Below, piece after piece: positions 1-64,000 of a stretch of 64,000 bases of DNA. The translations under genes and the position numbers were made by a program. The notes under the pieces are model-generated. The model searched no databases. It saw only the letters and a list, made by a program, of their open reading frames with translations, and had not been told where the DNA came from. The DNA is from Alphaproteobacteria bacterium (lineage in GTDB: Bacteria > Pseudomonadota > Alphaproteobacteria > Bin95), in assembly GCA_965205265.1 (NCBI GenBank), contig CBDBGH010000003.1, positions 1,312,001-1,376,000 on the forward strand, written 5' to 3'. Within the stretch, counting starts at the first letter, position 1; each line of letters starts with the position of its first letter.

Positions 1-1231
1 GGAAATTTGCCCTCTGGACCGGCTCGACTTCGCTCGGGTCATTCCTCCCGGCGCGCTCGTCACCTGGTCCGAGGGCGCGGGAGAGCCGACGGCGCTGACG
101 ACGCGGCTGGTTGCGCAGCAGGACCGGATCCAGGCTGAACTCTTCGTCGGCGTAACGCTGTCCGACACGCTGCGGGACATCGATCCCGCCCGCCTCGCCG
201 TCTCCAGCTACTGCACGCTCTTCCGCTATTTCGACCTGTTCGAGCGCGGCGCCGTCGATATCCGGCCTTCGCACTATTCCCGAATGGCCGATCTCCGCCC
301 CGATGTGCTGCTCATCCAGGTGACGCCGCCGGACGGGGCCGGCCGGCGGAGCCTCGGCACCGTTGTAGGCCACAACCCCGCCTATATGGCGGCCGGGGCG
401 ACGGTGGTGGCGCAGGAGAACCCGTACCTGCCCTGGACGGAGGGCGACGCGCTCATCGCGGACGCGCGCATCGACATACTGGTGCCGCAGGCCGCGTCTC
501 TGGAACGGCTCATTCCGCGCCGGCCCGGCCCGGTCGAGCACGCCATCGGCGGCCATGTGGCGCGACTGGTGCCGGACCGCGCGACGCTGGAATTCGGCAT
601 CGGCTCGATCCCGGCGGCGGTCCAGCAGGCGCTTGCGGGCAAGCGCGACCTGGCGATCCACACCGGCCTGCTGGACGAGGCGGCGGTGGATTTCATCGAA
701 AGCGGCGCCGTCACCAACCGCTACCGCGAGACCGATCCCGGCCTGGTGTCGGCGGGCTTCCTGTTCGGCACGCCCCGGCTCTACCGCTATGCGGACCGCA
801 ATCCCCTGTTCGGCATGCGCGGGTCCGACCATATCCACGGGGCGCGCGTGCTTGCGGCGCTCGACCGTTTTTTCGCCATCAACTCCGCCATAGAGGTCGA
901 TCTGACCGGGCAGGTGAACGCCGAGGCGCTGGGCGGGCGCTATATCGGCGCCATAGGCGGGCAGGGGGATTTCCAGCGCGCGGCCCTTCACAGCCCCGGA
1001 GGCCGGGGCGTCGTCGCCCTGCCGTCCACCGCCGGGCGGCATTCGCGCATCGTGGCGCGCCTGTCGGGGCCGGTGACGACGGCGCGCGCGGACGCCGATG
1101 TCGTGGTGACGGAGCACGGCATCGCGGAACTGGCCGGCCGCACCCTGCAGGAGCGGGCCCGCGCGACGATCGCGATTGCCGACCCGGCACACCGGCGACA
1201 ATTGGAAGCCGCCCTCGACGCGCTCGCCTGA
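1..1231 (+). CDS. Acetyl-CoA hydrolase/transferase family protein (4-hydroxybutyrate CoA-transferase-like), 5' end off-window
   Basis: Frame open from position 2 (EICPLDRLDF...GAGEP); motifs LEFGIGSIP, INSAIEVDLTGQVNAE, GGQGDF, VVTEHGIAEL. Confidence 0.85.
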   Translation, partial: EICPLDRLDFARVIPPGALVTWSEGAGEPTALTTRLVAQQDRIQAELFVGVTLSDTLRDIDPARLAVSSYCTLFRYFDLFERGAVDIRPSHYSRMADLRPDVLLIQVTPPDGAGRRSLGTVVGHNPAYMAAGATVVAQENPYLPWTEGDALIADARIDILVPQAASLERLIPRRPGPVEHAIGGHVARLVPDRATLEFGIGSIPAAVQQALAGKRDLAIHTGLLDEAAVDFIESGAVTNRYRETDPGLVSAGFLFGTPRLYRYADRNPLFGMRGSDHIHGARVLAALDRFFAINSAIEVDLTGQVNAEALGGRYIGAIGGQGDFQRAALHSPGGRGVVALPSTAGRHSRIVARLSGPVTTARADADVVVTEHGIAELAGRTLQERARATIAIADPAHRRQLEAALDALA

Positions 1232-1277
1232 CGGGTTCTATAAAGCGCGCGCCCGGGAAACCTTGCAGGAGTCGTCC

Positions 1278-2399
1278 ATGGCGCACAGCCGGATCACCGA
1301 AGCGGATGTCGCAGAGCTTCGCGCCCGCATCGGCCAGCCCGTGCGCCGGGTCACCCCGCCGTTCTACACCGAGGTCAATGCCGACGCGGCGAGCCGCTTC
1401 GCCTGGGCTATCGGCGACGACAATCCGCTCTACCACGACGCCGGCTATGCGGCCCAAACGCGCTGGGGCCGGCAATTGGCGCCGCCTTCGATCCTTTACA
1501 GCCTGGAGAACACGGTGTCGGGCGCCGTCGAGGGCCTGCCGGGGGTCCATGCGATGTTCGCCGGCACGGATTTCCGCTGGAACCGGCCGGTAGAAGTCGG
1601 GATGAAGTGCCGCGCCGAGTCCTGCCTGCACGACATCGTCGAGCACCGCACGCGGTTCGCCGGCCTCGCCATCCAGCAGATTTACCGCATCCGCTTTTTC
1701 GACCAGCATGACCGCGAAGTCGCGGAAGCGGACTCCTGGTGTTTCCGCACCGAGCGCGACACGGCGCGCGAGGAAGGCTCCAAATACGAGTCCCCGTCGA
1801 AGCAGCCGCACCGCTACAGCGAGGAAGAGATCGCCGCCTTCCAGGCGCAATATCTTTCGGAAGCGCCGCGCGGGGCCGAAACGCGCTATTTCGAGGATGT
1901 CAGGGAAGGCGATGCGATCGGTCCGATCCTGAAGGGGCCCTATACGGTCACCGCGGCGGTCGCCTTCATGCAGGCCTGGGGCAATTACGCGGTCCGCAAC
2001 CACCGCCAAGCCTGGCGGTATTACAACCGGCATCCGAAACTGGCCGCCCGCAACGGGAACAATGTTCCGGAGCCGCCCGTGCGCGTGCATTGGGACCGCG
2101 AGTTCGCCCAGGAGGTCGGCGTTCCCGGAGCCTATGATTTCGGGCCCGAACGGATCGCATGGCTCGGCCATCTGGTGACCGACTGGATGGGCGATGACGG
2201 CTTCCTGAAGCGGCTCAACGTCCAGGTCCGCGGCCACAATGTTGTGGGCGACGCCACATGGTGCCGGGGCGAGGTGGTGGGGACCGGGATCGTGGACGGC
2301 GAAGGCTGCGTCGAATGCGCGATCCGCTGCATCAACCAGAACGGGCAGACATCCGCGCTCGGCACGGCGACCGTCGTCCTGCCCGGAAAGTCAGCCTGA
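1278..2399 (+). CDS. Tandem MaoC/FAS1-like hot-dog acyl-CoA dehydratase
   Basis: ATG 1278 after AGGAG; FAWAIGDDNPLY (FAS1_N-type MaoC) and second hot-dog domain VHWD...GVPGAYDFG...VTDWMGDDGFL. Confidence 0.8.
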   Translation: MAHSRITEADVAELRARIGQPVRRVTPPFYTEVNADAASRFAWAIGDDNPLYHDAGYAAQTRWGRQLAPPSILYSLENTVSGAVEGLPGVHAMFAGTDFRWNRPVEVGMKCRAESCLHDIVEHRTRFAGLAIQQIYRIRFFDQHDREVAEADSWCFRTERDTAREEGSKYESPSKQPHRYSEEEIAAFQAQYLSEAPRGAETRYFEDVREGDAIGPILKGPYTVTAAVAFMQAWGNYAVRNHRQAWRYYNRHPKLAARNGNNVPEPPVRVHWDREFAQEVGVPGAYDFGPERIAWLGHLVTDWMGDDGFLKRLNVQVRGHNVVGDATWCRGEVVGTGIVDGEGCVECAIRCINQNGQTSALGTATVVLPGKSA

Positions 2400-2421
2400 G
2401 AAACCGATACGGAAGCGAGAC

Positions 2422-2907
2422 ATGCCTGTCCTGTTCGACGAACATCGCGAAGTCGTCCAGCCCGAGTGGATCGACTATAACGGCCATATGAATGTGGCCT
2501 TTTATTTTCTCGCCTTCGACCATGCCACGGACGCATTTTACGATGCGGTCGGCTGCGGTGAGCACTACAAGGCGAACGGAAACTTCTCCACCTTCACGCT
2601 TGAGGGCCACATTACCTACGACCGGGAAGTGCTGGAAGGCGACCCGTTGCGATTCACGACGCAATTGCTCGATTTCGACGAGAAACGCCTTCACTATTTC
2701 CATGTCATGTACCATGCCGAGGAAGGCTATGCGGCGGCAACCAATGAGTTGATTGCCATGCATGTCGATATGGACCAGCGCAGGTCCGCGCCGTTTCCGC
2801 CTGAAATACTGGAAAAACTGGCGGAAGTAAGGGAGCGGCACAGCACCTTGCCGCGTCCGGACAAAGCCGGCCGCGTCATCGGCATCCGGCGAAAATCGGG
2901 CGCTTGA
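2422..2907 (+). CDS. Thioesterase (4HBT/hot-dog family)
   Basis: EWIDYNGHMNVAFY motif, TFTLEGHITY, FDEKRLHYFH. Confidence 0.85.
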   Translation: MPVLFDEHREVVQPEWIDYNGHMNVAFYFLAFDHATDAFYDAVGCGEHYKANGNFSTFTLEGHITYDREVLEGDPLRFTTQLLDFDEKRLHYFHVMYHAEEGYAAATNELIAMHVDMDQRRSAPFPPEILEKLAEVRERHSTLPRPDKAGRVIGIRRKSGA

Positions 2908-2941
2908 TTGCGGCGCCGGCAAGGAGGATGATGGCGGGTCC

Positions 2942-3430
2942 ATGTTGGTGCGGACCGTAATCCTTTTCCTTGTCGGTTTCGCCGGCCCGGCGGCGGCCTT
3001 CTGTACCGACGCTGCCGCGCCGGGCGTGGAGTGGGACCGCTGCCTGTTCGACGAGCGCAACATGCCCGAGGCCGGTCTGGCGGGGGCGAAAATCCGTTCC
3101 TCGTCGTTCAAGCGCGCCAATCTCGAAAAGGCGGACTTCACCGGCGCCATCGGGTCGCGGGCCAAGTTCATTTCCGCCCGGCTCGCGCAGGCGAAATTCG
3201 ACGGCGCAAGGCTGAACGATGCGGACTTCACCAAGGCGGACCTGAGAGGCGCCGTCTTCAGGAATGCCGACCTGCGCCGGGCGCGGTTCTTCCGGGCCAG
3301 GCTGGAAGGTGCGGACTTCACCGGCGCGCGGCTTAGGCAGACGGACTTCTTCGACGCCGACCTTTCCGGGGCTGTATGGACCGACGGCAAGCATGTCTGC
3401 GCGCCCGGCTCCGTCGGACAATGCAGATAG
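2942..3430 (+). CDS. Exported pentapeptide-repeat protein
   Basis: N-terminal signal peptide; A[DN][LF]xx repeats (ANLEK ADFTG, ADFTK ADLRG, ADLSG); C-terminal AVWTDG...C..GSVGQC. Confidence 0.9.
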   Translation: MLVRTVILFLVGFAGPAAAFCTDAAAPGVEWDRCLFDERNMPEAGLAGAKIRSSSFKRANLEKADFTGAIGSRAKFISARLAQAKFDGARLNDADFTKADLRGAVFRNADLRRARFFRARLEGADFTGARLRQTDFFDADLSGAVWTDGKHVCAPGSVGQCR

Positions 3431-3440
3431 GCGCCGCCCG

Positions 3441-5213
3441 GTGAACCCTGCCAGGGAAATCCGGCAGCGTGTCGCCGCCGGGCTCCGACAGGCTTTCGAC
3501 GACGAACAATTGACCCTCCTGGGGGTGGCGCTCGTCGTCGGGCTGGCGGCGGGCTGCTGCGCCGTGCTGTTCCGGGAGGTGCTCGCGCTCTTCCAGTCGG
3601 TCTTCCTCGGCACGGGCGAGGAGAACCTGATCGATTTCATCGCCGGATTGCCGGCCTGGCAGGTGGTGCTGGCGCCCACGGTCGGCGGCCTGGCGGTCGG
3701 TATCTATCTCCGGGTCTTTCTGAACGGCCACCCCATGGGCGTGGCGCAGGTCATGGAAGCGAGCGCCGCCGGCGGACGCATGGAGTTGGCGCCGGCGCTG
3801 CACGGGGCCCTCGCCAACGCGCTGACGCTCGGCTGCGGCGGGTCATCGGGAAGGGAAGGGCCGGTGGTGCATCTGGGCGCAGCCGTGGCCTCCTGGCTGG
3901 CGCGGCGGTTCCACGACCGGCGGGGCGCGGCCCGGACCCTGCTGGCCTGCGGCGTGGCCGGCGCGGTGGCGGCTTCGTTCAACGCGCCCTTCGCGGGCAT
4001 TTTCTTCGCTCAGGAGGTGGTCATCGGCCGCTACGCATTCGGCGCGCTCGTTCCGGTTGCCGTGTCCTCCGTGGTCGCCACCCTCATCTCGCATGCCGTA
4101 TACGGGGCATACCCGGCCTTCATCGTACCCGAATTCAGCCTGGGCTCCTGGCTGGAATTTCCCGCGTTCGTGCTGCTCGGCGGCTTGACGGCTATGACGG
4201 CTGTAATCTTCATCCGGTCGATCCGTATCACGGCCCAGTTGGCCGAGGCTTCAACGGTGCCGACATGGATGCGACCCGCGCTTGCGGGTCTGGCAGTGGG
4301 ACTGATCGCGGTGGTGTTCCCGCAGGTGCTGGGCGTCGGCTATGGCGCAACGGACGCCGCGCTCAACGCCGAATACGGCCTCTGGCTGCTTATCGGACTG
4401 ATCGTGGCCAAGACGGCGGCGACGTCGCTCACCATAGGGGGCGGTATGGGCGGCGGCGTGTTCAGCCCTTCGCTGTTTCTGGGCGCCATGCTCGGCGGCG
4501 CGTTCGGCTCCGTTGCAGGTTCGGTTGCGCCGCATCTCTTCGCCGGCGTCGGCGCCTATGCAATGGTCGGCATGGGCGCGATGGCGGGCGCCGTTCTGGG
4601 CGCGCCGATCTCGACTATCCTCATCATGGTCGAGCTCACCGGGGACTATCAACTCACCATGGCCGTTACGCTCGCCACGGTAACGGCCGCCATGCTGACG
4701 CGCGCGCTGAACGGCGCCTCCTATTTCCGCACCGTCCTGGCGGAGAACGGCATCGACCTGGACGAGAGGCTGGAGACGGACGCCATGCGGCAGATGCGCG
4801 TGCGCGGCGTGATGAGCCGGTCATTCTCGTCCGTGCCGCGCACCATGAAGATGCGGGAACTGCGCGTGGCGTTGGCGACGGCCCCTTACGGCGAACTCTT
4901 CGTCGTCGATCCGTCCAACCGCCTGTTCGGCACGATCACGCTGGCGGACCTGGACGAAACGGCTTTCGATCCGGTGATTCAGGATCTGATCTGCGCCGGC
5001 GACGCCGCGAGGCTCAATCCGCCCATGCTGACCGTGGAAGACGATCTCGAAAGCGCCTTCAACCTGATGGAGACGCGGCATGAGGAGCACATCGCCGTCG
5101 TGGACAACCGGGTGGACCGGCACCTGGTCGGCTTCATCCACGAACGCGACGTGATGCTTGCCTACAACCGCGCCCTGGTCGATATGCACCGACGCGGGGG
5201 AACGGCTTACTGA
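3441..5213 (+). CDS. ClC chloride channel/H+ antiporter with C-terminal CBS pair
   Basis: GREGP and GGVFSP ClC signatures, many TM helices, CBS-like C-terminus; GTG start inferred. Confidence 0.9.
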   Translation: MNPAREIRQRVAAGLRQAFDDEQLTLLGVALVVGLAAGCCAVLFREVLALFQSVFLGTGEENLIDFIAGLPAWQVVLAPTVGGLAVGIYLRVFLNGHPMGVAQVMEASAAGGRMELAPALHGALANALTLGCGGSSGREGPVVHLGAAVASWLARRFHDRRGAARTLLACGVAGAVAASFNAPFAGIFFAQEVVIGRYAFGALVPVAVSSVVATLISHAVYGAYPAFIVPEFSLGSWLEFPAFVLLGGLTAMTAVIFIRSIRITAQLAEASTVPTWMRPALAGLAVGLIAVVFPQVLGVGYGATDAALNAEYGLWLLIGLIVAKTAATSLTIGGGMGGGVFSPSLFLGAMLGGAFGSVAGSVAPHLFAGVGAYAMVGMGAMAGAVLGAPISTILIMVELTGDYQLTMAVTLATVTAAMLTRALNGASYFRTVLAENGIDLDERLETDAMRQMRVRGVMSRSFSSVPRTMKMRELRVALATAPYGELFVVDPSNRLFGTITLADLDETAFDPVIQDLICAGDAARLNPPMLTVEDDLESAFNLMETRHEEHIAVVDNRVDRHLVGFIHERDVMLAYNRALVDMHRRGGTAY

Positions 5214-5220
5214 CTTCGGC

Positions 5221-6177
5221 TTATTCTTCGCCGTCGGGCGCGCGGCCGATATTGTGGCCGCGTAGGTCGCGCAGGTCGGGAGGCACGACGCTGGCCGCGA
5301 TGGAGGCGTCGAGAGCCTCGAAATCGCTGTAGCCGATCGTTTCGTAGAGCTCCGCCCGGCTCTGCATCGAGTCCAGCAGGGCTTCCGTGCTGTCGGCGTC
5401 TGCCAGATGGGCATACATGTCGGCCATGGCCTTCGCGGCGATGCGCAGGGACGAGACCGGCCAGATCACCACCTTGCAGCCCATCGCCTCGAACTGCGCG
5501 CCGGTGAAATAGGGAGTGCGGCCGAACTCGGTCATGTTCGCCATGAGCGGCGCGTCCACCGAGGACGAGAACCGCCGGAACATGGCCTCGCTGGTGAGCG
5601 CGTCCGCGAAAACGATGTCGGCCCCGGCTTCGATATAAAGCCGGGCGCGCTCGATGCCGTCCTCCAGGCCCTCCTGGGCGACGGCGTCCGTCCGCGCAAC
5701 GATGCGCAGATGCGTCCTCGCCCGGTGCGCGGCCTCCACCTTGCGCGCCATGTCCTCGGGGCTCGCCAGCTGCTTGTCGTTCAGATGGCCGCATTTCTTC
5801 GGCAACAACTGGTCCTCGATCTGCACGGCAGCGGCGCCGGCGGCCTCCAATTCGCGGACCGTGCGCATGACGTTCAGCACTTCGCCATAGCCGGTGTCGG
5901 CGTCCACGATGAGCGGCAATTGCGTCGCGCGGTAAATGCTGCGGACGTGGTGGCAGAGCTCGTCCAGGCCGATCACGCCCAGGTCCGGCAGGCCCATCGA
6001 GGCCGTGACCGCCGCGCCCGAGACATAGAGGCACTCGAAACCGGCCCGCTTGGCGAGCAGGCCGGCCATTGCATTGTGCGCGCCGGGCGCCCGCAGGATT
6101 CCGGGCCGCACCAACAGGGCGGCGAAACGCTCCCCGGCCGGCTGCTTGATCCACCGGTCATTGGTAAGCCAGGTCAT
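5221..6177 (-). CDS. prpB: 2-methylisocitrate lyase
   Basis: KKCGH catalytic loop, DADTGYG, ANMTEFGRTP; GGAGG RBS. Confidence 0.88.
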   Translation of the reverse strand: MTWLTNDRWIKQPAGERFAALLVRPGILRAPGAHNAMAGLLAKRAGFECLYVSGAAVTASMGLPDLGVIGLDELCHHVRSIYRATQLPLIVDADTGYGEVLNVMRTVRELEAAGAAAVQIEDQLLPKKCGHLNDKQLASPEDMARKVEAAHRARTHLRIVARTDAVAQEGLEDGIERARLYIEAGADIVFADALTSEAMFRRFSSSVDAPLMANMTEFGRTPYFTGAQFEAMGCKVVIWPVSSLRIAAKAMADMYAHLADADSTEALLDSMQSRAELYETIGYSDFEALDASIAASVVPPDLRDLRGHNIGRAPDGEE

Positions 6178-6249
6178 CGAACCTCCTCCGTTGGCCGCCG
6201 TTGCAACCGGAGCCGCCAGTCGAGCCGTCCCGGGCTGCGCTGTCTCTCG

Positions 6250-6663
6250 CTAGCACTGCATGACCCGTATATGGCCTTCGTTCCCGTAAGCGAGCAGCTG
6301 GCGGTCGCGAGTCACCAGCGTATAGCCGAAAGCGCGTGCTGTGGCGGCCATAATTCGATCCACCGGATCGGCTGGCGGCGAGCCGGGAAGGGTGCATGAC
6401 GCGATCAGTACCGCAGGCGGCATGTCTGCGAGATGCACTCCCGGCAAGTTGCAGAGACGGTGGAACCAGACCTCGGGATCGAGCGAAAACGCCAGTCTTC
6501 CCTTGGATGTCAGCATGGCGACCTCCCATGCAGTCATGGGCGACACCAGGAGCCTGTCTTCGTAACCGTCTATTGCAGGCAGCACCGAAGCCGCCGGCTC
6601 CAGAAGTGGGTCGCCGCCGGCAATCCAGATTGCGGCGCAACTGTCGAGCAGGAAGGCCGTCAC
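6250..6663 (-). CDS. vapC: VapC PIN-domain toxin
   Basis: LLDSC, SPMTAWE, DPVDRIMAATA, LVTRD PIN motifs. Confidence 0.88.
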   Translation of the reverse strand: MTAFLLDSCAAIWIAGGDPLLEPAASVLPAIDGYEDRLLVSPMTAWEVAMLTSKGRLAFSLDPEVWFHRLCNLPGVHLADMPPAVLIASCTLPGSPPADPVDRIMAATARAFGYTLVTRDRQLLAYGNEGHIRVMQC

Positions 6664-6669
6664 CCGGGA

Positions 6670-7131
6670 TTACCCTCCGGCCTTCCATTCCGTATCGACC
6701 GGGGCGGTCAGGTCCGTCCCCGGCCGGACGGTCACCGTCCCCTTCAGGGCGCCGAATATGCGCGAGAAGACCGGGAAGATGTTGTCGCCCGCGGCCTCGG
6801 CAAATCCGCTGGCCGCAGCTTCGTCCGGCGGCCCGAAATCCGGGTCCGGAGGCGGGCCGGCGCCCAATTTCGCCAAGGTGTCCATCCGCTCGAACCTCCG
6901 GAACATTAGCCTGCGGCCCGGAATGTCCACATTTGCGGACTTGTAGCCCGCGTCCAGCCAGGCATGGGTGATGACGCTGTTTGAAGGGTTGTTCGACCAC
7001 CAACCCCTGTGTTTGAAAGCCGATGCAGGGAGTTCGGCCCCGATAACCTCCTCGATTTCCGAGAAAGTCATGGATACGATCTCCTGCCCCGACTGGCGCA
7101 AATGGGCCTCCAACGGCTGATATTTGGTCAT
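6670..7131 (-). CDS. Probable antitoxin: N-terminal 'KY.PL..HL...F.EIE...LP.SA...WWSN' (DUF7662-like) domain fused to a VapB-like C-terminal tail
   Basis: ATG 7131 after GGAGGAAGG; tail IFGALKGTVTV...DLTAPV..EW resembles VapB tails; lies directly upstream of vapC. Confidence 0.65.
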   Translation of the reverse strand: MTKYQPLEAHLRQSGQEIVSMTFSEIEEVIGAELPASAFKHRGWWSNNPSNSVITHAWLDAGYKSANVDIPGRRLMFRRFERMDTLAKLGAGPPPDPDFGPPDEAAASGFAEAAGDNIFPVFSRIFGALKGTVTVRPGTDLTAPVDTEWKAGG

Positions 7132-7148
7132 GCTGCCTTCCTCCCGAA

Positions 7149-7186
7149 AGGTAGTGATTAACACAAAGTTACACATAACACTACCT
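7149..7186. promoter_or_regulatory. Putative TA autoregulatory operator (inverted repeat)
   Basis: AGGTAGTG (7149-7156) ... CACTACCT (7179-7186) perfect 8-bp IR in AT-rich DNA just upstream of the antitoxin RBS. Confidence 0.55.
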
Positions 7187-7251
7187 ATTGCAAGCGCGCC
7201 GCATGCAATGCGGCAGACGACCGCACCTGGTTCCACCGCCCCGGTGCGAGC

Positions 7252-8490
7252 TCAATCGTAGCTGCGCTGGTCGTCGATGACCTTGCCGTCGTTCGGCAGC
7301 GAATCGGCGAACTCGATGCGGCCGCGCATCTTGCATTCGGCGCGGAAGCTCTCGGCGACGGTATCGCGGAAGGCATCGTCCCGGGTCGGCGCCTCGACCA
7401 TCAGGGTGGCGGTATCGAGATTGTTTTCGGAGCCGACCACCAGCCTGAGCCGCGCAATCTCCGGATGGCGGGCCAGCACGCGGTTCACCTGCTCCGGGCG
7501 GATGAACATGCCGCGCACCTTCGCCGTCTGGTCCGCCCGGCCCATCCAGCCCTTGATGCGGGTGTTGGTGCGCCCGCAGGAGCTTTGTCCCGCATCGACG
7601 GCGGACATGTCGCCGGTCGCGAAACGGAAGAGCGGATAATCGTCGGTCAGGGTCGTCACCACGACCTCGCCGACCTCGCCGTCCGGCACCGGGTCTCCGG
7701 AGCCCGGCCGGACGATTTCGACGATCACGCCCTCGGCAAGGACCATGCCTTCCAGCGCCGGCGTCTCATAGGCGACCAGCCCGACATCGGCCGTGCCGTA
7801 GTTCTGCATCACATTGACGCCCTTGCCCCGGATTTCCTCCCGGAGCGAAGGGAAGAGCGCGCCGCCGCCGACCAGCGCCTTGGCGAGCGAGGGCAGCGCC
7901 GTCCCCATCTCTTCGGCCTTGTCCAGCACGATCTTCAGGAAGTCCGGCGTGCCCATGAAGCCGACGGCGCCGAAGTGCCGGATCGCCTCGACCTGCTGTT
8001 CGGTCTGGCCGACGCCGCCGGGAAAGACGGTGCAGCCGAGCGCCTCGGCCGCGCTTTCCATCATGAAGGCGCCGGGCGTGAAGTGGTAGCTGAAGGTGTT
8101 GTGGACCACGTCGCCCTTGCGGAAGCCGGCGGCATAGAGGGAGCGCGCGCCGCGGAACCAGTCGGGCTTCGCGCCCATCGGCTCGCAGATCGGGCCCGGC
8201 GAGCGGAACACGCGCCGGAACGCGCCCACGGGCACGATCGTCATGCCGCCGAAGGGCGGGTCCGCCGCCTGCACTTCCATCAGGTCGGATTTCCGGGTGA
8301 TCGGAAGGGCTGCCAGCGCGCCGCGGGAGTCGATGTCGCCGGCCTCGACTTCGGCAAGCGCCCGCCGCCAGTAAGGCGCCTTGTCCTTGGCAAGCGCAAT
8401 CAGGCCGCGCAACTCGGCGAACTGTTCGGCCTCACGCTGCTCCGGGTCCCGGATCTCCAGCTTGTCGTAGAAGTCGCCGTTTGCGGTCAT
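7252..8490 (-). CDS. Phenylacetate-CoA ligase (PaaK)-family protein
   Basis: SYHFTPG, YGTADVG, RFATGDMS, KGWMGRADQTAKVRGMF. Confidence 0.85.
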   Translation of the reverse strand: MTANGDFYDKLEIRDPEQREAEQFAELRGLIALAKDKAPYWRRALAEVEAGDIDSRGALAALPITRKSDLMEVQAADPPFGGMTIVPVGAFRRVFRSPGPICEPMGAKPDWFRGARSLYAAGFRKGDVVHNTFSYHFTPGAFMMESAAEALGCTVFPGGVGQTEQQVEAIRHFGAVGFMGTPDFLKIVLDKAEEMGTALPSLAKALVGGGALFPSLREEIRGKGVNVMQNYGTADVGLVAYETPALEGMVLAEGVIVEIVRPGSGDPVPDGEVGEVVVTTLTDDYPLFRFATGDMSAVDAGQSSCGRTNTRIKGWMGRADQTAKVRGMFIRPEQVNRVLARHPEIARLRLVVGSENNLDTATLMVEAPTRDDAFRDTVAESFRAECKMRGRIEFADSLPNDGKVIDDQRSYD

Positions 8491-8496
8491 GGTCCC

Positions 8497-9309
8497 TCAT
8501 ACCCAGCGTTTGCGCCGACGATAGAATTTGATGTCCCGATAACTCCTGCGCCCGGTGGAGCTGATGCCGAGGTAGAACTCCTTGACATCCTCGTTCTCCC
8601 GAAGGTCCGCGGCCTCACCGTCCATGACGATGCGTCCGTTCTCCAGGATGTAGCCGTAATGGGCGTATTTGAGCGCCATGTTGGTGTTCTGCTCGGCCAG
8701 CAGGATCGAGCAGTTTTCCTCTTCGTTGATGCGCTTGACGATCTCGAAGATCTGCTCGACGAGCTGCGGGGCGAGCCCCATGGAGGGTTCGTCCAGCAGG
8801 ATCATCTCGGGCCGGGACATGAGCGCGCGGCCGATGGCGCACATCTGCTGCTCGCCGCCGGAAATATAGCCGGCGAGGCTCTTGCGCCGGCTCTTGAGAG
8901 CCGGGAAATATCCGTAAACCGCGTCGAGGTCGTCGCTGAGCTCCGCACGGCGCGCGTGGCGCGTATAAGCGCCCGTCAACAGGTTTTCCTCGACGGTCAA
9001 ATGTTCGAAACAATGGCGGCCTTCCATCACCTGGATGACGCCCCTGCGCACGAGGTCGGTCGGCGTCAGCGCGTCGATCTGCTCGCCGCGAAAGAGGATG
9101 GAACCCTTGGTGACCTCGCCGCGCTCGGCGCGCAGCAGGTTGGAAACGGCCTTGAGGGTCGTCGTCTTGCCGGCCCCGTTCGCGCCGAGGAGGGCGACGA
9201 TGCCCCCCTTCGGCACGTGGAGGGAGACGCCCTTCAGCACGAGGATGACGTGGTCGTAAATGACCTCGACATTGTTCACTTCGAGTTCGTTGCGAACGGT
9301 CTCGTTCAT
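8497..9309 (-). CDS. HAAT ABC transporter ATPase (LivF-like)
   Basis: GANGAGKTT, SGGEQQM, LLDEPS. Confidence 0.92.
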   Translation of the reverse strand: MNETVRNELEVNNVEVIYDHVILVLKGVSLHVPKGGIVALLGANGAGKTTTLKAVSNLLRAERGEVTKGSILFRGEQIDALTPTDLVRRGVIQVMEGRHCFEHLTVEENLLTGAYTRHARRAELSDDLDAVYGYFPALKSRRKSLAGYISGGEQQMCAIGRALMSRPEMILLDEPSMGLAPQLVEQIFEIVKRINEEENCSILLAEQNTNMALKYAHYGYILENGRIVMDGEAADLRENEDVKEFYLGISSTGRRSYRDIKFYRRRKRWV

Positions 9310-9346
9310 GCTTCCGGGCCTCTCCCGCCGGTGGGGTCGAACCGCT

Positions 9347-10654
9347 CTACGCCGAGCAGTCGCGCGGGGTGATGTTGTTCTCCTGCGCGTATTGGGCTGC
9401 GTCCTTCTCGATCAGGGGACGGACGACATCGGTCATCGCCGGGATCCAGTCGGTGATGATCTCCCAGGCCGAACCGTTCCACTGCTGGACCAGGATCGCC
9501 GGGCTGGCGCCCTCGTGGTTCAGGCAGGTCACCTTGGTCGGCGGCATCAGGCCGGTCAGGCCCAGCGCCTCCACGTCCCCGGCGGAGAGGTCGAGGTTCT
9601 CCAGCGCCCAGCGCACCTGCTCGCCGGAGACATGCTTGCCCTTGCCGTATTTCTCCTGGGCCAGCCGCACCGCCTCGACGATATAGGCCGCATTGACCAT
9701 GCCGCGGTTGTAGAGCACCGTGCCCATGTCGTCGCCGCCCTTGAGGCCGCTGACGCCCTTCATGTCGTCGAAGACCTTGTAGCCGGTGCCGGCGCCGTTG
9801 AAGGTCGCGCCCTTGTAGCCGACAGCGCCCTCGCCGGCGGGCAGCACATCGGGCTCGGCGGCGGACCACCAGTTGCCGATGAACCTGCTCATGTCGAACT
9901 TGATGTTCGCGGCTTCCTTGACGGCCGTCGAGTTCATCGCGCCCCAGCCCCACATGATGGCGTAGGCCGGCTTGGTGCGGCGGATCTGGAGCCAGATGGA
10001 CTTCTGCTCCGTCATCGTGGCCGGCGGCACCGGATACTTGTCGTAGGTGAAGCCGAACTTCTCCGCCAGAATGTCGAAGGTCGGGATCGGCTCGCGTCCA
10101 TAGGGATGGTCGAGATAGATGAACGCGAAGCGCTGGCCCTTCAACGCCTCGAGCCCGCCCATCTCGTTGGCGATGTACTGGATGACGGCGGTCGCCTGGC
10201 TCCAGTAGGTCGAGGGGAAGTTGAAGACATAGGGGAACACCCGCCCATCGGCGGCGCTGGTGCGGCCGTAGCCCATCGACAGGATCGGAATCTTGTCGTT
10301 GGTGGCCTTGTCGATCAGGGCGTAGGTGGTGCCCGTGGACCAGGGGCTGATGACGGTTGCGCCGCCGTTCTTGTCCTTCAGCCGGTCGTAGCACTCGACG
10401 CCGCGGTCGGTCTTGTAGCCGGTCTCGCACTCCTCGACGATGAACTTGACGCCGTTGACGCCGCCGTCGCGCTCGTTGATGAGCTGGAAGTAGTCGACAT
10501 AGCCGTTGGCGAACGGGGTGCCGTTCGGGGCGTAGGCGCCCGTGCGGTAGGACAGCACCGGGATGTACTGGCCATCCTCGGCCTGGGCAACGCCGATGGC
10601 GCCGGCCGCAACGGCTGCGGCCAGCCCCGCTGTCGCCAGTTTCTTCATGAGCAT
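9347..10654 (-). CDS. HAAT ABC transporter periplasmic binding protein
   Basis: Signal peptide MLMKKLATAGLAAAV after GGAGG; YRTGAYAPNG, CETGY, WGWGAM. Confidence 0.88.
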   Translation of the reverse strand: MLMKKLATAGLAAAVAAGAIGVAQAEDGQYIPVLSYRTGAYAPNGTPFANGYVDYFQLINERDGGVNGVKFIVEECETGYKTDRGVECYDRLKDKNGGATVISPWSTGTTYALIDKATNDKIPILSMGYGRTSAADGRVFPYVFNFPSTYWSQATAVIQYIANEMGGLEALKGQRFAFIYLDHPYGREPIPTFDILAEKFGFTYDKYPVPPATMTEQKSIWLQIRRTKPAYAIMWGWGAMNSTAVKEAANIKFDMSRFIGNWWSAAEPDVLPAGEGAVGYKGATFNGAGTGYKVFDDMKGVSGLKGGDDMGTVLYNRGMVNAAYIVEAVRLAQEKYGKGKHVSGEQVRWALENLDLSAGDVEALGLTGLMPPTKVTCLNHEGASPAILVQQWNGSAWEIITDWIPAMTDVVRPLIEKDAAQYAQENNITPRDCSA

Positions 10655-10710
10655 GATGGGACCTCCCTTGGGTTTCTGCCTCATCGGGGTTGGGGCTGTT
10701 TCCGCCACAA

Positions 10711-11787
10711 TCAATAGGGAAACGGCCAGAGACGCAGCTTTTCCTTGGCGATCTGCCAGAGCCGCGCCAGACCATGCGGTTCGACGATCAGGAAGAAGAT
10801 GATGAGAACGCCGAACAGCATGAACTCGATATGGGTGACGATGTCGCCCGCGACGCTGTAGCCGAACCAGCCGGGCGCGCTGTTGAGGAAGATCGGCAGC
10901 AGGAAGATGAATGCCGCGCCGAGGAAGGAGCCCAGCACGCTGCCGAGACCCCCGACGATGACCATGAACAGCACCTGGAACGACCGGTTGATGTCGAAGG
11001 CGGTCGGCTCCACCGTGTTGATGAAGCACATGGCCCAGAGCGCGCCGGCGACGCCGCAATAGAAGCTGGAAATCGCGAAGGCGGAGAGTTTGGTCGGAAG
11101 CGGACGGATGCCGATCAGCTCGGCGGCGATGTCCATGTCCCGGATCGCCATCCAGGAGCGGCCGATGCGCGAGCGCGCCAGATTGCGCGCAATCCAGGCG
11201 AGCGCGACGACGAAGGCCAGCACGAACAGGTATTTCGCCTCGTTGCTTGCCGTGGCGCCCGTCACCTCGAAACCGAAGACGCTGCGCGGCGGCGCCGTCG
11301 GCACGCCGGAGATCGAATGGTTGACGAACCACGGCACCTTCACGAACAGCCAGAGCAGGAAAAACTGCGCGGCCAGCGTGGCGACCGCGAGATAGAAGCC
11401 CTTGATGCGCAGGCTCGGGAGGCCGAAGGCGATGCCGATGGCGGCCGCGCAAAGCCCGGCCAACGGGATCACCAGCCAGATCGGCATCCAGGTGATGTTG
11501 GTGGCGATCTTGTAGGCAAGATAGGCGCCGGCGGCCATGAAGGCGCCGGTGCCGAGCGAGAGCTGGCCGCAATATCCCGTCAGGATGTTCAGCCCCAGCG
11601 CGGCGATCGACAGGATCAGCACGGGGATCAGGATCGAGGCCATCAGGTATTCGCTGGCGAGCAGCGGCACCCCGACAATGGCGAAGGCCGTCAACGCAAA
11701 CACGAACCAGCGGTCGAGCGGAATGGTCAGCATCGCCTGGTCGGCGGAGTAGCTGGTCTTGAACTGTCCGGCTTCGCGGTAAAGCAT
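10711..11787 (-). CDS. HAAT ABC permease (LivM-like)
   Basis: MLYREAGQFKTSY, GLNILTGYCGQLSLG, LRIKGFYLAVATLA. Confidence 0.9.
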   Translation of the reverse strand: MLYREAGQFKTSYSADQAMLTIPLDRWFVFALTAFAIVGVPLLASEYLMASILIPVLILSIAALGLNILTGYCGQLSLGTGAFMAAGAYLAYKIATNITWMPIWLVIPLAGLCAAAIGIAFGLPSLRIKGFYLAVATLAAQFFLLWLFVKVPWFVNHSISGVPTAPPRSVFGFEVTGATASNEAKYLFVLAFVVALAWIARNLARSRIGRSWMAIRDMDIAAELIGIRPLPTKLSAFAISSFYCGVAGALWAMCFINTVEPTAFDINRSFQVLFMVIVGGLGSVLGSFLGAAFIFLLPIFLNSAPGWFGYSVAGDIVTHIEFMLFGVLIIFFLIVEPHGLARLWQIAKEKLRLWPFPY

Positions 11788-11791
11788 CAGG

Positions 11792-12742
11792 TCATACCCG
11801 TTCGATAATCTTCTCGCCGAACAGGCCCTGCGGCCTGAAGAACAGGAAGATCATGGCCACGATATAGGCGAACCATTCCTCGGTCGCGCCTTCGAGCAGG
11901 GGCACGCCCCAGTAGTTCTCGAACAGCTTCTCGCCCGCACCGACGATCAGCCCGCCGATGATGGCGCCCGGGATCGAGGTGAAGCCGCCGAGGATGAGGA
12001 CCGGCAGCGCCTTGAGCGCGATGGTGGAAAGCGCGAACTGCACGCCGAGCTTGGCGCCCCACATGATGCCGGCGACCAGCGCCACGAAGCCGGCTACGGC
12101 CCAGACGATCACCCAGATATTGTTGAGCGGGATGCCGACCGAAAGCGCCGCCTGGTGGTCGTCGGCGACGGCGCGGAGCGCCCGCCCGACCGGCGTGAAG
12201 TGGAAGAAGAGCGCCAGCACCGTGACCAGGAAGGCTGCGATTACGCCGGCGAACAGGTCCGAGGACTGCACCAGGATTTCGCCGAAGCCCGCCTCCCAGA
12301 AGAGCGCCGCATCCGGGATACCGACCCGGACCGGGCGCACGTCGCCGCCCCAGATCGACTCGCCGAACCCTTCCAGGAAGAAGGCGATGCCGATGGTCGC
12401 CATGAACAGGATGATCGGGTCCTGGTTCACCAGCGGGCGGAGCACCAGACGGTCCACGGCGAACGCCAGCGCGGTCATGATGCCGAGCGTGATGACGAAG
12501 GCGAGGATCGGATGGACGCCGAGGTCCATCAGCCCGACGAAATTGAGCGCTGCGAACAGCACGAAGATGCCCTGGGCGAAGTTGAAGATGCCGGAGGCCT
12601 TGAAGATCAGCACGAAGCCGAGCGCCACCAGCGAATACATCACGCCCGACATCAGCCCGCCGATCAGCACTTCGGCGAGGAAGGCCGGCTCGACGACCAT
12701 CTGGACGAACGGGTCGATGAAGATGAGGTAAAGGGTTTCCAT
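11792..12742 (-). CDS. HAAT ABC permease (LivH-like)
   Basis: YSLVALGFVLIFKASGIFNFAQG, LGGFTSIPGAIIGG. Confidence 0.9.
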   Translation of the reverse strand: METLYLIFIDPFVQMVVEPAFLAEVLIGGLMSGVMYSLVALGFVLIFKASGIFNFAQGIFVLFAALNFVGLMDLGVHPILAFVITLGIMTALAFAVDRLVLRPLVNQDPIILFMATIGIAFFLEGFGESIWGGDVRPVRVGIPDAALFWEAGFGEILVQSSDLFAGVIAAFLVTVLALFFHFTPVGRALRAVADDHQAALSVGIPLNNIWVIVWAVAGFVALVAGIMWGAKLGVQFALSTIALKALPVLILGGFTSIPGAIIGGLIVGAGEKLFENYWGVPLLEGATEEWFAYIVAMIFLFFRPQGLFGEKIIERV

Positions 12743-12754
12743 CGTCGCGCCGTC

Positions 12755-13537
12755 CTAGTCGTGGCTCACGCCCAGATAGGCGTCGATGACTTCCTGGTTG
12801 CCGCGGATTTCGTCCGGCGTGCCCTCCGCGAGCTTCTTGCCGTAGTCGAGCACCACCACCCGGTCGGACAGGTCCATGACCACGCCCATGTCATGTTCGA
12901 TCAGCGCGATCGTGGTTCCGAGTTCGTGGTTGGTGGAGAGCACGAAGCGGCACATGTCCTCCTTTTCCTCGACATTCATGCCGGCCATCGGCTCGTCCAG
13001 CAGCAGCAGTTCGGGTTCCGCCGCCAGCGCGCGCGCAAGCTCCACCCGCTTCTGCAGGCCGTAGGGCAGGCGCCCCACGGGCGTCTTGCGGATCGACTGG
13101 ATTTCGAGGAAGTCGATCACCTCCTCGACCCTTTCGCGATGCTCGATTTCCTCGCGCCGGCCCCGGCCGATATAGAACGCCTGTTCCGCCAGGGAGGCCT
13201 GCATCTTGAGCATGCGCCCGGTCATGACGTTCTCGAGCGTCGTCATGCCCTTGAAGAGCGCGATGTTCTGGAAGGTGCGGCTGATGCCCTGGGCGGCGGC
13301 CTCGTGCGGGCGCATCTGCCGGCGTTCCGCGCCCTTGAAGGTAATGGTGCCTTCCTGCGGATTATAGAAGCCGTTGATGCAATTCAGCATCGACGATTTC
13401 CCGGCTCCGTTGGGGCCGATGATGGCGAAGATCTCGCCCTCGTGGATATCGAAGCTGACATCCGTCAGCGCGCGGACGCCGCCGAAGCGCAGCGAAATGT
13501 CCTTGACGCTGAGCAGGATGTCTCCCGGCCGGGTCAT
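12755..13537 (-). CDS. HAAT ABC ATPase (LivG-like)
   Basis: GPNGAGKS, RTFQN, LPYGLQKRVELARAL, EHDM. Confidence 0.92.
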   Translation of the reverse strand: MTRPGDILLSVKDISLRFGGVRALTDVSFDIHEGEIFAIIGPNGAGKSSMLNCINGFYNPQEGTITFKGAERRQMRPHEAAAQGISRTFQNIALFKGMTTLENVMTGRMLKMQASLAEQAFYIGRGRREEIEHRERVEEVIDFLEIQSIRKTPVGRLPYGLQKRVELARALAAEPELLLLDEPMAGMNVEEKEDMCRFVLSTNHELGTTIALIEHDMGVVMDLSDRVVVLDYGKKLAEGTPDEIRGNQEVIDAYLGVSHD

Positions 13538-15483
13538 GCAGCGGTCCTTTCGCCGCCGGCCTCGGAGACGCGGGCGTCGCGAATGGCGAGGTCGCCGGTG
13601 ATCGTGCCCGAACGCCCGTCCTCGAAGGTCACCGGCGTCTCCAGAACGATATTGCTCTCACCGCCGTAAAGCGCGTCGATGGCCGGGGCGTAGCGCTCGA
13701 AGATGAAGCGGCGGCGGACCTTCTGCGTGCGGGTGAGTTCGCCGTCGTCGGCGTCCAGCATCTTGTGCAGCACGATGAAGCGATGGATTTGCGAGCCGGC
13801 GAATTGCGGGTCGGTCGCGAGGCTTTCGTTGAACTCCGAAACATGGCCCTCGACGATGTCGAGCACCTCGGGCCGCGCGGCGAGCTCCTGGTAGCTCGAA
13901 TAGGGGATGTTGCGTCTTTCGGCCCAGTTGCCGACCGCCTCCATGTCGATATTTATCATCGCGGTGACGAAGTCCCGCTCATGGCCGAAGGTCACCGCCT
14001 CGCGGATGTTCGGGTAGAACTTCAGCTTGTTTTCGAGGTATTTCGGCGCGAAGAGCGTGCCGTTGGCGAGCCGGCCGACATCCTTGGCGCGGTCGATGAT
14101 CCGCAAATGGCCGTCATCGTCGATCACGCCTGCATCCCCGGTGTGCACCCAGCCGTCGCTCGTCTTGGTCTCCGAGGTGGCCTCGCTGTTCTTGTAATAC
14201 TCCTGGAAGACGCCGGGGCTGCGGTAGAGCACCTCGCCTTCCTCCGTGAGGCGCAGCTCGACGCCCGGCGCTGGCGGACCGACGCTGTCGGGGCGCACAT
14301 CGTCATTGGTCTGGATGGTCACGAACACGCTCGCCTCGGTCTGGCCGTAAAGCTGCTTCAGGTTGATGCCGAGGGAACGGAAGAAACGGAAGATTTCGGG
14401 GCCGATAGCCTCGCCCGCGGTATAGCCGACCCGGAGCCGGGAGAGGCCCAGCACGTTCTTCACGGGGCCATAGACGAAGATTTCGCCCAGCCGGTAGAGC
14501 AGGCGGTCTGCAAGGCCGACCTTCCGGCCCTCCAGAATGTCGGTCCCGGCCCGCTCGGCGACCTTCATGAAAAAGCGGAACAGGCGCTGCTTCAGCGGGG
14601 CCGCGTCTTCCATGCGGATCGTCACCTGGGTCAGCAGGTTCTCGAATACGCGGGGCGGCGCGAAGAAATAGGTGGGGCCGAGCTCGCGCAGATCGTGCGG
14701 CACGGTCTCCGGCGATTCCGGGCAGGCGAAGGAAAAGCCGACCAGATGCGCCTGGCAGTAGGAGAGCACGTTGTCGCCGACCCAGGCCATCGGCAGATAG
14801 GCCAGCACGACCTCGTCCTCGCGCAACTGCTCGAAGTCCGCGCCGATCTTCGCGCAGAGCAGGAGATTGTCGTAGGAGAGCACCACGCCCTTGGGCGTGC
14901 CGGTGGTGCCGGAGGTGTAGAGGATGATCGCGGTGTCGCTGCCCTTGCCGAGATCGACCTCTTCGTCCCAGCCGCCTTCTTCGCCCATGCCGGCGACATC
15001 GTCATAGGCGTGCAGGAACGGCTCGCTGTAGTCCCGCATGCCGCGCGGGTCGTCATAGACGATCATCCTAAGCGCGGGGAGATGTTCCTTTTGCGACAGG
15101 ACCTTGTCGACCTGTTCCTGATCCTCGGCGACAATGAATGCGGCTTCGGCATGGTCCAGCACGAAGCGCATCTCCTCCGCCACCGCGTCCTGATAGACCG
15201 GCACCGGAATGGCGCCAAGGCTCTGCGCGGCGCTCATGGCGAAATAGAGCCGCGGCCGGTTGTCGCCGACAATGGCGACCTTCTCGCCCCGCTTGAGGCC
15301 GAGCGCCTTCATGCCGCCCGCGAGCTTGCGCACCGCGTCGCGGAAGTCGGCCCAGGTCCAGGTCTGCCAGATGCCGAGGTCCTTCTCGCGGACGGCGGCC
15401 AGCGATGCGCGGTGTTCGGCGTTGTAGCGGAGCAGCTTCGGGAAGGTATCGTGCTGCGCAACATCCGGTAGGGCGCCGGCCAT
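13534..15483 (-). CDS. Long-chain acyl-CoA synthetase (AMP-binding)
   Basis: YTSGTTGTPKGV, YGQTE, HTGDAG, IIDRAKD. Confidence 0.9.
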   Translation of the reverse strand: MAGALPDVAQHDTFPKLLRYNAEHRASLAAVREKDLGIWQTWTWADFRDAVRKLAGGMKALGLKRGEKVAIVGDNRPRLYFAMSAAQSLGAIPVPVYQDAVAEEMRFVLDHAEAAFIVAEDQEQVDKVLSQKEHLPALRMIVYDDPRGMRDYSEPFLHAYDDVAGMGEEGGWDEEVDLGKGSDTAIILYTSGTTGTPKGVVLSYDNLLLCAKIGADFEQLREDEVVLAYLPMAWVGDNVLSYCQAHLVGFSFACPESPETVPHDLRELGPTYFFAPPRVFENLLTQVTIRMEDAAPLKQRLFRFFMKVAERAGTDILEGRKVGLADRLLYRLGEIFVYGPVKNVLGLSRLRVGYTAGEAIGPEIFRFFRSLGINLKQLYGQTEASVFVTIQTNDDVRPDSVGPPAPGVELRLTEEGEVLYRSPGVFQEYYKNSEATSETKTSDGWVHTGDAGVIDDDGHLRIIDRAKDVGRLANGTLFAPKYLENKLKFYPNIREAVTFGHERDFVTAMINIDMEAVGNWAERRNIPYSSYQELAARPEVLDIVEGHVSEFNESLATDPQFAGSQIHRFIVLHKMLDADDGELTRTQKVRRRFIFERYAPAIDALYGGESNIVLETPVTFEDGRSGTITGDLAIRDARVSEAGGERTAA

Positions 15484-15738
15484 GGCTTCGGTCTCCCCTG
15501 GGCGAGTGCGAACGCTCCGATCGGTCGATTACGGTCGCGATGTCTGAGGCGAGTGCGGAGAGGCTTGGTAGCCAAGCCGCGCGCCGAGTCCAAGCAAAAA
15601 ATGATAGAGAAGGCCGCCTTTGGTGTCGCAGCGGGCGCGGCGGGGATATGGTGGCCGGCCGGTCGCCCGCGTGGGCGGCGGAAAAAAGGGAAGCGTGCGG
15701 CGATGGCCTGGGTGGCAAGGCGCAGGGGTCTTTGAAGG

Positions 15739-17085
15739 ATGGCGAGTCCGGATTTCTCGGTCCTGCCGTCCGTGGACCGCCTGCTCGAAGACCCCGCGCT
15801 TGCCGGGGCGGCTGCGGAATACGGGCGGGCCGAAGCGCTGGCGGGCGCGCGGCAGGCGCTCGCGGATGCCCGGCGAACGCTCGGGGCGGGCGGCGCGCTC
15901 GATCCCTCGTCGCTCGGCCCGGCGGCGGCGGCGCATATTGCGGCGCGGGGGCGGCCTTCGCTCCGGCGGGTGTTCAACCTCACAGGCGTGGTGCTGCACA
16001 CCAATCTCGGCAGGGCGCCGCTTCCGCGGGAGGCGATGGCTGCAATCGCGGAGGCCGCCGGCAACTGCAACCTCGAATACAACCTGGAAACCGGCCGGCG
16101 GGGCGACAGGGACTCCCATGTCGAGGCGCTGCTGACGGAACTGACCGGCGCGGAAGCCGCACTGGCGGTCAACAACAATGCCGCCGCCGTCCTGCTGGTG
16201 CTGAACAGCCTCTCGGCCGGGCGCGACGCGCTGGTTTCGCGCGGCGAGCTGGTCGAGATCGGCGGCTCCTTCCGCATGCCGGAGATCATGGCCCGCGCCG
16301 GCGCCCGCATGGTCGAGGTCGGCACGACCAACCGCACGCATGCCGGCGATTTCGAGGCCGCCGTCGGCCCGGACACGGGCTGCGTGATGAAGGTGCACAC
16401 CTCCAATTATGAGGTCGTCGGCTTCACGGCGTCGGTGCCGGACGACCGCCTGGCCCGTATCGCGGAGGCTGCGGGCGCGCCCTATGCGGTCGATCTGGGC
16501 GCGGGCCAGCTTGTCGATCTCGCCCGCTACGGGCTGCCGCAGGAGCCGATGCCGGGCCAGGCGCTCGCCGCCGGGGCCGGGCTCGTCACCTTCAGCGGCG
16601 ACAAGCTGCTGGGCGGCCCGCAGGCGGGCATCGTCGTCGGGCGCGCGGACCTCGTCGCTTTGCTCAAGCGAAACCCGATGCGCCGCGCCATGCGCCTCGG
16701 CAAGCTCTCCCTCGCGGCGCTGGAAGCTGTGTTGCGGCTTTACCGGGACCCGGACCGGCTGGCCGAACGCCTGCCTGCGCTCAGGGCGCTGACCCGCCCG
16801 GTGGCGGAGATCGAAGCCCAGGCGCACCGGCTCGCGCCGGCGATGGAGGGCGCGGAAGTCGTGGCCGTCGCAAGCCAAATCGGTTCCGGGTCGCTGCCGG
16901 TGGAGCGCCTCGAGAGCCGGGCGCTGGCGCTGTCCGCGCCGGGCGGCAAGGCGCTGGAGGCGCGCGCGGCGGCGTTCCGCCGGCTGCCCATTCCGGTCAT
17001 CGGGCGCATCTCCGAGGGGCGGCTGCTCTTCGACCTGCGCACGCTTGACGACGAAGACGCCTTCCTGTCCCAACTGGCCTCATGA
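15739..17085 (+). CDS. selA: L-seryl-tRNA(Sec) selenium transferase
   Basis: [53 protein letters not shown] (PLP lysine). Confidence 0.96.
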
Positions 17086-18971
17086 TCGTCGCAACCGCCG
17101 GGCATATCGACCACGGCAAGACCTCGCTGGTGAAGGCGCTGACCGGCACGGACGCCGACCGGCTGCCGGAAGAGAAGGCGCGGGGCCTCACCATCGACCT
17201 CGGCTTCGCCTACTGGCAGGCCGGCCCCGGCCAGACGGTCGGCTTCATCGACGTGCCGGGGCATGAGCGCTTCATCAAGAACATGCTGGCGGGCGTCACC
17301 GGCATCGACGCGGCGCTGCTGATCGTGGCCGCCGATGACGGACCGATGCCGCAGACGCGCGAGCATCTGGCGATCCTCGACCTGCTGGGCGTGCAGCGCG
17401 GCATCATCGCCGTCACCAAGGCCGACCGCGCGGAGCCGGAGCGCGTGCAGGCCGTTGCCGAAGAGGCGCAGGCGCTTGCGGCCGATACGGGGCTTGCCGG
17501 GGCGCCGGTATTGCCCGTCTCCGCGATAACCGGCGAGGGCGTGCCGGAATTGCAGCGCCTGTTGCAACGGCTTGCGGGCGCGGTCGGGCGCCGGCGGGCC
17601 TCGGGGCGGTTCCGGCTCGCGGTGGACCGCAGCTTCACCCTGCGCGGCGCGGGCCTCGTGGTCACCGGCACGGCATTTTCGGGCGCGGTCAAGGTCGGCG
17701 ACCGGCTGCTGGTCTCGCCCGGCGGCGTCGAGGCGCGGGTGCGCGCCATCCATGCCGAGAATGTCGAGGCCCATGCCGCCCAGGCCGGGCAGAGGGTGGC
17801 GCTCAATCTCGCCGGGGCCGGCCTCCGCCGCCACGCGGTCTCGCGCGGCGACTGGCTGCTGGCCCCGGAGGCCCACGGGCCGACGCGCCGGATCGATGTC
17901 AGGCTGAGAGTGCTCGGCAGCGAGGCGCGGCCGCTGCGCGACCGCACGCCCGTGCATGTCCATCTGGGCGCGGCGGATGTGACCGGCAGGGTCGCGGTGC
18001 TGGACGGGCCGTCCATCGCGCCGGGCGAAGCCGGCTGGGCGCAGTTGCTGCTGGACCGCGAGATCGGCGCGCTTGCGGGCGACGGCGTCGTGCTGCGCGA
18101 CCAGTCGGCGATGCGCACCATGGCCGGCGGGCGCGTCGCCGATCCGTTCCCGCCGGCGCGCGGCCGGGCGCGGCCGGAGCGGCTGGCGGAACTTGCCGTG
18201 CGCGCCGGGGAGGACCCGTTCGGCGGGCTGGTGGAGGCGGCGCCGTTCGGGTTCGACTTCCCCCGGTTCGCGGTGGCGCACAACCTGAACGACGCCGAAC
18301 AGGCGGCGCTCAGGCGGCGGCAGGGCGTGGTGTTTGCGGGTCCGGTGGCGGTCGATGCCGGGCGCTGGCAGGCGCTTTTGGACGCCTTCGAGCGCGAGGT
18401 GGACGCCTGGACGGCCGCGCATCCCGACAGCCCCGGTCTCGGCCCCGTCGCGCTTCGCCGCCGGCTCGACCCGGTGCCGCCGCGCGACATTGCCGAGGCG
18501 GCGCTGGCCGCGCTGGCGGGAGCGGGCCGGCTTGCGCGCTCCGGCGGCTTCGTCCACCGGCCGGGCCACCGCGCGGCGCTCGCCCCGGAAGAGGAGGCGC
18601 TCTGGCGGCGCATCGAGCCGCTGGTGACGGAAGGCGGCCTGCGCCCGCCGCGCGTGCGCGAGCTCGCCGAGATGCTCAAAGTCGATCATGTGCGGGTCGA
18701 GGGCGTGTTGCGACAGGCGGGCCGTTTCGGCTTGGTGCGGCGCGTCGCGGACAACCGCTGGTTCCCGCCCGCCGCGCTCAAGGGGTTGGCCGACATTGCC
18801 GAGGCCCTGGCGGCGGAGAGCGCCGACGGGCGCTTCACCGCGGCGGCCTACAAGGACCGCTCCGGCATCGGCCGCAACGTGACCATCGAATTGCTGGAAT
18901 TCTTCGACAAGGAAGGCTTCACCCGCCGCGAGGGCGACGCAAGACGGATCGTCCGCGAGTGGCGGGGCTGA
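17082..18971 (+). CDS. selB: Selenocysteine-specific elongation factor
   Basis: [33 protein letters not shown], winged-helix C-terminus ([18 protein letters not shown]); ATGA overlap with selA. Confidence 0.96.
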
Positions 18972-19000
18972 CGATGGCGGGTGAAAGGGAGACCGCTTCG

Positions 19001-20083
19001 ATGCGCATAGAAGACATCCGGGTTCATCTGCTGGTGCTGCCGTGGCGGGAGCAGCCGGCCTTCCAGCGCGGCTATGCGCGGGAGCGCAATGTGCTCGCGG
19101 TCGAGATCGAGACGCGCTCGGGTCATGTCGGGCTCGGCTACCAGCTCTATCTGCGCGAGGGCTTCCGCACGGTGAAGGCGTGCCTGGAAGAGACCATGGT
19201 TCCCCACCTGATCGGGCGCGACGCGAGCGAGGTCGAGGCGATCTGGCGCGAACTCTGGACCGCCTCCCTGGCGGACGGGCGCGGCGGGGCGCCGGTGCTG
19301 GCGCTTTCGGCCATCGACGTGGCGCTCTGGGACATTGTCGGCCAGGCGGCGGGGATGCCGCTGCACCGGCTCTGGGGCCACTACCGCGCCGAGGCGCCCG
19401 CTTACGGCTCGGGCGTCTGGCGGGGGCTCGAGCCCGACGCGATGGTGGAAAAGGCGCTGCGCTTCAAGGCGGAGGGCTACCCGGCGGTCAAGATGCAGGT
19501 CGGCCATGCCTGGACGGATGCGGAGGACCTTGAGCATGTCCGCCGGGTGCGCGAGGCCGTCGGGCCGGAGATCGATATCATGGTCGATGTCAACATGGCA
19601 TGGACCGCCGACCATGCCATCCTGCAGGGCCGCAAGCTGGAGCAATACGACATCTACTGGCTGGAGGAGCCGGTGGTGCCGGACGATTTCGCCGGCTATT
19701 TCCGGATTGCGGACGCGCTCGACCTCCGGGTCGTCGGCGGCGAGAGCCACATGACGCGCTACGACCTCAAGCCCTTCTTCGAGAACCCGAAGCTGCCGAT
19801 CCTGCAGCCGGACGTGGTGCGCGGCGGGCTGACGGACCTCCGCAAAACCGCGGCGATCGCCGACACCTGGGGCATGACCATCGCCCCGCATCTCTATCCC
19901 GAGCTGATGATCCAGCTCATGGCCTCGATCCCGAACGGTCTCATTCTGGAAGACATGGGGCTGATGCAGGACCTGTTCACCGACCCGCCGCTTGCGGAAA
20001 ACGGCATCGTCCGCGCCCCGGAAACGCCCGGCCACGGCCTCGTCTTCACGGAAGAGGCGATGAAGGAAGGCCGGGTCGCCTGA
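19001..20083 (+). CDS. Mandelate racemase/muconate lactonizing enzyme (enolase superfamily)
   Basis: SAIDVALWD, KMQ, MVDVN, WLEEP, GGES, QPD..RGG, APH. Confidence 0.88.
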   Translation: MRIEDIRVHLLVLPWREQPAFQRGYARERNVLAVEIETRSGHVGLGYQLYLREGFRTVKACLEETMVPHLIGRDASEVEAIWRELWTASLADGRGGAPVLALSAIDVALWDIVGQAAGMPLHRLWGHYRAEAPAYGSGVWRGLEPDAMVEKALRFKAEGYPAVKMQVGHAWTDAEDLEHVRRVREAVGPEIDIMVDVNMAWTADHAILQGRKLEQYDIYWLEEPVVPDDFAGYFRIADALDLRVVGGESHMTRYDLKPFFENPKLPILQPDVVRGGLTDLRKTAAIADTWGMTIAPHLYPELMIQLMASIPNGLILEDMGLMQDLFTDPPLAENGIVRAPETPGHGLVFTEEAMKEGRVA

Positions 20084-20135
20084 CGGCGAGGGCGTTCGGC
20101 CCCCGGCTTTCCCGCTCCGGGGGCGCGACGCGGCG

Positions 20136-20597
20136 TCACTCGTCGTTTGCGCCTCCGGCCTGCGGAACATGCAGGCTGCGGATGAAATCGACCAGTATGG
20201 CTACGGTCATTCCGAACAGGATCAGGCCGTTCGCCGCCAGCAGGCCCGACAGCAGGCGGTAGGGCTTCGCCAGCACGATGTCGCCGAATCCGAGGGTCGT
20301 GAAGGAGACCAGGGAGAAATACACGGCCGTCTCCAGATCGGGGAGCGCGCCTGCCCGCAGGAAATAGAAGGCCCAGAGCCAGACGGTTGCGCCCATGCCC
20401 GCCATGAGCCAGAGGGAGGCGAGACAGAGCGCGCCGGCCTGCTTCGCCAGAAAGGGCGGCCGGCGCAGCCACGCCTCGCGCCGGCGCAGCGTCCGGGCGG
20501 CGAACGCTATGAGCCCGGCCTGGACGGCTATGCTCAATACGATAAGGGCCGAGCCGACGACGAACTGTCCGGTCATCTCCGGGCTTTGTTCCCCCAT
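20136..20597 (-). CDS. Small K+-channel-like membrane protein (Ion_trans_2)
   Basis: YFSLVSFTTLGFGD pore/selectivity motif between TM helices; start uncertain (20597 or 20576). Confidence 0.8.
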   Translation of the reverse strand: MGEQSPEMTGQFVVGSALIVLSIAVQAGLIAFAARTLRRREAWLRRPPFLAKQAGALCLASLWLMAGMGATVWLWAFYFLRAGALPDLETAVYFSLVSFTTLGFGDIVLAKPYRLLSGLLAANGLILFGMTVAILVDFIRSLHVPQAGGANDE

Positions 20598-20696
20598 GTC
20601 CGCCGGAAAGGGTGGCAGACGCCCCGCCCCGCCGCAATCCGCACGGCGGCGGCGCCCGCCTCGCAGGCGGCGCCCGGTTCGTGCTAACTGGAAGCC

Positions 20697-21623
20697 ATGA
20701 GCGAGGGCGCGATCAGGAGCGAGGCGGTTGCAGGGGCGATTTCTACGGAAGCCCCGGACCCGATCCCGGTTTCGCCCATACCTGTGGTCAATGTCGCCTC
20801 GGTGCCGCAGCGCAGCCCGCTGCGCTATCCGGGCGGCAAGACATGGCTCATCCCGCATATCCGCCACTGGCTGAAGGGCATCGAGCCCCGGCCGAAGCTG
20901 CTCGTCGAGCCGTTCGCCGGCGGCGGCATCGTTTCCCTCACGGCTGTGATGGAAGAGCTCGTGGACCGCTGCCTGATGGTGGAGCTGGACCGCGATGTCG
21001 CCGCCTTCTGGCACGCTGCGCTCCGCCACGGGCCCGAACTCTGCGAAATGGTGCGGCATTTCCAGCCGACGCGGGAGGCGGTCGATGCGCTGTCGCGGCA
21101 GGCGCTGGCCAATGTGCTGGAGCACGGTTTCCGCACCCTCGTCCTGAACCGGACCAGGCGAGGGGGCATCCTCGCGCCGGGGGCGTCCTTAGTCCGGTCG
21201 GGAGAGTGCGGGATGGGCCTGGCCTCGCGGTGGTATCCGGAGACGCTTGTCCGGCGGCTTTTGGCTATTGCAGACAATGCGGATCACATTGAATTCAAAG
21301 AGAGCGACGGGATGGCGCTTCTGGAGGCCTTGCCTGCGGATGCCGTCTTGTTCGTGGACCCGCCCTACAGCGCCGGCGGGAAGCGGGCCGGCCAGCGCCT
21401 CTACGCCCACAACAAGATCGACCATGCGCGTCTGTTTGCCCTACTGGCGGAAACGAAGGCGAACTTCCTCATGACCTATGACAGGTCCGATGAAATTGAA
21501 GCCTTAGTCTGCAAGCACCGCTTCCACGCTGTTCGTGTGCTGATGGTGAATACGCATCATGCCCGCATACCGGAACTCGTGATTTCGGCGCGCCAGGTAT
21601 TCCGTCGTGTAAGCACGGGCTGA
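20697..21623 (+). CDS. Dam/D12-class N6-adenine DNA methyltransferase (orphan)
   Basis: SPLRYPGGK, EPFAGGG (SAM-binding), LNRT, FVDPPY (catalytic), MTYD. Confidence 0.9.
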   Translation: MSEGAIRSEAVAGAISTEAPDPIPVSPIPVVNVASVPQRSPLRYPGGKTWLIPHIRHWLKGIEPRPKLLVEPFAGGGIVSLTAVMEELVDRCLMVELDRDVAAFWHAALRHGPELCEMVRHFQPTREAVDALSRQALANVLEHGFRTLVLNRTRRGGILAPGASLVRSGECGMGLASRWYPETLVRRLLAIADNADHIEFKESDGMALLEALPADAVLFVDPPYSAGGKRAGQRLYAHNKIDHARLFALLAETKANFLMTYDRSDEIEALVCKHRFHAVRVLMVNTHHARIPELVISARQVFRRVSTG

Positions 21624-21644
21624 GGCGCCTCCCTGCTCCACCGC

Positions 21645-22742
<1,098 letters not shown>

Positions 22743-22748
22743 TGTCGG

Positions 22749-23597
22749 CTATCCTTTCACGGCGCCGGTCATGCCGGACACATAATGTTCGACGAAGAAC
22801 GAATAGACGATGGCGACGGGCACCGAGCCGAACAGGGCTCCCGCCATCAGGGCGCCCCAGAAGAACACGTCGCCCTTGATCAGCTCGCTCGTCACGCCGA
22901 CCGGAATCGTCTTGGTCTCCGGCGAGTGGATGAAGACCAGCGCATAGAGGAACTCGTTCCAGGAGAGCGTGAAGGCGAAAATTCCGGCCGACAGGATTCC
23001 GGGCACCGCCAGCGGCAGGACGATCTTGAACATCGCCTGCAGGCGCGTTGCCCCGTCGATCCGGGCGCACTCCTCCAATTCCTTGGGAATGGTCTGGAAA
23101 TAGCCCATCAGCAACCAGGTGCAGAACGGCACGAGGAAGGTCGGATAGGTGAAGATCAGCGACCATGTGGTGTCCTGCAGCCCCATCCATGTCACGACGC
23201 CGGTAAGCGGAATGAACAGCAGCGTCGGCGGCACCAGATAGGTGACGAAGATCATGATGCCGAACATGGTCGAGCCCCGGAACACGAGGCGGGAGAGCGC
23301 GTAGCCCGCGAGCACGCCGGCGAACAGGGAGACCGCCGTCGAAGCGATCGCGACCCAGAGCGTGTTGACGGCCCACTCGATGAAAAGCGTCGTCCCGAAC
23401 AGGCTTTCCCAGTGCTCCAGCGTGGGCTCGCGCACGATGAAGGGCGAGATGCGCGGATTGTAGAGCTCGGCGTCCGGCTTGATGGATGTGATGAGCATCC
23501 AGGCGAACGGGAACAGCATCGCGAAGACGAACAGGAAGAGCGGGATGTAGAAGATCACCAGCCGCCGGAAATAGGTCTCGCCCACCATGGCGTTCAT
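22749..23597 (-). CDS. Carbohydrate ABC permease (MalG-like)
   Basis: EAA-like loop ELEECARIDGA, WNEFLYA. Confidence 0.9.
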   Translation of the reverse strand: MNAMVGETYFRRLVIFYIPLFLFVFAMLFPFAWMLITSIKPDAELYNPRISPFIVREPTLEHWESLFGTTLFIEWAVNTLWVAIASTAVSLFAGVLAGYALSRLVFRGSTMFGIMIFVTYLVPPTLLFIPLTGVVTWMGLQDTTWSLIFTYPTFLVPFCTWLLMGYFQTIPKELEECARIDGATRLQAMFKIVLPLAVPGILSAGIFAFTLSWNEFLYALVFIHSPETKTIPVGVTSELIKGDVFFWGALMAGALFGSVPVAIVYSFFVEHYVSGMTGAVKG

Positions 23598-23599
23598 GG

Positions 23600-24571
23600 C
23601 TACCGCACTCCCTCGCGCCTGAGATACCAAAGCTGGAAGATGATGACGAACGCCAGTATGGGCAGCATGAACAGGGCCGTTGCCGCGCCCTGGCCGATAT
23701 TTCCCGATCCCATGCCGAGCTGGTAGGCCAGCGTGGCCAGCAAGTGGGTTTCGTTGTTGGGGCCGCCCCGGGTCAGGATATAGACCAGCTGGAAGTCGGC
23801 GAAGGTCACCACGATGGAGAAAACGATCACCACGATCGCCACCGGCTTAATCAGCGGCAGCGTCACATGCCAGAATTTCTTCCAGCCGCTGGCGCCGTCG
23901 ATGTCGGCGGCGTCGTAAAGATCCGGCGGAATCGTTTGCAGGCCGGCCAGGAAGGAAATCGCGAAAAACGGCAGGCCGCGCCAGACATTGACGAGAATCA
24001 CCGAGGCCATGGCGAGGCTCGGGTCGCCCAGCCATAACGGGCCGCGGAAAAAGCCCCAATTCTCCTTCAGGACCAGCCCGAAAATGCCGATTTCCATCTG
24101 CCAGAGCCAGCGGAGCGTCCAGTTGAACACGCTGAACGTGGCGTCGAACATCCACAGCCAGGCCAGCGTGCTGAGCACGGTCGGCACGATGAAAGGCAGC
24201 AACACGGTGGCGCGGGTGATATTCGCAAAGCGGAATTTGCGGTTCAGCAGCACCGCCAGCCACATGCCGAGGACCGCCTTGAAAACCGTGGCGACCGTAG
24301 TGAAGAACACGGTATTCCAGGCGGCGGTGAGGAAGATGTCGCTGGCGAACAGCTTTTCGTAGTTGCCGAGTCCGATGAAGGTGCCCGATGTGCCAACGAT
24401 CTTGTCGGTAAGCGACATCCACACCCCGAGCACGAAGGGGTAGGCGATGAAGATCAGGATCAGCAGCAGGGCCGGCGCCATCAGGACGTAGCCGAGCACG
24501 CGCTGGTCTTCCAGGGCGGTGACAAGCCTTTCCTTGAGGGAAGGCGCAGGCGCCGTTTGCTGCGTTTGCAT
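23600..24571 (-). CDS. Carbohydrate ABC permease (MalF-like)
   Basis: LAGLQTIPPDLYDAADIDGA, TRGGP. Confidence 0.9.
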   Translation of the reverse strand: MQTQQTAPAPSLKERLVTALEDQRVLGYVLMAPALLLILIFIAYPFVLGVWMSLTDKIVGTSGTFIGLGNYEKLFASDIFLTAAWNTVFFTTVATVFKAVLGMWLAVLLNRKFRFANITRATVLLPFIVPTVLSTLAWLWMFDATFSVFNWTLRWLWQMEIGIFGLVLKENWGFFRGPLWLGDPSLAMASVILVNVWRGLPFFAISFLAGLQTIPPDLYDAADIDGASGWKKFWHVTLPLIKPVAIVVIVFSIVVTFADFQLVYILTRGGPNNETHLLATLAYQLGMGSGNIGQGAATALFMLPILAFVIIFQLWYLRREGVR

Positions 24572-24626
24572 GGCGGTTCGGACAGCCCGTTACGGGAAGC
24601 GGAGGACCTCGGTCGAGGCGAAGGAA

Positions 24627-24654
24627 GCCTGCGGCGGCCGGGGCCGCCGCAGGC
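24627..24654 (-). terminator. Strong GC stem-loop originally between the SBP and permease genes (intercistronic stabiliser or attenuator)
   Basis: GCCTGCGGCGGCC-GG-GGCCGCCGCAGGC perfect IR, followed by TTCCTT on the minus strand. Confidence 0.55.
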
Positions 24655-24673
24655 CGGTCATGCCGACAACGCT

Positions 24674-25795
24674 CTAGTGTCCTGATTCTGAAGTTTTGAT
24701 GATTTTCATCTGGCGTTCGGCAGTTTCCAGCGTCCGCAGACAGAAGCGCTTGATGGTGGCAAGGATGTCGTCGGCGGATTTGGTCCAGCGGAAGGGTCGC
24801 GGGTCGGCGTTGACGGTGTCGATGTAGTTCCGGATGGCCTGCTCGAGTTCCTGGGGCGAGCGATGAACCCCGCGCCTGAGCTGTTTCTCGGTCAAGAGTG
24901 CGAAGAAGCGCTCGACCTGGTTGAGCCAGGAGGCGCCGGTGGGCGTGAAGTGGACATGCCAGCGGGGATGCCGGGCCAGCCAACGCCGGACGGCGGGCGT
25001 CTTGTGGGTTGCGTAGTTGTCCATCACCAGATGGACGTCGAGTTCGCCGGGGACCTGGGCTTCGAGCGTGCGCAGGAACTTGAGGAACTCCCGGCTGCGG
25101 TGGCGCGGCAAGCACTGGCCGATGACCCGGCCGGTGGCGATGTCCAGCGCCGCGAACAGCGTGGTGGTGCCATGGCGCGTGTAGTCATGAGTACGCCGCT
25201 CGACCTGACCCGGCCGCATGGGAAGCAGCGGGCGGGAGCGGTCCAGAGCTTGGATCTGGCTCTTCTCATCGACGCAGAGCACCAGCGCGCGCTCGGGCGG
25301 GTCGAGATAGAGGCCGACAATGTCCCGCACCTTCTCCACAAACAGTGGGTCCGACGACAGCTTGAACGTCTCCGAGCGATGCGGCTGCAGGCCGAAAGCC
25401 TGCCAGATGCGATGGATCGTCGAGGGCGCATAGCCTGCAGCGCGCGCCATCGAGCGCAGGCTCCAATGCGTGCCGTCGGGGGGTGTTTCTTCCAGGGTGC
25501 GGGCAATGACCTCCGCAACCTCCTCGTCACCGATCTTGCGCGGAGCGCCCGGGCGCGGCTCGTCATAGAGCCCGTCAAGCCCGCGCTCGGCAAAACGCCG
25601 CCGCCATTTGCCGACCGTATTCGCATCCGCTCCCAAGCGCGCAACTATCGCCTTGTTCTCCAGACCCTCAGCAGCAGCCAGGACAATCCGAGCCCGACGC
25701 GCCAGTCCCTGCGCCGTCTTCCGACGCCGCGCCAAACCCTCCAACTCTCGTCGTTCTGCTGCCGACAAAGTAATCGCGACCGCTGCTCTCCCCAC
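24674..25795 (-). CDS. IS630 transposase
   Basis: N-terminal [34 protein letters not shown] motifs. Confidence 0.95.
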
Positions 25796-25856
25796 CGGTC
25801 AGCCCTCCATCAAAACCGATAATCTTATTCTAATAAACTTCTCGATCAGGATACTA
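24675..25856 (-). mobile_element. IS630-family insertion sequence (complete)
   Basis: Imperfect TIRs TAGTGTCCTGATTCTGAAGTTT / TAGTATCCTGATCGAGAAGTTT; TA duplicated within CTAG at both ends. Confidence 0.92.
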
Positions 25857-26135
25857 GTTGTAGACGTTCTCCAGTTCCTTCTGCCCCCAGGCGGCGATCG
25901 CCTTGGGGTCCTCGCCCTGAACGGCGCGGGCGAACATGTCCACGACGATGTATTTTTCCGCCGCTTCGCCGGACGCGCGGTTCCACGGGCCGGCATGGCC
26001 GTAGCTGCGCCCGTATTTGGCGTTTGTGCTGAAGATGCCGAGCGCCGGGTCGGAGGTCCACACCGGGTGGTCCTCCCATTTCGGCGTCAGGCCCTGCACA
26101 TAGCCGCTGTTCACCGAAATGAACTGGCTGAAATT
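25569..26135. repeat. 567-bp direct repeat copy 1 (long target-site duplication of IS1634)
   Basis: Appears identical to 28052-28618 (offset 2483; identical ORFs at 25799/28282); ends exactly at the IS1634 TIR. Confidence 0.93.
25854..26135 (-). pseudogene. Duplicated 3' fragment of the sugar SBP gene
   Basis: Encodes ...NSGYVQGLTPKW...ELENVYN*, identical to the C-terminus of 28337-29647. Confidence 0.9.
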
Positions 26136-28051
26136 CCTGACTTCGACGGTTGATTCGCATAAGTAGTTGATATTGCCTGGTTCTCATTTCGGCTAGGCAC
26201 TACATCCGGCATTTCTTCGAGCCGTGCTTCGTCGACGGTCAGGCGAGTTGATACGGGGTGATCGTCAGGGGCAGCCCCATGGTTGCGTAAATCTGCTCCG
26301 CCGCCGGTGTCGGCTTCGAGGGGATGACGTAGCGGTTGCCCGATTGCCGACAGCGCAGCAGGGAGCACTGGCGGTGGACGAGGGCGGAGCGGATGACCTC
26401 CGGGGACATCCGCCGCTTCTGGATGGCGACGCGGTACGCAAGGTGTCGAACGCAGGCGAAGGCCAGGAAGGCGATGGCGATGTGAGCGCGGATCCGGTCC
26501 GGGTTCCAGTGCCAGATGGGACGTATCTTCAGGTCGTGTTTGGTGATCCGGAAGCTCTCCTCGACCTGCCAGAGCCCCTGGTAGTGAGCCATCACTTCGG
26601 TGACGCGCGCGTCGCGCAGATTGGTGATGACGCCGGTGAGCCCGTCCCATCGTGCGGCCTCGGCGATCTTCTCCGGGTTCACCGTGAGCCGTGCGTCGCC
26701 CTCGACGGCGATGAAGCGCTTCGCCCCGTGATTGGAGAGCAGTTCCCTGGGATTGTCGCTGCGGGCCAGCCTGTCGAGCAGGCGTTCCACCTGATGGCGG
26801 CGCTCGTGCGCGTCCTTGCGTGCGCGCTGGGGGCAGAAGACGACGATCAGGCGACGGCCCTTGTACTCCCACTCGCCGACCCGGCGGTCCTGTGAGCCCT
26901 CCAGCGGGGCATAGGTCCCGGGGTCGAGAACCTGCCCCAGCAGCGCGAGCGGCAGCTTGCGCAGCCGCGCGCCGACGACATACTCGCCGCCGATGGCGTC
27001 CATGGCGTCGAGGTTGTCGGCGCTCAGCATGCCCCGGTCGGCCACGCATACCGTGCGCTCCACCTGGTGGCGGCGCTGCATGTCCTGCAGGACCGGGACC
27101 ATGCTGTGTCCCTCGTAGGTGGCGCCGGGGAAGACCTCGTAGCTGATCGGCAGCCCTTCGCGCGTCACCATCAGCGCCAGCAGAACCTGCGAGTCCTTGT
27201 GTTTGCCGTCCTTGCTGAAGCCGTGCTGGCGAAGCTCGTCCTCGGCGGCCGTCTCGAAGTAGAGCGTGGTGCAATCGAAGAAGAGGATCGCGACCGGCTC
27301 CGGCAGCAGCGACCGGCTCGCCTCGCCGACGCGCGTGCGCAGTCGCTCGATCACCGTCGCGTCGAGCTGATCCATCATCCGGTAGACCTTCTCGAGCGGA
27401 AGACTCACGCCGAAGTCCTCCTCGAGCCGGCGCACGCTGCCCCGCTTGCTGTCGGGGTTGGCTACCCGCGCCATCACCACATGGAACAGCGCGTCATGGG
27501 AGGCCCGGTAGCGCGAGCGCGGCAGCAGCGCGTCGAGGCCCAGCAGCCGGTAGATCTCGCCATAGACCTCGTGGATGCCTGTGATCAGGCGCTGCTCCTC
27601 TTCAAGCTGCTTGAGGTCGACCGGGAGTTCCTCCTTGCCGTCCCCCCGGCGGCCGACACGGATCGCCTGCTCAGCGATCTTCTCGGGCGCAAACAATGCC
27701 GGCTGACGCTCGTCCTCCAGCTTCGCCTTGACGTACTCGCCGAGCTGCCTCAGGCGCTCGAGCTCGTCCTCGTCCATGGCCACGCCGACATGGCGGACGA
27801 TGCGCTGTCGGACCTTGCCGCCGTCGCGCACGGCCTCGACGATCTGGACCGAGCGTCGCGGGCTGTTGGGGGAGGTCTTGATGCGCACGAACATGGGGGG
27901 AGTGTAGCGCGTGGCGGAGGCATTGACAGTCTCAAAGATTTACTAGGCACTACAACGCAGCTTGACCGCACCGCAACTGCCAACTCATTGGCTTTACTGA
28001 AAACTCCAGACGCGAGATCGGTCAGAAGTCAGCCCAACCGTCGAAGTCAGG
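26136..28051 (-). mobile_element. IS1634-family insertion sequence (1916 bp)
   Basis: Perfect 17-bp TIR CCTGACTTCGACGGTTG / CAACCGTCGAAGTCAGG; single transposase; internal CTAGGCACTACA repeats near both ends. Confidence 0.92.
26239..27894 (-). CDS. IS1634-family transposase
   Basis: MFVRIK...VQIVEAVRDGGKVRQR N-terminus; FDCTTLYFE, GFSKDGK, VADRGM, WQVEESFRITK, RIRAHIAI. Confidence 0.92.
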   Translation of the reverse strand: MFVRIKTSPNSPRRSVQIVEAVRDGGKVRQRIVRHVGVAMDEDELERLRQLGEYVKAKLEDERQPALFAPEKIAEQAIRVGRRGDGKEELPVDLKQLEEEQRLITGIHEVYGEIYRLLGLDALLPRSRYRASHDALFHVVMARVANPDSKRGSVRRLEEDFGVSLPLEKVYRMMDQLDATVIERLRTRVGEASRSLLPEPVAILFFDCTTLYFETAAEDELRQHGFSKDGKHKDSQVLLALMVTREGLPISYEVFPGATYEGHSMVPVLQDMQRRHQVERTVCVADRGMLSADNLDAMDAIGGEYVVGARLRKLPLALLGQVLDPGTYAPLEGSQDRRVGEWEYKGRRLIVVFCPQRARKDAHERRHQVERLLDRLARSDNPRELLSNHGAKRFIAVEGDARLTVNPEKIAEAARWDGLTGVITNLRDARVTEVMAHYQGLWQVEESFRITKHDLKIRPIWHWNPDRIRAHIAIAFLAFACVRHLAYRVAIQKRRMSPEVIRSALVHRQCSLLRCRQSGNRYVIPSKPTPAAEQIYATMGLPLTITPYQLA

Positions 28052-28339
28052 AGCCCGTCAAGCCCGCGCTCGGCAAAACGCCGCCGCCATTTGCCGACCG
28101 TATTCGCATCCGCTCCCAAGCGCGCAACTATCGCCTTGTTCTCCAGACCCTCAGCAGCAGCCAGGACAATCCGAGCCCGACGCGCCAGTCCCTGCGCCGT
28201 CTTCCGACGCCGCGCCAAACCCTCCAACTCTCGTCGTTCTGCTGCCGACAAAGTAATCGCGACCGCTGCTCTCCCCACCGGTCAGCCCTCCATCAAAACC
28301 GATAATCTTATTCTAATAAACTTCTCGATCAGGATACTA
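28052..28339 (-). pseudogene. Truncated IS630 5' end (left TIR plus transposase N-terminus)
   Basis: ORF 27994-28278 is identical to the IS630 transposase N-terminus up to ...GLDGL, then runs into IS1634. Confidence 0.9.
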
Positions 28340-28618
28340 GTTGTAGACGTTCTCCAGTTCCTTCTGCCCCCAGGCGGCGATCGCCTTGGGGTCCTCGCCC
28401 TGAACGGCGCGGGCGAACATGTCCACGACGATGTATTTTTCCGCCGCTTCGCCGGACGCGCGGTTCCACGGGCCGGCATGGCCGTAGCTGCGCCCGTATT
28501 TGGCGTTTGTGCTGAAGATGCCGAGCGCCGGGTCGGAGGTCCACACCGGGTGGTCCTCCCATTTCGGCGTCAGGCCCTGCACATAGCCGCTGTTCACCGA
28601 AATGAACTGGCTGAAATT
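28052..28618. repeat. 567-bp direct repeat copy 2
   Basis: Starts exactly after the IS1634 TIR; same sequence as 25569-26135. Confidence 0.93.
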
Positions 28619-29647
28619 GTCGTCCTGGAACATGAAGCGGATGAAGTCCGCCGCCGCATCCTTTTCTTCGGAATAGCTCATGATCGCAGGACTGCGCGGA
28701 CCGATGACGTGGTAGCGCCCGCCGGGGCCTTCCGGATTGTTGACGTGGGCCAGCTTGTCCGCGAGGTCCGGGAACTTGCGCCGGGCGACGAAGTAGATGC
28801 TGGCGCCGTTCAGGGTCGCGCCGATGGTCTGGCCGAGGAAGGCGCGGTTGTTGCTGGTGTCGTCCCAGGCAAGCCCGCCCGGATCGCAGGCCGCTTCCCA
28901 GAACTCCTTGCAGAAGGCGAGCGCCCGATGGGTCTCGGGCGAATCGACGACGACCTTGCCGGACTCGTCCACTTCCATGCCGCCGAAGCTCCACAGCAGC
29001 GGATAGGCGAAGGACGGGGCGTCGCCGAAGGTGTGGACGAGCGTCTGGCCGACCGGCAGGTTGGCGTTCTTCAGCGCCGTGCCGACGGCGAGATACTCGT
29101 CCCAGGTGTTGGGCGCGGCGAGGCCGAGTTCGTCGAACACGTCCTTGCGATAGACGATGGCGTTGCCGATGTTGAACAGCGGCACGGCGCGCGCCACGCC
29201 GTCCACCACGACCGCGCCGTTGGCCCAGTCGTAGATGTCGCCGCCGGCGAGTTCGCCCATCAGGGAGCCATGGTCGTCGAGGCCGTTGGCGAACAGATGC
29301 GGCTGGTTGTTGATGAGCAGCATGACATCCGCGCCCTTGCCGCTTTCGATGGCGGCCGTGATGCGCGGGGTCATGTCGTTCTGGTTAATCATCTCGACCG
29401 TGACTTCGACGCCCGTGGCCTTGGTGAACTCCTCGGCCTGGCGCCTGATCTCCGTGTCGGCGTCGGGAATGAAGCTGCTCCATTGCAGGTAGTGCAGCTT
29501 GCGGCTCTGCGCGTAGGCCGGCGGCTTGCCGCCGAGAAACGCCCCCGCGGCAACGACGGCGCCGACAGCGGTGGTCTTCTTCACGAAATCGCGGCGCGTC
29601 ACGCTGGAGCGCTTTTGCGCAGGCTGAAGCTGGCCGGTCTTCTTCAT
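28337..29647 (-). CDS. Carbohydrate ABC substrate-binding protein, Tat-exported
   Basis: TRRDFVK Tat motif, YRKDVF, PNTWDE, WDDTSNNRAFL; upstream of CUT1 permeases. Confidence 0.88.
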   Translation of the reverse strand: MKKTGQLQPAQKRSSVTRRDFVKKTTAVGAVVAAGAFLGGKPPAYAQSRKLHYLQWSSFIPDADTEIRRQAEEFTKATGVEVTVEMINQNDMTPRITAAIESGKGADVMLLINNQPHLFANGLDDHGSLMGELAGGDIYDWANGAVVVDGVARAVPLFNIGNAIVYRKDVFDELGLAAPNTWDEYLAVGTALKNANLPVGQTLVHTFGDAPSFAYPLLWSFGGMEVDESGKVVVDSPETHRALAFCKEFWEAACDPGGLAWDDTSNNRAFLGQTIGATLNGASIYFVARRKFPDLADKLAHVNNPEGPGGRYHVIGPRSPAIMSYSEEKDAAADFIRFMFQDDNFSQFISVNSGYVQGLTPKWEDHPVWTSDPALGIFSTNAKYGRSYGHAGPWNRASGEAAEKYIVVDMFARAVQGEDPKAIAAWGQKELENVYN

Positions 29648-29779
29648 GCGGTTTTCTCCCTACTCAAGGAAACGGAAGCATCGGCGCATGGGCGACACTT
29701 CGTGGAAACAGCGTATCCGCCGCAGTCGGAATGTCCACCGCCAATATGGACAAGGGACGAGCAAGCAGGAGAAGCGGAG

Positions 29780-30079
29780 TCAGGCGGAAGCCGCTGCGGC
29801 CTCGTTCATGAACGCCGCCAGCTTTACATCGAGCTCCGTCACGCCGCCGGCGCTGTGGGTGGCGAGGGTGACTTCGACGCGGTTATAGACGTTGAACCAT
29901 TCGGGGTGGTGGTCCATGCGCTCGGCGGCCAGCGCGGAGCGCGTCATGAAGGCGAAGGCGGCGGTGAAGTCCCCGAACTGGAACGTGCGCTGGATGGCGT
30001 CCCGGCCCTCGACCTCGCTCCAGCCTTCAAGCGCCGCCAGCGCGTCCCGGCGCTCGCTACCGGTGAGCTTTTCGGCCAT
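29780..30079 (-). CDS. phhB: Pterin-4-alpha-carbinolamine dehydratase
   Basis: [29 protein letters not shown]. Confidence 0.93.
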
Positions 30080-30120
30080 GATCCGCGCCTCCGAAACCGT
30101 GTGCCCTCTGCCGCCCGACG

Positions 30121-30525
30121 ATGCCTGAGAGAACCGCGCCTGTCCATCCGCCGAGCCTCGACGACCTTGCCGCCTGGGCCGAGGCCGCCTATGCCGAACT
30201 GCCGGCGTCCTTCCAGCGCCTCACGGCCGACATCGTCTTCCGGGTGGACGAGTTCCCGGACGAGGAGACCGAGCGCGAGATGGAGCTGGAGAGCCCGTTC
30301 GACCTGATGGGCCTCTATCGCGGCGTCTCGCTCGACCGGAAAAGCGTGTCGGCGGGCGCAGACGATGTGGACTATGTGTTTCTCTATCGCCGCCCGATCC
30401 TCGACTACTGGTGCGAGACCGGCGAGGACCTGAAACATATCGTGCGCCATGTGCTGGTCCACGAGATCGGCCACCATTTCGGCCTTTCCGACGAGGACAT
30501 GGAAGCCATCGAGGCGCAGGCCTGA
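30121..30525 (+). CDS. Minimal zincin metallopeptidase (Zincin_1)
   Basis: [22 protein letters not shown]. Confidence 0.88.
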
Positions 30526-30535
30526 GGGGAAAGCC

Positions 30536-31531
30536 ATGAGCAACAAGGCCGCCGTCATCCACGAAAAGGGTCCGCCCGACGTCTTCCGCTGGGAGGACTG
30601 GCCGGTAGGCGAGCCGGGCCCGGGCGAGGCGCTGATCCGGCACGGCGCCATCGGGGTGAACTATATCGACACCTATAACCGGCGCGGCATGCCGCATCCC
30701 TGGCCGGCGCCGGCGCTGCCCTTCGTGCTGGGCATCGAAGGTGCGGGGACCGTGGAGGCGGTCGGAGAGGGCGTGACCGAATGCGCGGTCGGCGACCGGG
30801 TCTCCTACGCCAGCCCGCCGCACGGCGCCTATGCGCAGCGCCGGGTGATGCCGGCAAGGCGGCTGGTGAAGCTGCCGGACGGCGTCTCCGACGAGGACGC
30901 CGCCGGCATGACGCTCAAGGGCCTGACCGCCCAGTATCTGCTCCGCCGGACCTACCGTGTGCAGCCGGGCGACCCGGTGCTGATCCATGCGGCGGCCGGC
31001 GGCATGGGCCTCATCCTCTGCCAGTGGGCAAAGCATCTGGGTGCGACCGTGATCGGCACGGTCTCGACCGACGAGAAGGCCGAACTCGCCAGGGCCCACG
31101 GCGCCGACCATATCGCCGTCTATGCGCGCGAGGACTTCGTGCCGCTGGTGATGGAGGTGACGGAAGGCAAGGGCTGCCCGGTGGTCTATGAGAGCATCGG
31201 CAGGGACACCTTCACCCGCTCGCTCGACTGCCTGCGCCCGCTTGGCGTCATGGCGAGCTACGGCCACGCTTCCGGCGCGCCGGACCCGGTCGATGTGGTG
31301 GAGCTCGGCGCGCGTGGTTCGCTGTTCGTCACCCGCCCGGCGATCATGCACTACATGGAGAAACGCGAGGACCTGGTCGCTTCGGCGAAGGAGCTGTTCG
31401 AGGTCATGTCGTCGGGAGCGGTGCCGGCGACCGTCCGCCACCGCTATCCGCTGCGCGAGGCGGCCGAGGTCCATCGCGCTCTCGAAGAGCGGCGCACCAC
31501 GGGCTCGATCGTGCTTCTGCCGTTTGCGTGA
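30536..31531 (+). CDS. qor: NADPH:quinone oxidoreductase (zeta-crystallin family)
   Basis: IGVNYID, LGIEGAG, HAAAGGMG, KGCPVVYESIG, TTGSIVL. Confidence 0.88.
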   Translation: MSNKAAVIHEKGPPDVFRWEDWPVGEPGPGEALIRHGAIGVNYIDTYNRRGMPHPWPAPALPFVLGIEGAGTVEAVGEGVTECAVGDRVSYASPPHGAYAQRRVMPARRLVKLPDGVSDEDAAGMTLKGLTAQYLLRRTYRVQPGDPVLIHAAAGGMGLILCQWAKHLGATVIGTVSTDEKAELARAHGADHIAVYAREDFVPLVMEVTEGKGCPVVYESIGRDTFTRSLDCLRPLGVMASYGHASGAPDPVDVVELGARGSLFVTRPAIMHYMEKREDLVASAKELFEVMSSGAVPATVRHRYPLREAAEVHRALEERRTTGSIVLLPFA

Positions 31532-31610
31532 GGCATCCGGCGCCCCTTGACGCGGGAAGCGCCGGGTCGCAGCCTCGCGACGACGGCAATTCAAGCGGGA
31601 GAAGGAACCT

Positions 31611-33335
31611 ATGGCCGACTATGCGGTCGTCTGGCCCCGGGGCGAGAAGGCGCAGGAGATGCAGGCGCTGGCGCCGCGCCTCGACAGCCTCGAGGGCAAG
31701 CGCGTCGCCTTCCTCTGGGACTATCTGTTCCGGGGCGACGAGATCTTCCCGATGCTGGCCGACGGGCTGGCGGAACGCTATCCGGGCGTCGATTTCATCG
31801 GCTACGACGTCTTCGGCTCCACGCATGGCGACGAGGAGCGCGAGATCGTCGCCTCCCTGCCGGACCGGCTGAAGGACCTCAGGGCCGACGCCGTCATCTC
31901 CGGGATGGGCTGCTGAGGCTCCTGCACTCCCGCCGTGTTGCGGGTGAGCGCAGTGGCAGAAGCGGCGGGCGTGCCGTCCTCATCGCTGGTCTGCGAAGGC
32001 TTTGTCGGGCAGGCGGGCACCACGGCTGTCGGGCTCGGCATGCCGAACCTGCCGCTGGCGCCGGTCGCCGGCCATGTCGATACGCAGACCGACAACGAGC
32101 TCCGCTCAAACGTGCTGGGCGAGACGCTGGACGCCGTGATCGCGAACCTGACGGAGCCGCCGGACGAGGCCGTCGAGACGGTCGAGCCCGAGCCGCGCGA
32201 CATCGTGTTCGAGGGCAGCTTCGAGGAGGTGAACCGCCTCTTCTACGAGAACCGCTGGTCCGACGGGCTGCCGGTGGTGCCGCCTTCGGTGGAGAAGATC
32301 GAGCGCTTCCTCGCCTTCTGCGACCGGCCCGCGGACGCCGTGCTCGGCAAGCTCCCGCCCGACAACCGGGCGGCGACGGTCTGGAATGTGGCCGCGAACG
32401 GCGTCATGGCCGGCTGCCGGCCGGAATACATGCCGGTGCTGGTGGCGCTCGCCGAGGCGATGGCGAACCCGGAATACGGCGTCGAGCATTCCGGCAACAC
32501 GCCGGGCGCGGAGACGCTGATTACCGTCAACGGCCCCATCGCGAAGGCGCTCGGCTTCAACTATGAGCAGGGTGCGCTCAGGGACGGCTTCCAGGCCAAC
32601 ACCTCGGTCGGGCGCTTCTGGCGGCTCTATCTGCGCAATGTCGCAGGCTTCATCCCGCACGAAACCGACAAGGGCACTTTCGGCAACACCTGGCGGGTGG
32701 CGCTGGCCGAGAACGAGGATGTGCTGAAGCGGATCGGCTGGCCCAACACGGCGACCGATATGGGCCTGCCGGAAGGCGCCAACGCCGTCACCGTCTCCCG
32801 CTATACCGGCGGCGACGTGGTGACCTCCGTTTTCGGGCGCCGGGCGGAGGAGATGCTGCCCTATCTGGCGGACGCGCTGGTCAAGCAGTCCGGCTGGGAG
32901 CTTGTGTTCACCGTCGGCATGGCGACCGGCACCTACCGCCCGCTGCTGGTGCTCTCGCCGATCCTGGCTGAGACCATCGCCGGTTCGGGGCTCTCCAAGG
33001 ACGACATGCGGGACTGGCTCTACGAGCATGCGCGGATGCCGGCCCGGAAGTTCGAGCGATATATCTCGGGCTGGACCAACCTGGTGCCGGGCCACCGCTC
33101 GCTGACGGAACTCGTGGCGCTCGGCAAGGCGCCCGAGGTCTTCGCCGAGTCCGACGATCCGGACCGCATGGTGCCCATCGTCTGCGAGCCGGAGGATTTC
33201 GGCATTGCGGTCGCGGGCGACCCGCTGCGCACCAACGCCTATGTGTTCGCGCATAACGGCATACTCGGCTTCCCGGTGACCCGCGAGATCGAGCTGCCGG
33301 CGGACTGGCAGGCCCAGCTGGCGGCAGCTGGTTAA
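31611..33335 (+). CDS. UGSC-family selenoprotein (574 aa, Sec102, GC-U-GSC) fused to a W[ST]DGLP partner domain
   Basis: ORFs 31611-31916 and 31935-33335 are in the same frame and joined by TGA(31914)-GGC-TCC-TGC; SECIS-like hairpin follows; selAB in window. Confidence 0.88.
31922..31953 (+). promoter_or_regulatory. Bacterial SECIS-like hairpin
   Basis: CTGC-A-CTC-CCGC-[CGTGTT]-GCGG-GT-GAG-C-GCAG; loop starts 17 nt after UGA, G at loop position 2. Confidence 0.7.
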
Positions 33336-33356
33336 CTGAGGAAAGAAGGCAGGCCG

Positions 33357-33641
33357 ATGCAGGTCTCTGTCACCGAGGCAAGGAAGCATCTGGCTGCACT
33401 TATGCGCCGTGCAGAGGCAGGCGAAGAGGTTGTGCTGACCCGCAATGGCCGGGCGACCGTCAGGCTGGTGCCCGTGCCGCAGCAGCCCAAAGCCGAGATG
33501 CGTCGCGCTGCGATTGCCGATGCACAGGCCGCCGTTCGCAAGCGACTTGCCGAACTCGGTGAGGCAGGTGACCGGACGGCTGGCCCGAGCGCGGCCCGCA
33601 GCCAGGACTTCCTTTATGACGACGATGGTTTGCCGGCTTGA
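33357..33641 (+). CDS. Phd/YefM-family antitoxin (no intact toxin)
   Basis: MQVSVTEARKHLAALMRRAEAGEEVVLTRNGRATVRLVP Phd fold; YDDDGLP tail. Confidence 0.88.
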   Translation: MQVSVTEARKHLAALMRRAEAGEEVVLTRNGRATVRLVPVPQQPKAEMRRAAIADAQAAVRKRLAELGEAGDRTAGPSAARSQDFLYDDDGLPA

Positions 33642-33663
33642 AGCTGACGCTGTCGCCACTGGC

Positions 33664-33935
33664 GAGCGTGTGAAGAAATCGGATTTGTCGGGTTTTACGC
33701 CGCCCGTCCGGCGGGAAACAGCCCTTGGTGTGCCCCAAACCGTCACCCCGGACTTGATCCGGGGTCCATCCCTGACCGGTTGCGCCAGCCGCAGCCGTTC
33801 GAGAGGAAACCGAACCGTCTGCGCCCGCCGAGAGAACCGGAGATGGACCCCGGATCAAGTCCGGGGTGACGATGTTTATCTGTCCTCGTCCCCTTTCGAT
33901 ACGGCCGACTGCCGCTCCGATTTCTTCACACGCTC
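33664..33935. mobile_element. 272-bp MITE-like element enclosing an inverted REP pair
   Basis: Perfect 20-bp TIR GAGCGTGTGAAGAAATCGGA; internal perfect 30-bp IR CGTCACCCCGGACTTGATCCGGGGTCCATC (33741-33770 / 33842-33871). Confidence 0.8.
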
Positions 33936-33953
33936 AAGCGCGGAAACGACGAC

Positions 33954-35099
33954 ATGAGCAGAGCAACACTCTGGTTGCTGATTCCGGCGGGCCAGCGGGC
34001 GAACGGGGCGTGGATCGACGACACGCTCGTCCGCCGGGCGCGCGAGAAGGGCATGACCGCCCGGCTGACGGAGGCCGGGCGCTTTCCCCGGCAGCGTGTG
34101 GAGGTGCTGCGGGACGGGGACGCCGGCGCGCTCTACTACCGGCGGGGCTGGACCGACGGCCTGCCCATCCTGCCGCCGACGCTCGACCGGGTGGACGCCA
34201 TGCTGCGCGGGTCGGCGCGCGGGCGGAACGAGAGCCTGGGCGAACTCGACCCGCTGAAAGGCGTGGCGACGGTTGAGCGCGTGGCCGCCAACGCCGTCAT
34301 GGCGGGCTGCGCGCCGGAGCATTTCCCGGTCGTCCTTGCCGCCGTCGAGGCGCTGGCCGACCCCGCCTTCAACCTGCGCGGCGTGCAGACCACGGACGAG
34401 AATGTGGCGCCGCTCATCCTGCTGAGCGGGTCTGTGGTCGAGCGGCTGGAGGTGAATGCCGGCTTCGGCATGCTGGGGCCGGGCTGGCAGGCCAATGCCG
34501 CCATCGGCCGGGCGGTCCGGTTCGTCATGAACAATATCGGCGGCGGCTGGCCGGAGGCCGTTTCCTTCGCCGGGCTCGGCCAGCCGGGCCGCTACACCCT
34601 TGTGCTGGCGGAGAACGCCGCCGCCAACCCCTGGGAGCCGCTGCACGAGGAGCTGGGCGGCGAGAACGTGCTGGCGCTCATGCGGGCGGAGACCGCCATC
34701 AATGTGACCGGCGGGCTGGACGACCTTGCGAGCGTAATGGGTTCCGCCGCCTCGACCTTCAACATGGCCTGGGAAGGCAAGGCGGCGGTTGTGATAGCGC
34801 CCTTCGTGGCGCAGGAACTGGCGGGGCAGGGCTGGTCCAAGGCCGATGTGAAAGAAGCGCTCTGGCGGCGGGGGCGGATGCCGCGCGCCGAATTCGAGAA
34901 GCTCTGGCTGCGCACCCGCCTCATCGGCGGCGAACGCTGGCCGGAATGGACGGAGGGAGAAGCCGCCGTGCCGGCCGTCGCGCGGCCGGAGGACATCGTG
35001 CTGATCGTGGCCGGCGGCGACATCCCGATCCCGCAATGCGCCTGGTTCCCGTCCTGGGGCTTCCCGCCCTGCTGCATCGTGAAGGAGATCGCCGCGTGA
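33954..35099 (+). CDS. Stand-alone UGSC-partner (WTDGLP) domain protein
   Basis: GWTDGLPILPPT, ATVERVAANAVMAGC.PE.FPV, QANAAIGRA, AEN shared with the 31611 and 54954 proteins. Confidence 0.8.
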   Translation: MSRATLWLLIPAGQRANGAWIDDTLVRRAREKGMTARLTEAGRFPRQRVEVLRDGDAGALYYRRGWTDGLPILPPTLDRVDAMLRGSARGRNESLGELDPLKGVATVERVAANAVMAGCAPEHFPVVLAAVEALADPAFNLRGVQTTDENVAPLILLSGSVVERLEVNAGFGMLGPGWQANAAIGRAVRFVMNNIGGGWPEAVSFAGLGQPGRYTLVLAENAAANPWEPLHEELGGENVLALMRAETAINVTGGLDDLASVMGSAASTFNMAWEGKAAVVIAPFVAQELAGQGWSKADVKEALWRRGRMPRAEFEKLWLRTRLIGGERWPEWTEGEAAVPAVARPEDIVLIVAGGDIPIPQCAWFPSWGFPPCCIVKEIAA

Positions 35100-35917
35100 G
35101 GCCGCTCGACCTTGCAGTCGTCGGCGGCGGCGTGGCGGGGCTTGCGGCTGCCGACGAAGCGGTTTCTCTGGGGCTTGAGGTGGCGCTGTTCGAGTCGGGG
35201 CTCTATGGCGGCCTCGTCGCCAATGTGGGCGCGCTCGACGGTTGGCCCGCCATCGTTAGCGGCTCCGAGCTGGCCTATGGCTGGAAGGAGCGGCTGACGG
35301 AAACCGGCGTTCGCTTCCACGAGGAGCATGTCGAGGCCGTCCGCGTTCAGGGCCGCCGCCGGATCGTCGAGACGGACCGCAGCCGCTATCGGGCGAAAGC
35401 GGTCGTCGCGGCGACCGGCGCGAGGCTCCGCCGTCTGGACGTGCCGGGCGAGGAGGAACTGACCGGGCGCGGCGTGTCGCAATGCGCCTTCTGCGACGCC
35501 GGCTTCTTCAGGGATGCCGACGTGGCCGTGGTGGGCGGCGGCGATGCGGCCTTGCAGGAAGCGCTGCACCTCGCCGGCTATGTGCGCTCTGTGTCGATGA
35601 TCGTGCGCGGCGGGCGGCTGAGGGCCCGGCCGGGCTACGGGGCGCGGGCGGCGGCCGACCCGAAGTTCCGCTTCCACTGGAACAGCGAGGTCGCCTCCAT
35701 CGACGGGGAAAGCGGCGTCGAGGGCGTGACGCTCGCAGACGGGCGGCGGCTGGAGGTCTCGGGCGTGTTCGTCTTCATCGGCCTTGAGCCGGTAACGGCG
35801 CTGGCGGGGGAGGGCGCTTTCGCCGCCGGCGCCGTTCGCACGGGCGGTTCGCTCGCCGAGGCCGTGGCCGACGGGCAGCGCGCCGCTAGGGAGGCCGCCG
35901 CGGCGCTCAGGCGATGA
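35096..35917 (+). CDS. Thioredoxin reductase-like FAD/NAD(P) oxidoreductase
   Basis: GTGA overlap start; VVGGGVAG, ATGA, GRGVSQCAFCD, VVGGGDAALQEA, GVFVFIG. Confidence 0.85.
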   Translation: MRPLDLAVVGGGVAGLAAADEAVSLGLEVALFESGLYGGLVANVGALDGWPAIVSGSELAYGWKERLTETGVRFHEEHVEAVRVQGRRRIVETDRSRYRAKAVVAATGARLRRLDVPGEEELTGRGVSQCAFCDAGFFRDADVAVVGGGDAALQEALHLAGYVRSVSMIVRGGRLRARPGYGARAAADPKFRFHWNSEVASIDGESGVEGVTLADGRRLEVSGVFVFIGLEPVTALAGEGAFAAGAVRTGGSLAEAVADGQRAAREAAAALRR

Positions 35918-36842
35918 GCGGGCGCACTTCCTCGGCGAAGCGGTGCAGGCCCTCGATGCGCATGGGCTGGTCGCCGATGAAGTCGAGGTTGAAGTGGCGC
36001 ACGCCGGCCTTGTGGAAGGCGGCGATCTTCTCGGCGATGTCGGCGGGCGTGCCGAGCGCGGCATAGCGTTCCGCCGGCCTGCGGAAGTCCATCGCATAGC
36101 GCTTCGACAGCAGCGCCGCCGCCCGGTCGAGCGCCTTCTCATAGGTCTCGTCGATGCAGCAGAAGAGCAGATGGGAGGTGCCGAAGGCTTCGATCTCGCG
36201 GCCAGCTTCCTCGGCCGCCGCGGCGATGGTGTCGAGCGCGCCTCCGAACATCTCCGGCGTGATGACATAGGACATGTAGCCGTCCGCCATGCGGCCCGCG
36301 CGCCGCAGAGCCGCCGGCTGGCGCCCGCCGCACCAGATCGGCGGTCCGCCGGAGGTGAAGGACGCCGGCTGCATATGCACTTCCGAAAAGGGGAAGAACC
36401 GGCCTTCATGCGAGACCGGCTCGCCGGTCCAGAGCTTCCGCAGCACCTCGATGGACTCGGTCATGCGCGCGCCGCGCTCGCTATGCGGTATGCCGGCAAG
36501 CTCCCATTCGGGCGGGAACTCGCCGCCGACGCCGATGCCGAAGATGAAGCGGCCTTCCGCCAGATGGTCCAGCGAGGCGGCCTGTTTCGCCACCCCCGCC
36601 GGATGGCGCATGGGCAGCAGATAGACGGCGGAGCCGACGGTAAGCCTGGAAGAAAGGGCGGCTGCATAGGAAAGCTGCACGAACGGGTCCAGGATCGGCG
36701 AGGTGAAGGCCAGATGGTCGCCAACCCAGATCGAATCGAACTCCAGCCGGTCCAGAAGCCCGACCGTCTTGCAGGCAAGCTCCGGCGTCGGCAGGCGGGT
36801 CATCAGGCCGAAGCGCGTCCGGTCGTCCAGCGGCAGGCTCAT
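35907..36842 (-). CDS. LLM-class flavin-dependent oxidoreductase
   Basis: FDSIWVGDH, RHPAGVAKQAASLD, GRFIFGIGVG, PPIWCGG, RRAGRMADG. Confidence 0.88.
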   Translation of the reverse strand: MSLPLDDRTRFGLMTRLPTPELACKTVGLLDRLEFDSIWVGDHLAFTSPILDPFVQLSYAAALSSRLTVGSAVYLLPMRHPAGVAKQAASLDHLAEGRFIFGIGVGGEFPPEWELAGIPHSERGARMTESIEVLRKLWTGEPVSHEGRFFPFSEVHMQPASFTSGGPPIWCGGRQPAALRRAGRMADGYMSYVITPEMFGGALDTIAAAAEEAGREIEAFGTSHLLFCCIDETYEKALDRAAALLSKRYAMDFRRPAERYAALGTPADIAEKIAAFHKAGVRHFNLDFIGDQPMRIEGLHRFAEEVRPLIA

Positions 36843-36961
36843 CGTCGGCATCCTTCCTGTTGCAGGGCCTCGCCACAAATAGCCGTTCGGGAAGCGGTTC
36901 GGCAGGGAAAATTGCGCTGGCTGCCGGTCGAGCGCCCCTTCGCATTGAAGCATGCGTAATG

Positions 36962-36982
36962 ATGTGTATATTGCATACACAT
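36962..36982. promoter_or_regulatory. Putative TA operator palindrome
   Basis: ATGTGTAT-N5-ATACACAT just upstream of the antitoxin RBS. Confidence 0.6.
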
Positions 36983-37005
36983 ACGAGGAGACAGGAGCAG
37001 GCGCG

Positions 37006-37281
37006 GTGGCGAGGGTCCAGTTGCTCATCCCCGATGACGAGCGGGAGCGCTTCGCCGACCAGGCGCGCCGGGAGGGCATGACTTTCAGCGCATGGCTGAG
37101 GGCCGCCGCCCGCGCCCGGCTGGAGGACAGCCGAAAGACCCGCCGGTTCGCATCCGAGGAAGAGATGGAGGCGTTCTTCCGCGAGTGCGACCTCAACGAC
37201 GGTCCGGAAAGCGAGCCGGACTGGCATGAGCATCTGGCCGTCATAGCCGCTTCGAGAGCCGGCGGAGAGAGCGGAACCTGA
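37006..37281 (+). CDS. RHH/CopG-type antitoxin (VapB)
   Basis: ARVQLLIPDDERERFADQARREGMTFSAWLRAAA ribbon-helix-helix pattern; precedes PIN gene. Confidence 0.75.
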   Translation: MARVQLLIPDDERERFADQARREGMTFSAWLRAAARARLEDSRKTRRFASEEEMEAFFRECDLNDGPESEPDWHEHLAVIAASRAGGESGT

Positions 37282-37703
37282 TCTTCGTCGATACCAACGT
37301 CTTCATGTATGCGGTCGGGCGTCCCCACCCGCTGAAACCGGTTGCGCGAAGGTTCTTCATGGAAGCGCATCGCGACCGCGTGGCGTTGTGCGTCTCGGCG
37401 GAAGTCCTTCAGGAGCTTGCCCATGCCTATCTGCCCCGGGGACGGCGCGAGGCCTTCGACGCTGCCCTCGACCTTGCCTCGCGCGCGGATGTCGAGGTCT
37501 GGCCTCTGGAAGAAGCCGATATCGTGCTGGCCCGGCGCCTTCACGACGAGCATCCTGCCCTCCAGGCTAGGGACCTCTGCCATCTGGCCAGTTGCCGCAG
37601 GCGGGGCGTGCGGGACATTGCGACCTTCGACCGGGACCTTGCCGCCGCTGCCGGTTCCGCGCCTATTCCGGTGAGTGGCGGTCCGCGATTGGAACCTTCA
37701 TGA
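37278..37703 (+). CDS. vapC: VapC PIN toxin, probable CTG start
   Basis: (L)IFVDTNVFMYAVG, SAEVLQE, ARDLCHLA, ATFD; the catalytic VDTN lies upstream of the first ATG. Confidence 0.82.
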   Translation: MIFVDTNVFMYAVGRPHPLKPVARRFFMEAHRDRVALCVSAEVLQELAHAYLPRGRREAFDAALDLASRADVEVWPLEEADIVLARRLHDEHPALQARDLCHLASCRRRGVRDIATFDRDLAAAAGSAPIPVSGGPRLEPS

Positions 37704-38644
37704 TCTACCTGCAGTTGCTCGGCGGCTTCGTGCTTCTTCTGGGCGGGGCGGAATTCCTGGTACGGGGCGCGGTGCAGCTTGCGGCGCGGCTCGGCGTTTC
37801 GCCGCTGATCGTCGGGCTCACCGTGGTGGCCTATTGCACCACCATGCCGGAGCTGTTCGTCAGCCTCGAGGCGGCGTTCCGGGGCGCGCCCGGCATCGCC
37901 ATCGGCAATATCGTCGGCAGCAATATCTGCAACCTGCTCCTGATCCTGGGCGCGGCGGCCTGCGTGTATCCGCTGGCGGTCGAGCCGCGCGAGGTCCGTT
38001 TCGAGGGCTGCGCGGTCATGGGCGTGACGCTGCTGTTCCTCGCGCTGGCATTGACCGGCAGCCTGAGCCTGTTCGACGGCGTGCTGCTGCTGGTCTGCCT
38101 CGCCGCCTTCACCGTGATCTCCTACCGGCGTGCCCGGAGCGGCCACGGCGCCCCCGAGGTGGAGGAAACCGCGACGGACAAGCCGCTCTGGATGGTGCTC
38201 GGCACGCTCGCCATCGGCCTCGGCTGCGTCATCGCAGGTTCGAACCTGCTGGTCGGGGGCGCCATCGGCCTTGCCCGCGTGATCGGCGTTTCGGAAGCCG
38301 TGATCGGCGTAACCGTGGTCGCCGTCGGCACCTCGCTGCCGGAACTCGCCACGGCGGTGGTCTCGGCCTATCGCCGCCATCCCGAGGTCGCTGTCGGCAA
38401 TGTGCTGGGGGCGAATATCTTCAACCTGCTGGCCATCGGCGGCGTGGTGGCGACCGTCCATCCGCTCGACATTCCGGGCCGTCTGCTGGACCTCGCCGTC
38501 TGGGTCATGCTGGCCGCAACGGTTGCGCTCGTCTCCTGGCTGATGTTCCGGGGGCGGTTCGGGCGTCCGGCGGGCCTGCTGTTCCTGGCGGTCTATGCCG
38601 CCTATGTTGTCGTCGAGTATGGACCGTCGGCCGGCGCGGGATAG
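37700..38644 (+). CDS. Ca2+/Na+ antiporter (YrbG family)
   Basis: TTMPEL...[10 protein letters not shown] and GTSLPEL...[10 protein letters not shown] alpha repeats. Confidence 0.9.
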
Positions 38645-38648
38645 GCGC

Positions 38649-40529
38649 ATGGCGGAAGAGCAGACCGAACTGGAGGCCCCGCAGCGGCTGGCCGGAGGCG
38701 TCGAGGCGATCCGCCGGCATCTGCGCGTCATGCCGCTCACGCCCGGCGTCTATCGGATGATCGACCGGCGCGGGCAGGTGCTCTATGTCGGCAAGGCCCG
38801 CTCTTTGCGCCGGCGGGTCACGGCCTATGTCCGGCCCGACAACCAGCCCTACCGCATCCGCCGCATGATCTCCGAGACCGCCTCCATGGAGGTGGTGACG
38901 ACCCACACCGAGGTCGAGGCGCTGCTGCTCGAAATCAACCTCATCAAGGAGTTGCGCCCCCGCTACAACGTGCTGCTGCGGGACGACAAGAGCTTCCCCC
39001 ACATCCTGATCGCGCGCGACCACGAATGGCCGCGCATCCTCAAGCATCGCGGCGCGCGCTCGCGGACGGGGGAGTATTTCGGCCCCTTCGCCTCCGCCGG
39101 CGCGGTCAACCGGACCCTGACCGCCCTCCAGCGCGCCTTCCTGCTGAGGTCCTGTTCCGACGCCGTGTTCCGCAGCCGCACCCGGCCCTGCCTGCTCTAC
39201 CAGATCAAGCGCTGCTCGGCGCCCTGCGTCGGCCGGGTGTCGCCGGAGGATTACGAGGCGGCCATAGGGGAAGCGCGCGCCTTCCTCTCCGGCCAGAGCC
39301 AGTCCGTCCAGCAGGCGTTTTCCGAGCGCATGCAGGCCGCGAGCGACGCGCTGGAATTCGAGACCGCCGCGCTCTACCGGGACCGCATCCGGGCGTTGAC
39401 GCGGGTGCAGGCGCATCAGGACATCAATGTGGACGGCGTCGGCGATGCCGACGTGATCGCCGCCCATTTCGAAGGCGGGCAGGCCTGCATCCAGGTGTTC
39501 TTCTTCCGCGCCGGGCAGAATTTCGGCAACCGCGCCTATTTCCCGGCCGGCAGCCGGCACTACGACCCGGCGCAGTTCATCGCGGCGTTCGTCGGGCAGT
39601 TCTACTCCAACAAGCCGCCGCCGCGCCGCATCCTGCTGAGCGCGCGCCCGGCCGAAGACGCGCTGCTGGCCGAGGCGCTGAGCCTCAAGGCCGGCCGCCG
39701 CGTCGATCTGCGCTGGCCGATGCGCGGCGCCAAGCGCAAGCTGGTCGAGCATGCGCTCGCCAACGCCCGCGACGCGCTCTCCCGCCGCTCGGCGGAGAAT
39801 GCGACCCAGCGCGAGCTGCTCGGGCGCGTGGCGGAGCTCTTCGACCTCGAAGGCCCGCCGGAGCGGATCGAGGTCTATGACAACAGCCATATCCAGGGCC
39901 GGAACGCCGTCGGCGGCATGATCGTCGCCGGGCCGGAAGGCCTGGTCCGCAACGCCTACCGCAAGTTCAACATCAAGGGCGACGCCGCGCCCGGCGACGA
40001 TTTCGCCATGATGCGCGAGGTGCTCCGCCGGCGGTTCTCGCGCGCGCTCAAGGAGGACCCGGAGCGCGCCGGCGGCTCATGGCCGGACCTCGTGCTGATC
40101 GACGGCGGCGCGGGCCAGCTTTCCTCAGCGCAGGGCGTGCTTGCAGAGCTCGGCATCGAGGACATGCCGCTCGCCGCCATCGCCAAGGGGCCGGAGCGCA
40201 ATGCCGGGCGCGAACGCTTCTTCACGACGGAGAAGCCGCCCTTCTCGCTGCCGGAGCACGACCCCGCGCTGCATTTCCTGCAACGCCTGCGCGACGAGGC
40301 GCACCGCTTCGCCATCGGCACCCACAGGGCGCGCCGCGCGAAGGCCGTGCGGCAATCGCCGCTGGACGAGGTGGCCGGCATCGGCGCGGCCCGCAAGCGC
40401 GCCCTGCTGCACCATTTCGGCTCCGCCCGCGGCGTGGAGGGCGCCGGCTTCGAGGACCTGCTGGCTGTCCCCGGCATCTCGAAAACGGTCGCAAAGCGCC
40501 TCTACGACCATTTCCACCCGGAGGGGTAG
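38649..40529 (+). CDS. uvrC: Excinuclease ABC subunit C
   Basis: GIY-YIG (PGVYRM..LYVGKA), [31 protein letters not shown], HhH. Confidence 0.96.
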
Positions 40530-40539
40530 GGCTCCAGCC

Positions 40540-41271
40540 CTACCAGAGCGCCCGCGTAAGCTCGCTCAGCGACACCTTCTGCCGGCCGTCCGCGTCGAAA
40601 TTCTTCGGGGCGAACCATTGGGCGTGGGCTTTGCGGACGGCGGGCCATTCTTCGTCCGTCAGGGAGAACCAGGCGGTGTCGCGGCTCCGGCCCTTCACGA
40701 TCAGGTGGTTGAGGAAGAGGCCCTCATAGCGGAAGCCGAGGCGGAGCGCGGCCGAGCGCGAGCCGGCGTTCAGCGCGTTGCACTTCCATTCCAGCCGCCG
40801 GTAGCCGCGCGTCTCCAGCACATGGTGCATCATCATCGAGAGCACCTCGGTCGCGCGGATGTCGCGCTGCCAGGCGCGGCCGAACCAGATATTGCCGATC
40901 TCGCCCACCCCGGCAGCCTGCTTGATCTCCATGAAGCTGCCCATGCCGCCGGGAACGCCCGTCGCCCGGTCCCGATAGACCATGAAGAGCGGGTCCTTCG
41001 AGGCGGCGCAGCCGATGAGCCATTCATGCACGGCCGCCGCGCCGGCGAACGGGCCGTAGCCGAGATAGTCCCAGATGCGGTCCGGCTCCTCGCCCTCGAT
41101 CCCGGCAGTGTAGAGGCCGGCGGCGTCCCGGTCCGGGTCCACCGGCTCCACGACCGTTCTCCGGCCGGTGAGGACGCTGCCTTCGAAGCCTTCCCAATGG
41201 CGCTGCGCCACCTCTGCGTTGCCGATGGGCCGCCGCCCGGCTGCGCTCGCCCGTTCCCTCTCGCTTGCCAT
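40540..41271 (-). CDS. GNAT (RimJ/RimL-like) acetyltransferase
   Basis: EIGNIW, GYRRLEWKCNALN..SR.AALRLGF.YEG, KGRSRDTAWFS. Confidence 0.88.
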   Translation of the reverse strand: MASERERASAAGRRPIGNAEVAQRHWEGFEGSVLTGRRTVVEPVDPDRDAAGLYTAGIEGEEPDRIWDYLGYGPFAGAAAVHEWLIGCAASKDPLFMVYRDRATGVPGGMGSFMEIKQAAGVGEIGNIWFGRAWQRDIRATEVLSMMMHHVLETRGYRRLEWKCNALNAGSRSAALRLGFRYEGLFLNHLIVKGRSRDTAWFSLTDEEWPAVRKAHAQWFAPKNFDADGRQKVSLSELTRALW

Positions 41272-41361
41272 GTCCCCGTCTCTGTTCCGGATGGGCCAAG
41301 GATAGCGGGGAAGGCGGTTTGCCGCTAAGGTCTGCGGCGACGATTTCGGGGGAGAAACGCG

Positions 41362-42399
41362 ATGCGGCTCGGCATCACGCTCGGCTACAGCGGCGGCGAC
41401 ATGGCGGACAAGGTGGCGCTCGTGCAGGAGGCCGAGCGCCTCGGTTACGAGATGTGCTGGACCTCGGAGGCCTGGGGCACGGACGCGATCTCGCCCGCCG
41501 CCTGGCTGCTCGCGCAGACCTCACGCATCAAGGTCGGCACGACCATCATCCAGATGCAGTCACGCTCGCCGGCGCTGGCGGCCATGACCTCCATGACCCT
41601 GCAGGAGATGTCCGGTGGGCGCTTCGTGCTCGGCATCGGCCCGTCGGGCCCGCAGGTGATCGAGGGCTGGCACGGCGTGCCGTTCGGCAAGCCGCTGGCG
41701 CGCACCCGCGAATATATCTCGATCATCCGCCAGATCCTGCGCCGCGAGGGCGTGCTGGAGCATCACGGCGAGCATTACGACATTCCCTATCACGGGCCGG
41801 GTGCCACCGGCCTCGGCAAGCCGCTCAAGACCATCCTGCATCCCGACCCGGACCTGACGATCTACACCGCCGCGATCACGCCGGCGGGCGTGCGCACCGC
41901 GGCGGAGGTTGCGGACGGAGTGATCCCGGTCTTCATGGACCCTGAGAGCGATGTCTTCGCGGAGCCGATTGCGGAAGGCATCGCCAAGGCGGGCAACGGC
42001 AAGACGGCCGCCGATTTCGAGGTCGTGCCCTTCGTGCCCGTCCGCGTCGGCGACGACCTTGAGGCCTGCCGCGCCCCGGTGCGCGAGCATCTCGCCTTCT
42101 ATGTCGGCGGCATGGGCGCGCGCGACAAGAACTTCTACAACGACTATGTCGGGCGCATGGGCTATGAGGACGCGGCGCGCAAGGTGCAGGATCTGTTCCT
42201 CTCCGGCCAGCGCAAGGAAGCGAGCGCCGCGCTGCCGGACGAGCTGGTGGACAGCGTGGCGCTGCTCGGCGACAAGGCCCGCATCCGCGACCGGCTGGGT
42301 GCGTGGAAGGACGCCATCGCCGCCGGCCGCGTCGCCGGCATCGCGCTGACCGGCGCCACGCCCGAGGCGGTCCGCACGGTGGCCGAGGCGGCGGCCTGA
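41362..42399 (+). CDS. LLM-class oxidoreductase (F420-dependent-like subfamily)
   Basis: SEAWGTDA, GGRFVLGIGPSGPQVIEGWHG, YVGGMGARDKNFYN. Confidence 0.85.
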   Translation: MRLGITLGYSGGDMADKVALVQEAERLGYEMCWTSEAWGTDAISPAAWLLAQTSRIKVGTTIIQMQSRSPALAAMTSMTLQEMSGGRFVLGIGPSGPQVIEGWHGVPFGKPLARTREYISIIRQILRREGVLEHHGEHYDIPYHGPGATGLGKPLKTILHPDPDLTIYTAAITPAGVRTAAEVADGVIPVFMDPESDVFAEPIAEGIAKAGNGKTAADFEVVPFVPVRVGDDLEACRAPVREHLAFYVGGMGARDKNFYNDYVGRMGYEDAARKVQDLFLSGQRKEASAALPDELVDSVALLGDKARIRDRLGAWKDAIAAGRVAGIALTGATPEAVRTVAEAAA

Positions 42400-42432
42400 G
42401 CGGGCAGGGCGCACGACGCGGGGAGATAGCGA

Positions 42433-42837
42433 ATGGCCCGTCGGCATATCGAAGTGGACAAGCCCTGGCACAGGAGCATTCCCTTTGCGCAGGGCGTCGT
42501 GGCGACGGGCTCGCTGCTGTTCACCTCCGGCATCACGGCGCGCACGCCCGACGGCAAGATCGACGGCGTGGGCGACATGCGCCGGCAAATGGAGGTCTGC
42601 TTCGCCAACATGGCGGCGGTGCTGGAGAATGCCGGTATCGGTTGGGGGGACATGGTGAAAATGACCATGTACACCACCGACATCGAAGGCTTCAGCGAAC
42701 ATGCGGATGTCTGGCGGCGGCACTTCACGGGACGTCCGGGCAGCACGCTCGTGGAAGTCAGCCGGCTCGCCCTGCCGGAGATGCTCGTCGAGATCGAGGC
42801 GGTGTTCGACATGGGCGAAGCCGGCGACGCCGCGTGA
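42433..42837 (+). CDS. RidA/YjgF family protein
   Basis: FTSG, PGSTLVEVSRLALPEMLVEIEAV. Confidence 0.85.
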   Translation: MARRHIEVDKPWHRSIPFAQGVVATGSLLFTSGITARTPDGKIDGVGDMRRQMEVCFANMAAVLENAGIGWGDMVKMTMYTTDIEGFSEHADVWRRHFTGRPGSTLVEVSRLALPEMLVEIEAVFDMGEAGDAA

Positions 42838-42847
42838 GGAGGCTTCG

Positions 42848-44152
42848 ATGCCGGACGGTTCGCTGACATCCTTCATGGCTGCAAAGGCAGGGGATATCCT
42901 CTCCGCCTGCACAAGCTGCGGCGCCTGCGTCGAGGCCTGTCCCGTCGTGCCCCATGCGGGGATTTCGGATGTGGCGCCGGAGGCGGTTGCCGGCGGTGTG
43001 CTGCAGGTGTTGCGGGACGGCGGGCGGCTGGAGGGGCCGGCGGACGCCTGGGTGCATCAGTGCAATGGCTGCGGCGCGTGCATTCCCGCCTGCCCGGAGG
43101 GCGTCAATCCGCGCAACATGGTGATGCTCGCCGCTGCCAAATCCTCGGAAACGCACAGCGACACGCCGCAGCTCTTCCGCAAGATGGCCCGCGCCATTCG
43201 CCTGATGGCGGCGATGCAGCTTGCCCCGGCGGACCTGGCGCGGCTGCTGCAGCCGCCGAAGCCGCGGTCCGTGCCAGTGGTTTTCTATGTCGGCTGCAAC
43301 GCCGTGCGCACGCCGCACCTGCTGTTCAACGCGATGTATGTGCTCGACGCCATCGAGGTCGATTACGAGGTGCTGGGCGGGCCGGCCGCCTGCTGCGGCA
43401 TCATCCACACCAAGTGGGAAGGCGAGACGGAGGCCGGCGGGCGCGTGACCGACGGAACGCTCAAGCGTTTCGGCGACTTCCAGCCGGAGCGGGTGCTGAG
43501 CTGGTGTCCCTCCTGCCAGCTCCATATCGGGGAGACGGTGGAAGGCTATGGCGAGGCGGCCTTCGCCTTCGAGCATGTGACCGGCTATCTGGTCGAGAAC
43601 GAGGAGCGGCTGCGCGGCCTCTATACGACGGAAGTGCCGATGCGGGTGCTGCTGCACGCGCATGAGGGCATGGCGGAGCTGGGCCGGAATGTCGCCCGGC
43701 TGCTGGGCGATGTGCCGGGGCTGGAAATCGCCGGCATCGCCTGGGAGTCCGGTTATACCTGCGGCGGCTCCGGCCAGGACCGCTCGCCCGGCCTCAAAGC
43801 GGAGCGCCGCAGGGCGACCTATGCGATGGCCGAGGAGACGGGCGCGGAGGCGCTGGTCTCGCTCTATCACGGCTGCCACGCGCAACTCTCCGCCGGAGCC
43901 GAGACGCAGGGCCCGCCGGTCGTCAATTTCACGGATTTCCTGGTGCGCGCGCTGGGCGGCGAGCCGCGCGAGGACCTGCTGTCCGGCTGGCGGATGGCCG
44001 GCGACTGGCAGGCGCTCGCGGCGCGCAGCATGCCGATGTTGGAGCGGAACGCGGTTTCGGTCGATCCGGACCGGTTCGCGTCCTTGCTCCCGGACATGCT
44101 GGCGAGCAAGGAGTTCACAGGCGGCCTCGACGAGCTTGTCCGGCCGCGGTGA
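42848..44152 (+). CDS. Fe-S/CCG-domain oxidoreductase (GlpC/HdrD-like)
   Basis: CTSCGACVEACP, CNGCGACIPACP, CCG, WCPSC, TCGG, YHGCH. Confidence 0.8.
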   Translation: MPDGSLTSFMAAKAGDILSACTSCGACVEACPVVPHAGISDVAPEAVAGGVLQVLRDGGRLEGPADAWVHQCNGCGACIPACPEGVNPRNMVMLAAAKSSETHSDTPQLFRKMARAIRLMAAMQLAPADLARLLQPPKPRSVPVVFYVGCNAVRTPHLLFNAMYVLDAIEVDYEVLGGPAACCGIIHTKWEGETEAGGRVTDGTLKRFGDFQPERVLSWCPSCQLHIGETVEGYGEAAFAFEHVTGYLVENEERLRGLYTTEVPMRVLLHAHEGMAELGRNVARLLGDVPGLEIAGIAWESGYTCGGSGQDRSPGLKAERRRATYAMAEETGAEALVSLYHGCHAQLSAGAETQGPPVVNFTDFLVRALGGEPREDLLSGWRMAGDWQALAARSMPMLERNAVSVDPDRFASLLPDMLASKEFTGGLDELVRPR

Positions 44153-44172
44153 ACGCCTGCCGCGCTTTGTGA

Positions 44173-44646
44173 ATGGGCAAAGTCGTTCTCGAGGTCAACG
44201 GCGCGGTCCGCGAGGTCGAGGCGGACCCTGCGACGCCGCTGATCTATGTGCTCCGCAACCGGCTGGGCCTTGTCGGCGCAAAGCTCGGCTGCGGGCTGGA
44301 GCAGTGCGGGGCCTGCGCCGTGATCGTCGATGGCGAGAAGGTGCTGAGCTGTGTGCGGGCCGTCTCCGAATTCGAGGGGTGCCGGATCGTGACGGTGGAG
44401 GGCCTTGCGGAGGGCGCGGACCTCAACCCGGTGCAGCGCGCCTTCCTGGAAACCGGCGCGGCCCAATGCGGCTATTGCACGGGCGGGCTGGTCGTGGCGC
44501 TGACCGCATATCTGGAAACGGCGGAGCGCCCGGACCGGAAGGGCGCGATCGCCGCGCTCGAAGGCCATCTCTGCCGCTGCGGCGCGCATGCCGACGTGCT
44601 GCGGGCGGTGGACCGGCTCGTCGCCGGGGCGGCCGATGGTGTTTAG
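44173..44646 (+). CDS. [2Fe-2S] small subunit of a xanthine-oxidase-family molybdoenzyme (CoxS/IorA-like)
   Basis: GCGLEQCGAC, QCGYC, LCRCG. Confidence 0.92.
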   Translation: MGKVVLEVNGAVREVEADPATPLIYVLRNRLGLVGAKLGCGLEQCGACAVIVDGEKVLSCVRAVSEFEGCRIVTVEGLAEGADLNPVQRAFLETGAAQCGYCTGGLVVALTAYLETAERPDRKGAIAALEGHLCRCGAHADVLRAVDRLVAGAADGV

Positions 44647-44876
44647 AGCACGATCCTTTCAGACTGAAGCAGGCGGTATCCTGACCCTCTTTCCGTCATG
44701 CCCGCCCCCCATATCGTCATGCCCGGACTTGTTCCGGGCATCTCCCTCGGGACAGTCGCGGCGGCGGAAGTGGATGCCCGGAACAAGTCCGGGCATGACG
44801 GACAGGAGAGCGTCCGGGCATGACGGGACGGAAGACGCCGCGCTTCGCGCCTGGCCTGCGCCCGCGAAAGCGGGGA
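44640..44876. mobile_element. REP-composite insertion flanked by a 16-bp direct repeat
   Basis: CCGGGGCGGCCGATGG at 44624-44639 and 44877-44892; internal perfect 28-bp IR 44715-44742 / 44773-44800. Confidence 0.8.
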
Positions 44877-44888
44877 CCGGGGCGGCCG

Positions 44889-47042
44889 ATGGCGGTTAAC
44901 CCGAGCCTTCTCGCCAATCCGGCGCTCGACGACTGGCTCTCCTTCGACGCCGGCGGGACCGTCACCGTGCGCAGCGGCAAGGTCGATATCGGCCAGCGCA
45001 TCTCGACGGCGGTCGCCCTGCTGGTGGCGGACGAACTGCAAATCGACCCCGGCCGGGTGGAGGTCGCGCGGGTGGAGACCGGCCGCTCGCCGGACGAGGG
45101 TTTTACTTCGGGCAGCCAGTCGATGGCCCAGACGGGCAATGCGGTCCGGCTGGCGGCGGCAACGGCGCGGCGGCATCTGCTGGAGCGCGCCGCCTGGGCG
45201 CTGGAGGTCGATCCTGCCGAACTGGAGGTCGATGACGGCGCGATCCATTCCCGCGCTACCAACCGGAAGACGAGCTATTGGGAACTCGCCGCCGGCAGGC
45301 CGTTCGGCATCGCTGTCGATGCGGAGGCGCCGCTCAGGCCGCGCGCGGCCCTCGGCCATGTCGGCGGCGCGGCAAGGGCGCGGGGGCTGGAGGACATCCT
45401 TCGCGGCCGGCCTTGTTTCCTGCACGACATGAGCCGGCCCGGCATGCTGCATGCGCGCACGGTGCGCCCGCCGCACTACCATGCGCGGCTTACGGTCCTG
45501 GACGAAGCCGTAGTCGAACGCCTCGCGACGGAAGGCGTCGAGATCGTGCGCGACGGCAGCTTCCTCGCAGTTGCGGCGGCGGACGAATATGCGGCGGTCA
45601 GGGCGGCGGAGCGTCTCGCCGCTGCCGCGTCCTGGGACATGGGCGGCGGGCTTCCCTCCGGCGACATCCACGAGAGTCTGCGCGCCAATGAGAGGGTGAG
45701 CCTGCCGGTCATCGACGGTGCGCCGGTCGAGGCTCCGGTTCCGCCGCTCGACCCCCTGCCGGCCGGGGCGGTCGCCACGCTCGAAGCGCGCTACGAGCGG
45801 CCTTACCAGATGCACGGCTCGCTCGGCCCCTCGGCTGCAATGGCGGCGTTCGCCGAGGGCGTCCTGACCGTCCATACCCACAGCCAGGGCGTCTATTTCC
45901 TGCGGGCCGCGCTCGCAGAGGCGTTCGGCATGGAGCCCGACGCGGTCCGCGTCATCCACGCGCCGGGCGCCGGCTGCTACGGCCATAACGGCGCGGACGA
46001 CGCCGCCTTCGACGCGGCCCTCATCGCCCGTGCGCTTCCCGGCAGGCCGGTGATGCTCAAATGGACGCGCGAGGAGGAGCATGCCTGGGAGCCCTACGGG
46101 TCCTGTGCCTCGATGGACCTCCGCGCGAGCCTCGACGGCGAGGGCCTGATCGCCGCCTGGTCTCATGAGACCTATAGCGATACCTATTCCATGCGGCCCC
46201 GGCCCGGTCCGAACCGGATGGGCGCGGCGCGGCTGCTCTCCGCCCGGTTCCTGGCCGAGCCGCTGGAGCCGCCCGTCATGGGCCCGGCGATGGCGCCCCA
46301 TATGGGCATCCACCGCAATCTCGACCCGCTTTACGACCTGCCCGAGAAGCGCCTTGTGAAGCATCTGGTGCGCGGCATGCCGCTCCGGGTCTCGGCGCTG
46401 CGCTCGCTCGGCGCCTATGCCAATGTCTTCGCCATCGAGTCCTTCATGGACGAGCTCGCGGCGAAAGCGGGCTGCGACCCCGTGTCCTTCCGGCTCCGCC
46501 ACCTTTCGGACCCGCGCGGGCGCGCCGTCGTCGAGGCGGCGGCGGCGCGCCTCGACCCCGCGGGCGCGGACTGCAGGCAAGGCCGGGGGCGCGGGCTCGG
46601 ATTCGCGCAGTACAAGAACAGCGCCGCCTATGCCGCCGTCATCATGGAAGTTTCGGTCGGCGATGCGGGCGACATCCGGCTCGAACGCTGCGTCATCGCG
46701 GCCGATGCCGGCGAGATCGCGGACCGCGCCGGCCTTGCCGCGCAGCTGGAAGGGGGCGTCATCCAGGCGGCAAGCTGGACGCTGCACGAAGCGGTGGCGT
46801 TCGACCGGGACGGCATTACCAGCCAGGACTGGGACACCTATCCGATCCTGGGCTTCGACAATGCGCCCGCGTTCGAGACCGTGCTGATCGACCCCGGCCG
46901 GCAGCCGTTCCTCGGCGCGGGAGAAGCGACGGCCGGCCCCACTGCAGCCGCCATCGCCAATGCCGTTCATGCCGCGACGGGGCTGAGGCTCAGGCGAATT
47001 CCGTTCACGCCCGATACGGTGCGCGCCGCCGCCCTGGCGTAA
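44889..47042 (+). CDS. Molybdopterin-binding large subunit (IorB/nicotinate dehydrogenase B-like)
   Basis: SGKVDIGQ, TSGSQS, GCYGHNG, LRSLGAYANVFAIESFMDE, QLEGG, GAGE, AIANA. Confidence 0.88.
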   Translation: MAVNPSLLANPALDDWLSFDAGGTVTVRSGKVDIGQRISTAVALLVADELQIDPGRVEVARVETGRSPDEGFTSGSQSMAQTGNAVRLAAATARRHLLERAAWALEVDPAELEVDDGAIHSRATNRKTSYWELAAGRPFGIAVDAEAPLRPRAALGHVGGAARARGLEDILRGRPCFLHDMSRPGMLHARTVRPPHYHARLTVLDEAVVERLATEGVEIVRDGSFLAVAAADEYAAVRAAERLAAAASWDMGGGLPSGDIHESLRANERVSLPVIDGAPVEAPVPPLDPLPAGAVATLEARYERPYQMHGSLGPSAAMAAFAEGVLTVHTHSQGVYFLRAALAEAFGMEPDAVRVIHAPGAGCYGHNGADDAAFDAALIARALPGRPVMLKWTREEEHAWEPYGSCASMDLRASLDGEGLIAAWSHETYSDTYSMRPRPGPNRMGAARLLSARFLAEPLEPPVMGPAMAPHMGIHRNLDPLYDLPEKRLVKHLVRGMPLRVSALRSLGAYANVFAIESFMDELAAKAGCDPVSFRLRHLSDPRGRAVVEAAAARLDPAGADCRQGRGRGLGFAQYKNSAAYAAVIMEVSVGDAGDIRLERCVIAADAGEIADRAGLAAQLEGGVIQAASWTLHEAVAFDRDGITSQDWDTYPILGFDNAPAFETVLIDPGRQPFLGAGEATAGPTAAAIANAVHAATGLRLRRIPFTPDTVRAAALA

Positions 47043-47115
47043 TCCCGCCGCCGGCGCACAACAACGCCAGGGCCGGGGAGGGCAATCGCGTTCGGATGTC
47101 GTGCGTGAACACCCT

Positions 47116-47580
47116 CGTCATGCCCGAACGCCCCCTCCGTCATACCCGGCCTTGTTCCGGGTATCCATGCGGCCGCGCCGGGAGAAGCGATAGAGGGATG
47201 CCCGGATCAAGTCCATTGCTGTCCGGTTCAGCCGTCGTGCGAGGCCGGTCTGGGGTTTGGGCGTGTGCGGCGTCTCCTGTCCGGCATGCCCGAATGCCCC
47301 CTTCGACAAGCTTGGAACAGGCTTCTCCGTCATACCCGGACTTGTTCCGGGTATCTCTCTCCACAGCTTCCGTCGGACGGCCGCATGGATACCCGGAACA
47401 AGTCCGGGTATGACGATGTGAGGGTTAGGACGCCGGGCGCCGATCCGAGTCCCGATTCAGCCGGACCCTTCAAAACCCGGTTGAATCCAAGCCATGCGCC
47501 CTGCCCGCAAATCCTAAACCGGACAGCAGTGGATCAAGTCCGGGCATGACGATATGGGGGCAGGCATGACGATATGAGGG
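47116..47580. repeat. Nested CGTC-REP composite
   Basis: Several CGTCAT[AG]CCCGG..CCGGG[CT]AT palindromes; outer REP interrupted by an inner element. Confidence 0.85.
47215..47530. mobile_element. 316-bp MITE-like element inserted into a REP arm
   Basis: TIR ATTGCTGTCCGGTTCAG / ACTGCTGTCCGGTTTAG (15/17); 11-bp duplication GGATCAAGTCC at 47204-47214 and 47531-47541. Confidence 0.75.
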
Positions 47581-47595
47581 TCGGGCGGTCACCTG

Positions 47596-47641
47596 TTGAC
47601 ATTGCAATGTTATATAGTATCGATATGTTATCGTATCTCAT
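47596..47641 (+). promoter_or_regulatory. Promoter with Zur-box-like AT-rich motifs
   Basis: TTGACA followed by ATGTTATATAGTAT and ATATGTTATCGTATCTCAT upstream of a His-rich metal-uptake operon. Confidence 0.5.
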
Positions 47642-47697
47642 AAATGCAGCTCGGGTGGAGAAGCCGTGTTGCGAAGGAACGCGGGGGAGGAACACAA

Positions 47698-49215
47698 ATG
47701 CGCGGACTCCTGAGGTTTGTGCGGGCGGCGGTCGTTGGATTGCCGGTCCTGTTTGCCGCTTCGGCGGCCGAGGCGCAGTCGGGGCCGCCGACGGCGGAAG
47801 AGTTGGCCGCGCAGATCGACGCGCTAAAGCAGGACTACGAAAAGCGCATTGCGGCGCTCGAAGCGCAGATTGCCGCGATGAAGGCCAGGCCCGCGGCCGC
47901 GGGTGGGAAGGCCGCTCCGGCGGCGCGGATCGCCAAGCGGACCGGCGACAACAGCTTCAACCCGGCCATCGGCGTCGTCCTCAATGCCATGTTCGTGGAC
48001 CGCTCCGACGAGGAGGTGGGGCTTCCCGGCTTCCAGGTCGGCCATGAGTCCGAACGCCCGGCAAAGGGCTTCTCGCTCGGCCACAGCGAAGTGACGGCGT
48101 CGGGCAATATCGACGACAAGTTCCGGGGGTCTCTGACGCTCGGCCTCGGCGCCCATGGCAACGAGACGGAGGTCGAGCTTGAGGAGGCCTATATCCAGAC
48201 CCTGGCCGGCTCCGGCCTGCCGGACGGGACGCGGATCAAGGCGGGCCGGGCGCTCTGGACCTTCGGCTACCTGAACGAGCAGCACGCCCATGGCGACGAC
48301 TTCGCCGACCGCCCGCTGCCCTACCGCGCCTTCCTGGACGGCGCCTACAACGATGACGGCATCGAGCTTTCCGTGGTGCTTCCGGGCGATATCTACAAGG
48401 AGGTCGGCGGCGGCCTGTTCCGTGGCGGCGATACGCCCTTCGGCGGCTCCGAATCCGGCCGCGAAGCCTGGTCCGCCTATGCGCGCATCGGCGGCGATGT
48501 CGGCAGCAATTCGGCGCTGCGGCTCGGCGCCTACGTCCTCGACGGCACAGCCCACGGCCGGAGCGGCGTCGCGCATGCGCATGGGCATGACGACGAGCAT
48601 GCGCATGAAGACGAGCATGAGCACGAGAACGGAGAGAATGGCCACCACGCGGATGAGAACGGAGAGGAAGAACACGAGGAGCATGCCCATTCCGAGTTCT
48701 TCTCCGACGGCATGTTCACGGGCGACACGCGGCTCTTCGGCGTCGATTTCCGCTACACTTGGGCGCCGACGGGCAATGCGCGAGACAGCGAGCTGATCCT
48801 CCAGGGCGAGTATTTCCGCCGCAGCGAGGACGGTGACTACACGCTGACGGAGAACGAATGCGCAGACCATATAGAGCAGGATGACGGCACAGAGGTGGAT
48901 CATGACCACGAAGTCTGCGTAGCGCACACCGATACCGAGTCCTTCAGCGGCGACGCCAATGGCTGGTATGCGCAGGCGGTGTACAAGTTCCTGCCCCAAT
49001 GGCGGGTCGGCGCCCGCTATGCGCGCCTCTCGCCGCCGAGCGCTGCGGAGGTGGACGATACGTCCACGATCAGCGCCATGCTCGACTGGACCAACAGCGA
49101 GTTCGGGCGGGTCCGGTTCCAGTACAACCGCGAATCCTCCGGCGACATGCGCGACAACCAGCTCATCCTGCAATATGTCATGAGCCTCGGCGCCCACGCC
49201 GCCCACAGCTTCTGA
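47698..49215 (+). CDS. His/acid-rich outer-membrane beta-barrel (putative Zn-uptake porin/receptor)
   Basis: Signal peptide, coiled coil, FNPAIGV, LEEAY, GYLNEQHAH, SEFGRVRFQY, LGAHAAHSF; H/E-rich insertions. Confidence 0.75.
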   Translation: MRGLLRFVRAAVVGLPVLFAASAAEAQSGPPTAEELAAQIDALKQDYEKRIAALEAQIAAMKARPAAAGGKAAPAARIAKRTGDNSFNPAIGVVLNAMFVDRSDEEVGLPGFQVGHESERPAKGFSLGHSEVTASGNIDDKFRGSLTLGLGAHGNETEVELEEAYIQTLAGSGLPDGTRIKAGRALWTFGYLNEQHAHGDDFADRPLPYRAFLDGAYNDDGIELSVVLPGDIYKEVGGGLFRGGDTPFGGSESGREAWSAYARIGGDVGSNSALRLGAYVLDGTAHGRSGVAHAHGHDDEHAHEDEHEHENGENGHHADENGEEEHEEHAHSEFFSDGMFTGDTRLFGVDFRYTWAPTGNARDSELILQGEYFRRSEDGDYTLTENECADHIEQDDGTEVDHDHEVCVAHTDTESFSGDANGWYAQAVYKFLPQWRVGARYARLSPPSAAEVDDTSTISAMLDWTNSEFGRVRFQYNRESSGDMRDNQLILQYVMSLGAHAAHSF

Positions 49216-49285
49216 GCCCCGGAGACACGCCATGAAGGGGGCTCATGTTTCGGGGGCGGCCCGCCCCTTTTCGGGCGCCCTTTCC

Positions 49286-49439
49286 CGTCATACCCGCCTC
49301 TCATATCGTCATGCCCGGACTTGTTCCGGGCATCTCCCTCCACCGCTTCCGCCGGCCGACCGCATGGATACCCGGAACAAGTCCGGGTATGACGGAGAGG
49401 GGCGTTCGGACATGACGCAGGGGGCGTTCGGACATGACG
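49286..49439. repeat. CGTC-REP composite (inverted relative to the 47116 copy)
   Basis: IR arms 49307-49334 / 49367-49394 plus tandem GGGGCGTTCGGACATGACG. Confidence 0.85.
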
Positions 49440-49489
49440 GAGCCGGGGCAGAGCTTGCATCGATGCAATTCCCAAAGGGTCTCTAGGCC

Positions 49490-50407
49490 ATGAAAATGAA
49501 ACGAACGGCGCTGGCGGCCGCGCTCGCGGCCGCCCTGCTGTCGCCGGCGGCGGCGGACGCGGAGGTCCGGATCCTCGCCTGCGAGCCTGAATGGGCGGCG
49601 CTTGCGGAGGAAATCGGCGGCGGCGATGTCGTTGTCCACTCGGCGACCCACGGCCGGCAGGACGCGCACCACATACGCGCGCGGCCCAGCCTGATCGCCA
49701 AGGTGCGGCGCGCGAAAATACTGTTCTGCTCCGGCGCGGACCTGGAAGTCGGCTGGCTGCCCGTGCTTCTGGAACGGGGCGCGGGGCGAATCGTCCAGCC
49801 GGGCCAGCCTGGGCACATCATGGCGGCGGACCATGTCGAGGTGCTGGAGCGGCCGGCAGTCGTGGACCGCAGCCTGGGAGACATCCACCCGGGCGGGAAT
49901 CCGCATGTCCATCTCGACCCGCGCAACATCGCTATTCTTGCCGGAGTGCTGACGGAACGGCTGGAGCGGATCGACCCGGAGCGCGCGGCGGCCTACCGGC
50001 AGCGGCTGGCGTCCTTCCAGGCCCGCTGGGCCGACGCCGCGGCCGGCTGGCGCGAGCGGGCGGAGAAGCTGGGCGGCATGAAGGTGTTCGTCCATCACAA
50101 GGCATGGCCCTATCTGCTGCACTGGACGGGGCTGGAACAGGTTGCGGCCCTGGAGAGGGTTTCGGGCGTTCCGCCGACCGCATCGCATCTGGCCGAGGTC
50201 CTCGAACTGGCGCGGGGCAGCGGCGCGAAGGCCATTCTCCGCGCGCCCTTCGACCCTGAGGACGCCTCTGAGTGGCTGTCCGGGAAAACCGGGCTTCCGG
50301 CCGTCGAGCTTCCGTTCACGGTAGGCGGCCGCCCGGAGGCGACGGACCTGTTCTCCCTGTTCGACAGCACGCTGGCCCTGCTCGAGGAGGCCAGAGATCG
50401 GTCTTGA
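49490..50407 (+). CDS. Zn/Mn ABC substrate-binding protein (ZnuA/TroA family)
   Basis: QDAHH, GADLEVGWL, GDIHPGGNPHVHLDP, HKAWPYL. Confidence 0.88.
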   Translation: MKMKRTALAAALAAALLSPAAADAEVRILACEPEWAALAEEIGGGDVVVHSATHGRQDAHHIRARPSLIAKVRRAKILFCSGADLEVGWLPVLLERGAGRIVQPGQPGHIMAADHVEVLERPAVVDRSLGDIHPGGNPHVHLDPRNIAILAGVLTERLERIDPERAAAYRQRLASFQARWADAAAGWRERAEKLGGMKVFVHHKAWPYLLHWTGLEQVAALERVSGVPPTASHLAEVLELARGSGAKAILRAPFDPEDASEWLSGKTGLPAVELPFTVGGRPEATDLFSLFDSTLALLEEARDRS

Positions 50408-51164
50408 CCTGCTCGATATCCTGGCGCCGGGCCTTGTCGTCGGACTGCTGGTCGCGGCGGCCCATGCGCCGCTGGGTATCGAAGTCCTCAAACGCGGCAT
50501 CGTGTTCATCGACCTTGCCACCGCCCAGGTCGTCGGGCTCGCCGTCATCCTGCTCGACCTCTGGCTGCACGAACCGTCCTGGACCGTGAAGCAGGGGTCG
50601 GCCTTCGCGGCCGGCATCGCCATCGCGCTGTTCTTCCGCTGGGTCGAGCGCAAGTCGCCGGACGAGCAGGAAGCGGTGATCGGCAGCAGCTTCATCGTCG
50701 CCGCCTCGGCGGCGCTGCTGGCGCTTGCCAACGACCCGCATGGCGGCGAGGCGCTGCGCCATGTGCTTTCCGGCCAGATCCTGTTCGCGTCCTGGCACGA
50801 CATAGCGGCCTTCCTGCCGATCTACGGCCTCTTCGCCGTTCTCTGGCTCGCCGCGCCGCGTCTGCGCGCCGGCGCCGGCTTCTTCGTGTTGTTCGCCCTT
50901 GTCGTCACGGCGTCGATGCAGCTGGTCGGCGTTTATCTGGTGTTCGCAAGCCTCATCCTGCCGGCGCTCGCGGCCCGCGCTGGCAAGGGCTATATCCACT
51001 GGCGCGCCTTCGCCAGCGGCGCTCTGGCCGTCGTCGCGGGCATCGCCGTATCGGCGGCCTCCGACCTGCCCGCAGGCCCGCTCCTGGTCGTCTGCTTCGC
51101 CGTATCGGCAGCCGCAACGCGCCTGCTTTTCCGCAGCCGGCCGATATTGCGCGCTATGCGGTAG
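50397..51164 (+). CDS. Metal ABC permease (ABC-3/ZnuB family), probable ATC start
   Basis: In-frame TM segment (I)GLDLLDILAPGLVVGLLVAAAHAPLGIEVLKRG upstream of the GTG at 50502; GAGGAGG 6 nt before ATC 50397; GVYLVFASLILPA. Confidence 0.8.
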   Translation: MGLDLLDILAPGLVVGLLVAAAHAPLGIEVLKRGIVFIDLATAQVVGLAVILLDLWLHEPSWTVKQGSAFAAGIAIALFFRWVERKSPDEQEAVIGSSFIVAASAALLALANDPHGGEALRHVLSGQILFASWHDIAAFLPIYGLFAVLWLAAPRLRAGAGFFVLFALVVTASMQLVGVYLVFASLILPALAARAGKGYIHWRAFASGALAVVAGIAVSAASDLPAGPLLVVCFAVSAAATRLLFRSRPILRAMR

Positions 51165-52101
51165 TGATGGACTGCAACGCGCGCTGTCTGCGGGCCAGGT
51201 CGCGAACGGTTTCGGCGAAATACCGGAAAGCGGAAAAGTCCCAGGCCGAAACGCGAGAGACCAGGCCGGCGCGAAATCGGGTCCTCCCGAACTCGAGCGG
51301 CAACGGCTTGAGGCGAAGTTCGGGAAGCCTGTCGAGAAAGGTGGTCGGAAGGCGGGACAGGTAGGGCCCCGCGCCCATCAGGGTCAGACCCGCAGGGCCG
51401 GCGCGGACGACTATACGTACATGTTTGCCGGTTCTGGCGAAGATTTCGTCGAGAAGTTCGGCAAGCGGCGAGCGGCCTTCGTCGTCCCGCGTCCTGGCCG
51501 GAGCGTCGCAGTCGATCCACGGCCACTCCACCAAGGCGCTGCAGGTCACCTCTCCGGCGTGAAGGGGATGGTCCGAGCGGGCGACGATGCGCGATGTCAT
51601 GTCCAGAAAGCTGTCGCGCCGAAGGATTGCCGGAAGCTGGCGGTCGACATCGATGCGGCCGCAATGGAGGTCGGTTTCGCCGTTCACGAGCAACCGGATG
51701 CCCTCCAGGAATGTCATGGTGTGCAGCCTCAGCTCGACATCCGGAAAAGCATCGTGAAACCTGGCAACGGCCTCGGGCAATATGGCCTGCATCCAGATCG
51801 GGCCCGCCGTGACCCGCAGGCCGCTCGTACGGCCCGTCAGCGTCGATTTGATCGTTCCCTCGGCGGTCTCCATCTCGCGCAGGATGTAGCGGGCCTGCTC
51901 GGCGACCGTGGCGCCGAATTCGGTAAGGCGGACGCCTGTCGGGAGCCGTTCGAAGAGCTTCCCGCCGAATGAGGCCTCGAGCCGGGCGATGGCGCGCGAC
52001 AGGGCCGGCTGCGTCATCGCCATCCGGTCTGCCGCGCCAAGGACGGTGCCGGTCTCCGCGACGGTGAGGAATTTCCTGAGATCGCTGCGCTTTTCGAACA
52101 T
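51154..52101 (-). CDS. LysR-family transcriptional regulator
   Basis: AADRMAMTQPALSRAIARLE...LFERLPTGVRLT HTH. Confidence 0.9.
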   Translation of the reverse strand: MFEKRSDLRKFLTVAETGTVLGAADRMAMTQPALSRAIARLEASFGGKLFERLPTGVRLTEFGATVAEQARYILREMETAEGTIKSTLTGRTSGLRVTAGPIWMQAILPEAVARFHDAFPDVELRLHTMTFLEGIRLLVNGETDLHCGRIDVDRQLPAILRRDSFLDMTSRIVARSDHPLHAGEVTCSALVEWPWIDCDAPARTRDDEGRSPLAELLDEIFARTGKHVRIVVRAGPAGLTLMGAGPYLSRLPTTFLDRLPELRLKPLPLEFGRTRFRAGLVSRVSAWDFSAFRYFAETVRDLARRQRALQSITTA

Positions 52102-52556
52102 GCGCACTTCACTCCTTGGGCAGTCTGCAGGAGGACTTGTGGCAGTTATATAGGCGATAACGCCTGAAAATTAAGGATTCAATTTTCCAATTCGATAAAA
52201 AATCACACAATTTATTATATCGAAGTTAGAGCCATAAGATTAACTTTCGGGCCCTATTAGTTTTTATCGTATCGGTAAAAACGCCAATATAGTATAATAT
52301 CCAGTCGAATTTCGATTTTATGAAATTTCTGCGTGGAGAATCGCCCATCGGCATTCCCGGACAAAATATCGCTTTGCCGGTTCGATGACCTCAATTGCGG
52401 AAATTACGAAATCTTCCGATGAGCATTGCGGTTCGACTGTTGAAAAAGATTCGAGACGGGCGGCCCTGAAAAGGCCGTATTCCGGCCATGCCGCTGCCGC
52501 ACAGGCCGTTTAGCCGGGGTCCATCGCAACCCGTATCCTGAGAGGAGGACCTCGGC

Positions 52557-53624
52557 ATGCATCGTTTCGGTATCCTGTCGGCGGCCATTCTGCTTGCCGC
52601 CGCTGCAATGGGCCCGGCGACGGCGCCCGCATCGGACCGCGACTACCGCCTCACCGGGCCCTATACCCACGACGCCCTCGCGATCTATCTGATCCATCGC
52701 GAGGCGGAAAACCCCGGCCCCGTGCCGCTCACGCTTGCCGAGGCGATGGAGCAGGGCGTCGTGAAGGTTATGGAAACCGGCGATGTCGAGGAGTTGGTCG
52801 TCCGCAATCGAGGTGGCCGCGAGGTCTTCATCCAGGCAGGCGATATCGTCAAGGGCGGCAAGCAGGATCGCGTGCTGACCATCAGCATGGTCGTGCCGCC
52901 GCATTCCGGAGACATTCCCGTCGGCGCCTTCTGCGTGGAGCAGGGCCGATGGGAAGGGCGGGGCTCCGAGAAAGAGCGCGAGTTCTCGGCGTCCACGGCG
53001 CGCCTGCCGTCGAAGTCCGGCAGGGTGGCGCTCTACCGCCGGGCGCAGGAAAGCCTGAGTGCGACCGGCGGCAGACGGGCATGGACAAGGGACCGTTCGT
53101 CGGGCCGGGGCGACCTCCAGGGGCGGATATGGGCGTCGGTCACGGCGACGCAGTCGGGCCTGGGCGGGGCCGTGAGGCAGTCCGTGGCCGACGAGCGGTC
53201 GCGCTCAAGCCTGCAACTGTCTCTGGAGAACGCCGCTCTGGCGTCGGCGCTGGAAGGTTATGAGGAAGCGCTGGGGCGGCTGGCGCAGGACCATCCGGAC
53301 GCGGTCGGCTATGTCTTCGCCATAGGCGGCAGGCTCGACGGCGGCGACGAGTTCGCGAGCACCGGCCTGTTCCGGAAGCTCTGGGCGCGGCAGTTGAAGG
53401 CGGCGGCGACGGAGGCCCTGGCGTCGGAGGACGAAACGGCGCGACCCGGCCCGACTCTGGCCGAGGTCGCAGTCTTCATCGACGCCGCGCGCACCGGCGA
53501 GGGCTCGAGCAGGGCCATGCCCGGACGGATAACCGTCGAAACCCGTGCGTCGGACGAAGCCTTCTACACCGAGATGCGCCGCTCGCAAGGCACCTGGGTC
53601 CACCGCAGCATCATCGCCCGGTAA
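52557..53624 (+). CDS. Exported ARPP-1/DUF6569-like domain protein
   Basis: Signal peptide; LTLAEA, VEELVVRN, GDIVKGGKQDR, FCVEQGRW, AVGYVFAIGG, FRKLW. Confidence 0.65.
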   Translation: MHRFGILSAAILLAAAAMGPATAPASDRDYRLTGPYTHDALAIYLIHREAENPGPVPLTLAEAMEQGVVKVMETGDVEELVVRNRGGREVFIQAGDIVKGGKQDRVLTISMVVPPHSGDIPVGAFCVEQGRWEGRGSEKEREFSASTARLPSKSGRVALYRRAQESLSATGGRRAWTRDRSSGRGDLQGRIWASVTATQSGLGGAVRQSVADERSRSSLQLSLENAALASALEGYEEALGRLAQDHPDAVGYVFAIGGRLDGGDEFASTGLFRKLWARQLKAAATEALASEDETARPGPTLAEVAVFIDAARTGEGSSRAMPGRITVETRASDEAFYTEMRRSQGTWVHRSIIAR

Positions 53625-53674
53625 CGCAGGCCGGGCTGCCGACTACGGCGCATAACAGGCGGAATCGCCTGGGG

Positions 53675-54076
53675 TCACCGGATGGACAACCGTTGTTCGA
53701 CCCATCGAACGACCGTTTCGGCGATTTCTGTAGCTTGCGAGTATTCTTCGGTGGTTACCGGGCGCACGACACCGGGGTAACGTGTGGCGGAGGCGTAGAG
53801 AGTCAGTTCGGCAGCAGCGCGTATCTCTTCCGGTACCTCTTCTCCTTCCTCTTCCAAAAGGAACAGCAGACGCCCCAGATCGTGCACGTAGGGGAAGTCG
53901 ATGCGTCGTTCGATCAACAATGCCTTGACCGCCTTCTCCGCGGCCTGTTGAGCGAGAAAGCACAGGTCCTCCAGATAGGCTTCGGGAACCCGATTGCGGG
54001 CCAAGACCAGACTGCTTCTCGCCCGGTTCAGCCATTCGCGGGGATCGTCCGGAGAGAAACGCTCAGGAGGCGTCAT
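53675..54076 (-). CDS. HEPN-domain protein (toxin)
   Basis: WLNRA, CFLAQQAAEKAVKA, VHDLGRL, RYP. Confidence 0.88.
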   Translation of the reverse strand: MTPPERFSPDDPREWLNRARSSLVLARNRVPEAYLEDLCFLAQQAAEKAVKALLIERRIDFPYVHDLGRLLFLLEEEGEEVPEEIRAAAELTLYASATRYPGVVRPVTTEEYSQATEIAETVVRWVEQRLSIR

Positions 54077-54392
54077 AGAGCACCTGCCCTTCCAGAAGGG
54101 CGGATTTGAAGACCAGGGCATGACTGTCCCTGAACCGTTCCAGGTCCTTCGGCGCTGCAACGACCGCGTCCACTGCGGCGCCCGCTCCGTACAAACTCCG
54201 GTATATGCGCCCCAGCAGGCCGAGAGTATCGGGATCGTCCTTGACGACCAGAATGTCCAGATCGCTGTCGGCGCCCATATCTCCTCTGGCCGCCGATCCG
54301 AAAAGAATTATCTTTTCAGGGGCGGCGGCTTCGACGATGCGTCTGACAATATCGTCGATAGTTTCCCGACTGGTTGTCTGCTGCGCATTCAT
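54063..54392 (-). CDS. Minimal nucleotidyltransferase (MNT antitoxin)
   Basis: IILFGSAARGD...DSDLDILVV. Confidence 0.9.
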   Translation of the reverse strand: MNAQQTTSRETIDDIVRRIVEAAAPEKIILFGSAARGDMGADSDLDILVVKDDPDTLGLLGRIYRSLYGAGAAVDAVVAAPKDLERFRDSHALVFKSALLEGQVLYDAS

Positions 54393-54432
54393 GGCAATCC
54401 AAGGGTCCCGGTTCGTGTCCGACGCCGCTTGG

Positions 54433-54957
54433 CTATCCGCTGCGGATGGCGGCGAGGATGGGCTGGATGGCGCGCTCGGCGATGTCCGTCAGCTCTTCCG
54501 GCGTGCGGTTCTGGATCGGGTGGTCCACGAACACCACGGCCGGGCGCACGCCCATGGCGTCCGCCTGCACGGCGGCGGCGTCGCGGAACTCCTCGGTCGC
54601 AATGGCGCAGCCGGGCATTCCCAGGCGGTCCAGCTCGATGATGTCATGCAAACTGCACGACGTGCACGAGCCTCAGTCCGCAAGCCCTTCGACAACGATG
54701 TCGCAGCGCTCCACGAGGTCCTGGATGACGCCGCGCGGGGCGGGCTTGGTGTGCGTCGGCTTGGCGAAGCGCATCACCTTCAGGCCCTGGGCGGCCAGCC
54801 GCTCCTCCACCGCGTCGAGGAACTCCACCGAACGCTCCTTGCCGATGGAGAGCAGGCCGATGGTGAGGCCGTCGAGGCTTGCCGGCGGCACGACGGGCTG
54901 CCGGTAGGCCGGCTCCGTCTCCGCCGTCGGGTCCCGCATCGTATAGGGTTCCGTCAT
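54433..54957 (-). CDS. Small UGSC-family selenoprotein (174 aa, AD-U-GSCTSC)
   Basis: ORFs ending at 54673 and starting at 54651 are in the same frame, joined by TGA-GGC-TCG-TGC-ACG-TCG-TGC; ATG 54957 after AAGGAG; SECIS-like hairpin. Confidence 0.9.
54633..54671 (-). promoter_or_regulatory. Bacterial SECIS-like hairpin
   Basis: GCTCG-TGCAC-GTCGTGCA-[GTT]-TGCATGAC-ATCAT-CGAGC; loop 19 nt after UGA, begins with G. Confidence 0.75.
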
Positions 54958-56402
54958 GGTCCGATCTCCTTCGTTACAGGATCGACTTCTCCGGTCATCC
55001 GCATTCCGGTCCACCCCCCTATGACCGCCGAGAACAGGCCCGCCGGTCCGCCCGCGCGCGCAATCAGGAAGGTGGGTTCGCGGAACTTGTCGATGACTTC
55101 GTGCTCCCGGCCGGGCTCCAGTCCTTCGGCGAGGCCGCCGGCGCCGCGCACGACGTCGCGTCCCGGTCGTTTCAGCGCGGTCCAGAGGGCTTCATGGATT
55201 TCATCGCGGCCCCAGCCCTCGGACTTGTAGATAAGGTAATGCTCCGGCGAGAGCACCAGCAGCGCCCCGCCGAACTCGCAGAGCTTCGGATGGTTCACAT
55301 GCCAGAGATAGTGGGCGAGCGAGGTCGTCAGCTCCTTCGCCGTGCGGCTCTTCTGGTCCACGAAGCCGCTCACCCCCTCGCCGTGGAAGAGGGTGACGGC
55401 GGACCTGCCCGGCGGGATGCCGCGCGCGACCGAGAGCGGCGTCCAGTCCGGGTCGGTTTCGTCCTCCGCGAAGCAGAAGGTGTATTTGCCGGGATTGCCG
55501 AGCGCCGCGCGGTCGATCTCGCCCGGCCGCCCGCCGCCGACATTGCGGACGATGAGCTGGAAGGCCCGGCCGATGGTGGCGTTGGCGCGGTTGCCCTGGC
55601 CGAGCGCGTTCAGGCCCCAGTTCATGCCGATGCGGCGCACGACGGGGCCGTTCACGACGATCACGGGCCCCGCGAAATGCGTCGTACAGAGCAGGCCGTG
55701 CATGGAGAACGCCGGGTCCAGTGCCGCTTCGACCGCTGCCAGCACGGTCGGGAAATATTCGGGCCGGCAGCCGGCCATGACGGCGTTGATGGCCGCCTTC
55801 TCCACCGTGCAGGGGATGAGGTTGGGCGGGATCGCCCCGATAACCTCGCCGGCCGCGCGCGTGGTGCCGGCCAGCATCCGCGCCACGCGCAGGTCGGTCG
55901 GCGGCACGATCGGCAGCCCGTCGGTCCAGCCCCGGTCGAAGGCCGCTTCCATCGGGTCGTCATGGTCCTCGACGGTGATCCGCCGCGCCTTGAGCGGGAT
56001 ATCGCCGAAGCGCACCGCCAGCCTCTCCGGCATCCCGAACTCGACCGACAGCGACCCGCATCCGGGCCGGTTCTCGGGCAGGTCCTCGCCGAGACCGTCG
56101 TTGCCGGTAAGGGCCCGCCATTCGGCCTTGTTCCATCCGATCGCGCGCGCGGCTTCCCTGCCGCCGCTGAAGCGGATCAAGGTCGGCACGGTCTCGATGT
56201 CAAGCCGGTATGAAAGCTCGAGATCGCCGTCGTGACGGGGCGCGGCGCCCTCGGGAAAGAAGGGATCGTCCTGCGTAACCGCAACGGCCCCTTTTGCCGC
56301 CAGTTCCGCGAGGACCGGCGCAACCAGGACGCAGGTCGGACAGTCCCGCTTGACCACCGCCAGCAGGCCGTCGGAAGGAAGGGCATCGCGCCAACCGGTC
56401 AC
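54954..56402 (-). CDS. Thioredoxin-like (CPTC) domain fused to a UGSC-partner WTDGLP domain
   Basis: KRDCPTC...IETVPTL thioredoxin fold; GCGS; GWTDGLPIVPPT, INAVMAGCRPEY, NRANATIGRA, GNPGKY, FAE. Confidence 0.82.
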   Translation of the reverse strand: MTGWRDALPSDGLLAVVKRDCPTCVLVAPVLAELAAKGAVAVTQDDPFFPEGAAPRHDGDLELSYRLDIETVPTLIRFSGGREAARAIGWNKAEWRALTGNDGLGEDLPENRPGCGSLSVEFGMPERLAVRFGDIPLKARRITVEDHDDPMEAAFDRGWTDGLPIVPPTDLRVARMLAGTTRAAGEVIGAIPPNLIPCTVEKAAINAVMAGCRPEYFPTVLAAVEAALDPAFSMHGLLCTTHFAGPVIVVNGPVVRRIGMNWGLNALGQGNRANATIGRAFQLIVRNVGGGRPGEIDRAALGNPGKYTFCFAEDETDPDWTPLSVARGIPPGRSAVTLFHGEGVSGFVDQKSRTAKELTTSLAHYLWHVNHPKLCEFGGALLVLSPEHYLIYKSEGWGRDEIHEALWTALKRPGRDVVRGAGGLAEGLEPGREHEVIDKFREPTFLIARAGGPAGLFSAVIGGWTGMRMTGEVDPVTKEIGP

Positions 56403-56415
56403 TTGTCAGCCTCCG

Positions 56416-58044
56416 TTACTCAGCCGCTGAAGCACTTTGCACGGAAACCGTATCCGCTTCCATGGCCTCCGCCATGCGGCGGAGTTCTGCTTTCTGGATC
56501 TTGGTGCCGTTGGCGCTGTGGGTGACGGGGAAGGCGTCTATGGCGGCGGCCCGGACGGGCACCTTGTAGTTGGCCATGGTCTCGCGGCACCAGGCGAGGA
56601 GCGCCGTTTCGTCAAAGCGGCCTTCCGCCGGGCGCACGAAGGCGAAGGCGCGAGGCCCTCGCGGCGTGGCCACGCCGACGACCTGGCACCCGGCGACCGT
56701 GGGATGCGTCTCGATATGCGCCTCGATCTCGCTCGGGCTGGTGAGGAACCCGGCGAGGCGGAGCGTGTCGCCCATGCGCGCCTCATAGACGAAGCTGCCG
56801 TCGGCGCGCATGCGGCCGGCGTCTCCGGTGCGCAGGAACCCGTCCTCCGTCATCGCCGCGGCGGTGGCTTCCGGGTTGCCCTCATAGCGGAGGAAGAGGC
56901 TCGGGCAACGCATTTCGACCTCGCCCGAGACGCCGGGCGGACAGAGCGCGCCGGTCTCGACATCGCGCACCCGCACCGCGGCTTCCGGAGCCACGGGATA
57001 GCCGCCGCCTGCCAGCCGGTCCTCCAGCGGCGCGTCGATCTTCTGCACGGCCATCAGCGCGCCGACCTCGCTCATGCCGTAAAGCCCGATCAGCGGCACG
57101 CCGCGCGCCAGCGTCCGCGCCGCGAAATCCTCCAGCGTCGGATTGAACAGCGCATAGCCGCAGAGGCGCAGGCTCGGGAAGGGTTCCGGCTCTTCGCGCA
57201 GGGCCAGCATGCCCGCATACATATCGTCCGTGCCCATGAAATGCGTGACCTTGTGCCGGCGCACCGCTTCGGCGGCCTCGCCCGGCGTGAACAGCGGGGC
57301 CAGGACGTTGGGCGCGCCGGCGGCAACCGTCGCCATCATGGTCGAGAAGCCGAACACGCCGCAAAGCGGCGTCGCCTGGTAGCTGACCGCGCCCGGCCGG
57401 TCCCAGCCGAAGGCGGCGACGCAGTCGCGGGCATGGCGCGTCACCGGCTCCTGTCCGTGCAGCACGAATTTGGGCTTCGAGGTGGTGCCGGAGGTTGTGA
57501 AGATGTTGCAGGGGTCGTCCGGCGCCGCGCGGTCCTCGGCCAGCGGCGGAGCCCCGAACAGCGCCCGCACCGCCGTGACCGGCTTGCCGGCCACTCGCTC
57601 TGGCACCGGCGCTTCGCCCTCGTCATGGACCAGCACCCGCTCGAGACCGGCGAGCGCGTCGTCCCCGATCTCGACCAGCATCCCGGCGAAGTCGATGTCC
57701 TTGAAACCCGGCCACATGACAAGCGCCCGCGCCCCGGACCGCGAAAGGATGTCCGCGACTTCGAGCGCCCGGAAGCGGGTGTTGACCGCGACCGTCACCG
57801 CGCCGAGGCGGCCGAGCGCAAAATAGAGCGCGAGCCAGGCCGGTACGTTCGGCAGCCAGAGCGCGACCTTGTCGCCCCGCCCGATACCGAGTTCCGCCAG
57901 CGCCGCCGCCGCCCGGCGCGAGCGGTCCAGCAGGTCGGCATAGCTCCAGGTCTCTTCGCCGCAGATGAGCGCCGGCGCGTCCCCCGTTTCTTCTTCCGCG
58001 ACGCGCTCCAGCAGGGCGGAGAGGGTCTCGCGCATGTCCCTCAC
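56416..58044 (-). CDS. Acyl-CoA synthetase (CaiC/fatty-acyl-CoA type)
   Basis: TTSGTTSKPK, YGMSE, RTGDAG, YKVP; start may be 58035. Confidence 0.88.
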   Translation of the reverse strand: MRDMRETLSALLERVAEEETGDAPALICGEETWSYADLLDRSRRAAAALAELGIGRGDKVALWLPNVPAWLALYFALGRLGAVTVAVNTRFRALEVADILSRSGARALVMWPGFKDIDFAGMLVEIGDDALAGLERVLVHDEGEAPVPERVAGKPVTAVRALFGAPPLAEDRAAPDDPCNIFTTSGTTSKPKFVLHGQEPVTRHARDCVAAFGWDRPGAVSYQATPLCGVFGFSTMMATVAAGAPNVLAPLFTPGEAAEAVRRHKVTHFMGTDDMYAGMLALREEPEPFPSLRLCGYALFNPTLEDFAARTLARGVPLIGLYGMSEVGALMAVQKIDAPLEDRLAGGGYPVAPEAAVRVRDVETGALCPPGVSGEVEMRCPSLFLRYEGNPEATAAAMTEDGFLRTGDAGRMRADGSFVYEARMGDTLRLAGFLTSPSEIEAHIETHPTVAGCQVVGVATPRGPRAFAFVRPAEGRFDETALLAWCRETMANYKVPVRAAAIDAFPVTHSANGTKIQKAELRRMAEAMEADTVSVQSASAAE

Positions 58045-59069
58045 GCCCGCACGAAACGCAAGACGCCGTCTGGCCCCTGCTCGCGCTCGGCGCGCCCCGC
58101 CTGCCAGAGATTGTGGAGATGGGCGATGGATTCGCCGATGGCGAAGGACTGCTGGTGCAGGTCCAGCGGACGGTGGAAGAAGACCGGCAGCAGGTCTATG
58201 GCGTGCCTCGGTTCCGCCAGGGCTTCGCAGCCGTCGTCGAGGCGGGCCCGGTGGTGGTCGCGCAACTGCGCGAGGCGCTCATGCAGGCCGTAGAACGGCC
58301 GGTCGTGGCTGCAAAGCGTGAAGGTGCCGTCCGGCAGGTGGGCGAAGGCGTGGGTGCTGTCGAGAAACTGCTGCAGCGGGTCGCCGTCCGGCTCCACGAA
58401 ATGCACAGAGACATTGGTCGTGATGCGCGGCAGCACCTGGTCGCCCGAGATCAGCAGTTTCGACTCCGGGCAGGCGAGGCAGACATGCTCGGGCGAATGG
58501 CCGGAGCCGGTGATCGCCTGCCATTCGCGCCCGCCGATGCGGATGGTGTCGCCATGCCGGATGCGGCGATAGACGATGGGCGGCCGAACGACGTTCTGGG
58601 CGTAGAAATTGCCGCGCCCGCGCATGGCGTCCACGGTCGTCGTGGCCATGCCGTTGCGCCGCCAGAAGCGCAGCATCTCTTCCATGTTGCGTTCGCGGGC
58701 GTCGAAGGCGAAATGCGACCAGAGCCATTCCGCGAGGCTCATCCAGAGCTCCGCTTCGGGAAAGCGCGCAAGCAGCCATTGCGCGAGGCCCATATGGTCC
58801 GGGTGGAAATGGGTGACCAGAACGCGGCGGACCGGGCGCCCGGCAAGCAGCGTGCGGATCAGCGTCTCCCAGAGATCGCGCACGCCGTCCTTGTTCAGCC
58901 CGCAATCGACGACGGTCCAGCCGTCCCCGTCTTCCAGCAGGTAGAGGTTGATGTGGTCGAGCACGAAGGGCAGCGGCATCCGCACCCACCAGATTCCCTC
59001 GGCCACCTGCCGCGCCGCGCCCTCGGGCGGCGGCTCGTCATAAGGGTACTCGACGACGACGGCGTTCAC
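58041..59069 (-). CDS. MBL-fold metallohydrolase
   Basis: LDHINLYLL, THFHPDH, GHSPEH, SGD, ITTNVS; GTG start. Confidence 0.88.
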   Translation of the reverse strand: MNAVVVEYPYDEPPPEGAARQVAEGIWWVRMPLPFVLDHINLYLLEDGDGWTVVDCGLNKDGVRDLWETLIRTLLAGRPVRRVLVTHFHPDHMGLAQWLLARFPEAELWMSLAEWLWSHFAFDARERNMEEMLRFWRRNGMATTTVDAMRGRGNFYAQNVVRPPIVYRRIRHGDTIRIGGREWQAITGSGHSPEHVCLACPESKLLISGDQVLPRITTNVSVHFVEPDGDPLQQFLDSTHAFAHLPDGTFTLCSHDRPFYGLHERLAQLRDHHRARLDDGCEALAEPRHAIDLLPVFFHRPLDLHQQSFAIGESIAHLHNLWQAGRAEREQGPDGVLRFVRA

Positions 59070-59323
59070 TTGCCGGTTTCTGCCAGCCGGGCCTCCAGGG
59101 CGGCGACGCGCGCTTCCAGCCGCTCCTGCTCCATGCGCGCGTTCTGCGCCATCTCCTGCACGGCCTCGAAATCCTCGCGCCGCACAAGGTCCATCGAATC
59201 GAGCAATTGCTGCAGCCGGTCGCGGACCATCGACTCCATCTCGTCGCGAACGGCGCCCGCCGCGCCGGCGGCGCCTGAGGCCATGCGGGCCAGATCGTCC
59301 AGGACACGTTTTCCGGTTTGCAT
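59066..59323 (-). CDS. ubiK: UbiK/BMFP accessory factor
   Basis: LDDLAR, MDLVRREDFEAV, coiled-coil RVAALEARL; divergent from lgt as in many Alphaproteobacteria. Confidence 0.82.
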   Translation of the reverse strand: MQTGKRVLDDLARMASGAAGAAGAVRDEMESMVRDRLQQLLDSMDLVRREDFEAVQEMAQNARMEQERLEARVAALEARLAETGK

Positions 59324-59432
59324 GGGTTCGACTCCGGGCATAGCTTCTCGACCGCGCCGACAGGATGGGCCATGAAATGATGCTTGTCACGGGAGATCGC
59401 GCCGGCCGGTCGGAGCCGGCGAAACCCCGGCC

Positions 59433-60224
59433 GTGATTCTGCCTGTCATCCCGTTCCCCGTCATCGATCCGGTGGCGATCGATCTCGGGCCGCTGGGCAT
59501 ACGCTGGTATGCGCTCGCCTATCTCGCGGGCCTCGTCGTCGGCTGGCGGCTGGCGCGCCGCCTCGCCGTGCTGCCGCCCTACCTCATGCGCGCCGAACGG
59601 GTGGACGACCTGCTCGCCTGGATGGTGCTGGGCGTCGTCGCCGGGGGGCGGCTCGGCTATGTGCTGTTCTACAAGCCGGGCTACTACCTCGCGAACCCGG
59701 AGGAGGTGCTGTTCCTCTGGCAGGGCGGCATGTCGTTCCATGGCGGGCTCGCCGGGGTCGTGCTGGCGGTCTTTCTGTTCGCGCGCCGCCGCGGGCTCCC
59801 CTTCCTGCGCGTGGGCGACATCGTGGCAGCGGTCGCCCCGGTCGGGCTGCTTCTCGGCCGGCTTGCCAATTTTGTGAACGGGGAACTTTACGGCCGGGCG
59901 ACGGACGTTTCCTGGGCGATGGTATTCCCCTCGGACCCGGCCGGCCTGCCGCGCCATCCGAGCCAGCTTTACGAAGCGGCGCTGGAGGGCCTGGCGCTGG
60001 GCATCGTCATGCTGGCGCTGGCCTCCAGGGAGCGGGTGCGGGCGCGGCCCGGCCTGCTGGCGGGCGTCTTCTTTCTCGGCTACGGGCTGGCGCGCTGCTT
60101 CGCCGAACTGTTCCGGGAGCCGGACGCGCATCTGGGGTTCGTCCTGGGGCCCGTCACGATGGGGCAGCTTCTTTCCCTGCCGCTCATCGCCATCGGCCTG
60201 GCGCTCGCGGTCCGCCGCCCGTGA
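59433..60224 (+). CDS. lgt: Prolipoprotein diacylglyceryl transferase
   Basis: IRWYALAY, GGRLGY, GGMSFHGG, GRLANFVNGELYGR, RHPSQLYE. Confidence 0.96.
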   Translation: MILPVIPFPVIDPVAIDLGPLGIRWYALAYLAGLVVGWRLARRLAVLPPYLMRAERVDDLLAWMVLGVVAGGRLGYVLFYKPGYYLANPEEVLFLWQGGMSFHGGLAGVVLAVFLFARRRGLPFLRVGDIVAAVAPVGLLLGRLANFVNGELYGRATDVSWAMVFPSDPAGLPRHPSQLYEAALEGLALGIVMLALASRERVRARPGLLAGVFFLGYGLARCFAELFREPDAHLGFVLGPVTMGQLLSLPLIAIGLALAVRRP

Positions 60225-61228
60225 CCGGCGGCCTGGCGGCAAGGCCGGTCCGGCGCATCGAGCGCGACGGGCCGATTTCGCTTGCGGAATTCATGGCGCT
60301 CAACAATGCCGCTTACTATGCCGGCCGCGACCCCTTCGGCCGGGGCGGGGACTTCATTACCGCGCCCGAGGTCAGCCAGATGTTCGGCGAGATCGTGGGG
60401 CTCTGGTGCGTGGATGCATGGGAGCGGTTGGGTCGGCCTGCGGATGTCCGGTTGATCGAGCTCGGGCCGGGGCGCGGGGTGCTGATGGCTGACGCCCTGC
60501 GCGCCGCCCGGCTGGAGCCGGCGTTCCGTCCCGAAGTGCATCTCGTGGAAACCTCGCCCGTGCTTCGCTCCCTCCAGCGCGCGCAAGGCTTCGGCGCCGT
60601 GTGGCACGACAGCCCGGACACGATACCGAACGGCCCCTCCATCTGGATCGCGAACGAGTTCTTCGACGCGCTGCCGATCCGCCAGTTCGTGCGGATCGGC
60701 GGAAACTGGCACGAGCGCTTGGTGGACTTCGAAGGGGACGGTTTCCGTTTCGTTGCAGGCCCCGCGCTCCGCCATGCCGGCGCGGGCGAAGACGGTGATA
60801 TTTCCGAGGTCTGTCCGGCGGCGGGCGGCATCGCGGCGGCTCTGGCGGCGCGTCCGGGCTACGGCCTCGCCATCGACTACGGCTATGTCGAGCCGCCCGG
60901 AAGGCCGACCGTGCAAGCGGTGAGTGGGCATGAGCCTGTCGATCCGTTGTCGCGGCCCGGCGAAGCGGATATGAGCGCGCATGTGGATTTCGCAGCGCTG
61001 ATGCGGGCAGGCCGCGAGGCCGGCGCGGCGGTCTGGGGGCCGGTGCTGCAGGGCGATTGGCTCCGCCGCCTCGGTATCGAGGCCCGCGCCGCCCGGCTCG
61101 GCGGCCAGAAGGAAGCGCTGGCGCGGCTGACCGGCGAGGATGCGATGGGCCGGCTGTTCCGGGTGCTGGCCTTCGGTCCGGCCGATGCACCCGCGCCCGC
61201 AGGGTTCCTGGAGGGAGAAGGGAGATGA
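60221..61228 (+). CDS. MidA/NDUFAF7-type SAM-dependent methyltransferase
   Basis: GDFITAPEVSQMFGE, ELGPGRG, ANEFFDALP, DYG, DMSAHVDF. Confidence 0.9.
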   Translation: MTGGLAARPVRRIERDGPISLAEFMALNNAAYYAGRDPFGRGGDFITAPEVSQMFGEIVGLWCVDAWERLGRPADVRLIELGPGRGVLMADALRAARLEPAFRPEVHLVETSPVLRSLQRAQGFGAVWHDSPDTIPNGPSIWIANEFFDALPIRQFVRIGGNWHERLVDFEGDGFRFVAGPALRHAGAGEDGDISEVCPAAGGIAAALAARPGYGLAIDYGYVEPPGRPTVQAVSGHEPVDPLSRPGEADMSAHVDFAALMRAGREAGAAVWGPVLQGDWLRRLGIEARAARLGGQKEALARLTGEDAMGRLFRVLAFGPADAPAPAGFLEGEGR

Positions 61229-61977
61229 TGGAAGGGGACGCGCTATCGGGCCTTGCAGGCGTTGCGCATGCCTTCCTGGAGCGGGAAGGCGGCGTCAGCA
61301 CCGGCCTCTATGCCGGCCTCAATTGCGGCTTCGGCTTCGGCGACGACCGGGATGCGGTAAGCGAAAACCGCCGCCGCGCGCTGGCCGCAGTCGGCGCGGA
61401 CCGTCTGGCGACGCTCTACCAGGTCCACAGCGCCGAGGCCGCGATCCTGACGGAGCCGCCGAAGGGCCTGAGGGCCGACGGCATGGCGACCGACCGTCCG
61501 GGCCTGGCGCTCGGCATATTGACGGCGGATTGCGCGCCCGTGCTGCTTGCGGACGAGCGGGCGGGCGTCGTCGGCGCGGCCCATTGCGGCTGGCGCGGCG
61601 CGCTTGCCGGCATCGCCGAAGCTGTGCTGGAGCGCATGGAGGAACTGGGCGCGCGGGCGGGGCGGACGGTAGCGGCCGTCGGCCCCTGCATCGGGCAGGC
61701 GTCTTACGAAGTCGGCCCCGAGTTCCGCAAGGCGTTCGAGGCGGCCGATCCCGGCAACGGCCGCTGGTTCGTTGCTGCCGGGCGGCCCGGCCATTTCCGT
61801 TTCGACCTTTCCGGTTACGTCGCGGCGCGGTTGGAGCGCGTGGGCCTTGCGGCCGTCTCGTACGCCGGTGCGGATACCTGCGCCGAGGAGGAACGCTTCT
61901 TCAGCTACCGCCGCGCCTGCCTGCGGGGCGAAGCGGACTACGGCCGCCAATTGTCCCTGATCGCGCTGCGGCGCTGA
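61225..61977 (+). CDS. pgeF: PgeF/YfiH purine nucleoside phosphorylase-like protein
   Basis: GGVS, QVHS, TADCAPVL, AAHCGWRG, GPCI, FFSYRR. Confidence 0.92.
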   Translation: MMEGDALSGLAGVAHAFLEREGGVSTGLYAGLNCGFGFGDDRDAVSENRRRALAAVGADRLATLYQVHSAEAAILTEPPKGLRADGMATDRPGLALGILTADCAPVLLADERAGVVGAAHCGWRGALAGIAEAVLERMEELGARAGRTVAAVGPCIGQASYEVGPEFRKAFEAADPGNGRWFVAAGRPGHFRFDLSGYVAARLERVGLAAVSYAGADTCAEEERFFSYRRACLRGEADYGRQLSLIALRR

Positions 61978-61980
61978 CCG

Positions 61981-64000
61981 CTAACCCGCCAGCCGTTCGG
62001 CCCGGCCGAGAGAGGCCGCCAGATACCGCGCCGTGTGGCTGTCCGGCGCGTCTGCCACTTCTTCCGGCGTGCCGGCGGCGACGATGCGCCCGCCCCCGGC
62101 GCCGCCCTCGGGGCCCAGATCGACGATCCAGTCCGCCGTTTTGATGACTTCGAGATTGTGTTCGATGACGATCACCGTATTGCCGGCATCGACCAGCGCA
62201 TGCAGCACCTCCAGCAGCTTGCGCACATCCTCGAAATGCAGGCCCGTGGTCGGCTCGTCCAGAATGTAGAGCGTCCGCCCGGTCGAGCGCCGGGACAGCT
62301 CCTTGGCGAGCTTGACGCGCTGCGCCTCGCCGCCGGAAAGCGTCGTCGCCTGCTGGCCGATCTTGATATAGCCGAGGCCGACCCGGCGCAGCGTCTCCAG
62401 CTTGTTGTAGACCGCCGGCACCGCCCGGAAGAGCTCGACGCCTTCCTCGACCGTCAGGTCCAGCACGTCGGCGATGGACCGGCCGCGGAAGCGCACTTCC
62501 AGCGTCTCGCGGTTGTAGCGCCGGCCCCGGCATGTCTCGCACTCCACATAGACATCGGGCAGGAAGTGCATCTCGATCTTGATGACGCCGTCGCCCTGGC
62601 AGGTCTCGCAGCGCCCGCCCTTCACGTTGAAGGAGAAGCGCCCCGGCTTGTAGCCGCGCGCCTTCGCTTCCGGCAGGCCGGTGAACCAGTCGCGTATCGG
62701 CGTGAACGCGCCGGTATAGGTGGCCGGGTTCGAGCGCGGCGTGCGCCCGATGGGCGACTGGTCGATGTCGATCACCTTGTCGATGAGGTCGGCGCCCTCG
62801 ATCCGCTCATGCGGGGCGGCCGCGCCGCGCGCGCCGTGGATTGCCCGCGCCAGCGCCTTGTAGAGCGTTTCCACGACCAGGGTGGACTTGCCGCCGCCCG
62901 AAACGCCGGTGACGCAGGCGAACACGCCGAGCGGGAAGGCGGCGTCGATATGCCGGAGGTTGTGGCCGCTCGCGCCCTGGACGACCAGCCGGTGCCCGTT
63001 GCCCGGCCGCCGCCGCTCCGGAATCGCGATCTGCCTGCGGCCGGTGAGGTATTGCGCCGTCAGCCCCTCTCCGCGCCCGACCACTTCCTCCGGCAGGCCC
63101 TCGGCCACGACACGGCCGCCATGCACGCCGGCGCCGGGGCCCATATCCACCAGGTAGTCGGCGCTGCGGATCGCCTCCTCGTCATGCTCGACGACGATGA
63201 CCGTGTTGTCGAGGTCGCGCAGGCGCCTCAGGGTCGCCAGCAGGCGGGCATTGTCGCGCTGGTGGAGGCCGATCGAGGGCTCGTCCAGCACATAGAGCAC
63301 GCCGGTCAGGCCCGAGCCGATCTGCGAGGCGAGCCTTATGCGCTGGCTCTCCCCGCCCGAGAGCGTGCCGGAGGACCGGTCCAGCGTCAGGTATTCGAGC
63401 CCGACATCGTTCAGGAAGCCCAGCCGGTCGTTGATTTCGCGGAGAATGCGGGCGCCGATTTCGCGCTGCTTGGGCGTCAGCGCCTTTTCCAGCCCGGCGA
63501 ACCAACGCCCGGCACTGCCGATGGAGAGCGCGGCGACATCGGAAATGTCGCGCCCGTCGATCCTGACGGCGAGCGCTTCGGGCCGCAGCCGCTTGCCGGC
63601 GCAGGTCTCGCAGGGCCGGGATGCGAGATATTTCGACAGCTCCTCGCGGACCCAGGCGCTGTCCGTCTCCCTCAGGCGGCGCTCCAGATTGTTGACGACC
63701 CCCTCGAACGGCTTGGTGACGCGGTAGTTCCGGATGCCGTCATTGTAGGCCATGGTCACCGGCTCGTTGCCGGAGCCGTAGAGCACCGCGCGGCGGACCT
63801 CTTCCGGCAGGTCGCGCCAGGGCGTGTTGACATCCACCTCGTAGTGGCGCGCGAGGCTCCTGAGCGTCTGCTGGTAGTATTTCGCGGTGGTGTTCTTCCA
63901 GGGCGCGACGGCGCCCCGGCGCATGCTCAGCCCCTCGTCCGGCACCACGAGCGCCGCATCGACATGGCGCCGGCTGCCGAGGCCGTCGCAGGCCGGGCAG
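61981..64000 (-). CDS. uvrA: Excinuclease ABC subunit A (5' part off-window)
   Basis: [36 protein letters not shown], Zn finger, [12 protein letters not shown]. Confidence 0.97.

Follow-up and report, generated by a model that had tools for sequence, protein, structure and literature searches.

What does a selenoprotein of the UGSC family (Pfam PF24696) do together with the unnamed protein domain that accompanies it? The question is raised by the window analyzed here, a stretch of 64,000 nt from an Alphaproteobacteria bacterium (GTDB Bin95; assembly GCA_965205265.1, contig CBDBGH010000003.1, positions 1,312,001–1,376,000, forward strand), which holds two UGSC genes with one in-frame TGA apiece and three paralogues of an unnamed domain of ~350 residues with the motif WxDGLP, hereafter the partner. 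In metagenomes from oceans and fresh waters, few selenoprotein families are more numerous than UGSC (GOS data: 255 selenocysteine [Sec] forms, 21 Cys forms; PMC2398784, Table 2), and a 2026 review describes it as one of the selenoproteins with biological functions that are still largely uncharacterized (PMC13188914). The repeated fusion or coupling of UGSC to the partner and to thioredoxin-type donors points to an uncharacterized selenium-dependent reductase. We propose that UGSC and the partner each supply half of a single thiol/selenol-dependent enzyme, which would most likely be a reductase fed by thioredoxin, and regard this reading as evenly poised between right and wrong. The genes concerned appear to form two units: module 1 (31611–35917, plus strand), with the fusion, partner B and a thioredoxin reductase (TrxR)-like gene, and module 2 (54433–59060, minus strand), with an MBL-fold hydrolase, an acyl-CoA synthetase, a thioredoxin (Trx)-like::partner C fusion and a small UGSC gene. 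The features are as follows.

15739–18950, plus strand: selA and selB (selenocysteine synthase and Sec-specific elongation factor), in the same window
31611–33335, plus strand: gene 1 of module 1, UGSC::partner A fusion (UGSC, residues ~1–185; partner A, motif WSDGLP, residues ~195–574)
31914–31916, plus strand: in-frame UGA, predicted Sec U102, in the motif GMGC-U-GSCT; 12 full-length relatives have Cys (CGSC) at this position
31929–31944, plus strand: SECIS-like hairpin (CCCGC, 6-nt loop, GCGGG), beginning 16 nt past the U of the UGA
33357–33641, plus strand: Phd/YefM-type antitoxin-like ORF (Pfam PF02604, 49.3 bits), outside the UGSC system
33954–35099, plus strand: gene 2, stand-alone partner B (WTDGLP), 381 aa, with Cys119 (MAGC) but with Val in place of the second Cys conserved in the family
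35096–35917, plus strand: gene 3, short TrxR-like flavoprotein, 273 aa, with CAFC; its GTG start overlaps the gene 2 TGA stop by 4 nt (GTGA)
54433–54957, minus strand: small UGSC selenoprotein, 174 aa, predicted Sec at residue 95 in the motif GLAD-U-GSCTSC; its ATG overlaps the upstream stop by 4 nt
54643–54661, minus strand: SECIS-like hairpin with an 8-bp stem and a 3-nt loop, 14 nt past the UGA, suggested by fold and covariation
54673–54675, minus strand: in-frame UGA, predicted Sec, of the small UGSC gene
54954–56402, minus strand: Trx-like domain (CPTC, residues ~1–110) fused to partner C (WTDGLP), 482 aa; its stop overlaps the small UGSC ATG (ATGA)
56416–58044, minus strand: acyl-CoA synthetase (AMP-binding; NF004814, 609 bits, cut-off 677; PF00501, 227 bits)
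58041–59060, minus strand: MBL-fold hydrolase, start uncertain (Lactamase_B, 92 bits, and a C-terminal PF21221), with a 4-nt overlap with the next gene

An earlier, sequence-only reading of this DNA, which the analysis supports in part, had described three architectures of the WxDGLP domain, and all three are found: fused to UGSC, stand-alone with a TrxR-like gene, and fused to a Trx-like CPTC domain beside a small UGSC gene. The coupling that it saw between partner B and a CxxC reductase is evident in the GTGA overlap and the CAFC motif, and that between the Trx-fused partner and the small UGSC gene in the ATGA overlap. The three domains are paralogous (38% identity at E = 3e-55 for partner C versus B, and 31% identity at E = 6e-38). 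Against the Pfam UGSC model (cut-off 25 bits), the fusion gene scores 99.1 bits and the small gene 133.7 bits; against the NCBIfam equivalog model NF041046 (cut-off 125 bits), the small protein scores 125.9 bits and the fusion protein only 40.7 bits. Modeled by AlphaFold2 as a single chain, the fusion reaches high confidence overall (pLDDT 93.7, pTM 0.93), and the predicted structure of partner B has a pLDDT of 94.9.

Gene 3 belongs to the Pyr_redox_2 superfamily (104 bits), scores 196 bits against TIGR01292 (cut-off 343), and aligns with solved thioredoxin reductases (E = 1e-42, CAFC on CATC), being ~40 residues shorter. The antitoxin-like ORF sits within an insert of ~640 nt that separates genes 1 and 2: on relatives' contigs, position 33325 is joined to 33969 with only 29–32 other letters between them, and the gap in orthologous loci is ~70–200 nt. 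Contigs from the RNA libraries of three studies span the UGA of the fusion gene and bridge the module 1 gene junctions; because such libraries may contain DNA, these contigs show the presence of module 1, not a transcript. In module 2, the acyl-CoA synthetase and MBL hydrolase that had been claimed upstream of the Trx-fused gene on the same strand are both matched by profiles, and the synthetase gene ends 13 nt ahead of the Trx–partner C start. The N-terminal 110 aa of the partner C protein match dozens of solved thioredoxins over residues 6–95 (E = 7e-4 to 0.2), score 17.4 bits against the thioredoxin model TIGR01068 (cut-off 96.8), and contain CPTC; by sequence, this domain is best called thioredoxin-like.

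Beyond the window, gene arrangement shows an obligate pairing or fusion of UGSC and partner. The whole genome has seven UGSC genes and eight partner genes, and each of the seven UGSC genes adjoins or is fused with a partner. Across a class sample of 121 genomes, one per family, both families occur in the identical 17 genomes and neither occurs in the remaining 104; 38 of the 40 UGSC matches in this sample have a partner at most 300 nt away on the same strand. In a set of 80 partner loci drawn from many phyla, a UGSC gene lies on the same strand no more than 1.5 kb away at 68; of the 12 others, six are cut by a contig end, and five of the last six are from Poribacteria. The claim that UGSC and the WxDGLP domain make one conserved unit thus agrees with the genome, 80-locus and 121-genome surveys. 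The best 150 representatives include 83 long proteins, 47 of which have UGSC in the same chain; second partner copies are present in seven clusters of the class sample, and one locus (L038) has three tandem modules.

The partner family is large (8224 representative clusters at E = 0.001) and takes stand-alone, tandem, and Trx-, Prx-like-, FTR- (ferredoxin-thioredoxin-reductase) and TrxR-fused forms. It has no Pfam model: the eight paralogues of the genome, scanned against Pfam at E = 5, matched only through their fused UGSC or Trx-like parts, apart from two chance-level matches. Partner B matched nothing in Pfam, NCBIfam or PDB sequences, and has more than 4094 homologues, with a functional name on none of the best 120 listed. 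Across 108 partner sequences, Glu220 is conserved in 108, Asp68 and Arg186 in 106 each, Cys119 in 104 (Ala or Gly in the other four) and Cys217 in 85 (absent from 23). Partner C has both family cysteines. Since the second is absent from the fusion type and from partner B, and four sequences have Ala or Gly instead of the first, a fixed Cys–Cys/Sec relay is not universal. On the UGSC side, the form UGSS, without the resolving +3 Cys, occurs in six of the 69 UGSC genes with a readable motif.

Compared with 48,161 PDB representatives, the partner model gave a best Z of 3.4 and no chain at Z 5. In Foldseek, nothing but [4Fe-4S] class I fumarate hydratases matched it below E = 0.001 (E = 4.6e-4, TM 0.20/0.15, rmsd 18 Å), and barbiturase stood at E = 8e-3. 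An independent aligner gave the partner model Z 3.1 (174 aligned, rmsd 5.5) for fumarate hydratase/L-serine dehydratase and Z 2.2 for Toblerone-fold cyclic amide hydrolases, and its list also includes L-serine dehydratase and CyuA. The UGSC model, by comparison, shows a domain of three layers that is Rossmann/flavodoxin-like (top match at Z 11.5, rmsd 3.2, 126 aligned); the next matches, at Z 9–10, are SDRs, PurE and B12-binding domains.

Modules of disulfide-reductase type are recurrently fused or adjacent to the UGSC–partner unit. Two of the eight partner paralogues of the genome (partner C and one more) bear a Trx-like CPTC domain. Within the best 150 representatives, a Trx-like HMM marks eight, and Pfam places AhpC/Redoxin on three (two of which are among the eight), an FTR catalytic chain on two, and a TrxR-like domain on one. 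Nine of 15 orthologous loci have a TrxR-like gene immediately downstream, whereas same-strand TrxR adjacency is found at none of the 65 other loci. The thioredoxin/TrxR link proposed earlier is therefore backed by recurrent thiol-disulfide donor fusions and by these nine loci, but the adjacency of the reductase gene is confined to one subfamily. Neighbors in the 80 loci have no common theme (TctC in nine, luciferase-like monooxygenase in seven, CoA-transferase III in six, the rest scattered), and paralogues do stand beside different catabolic genes, in keeping with the earlier idea of paralogues for different substrates. The CoA association behind the hint of a CoA-activated substrate is not general, such neighbors being found at 10 of the 80 loci.

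According to the mechanism that we favor, the partner would be the substrate-handling catalytic half, using the near-invariant Asp of WxDGLP, Arg, Glu, and one or two conserved cysteines, and UGSC would be a small Rossmann-like domain that places Sec, usually within U-x-x-C, at a helix start. Electrons would pass from NAD(P)H or ferredoxin through a TrxR-like or FTR-like reductase to a thioredoxin-like CxxC domain, then to the Sec or Cys of UGSC, and finally to the partner active site, where a small organic substrate would be reduced or reductively cleaved. We infer the direction of electron flow, the contact of the separate proteins, the reductase chemistry, reductive cleavage and the kind of substrate. 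The substrates may differ among the seven units of the genome, since the catabolic genes next to them differ. More ambitiously, the pair may represent a new class of thioredoxin- or ferredoxin-driven selenoenzymes, with a fold that has no solved relative and with paralogues that cleave diverse carboxylate, amide or CoA-activated compounds through a Se–substrate intermediate as in glycine and proline reductases (Grd/Prd); we consider this extension possible, though short of probable.

Alternatively, UGSC could be a dedicated redoxin, like thioredoxin or GrdA, that only keeps the partner cysteines reduced, with the partner carrying out non-redox catalysis (isomerization, racemization or hydration) by a Cys nucleophile or acid–base chemistry. 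One or two conserved cysteines beside invariant Asp, Arg and Glu would suit such a partner, partners without their own UGSC exist (partner B, the second copies in seven clusters, the six UGSC-less loci), and the weak structural echoes are of hydro-lyases and ring-opening amidohydrolases, not oxidoreductases. However, the presence of Sec in 72 of 73 and 39 of 40 UGSC genes would be unusual for a mere maintenance redoxin, and the FTR, TrxR and Prx-like donor modules fused to the partner suggest stoichiometric electron use. We therefore judge this explanation unlikely.

A role in general antioxidant defense or repair, for example in reducing peroxides, sulfoxides, persulfides or disulfides, instead of in catabolism, is in our view quite improbable for the pair. 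AhpC/Redoxin domains on three of the best 150 representatives and glutathione S-transferase (GST) neighbors in three loci are compatible with such a role, and many prokaryotic selenoproteins are described as thiol oxidoreductases (PMC2398784, PMC13188914). Yet the genome has seven diverged paralogues and locus L038 three tandem modules, each beside different catabolic genes, a pattern that substrate diversification fits better than one housekeeping defense, and the partner, at 350 aa, is a large domain whose motif set is deeply conserved.

Slightly less probable still, in our assessment, is a metal-dependent lyase or hydratase in which the Sec or Cys of UGSC and the partner cysteines bind a metal or an iron–sulfur cluster. 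U-x-x-C and two partner cysteines would supply four ligands, and the [4Fe-4S] fumarate hydratases, together with L-serine dehydratase and CyuA, are among the matches of the structural searches. These matches are nevertheless very weak (TM 0.15–0.28, Z 2.6–3.1), the cysteine set is not conserved in the 23 partners and six UGSC genes noted above, and the donor fusions are of the disulfide-exchange type.

The genes themselves were claimed to be real selenoprotein genes, and comparison of their sequences upholds the claim well beyond chance. One TGA lies at a common motif position in all seven UGSC genes of the genome; single TGAs are also found in 72 of the 73 UGSC matches among the partner loci and in 39 of the 40 in the class sample, and Cys (CGSC) replaces Sec in full-length database relatives. 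The genome encodes selA, selB, selD and tRNA-Sec. The hairpin of the small type, 14–16 nt past the UGA in 61 genes, has 85.5% paired cells compared to 78.2% in shuffles (the observed value was reached by 0 of 500 shuffles) and shows compensatory changes, one pair being GC in 34 sequences and CG in 21. The fusion type has a distinct hairpin: across all 13 genes of this type, five pairs of the stem never vary, even at synonymous sites, and a sixth is AU in five sequences and GC in four. No Rfam family matched. Public gene calls mostly end the proteins at the TGA (forms of 466–468 aa and fragments), but that these codons are true stops, followed by untranslated parts of split or decayed genes, has next to no probability given frames that are open and conserved on both sides of the TGA in nearly all genes of the three sets, the Cys homologues, the conserved hairpins 3′ of the UGA and the complete Sec machinery.

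With a conserved partner pairing, a very large unnamed partner family that lacks a structural relative, and thioredoxin-type donors, UGSC is no longer an orphan but part of an enzyme system that is defined and can be tested. The genome studied here lends itself to such work: it has seven modules, selA and selB lie close by, and one compact three-gene operon comes with a reductase. Should the chemistry be like that of glycine or proline reductase, selenium-dependent reductive cleavage would extend from anaerobic fermenters to abundant aerobes, and the stubborn retention of Sec in UGSC genes would be explained. Were the new-class reading true, aerobic bacteria of water and soil would turn over dissolved organic matter by a selenium-dependent route that is of major weight and has gone unseen until now.

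Both window genes are members of the UGSC family (PF24696/NF041046), with the same U-G-S-C motif and nothing different in membership. The UGSC-containing family and a UGSC/Unknown_1 fusion were published in 2008 (Zhang and Gladyshev; PMC2398784, supplementary Figure S1), so the earlier description of a candidate uncharacterized system holds for the function and not for the family or its fusion. The Unknown_1 block NGVMAGCRPEYMP ... GVEHSGNTPGAETLI (Figure S1A of that paper) is almost letter-identical to the window fusion protein; by this match the WxDGLP partner is Unknown_1, and the conserved Cys highlighted there corresponds to Cys119/Cys269 here. For UGSC, the same paper guessed a thioredoxin-like fold, whereas our model is Rossmann/flavodoxin-like. 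Obligate pairing, donor fusions and the UGSC fold were not found in the literature searched.

The resemblance of UGSC to GrdB that had been noticed is local and moderate, and only weakly supported. Window UGSC proteins do not match Pfam GRDB (PF07355) at E = 0.01; the genome's own PrdB-like selenoprotein does so at 30.9 bits. An hhalign comparison of 38 UGSC with 20 PrdB-like sequences gave a probability of 66% (E = 5.5e-5) over 59 columns, with Sec on Sec and a common E-x-x-G-[IV] 15–19 residues past it. The main text of a 2024 Prd paper (PMC11229817) cites ColabFold and contains neither "PDB" nor "crystal structure." The PrdB-like protein matched no PDB sequence at E = 1, and a solved structure of GrdB or PrdB did not turn up.

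Thioredoxin-fused or -dependent reductases include methionine sulfoxide reductase, arsenate reductase and peroxiredoxin/AhpF. The UGSC–partner system is like them in that a CxxC domain, encoded with the catalytic Cys or Sec in one chain or operon, would reduce this residue again, and differs in its modeled partner fold, which matches none of them (the best Z being the 3.4 given above). Protein B of Grd and Prd combines a Sec subunit (GrdB, GrdF, GrdH or PrdB) with a pyruvoyl subunit (GrdE or PrdA), and Grd is fed by thioredoxin. The partner has no sequence link to GrdE or PrdA in the Pfam scan at E = 5, and its hosts, judging from record titles and the lifestyles of such bacteria, are mostly aerobes, not Stickland fermenters as for Grd and Prd. 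What the UGSC–partner system has in common with Grd and Prd is a Sec subunit with U-x-x-C, a separate substrate-specific subunit of 35–45 kDa, paralogous sets that would serve different substrates, and electrons that would come from a thioredoxin system.

When TGA is read as selenocysteine (Sec), two pairs of open reading frames (ORFs) of the window become joined, and both products match the UGSC selenoprotein family (Pfam PF24696; 99.1 bits for the fusion and 133.7 bits for the small gene, against a cut-off of 25). The small gene also scores 125.9 on the equivalog model NF041046 of NCBIfam (cut-off 125). Each lies with copies of an unnamed WxDGLP domain, which we call the partner, in one of two modules:

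31611-33335, + strand: UGSC::WSDGLP fusion (partner A), 574 residues, U102 in GMGC-U-GSCT, with the WSDGLP domain after it
33357-33641: Phd/YefM-type antitoxin-like ORF, inside a ~640-nt insert (33336-33953)
33954-35099, + strand: stand-alone WTDGLP protein (partner B); its TGA stop overlaps the GTG start of the next gene
35096-35917, + strand: thioredoxin reductase (TrxR)-like gene, 273 residues
56402-54954, - strand: thioredoxin (Trx)-like(CPTC)::WTDGLP gene (partner C); its TGA stop overlaps the ATG of the next gene
54957-54433, - strand: small UGSC selenoprotein, 174 residues, Sec in GLAD-U-GSCTSC

Genes for an MBL-fold hydrolase and an acyl-CoA synthetase, which overlap by 4 nt, precede the Trx-like::WTDGLP gene at a distance of 13 nt. 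Paralogy of the three WxDGLP domains is clear (38 per cent identity at E 3e-55 and 31 per cent at E 6e-38). The three architectures described in the sequence-only reading are thus correct. The insert separates the fusion from partner B at an otherwise tight junction, and no toxin partner was identified for its antitoxin-like ORF. Two further toxin-antitoxin-like pairs flank the modules (window 36952-37703 and 53675-54392), one made up of a small ORF and a PIN-domain gene and the other, directly 3' of the small UGSC gene, of a nucleotidyltransferase and a HEPN gene. Also nearby are genes for a DDE transposase and an ARPP-1 domain protein (PF20208), at 26239-27894 and 52557-53624.

The genome encodes eight partner-domain genes, and every UGSC gene adjoins or is fused to one of them. 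In a class-wide sample of 121 genomes, evenly drawn at one per family and meant as unbiased, UGSC occurred in 17 genomes, the partner in the same 17, and neither in the remaining 104. All but two of the 40 UGSC matches lay within 300 nt of a same-strand partner, the exceptions being one at 418 nt and one at a contig end. Conversely, of 47 partner matches, 38 were directly adjacent to UGSC and one was at 418 nt, with seven second copies one gene farther off and one distant partial copy. At 68 of 80 partner loci, drawn from Alpha-, Beta- and Gammaproteobacteria, Methylomirabilota/Rokubacteria, Chloroflexota, Acidimicrobiales, Nitrospinota, Poribacteria and others, a same-strand UGSC lies within 1.5 kb of the partner. 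Six of the other 12 are contig ends; in the last six (L030, L034, L035, L061, L065 and L074, five of them Poribacteria) UGSC is truly absent from the same strand within 1.5 kb. In three UGSC-less loci, two CBS-pair genes and a 2-oxoacid:ferredoxin oxidoreductase come after the partner, a combination seen at no UGSC-bearing locus, and these loci may represent a selenium-free, ferredoxin-linked version. Four partner and three UGSC genes occur together in a Thermodesulfobacteriota locus (L022), and three complete UGSC-partner modules stand in tandem in a Chloroflexi locus (L038).

The best-supported reading, to which we assign about an even chance, is that UGSC and the partner form a two-part selenoenzyme recharged by thioredoxin-type systems. 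UGSC would supply a Sec-based redox or nucleophilic function, the partner would be the substrate-binding half, and thioredoxin-type systems would recharge the unit. Fusion and adjacency are what suggest contact between the unfused Trx-partner and small UGSC proteins.

The partner is a large family that matches no Pfam or NCBIfam model. Its homologues number more than 4094, and the best 120 listed are all without a functional name. When the eight paralogues were made into a profile, that profile retrieved 8224 clusters at E 0.001 and, at E 1e-30, 2573, from 1.84 billion representatives at 50 per cent identity. A domain scan covered the 83 of the best 150 representatives that exceed 380 residues (the other 67 are of that length or shorter), and UGSC was found in the same chain in 47 of these 83: complete at the N-terminus in 14, as a post-Sec fragment in 29 (Sec forms cut by gene callers), and as a C-terminal pre-Sec fragment, that is, in reverse gene order, in four. 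Other domains on these 83 were the ferredoxin-thioredoxin-reductase catalytic chain (two), AhpC/Redoxin (three) and a C-terminal TrxR-like domain (one). Our own HMMs added, among the best representatives, seven tandem partner-partner proteins and eight with a Trx-like N-terminus (CPTC, CATC or CETC). In the ESM Atlas, the clusters nearest to the partner belong to the partner family itself, with automatically assigned names (e.g. 'Thioredoxin family protein') and no Pfam family in common; the search adds nothing beyond the known fusions.

Structure prediction gave confident models of the fusion protein (pLDDT 93.7, pTM 0.93; 126-row alignment) and of the stand-alone partner (pLDDT 94.9, pTM 0.94; 102 rows), the latter modelled separately because whole-fusion searches were swamped by generic Rossmann-like matches of UGSC. 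The UGSC domain (residues ~24-187) is predicted to have a generic Rossmann/flavodoxin-like fold, with Sec modelled directly after a strand, at a helix start. Its best structural match is a designed protein (Z 11.5, rmsd 3.2, 126 aligned). Numerous SDRs, PurE and B12-binding domains come next, at Z 9-10. Foldseek with the fusion model returned nothing specific for the UGSC domain, and a Cys-form UGSC domain (P0258, residues 1-185) had no usable match among named Atlas clusters once UGSC was left out. Taken alone, the partner lacks a structural relative among 48,161 PDB representatives (best Z 3.4; 67 at or above Z 2; none reaching Z 5) and any relative among PDB sequences, class II fumarase (E 0.18-0.43) having been rejected as a chance-level match. 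With Foldseek, it matches only class I (Fe-S) fumarate hydratases (TM 0.15-0.20, rmsd 18 Å) below E 0.001, and Toblerone-fold cyclic amide hydrolases come next. Since both programs name these families, a very remote link at the level of sub-domains is possible on the models, short of a fold assignment. One alternative, that UGSC is a dedicated redoxin serving a non-redox partner, we consider unlikely.

In the Trx-partner protein, the first 110 residues weakly match dozens of solved thioredoxins (best E 7e-4) and fall far under the cut-off of the NCBIfam thioredoxin model; on sequence, 'thioredoxin-like' seems a fair name. The TrxR-like protein is short and scores under the equivalog cut-off, and solved TrxRs align with it at E 1e-42, CAFC falling on CATC. 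The order fusion, partner B, TrxR-like gene is found again in 9 of the 15 loci (L007-L021) orthologous to module 1, and a tenth has a TrxR-like gene 1.6 kb off; at the other 65 partner loci there is no same-strand TrxR-like gene. The proposed TrxR link is therefore real but specific to a subfamily. In two of the orthologous loci (L010:5519-6337 and L011:2026-2964), an arylmalonate-decarboxylase/Asp-Glu-racemase-like gene lies directly 3' of the TrxR-like gene. A second alternative, that the pair is a general antioxidant or repair reductase, we judge quite improbable.

Neighbouring genes bear on the substrates of the putative two-part selenoenzyme. Among 195 same-strand ORFs within 1.6 kb at the 80 loci, collected with a crude ORF filter that may have missed or mis-started neighbours, no gene was universal. 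By locus, TctC-type receptors occurred at nine, luciferase-like monooxygenases at seven, CoA-transferase III at six, NHL proteins at five, and Rieske oxygenases and asparaginases at three each. The families met most often are tied to lineages, TctC to Burkholderiales-type records and luciferase-like and NHL proteins to Dehalococcoidia, and much of the pattern is lineage-bound synteny. The other five modules of the genome adjoin hydantoinase B/oxoprolinase, SDRs, a Rieske oxygenase, PEP carboxykinase and an Amidohydro_3 enzyme. The suggestion of paralogues for different, possibly CoA-activated substrates fits these neighbours as regards many substrates, but CoA activation fits weakly, with any CoA-related enzyme at 10 of 80 loci.

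Across 108 partner domains (eight from the genome and 100 from the loci), Asp68 of WxDGLP was kept in 106, Arg186 in 106 and Glu220 in all 108 (partner B numbering). Cys119, in a MAGC motif between two helices, was kept in 104 and Cys217 in 85. The fusion type lacks Cys217, and the window's partner B has Val in its place, so both partner copies of module 1 have the first cysteine only. In L022, the otherwise near-invariant Asp68 and Arg186 are lost in two partner copies. The UGSC motif variant (UGSC, UGSS or UGAC) followed no clear rule with respect to the partner's cysteine pattern; both cysteines were present in five of six UGSS pairs. That conserved residues of UGSC and the partner form a metal or cluster site is a third alternative, and we think it very improbable.

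The apparatus for Sec decoding is present in the window and elsewhere in the genome, which also encodes tRNA-Sec:

15739-18950: selA and selB, inside the window, ~13 kb upstream of module 1
L006:1862-4078 (a locus of the same genome, C3 about 4509861-4512077): selD fusion, 738 residues, pyridine-nucleotide-disulfide oxidoreductase (NADH-dehydrogenase-like) domain and selenophosphate synthetase

An enolase-superfamily (MR/MLE) gene follows selA/selB at 18959-20083, and in L020 a selA gene lies just 3' of the module orthologous to module 1. In the genome, every one of the seven UGSC matches contains a single TGA, and the residues after it are always G-[SA]-C. At the 80 partner loci, 72 of 73 UGSC matches contain one TGA and the remaining match Cys (motifs UGSC 60, UGSS 6, UGAC 2 and CGTS 1; four escaped the search pattern). 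Cys (CGSC) occupies the Sec column in twelve full-length relatives of the fusion protein in the databases, and most other relatives stop at the TGA through gene-caller truncation. A hairpin ~14 nt past the UGA is common to five of the seven UGSC genes. In 61 small-type genes (three from the genome and 58 from other loci), 85.5 per cent of cells of an 8-bp stem are paired, against 78.2 +/- 0.8 per cent in column shuffles (none of 500 attained the observed value) and 20-50 per cent in slid controls. One pair is GC in 34 sequences and CG in 21, and the covariation partly couples a Trp/Cys codon with the wobble base of a Val codon, for which coding constraints alone are insufficient. Fusion-type genes have another hairpin (CCCGC, six-base loop, GCGGG), which does not vary across all 13 of them, synonymous positions included. 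For the hairpins, information comes from these comparative counts alone; single post-UGA regions folded no better than shuffles (z -0.4 to -1.6), and an Rfam scan of the whole window gave no match at gathering score, so that no curated SECIS model applies. To the notion that the UGSC genes are non-functional we give practically no credence.

Metatranscriptome contigs from three studies, 90-99 per cent alike, cover the fusion gene across the UGA (e.g. 31629-32044), link its end to the start of partner B through 29-32 letters against the window's 643, and bridge the partner B/TrxR-like junction. The short junction shows close relatives to be without the Phd/YefM-like insert. The contigs show that the module 1 genes are present in RNA libraries, which is not proof of a transcript.

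The proposed resemblance of UGSC to GrdB may hold locally. Pfam GRDB does not match either UGSC protein of the window; it does match, at 30.9 bits, another selenoprotein of the same genome, which is aerobe-like:

L087:745-1953 (a second locus of the genome), - strand: PrdB-like selenoprotein, 403 aa, Sec154 in VPV-U-PNCT

Cys-form relatives of this protein are annotated GrdB-family or PrdB. A profile of 38 UGSC domains matched a profile of 20 PrdB-like proteins with 66 per cent probability (E 5.5e-5, 59 columns), placing Sec on Sec and aligning an E-x-x-G-[IV] motif 15-19 residues downstream; the match is suggestive but local, and falls short of decisive. The PrdB-like selenoprotein has no PDB sequence relative, the PDB sequence search found no solved GrdB or PrdB, and a term search in the text of the 2024 Prd paper (PMC11229817) returned no deposited structure. 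The partner showed no link to GrdE or PrdA.

The UGSC family and its fusion are already in print. The literature searched contains neither the obligate pairing nor the donor fusions nor the orphan fold. We found no functional study of UGSC in the literature searched (subscription-only papers lay outside it), and a 2026 review still lists its function as unknown (PMC13188914). In the GOS paper (Zhang and Gladyshev 2008; PMC2398784), the partner is the 'Unknown_1' domain fused to UGSC, and supplementary Figure S1A contains a block around NGVMAGCRPEYMP, which is present in the window's fusion protein. The selD fusion of the genome corresponds to the Ndh-SelD form described in the same paper, and the modelled UGSC fold differs from the thioredoxin-like fold guessed in 2008.
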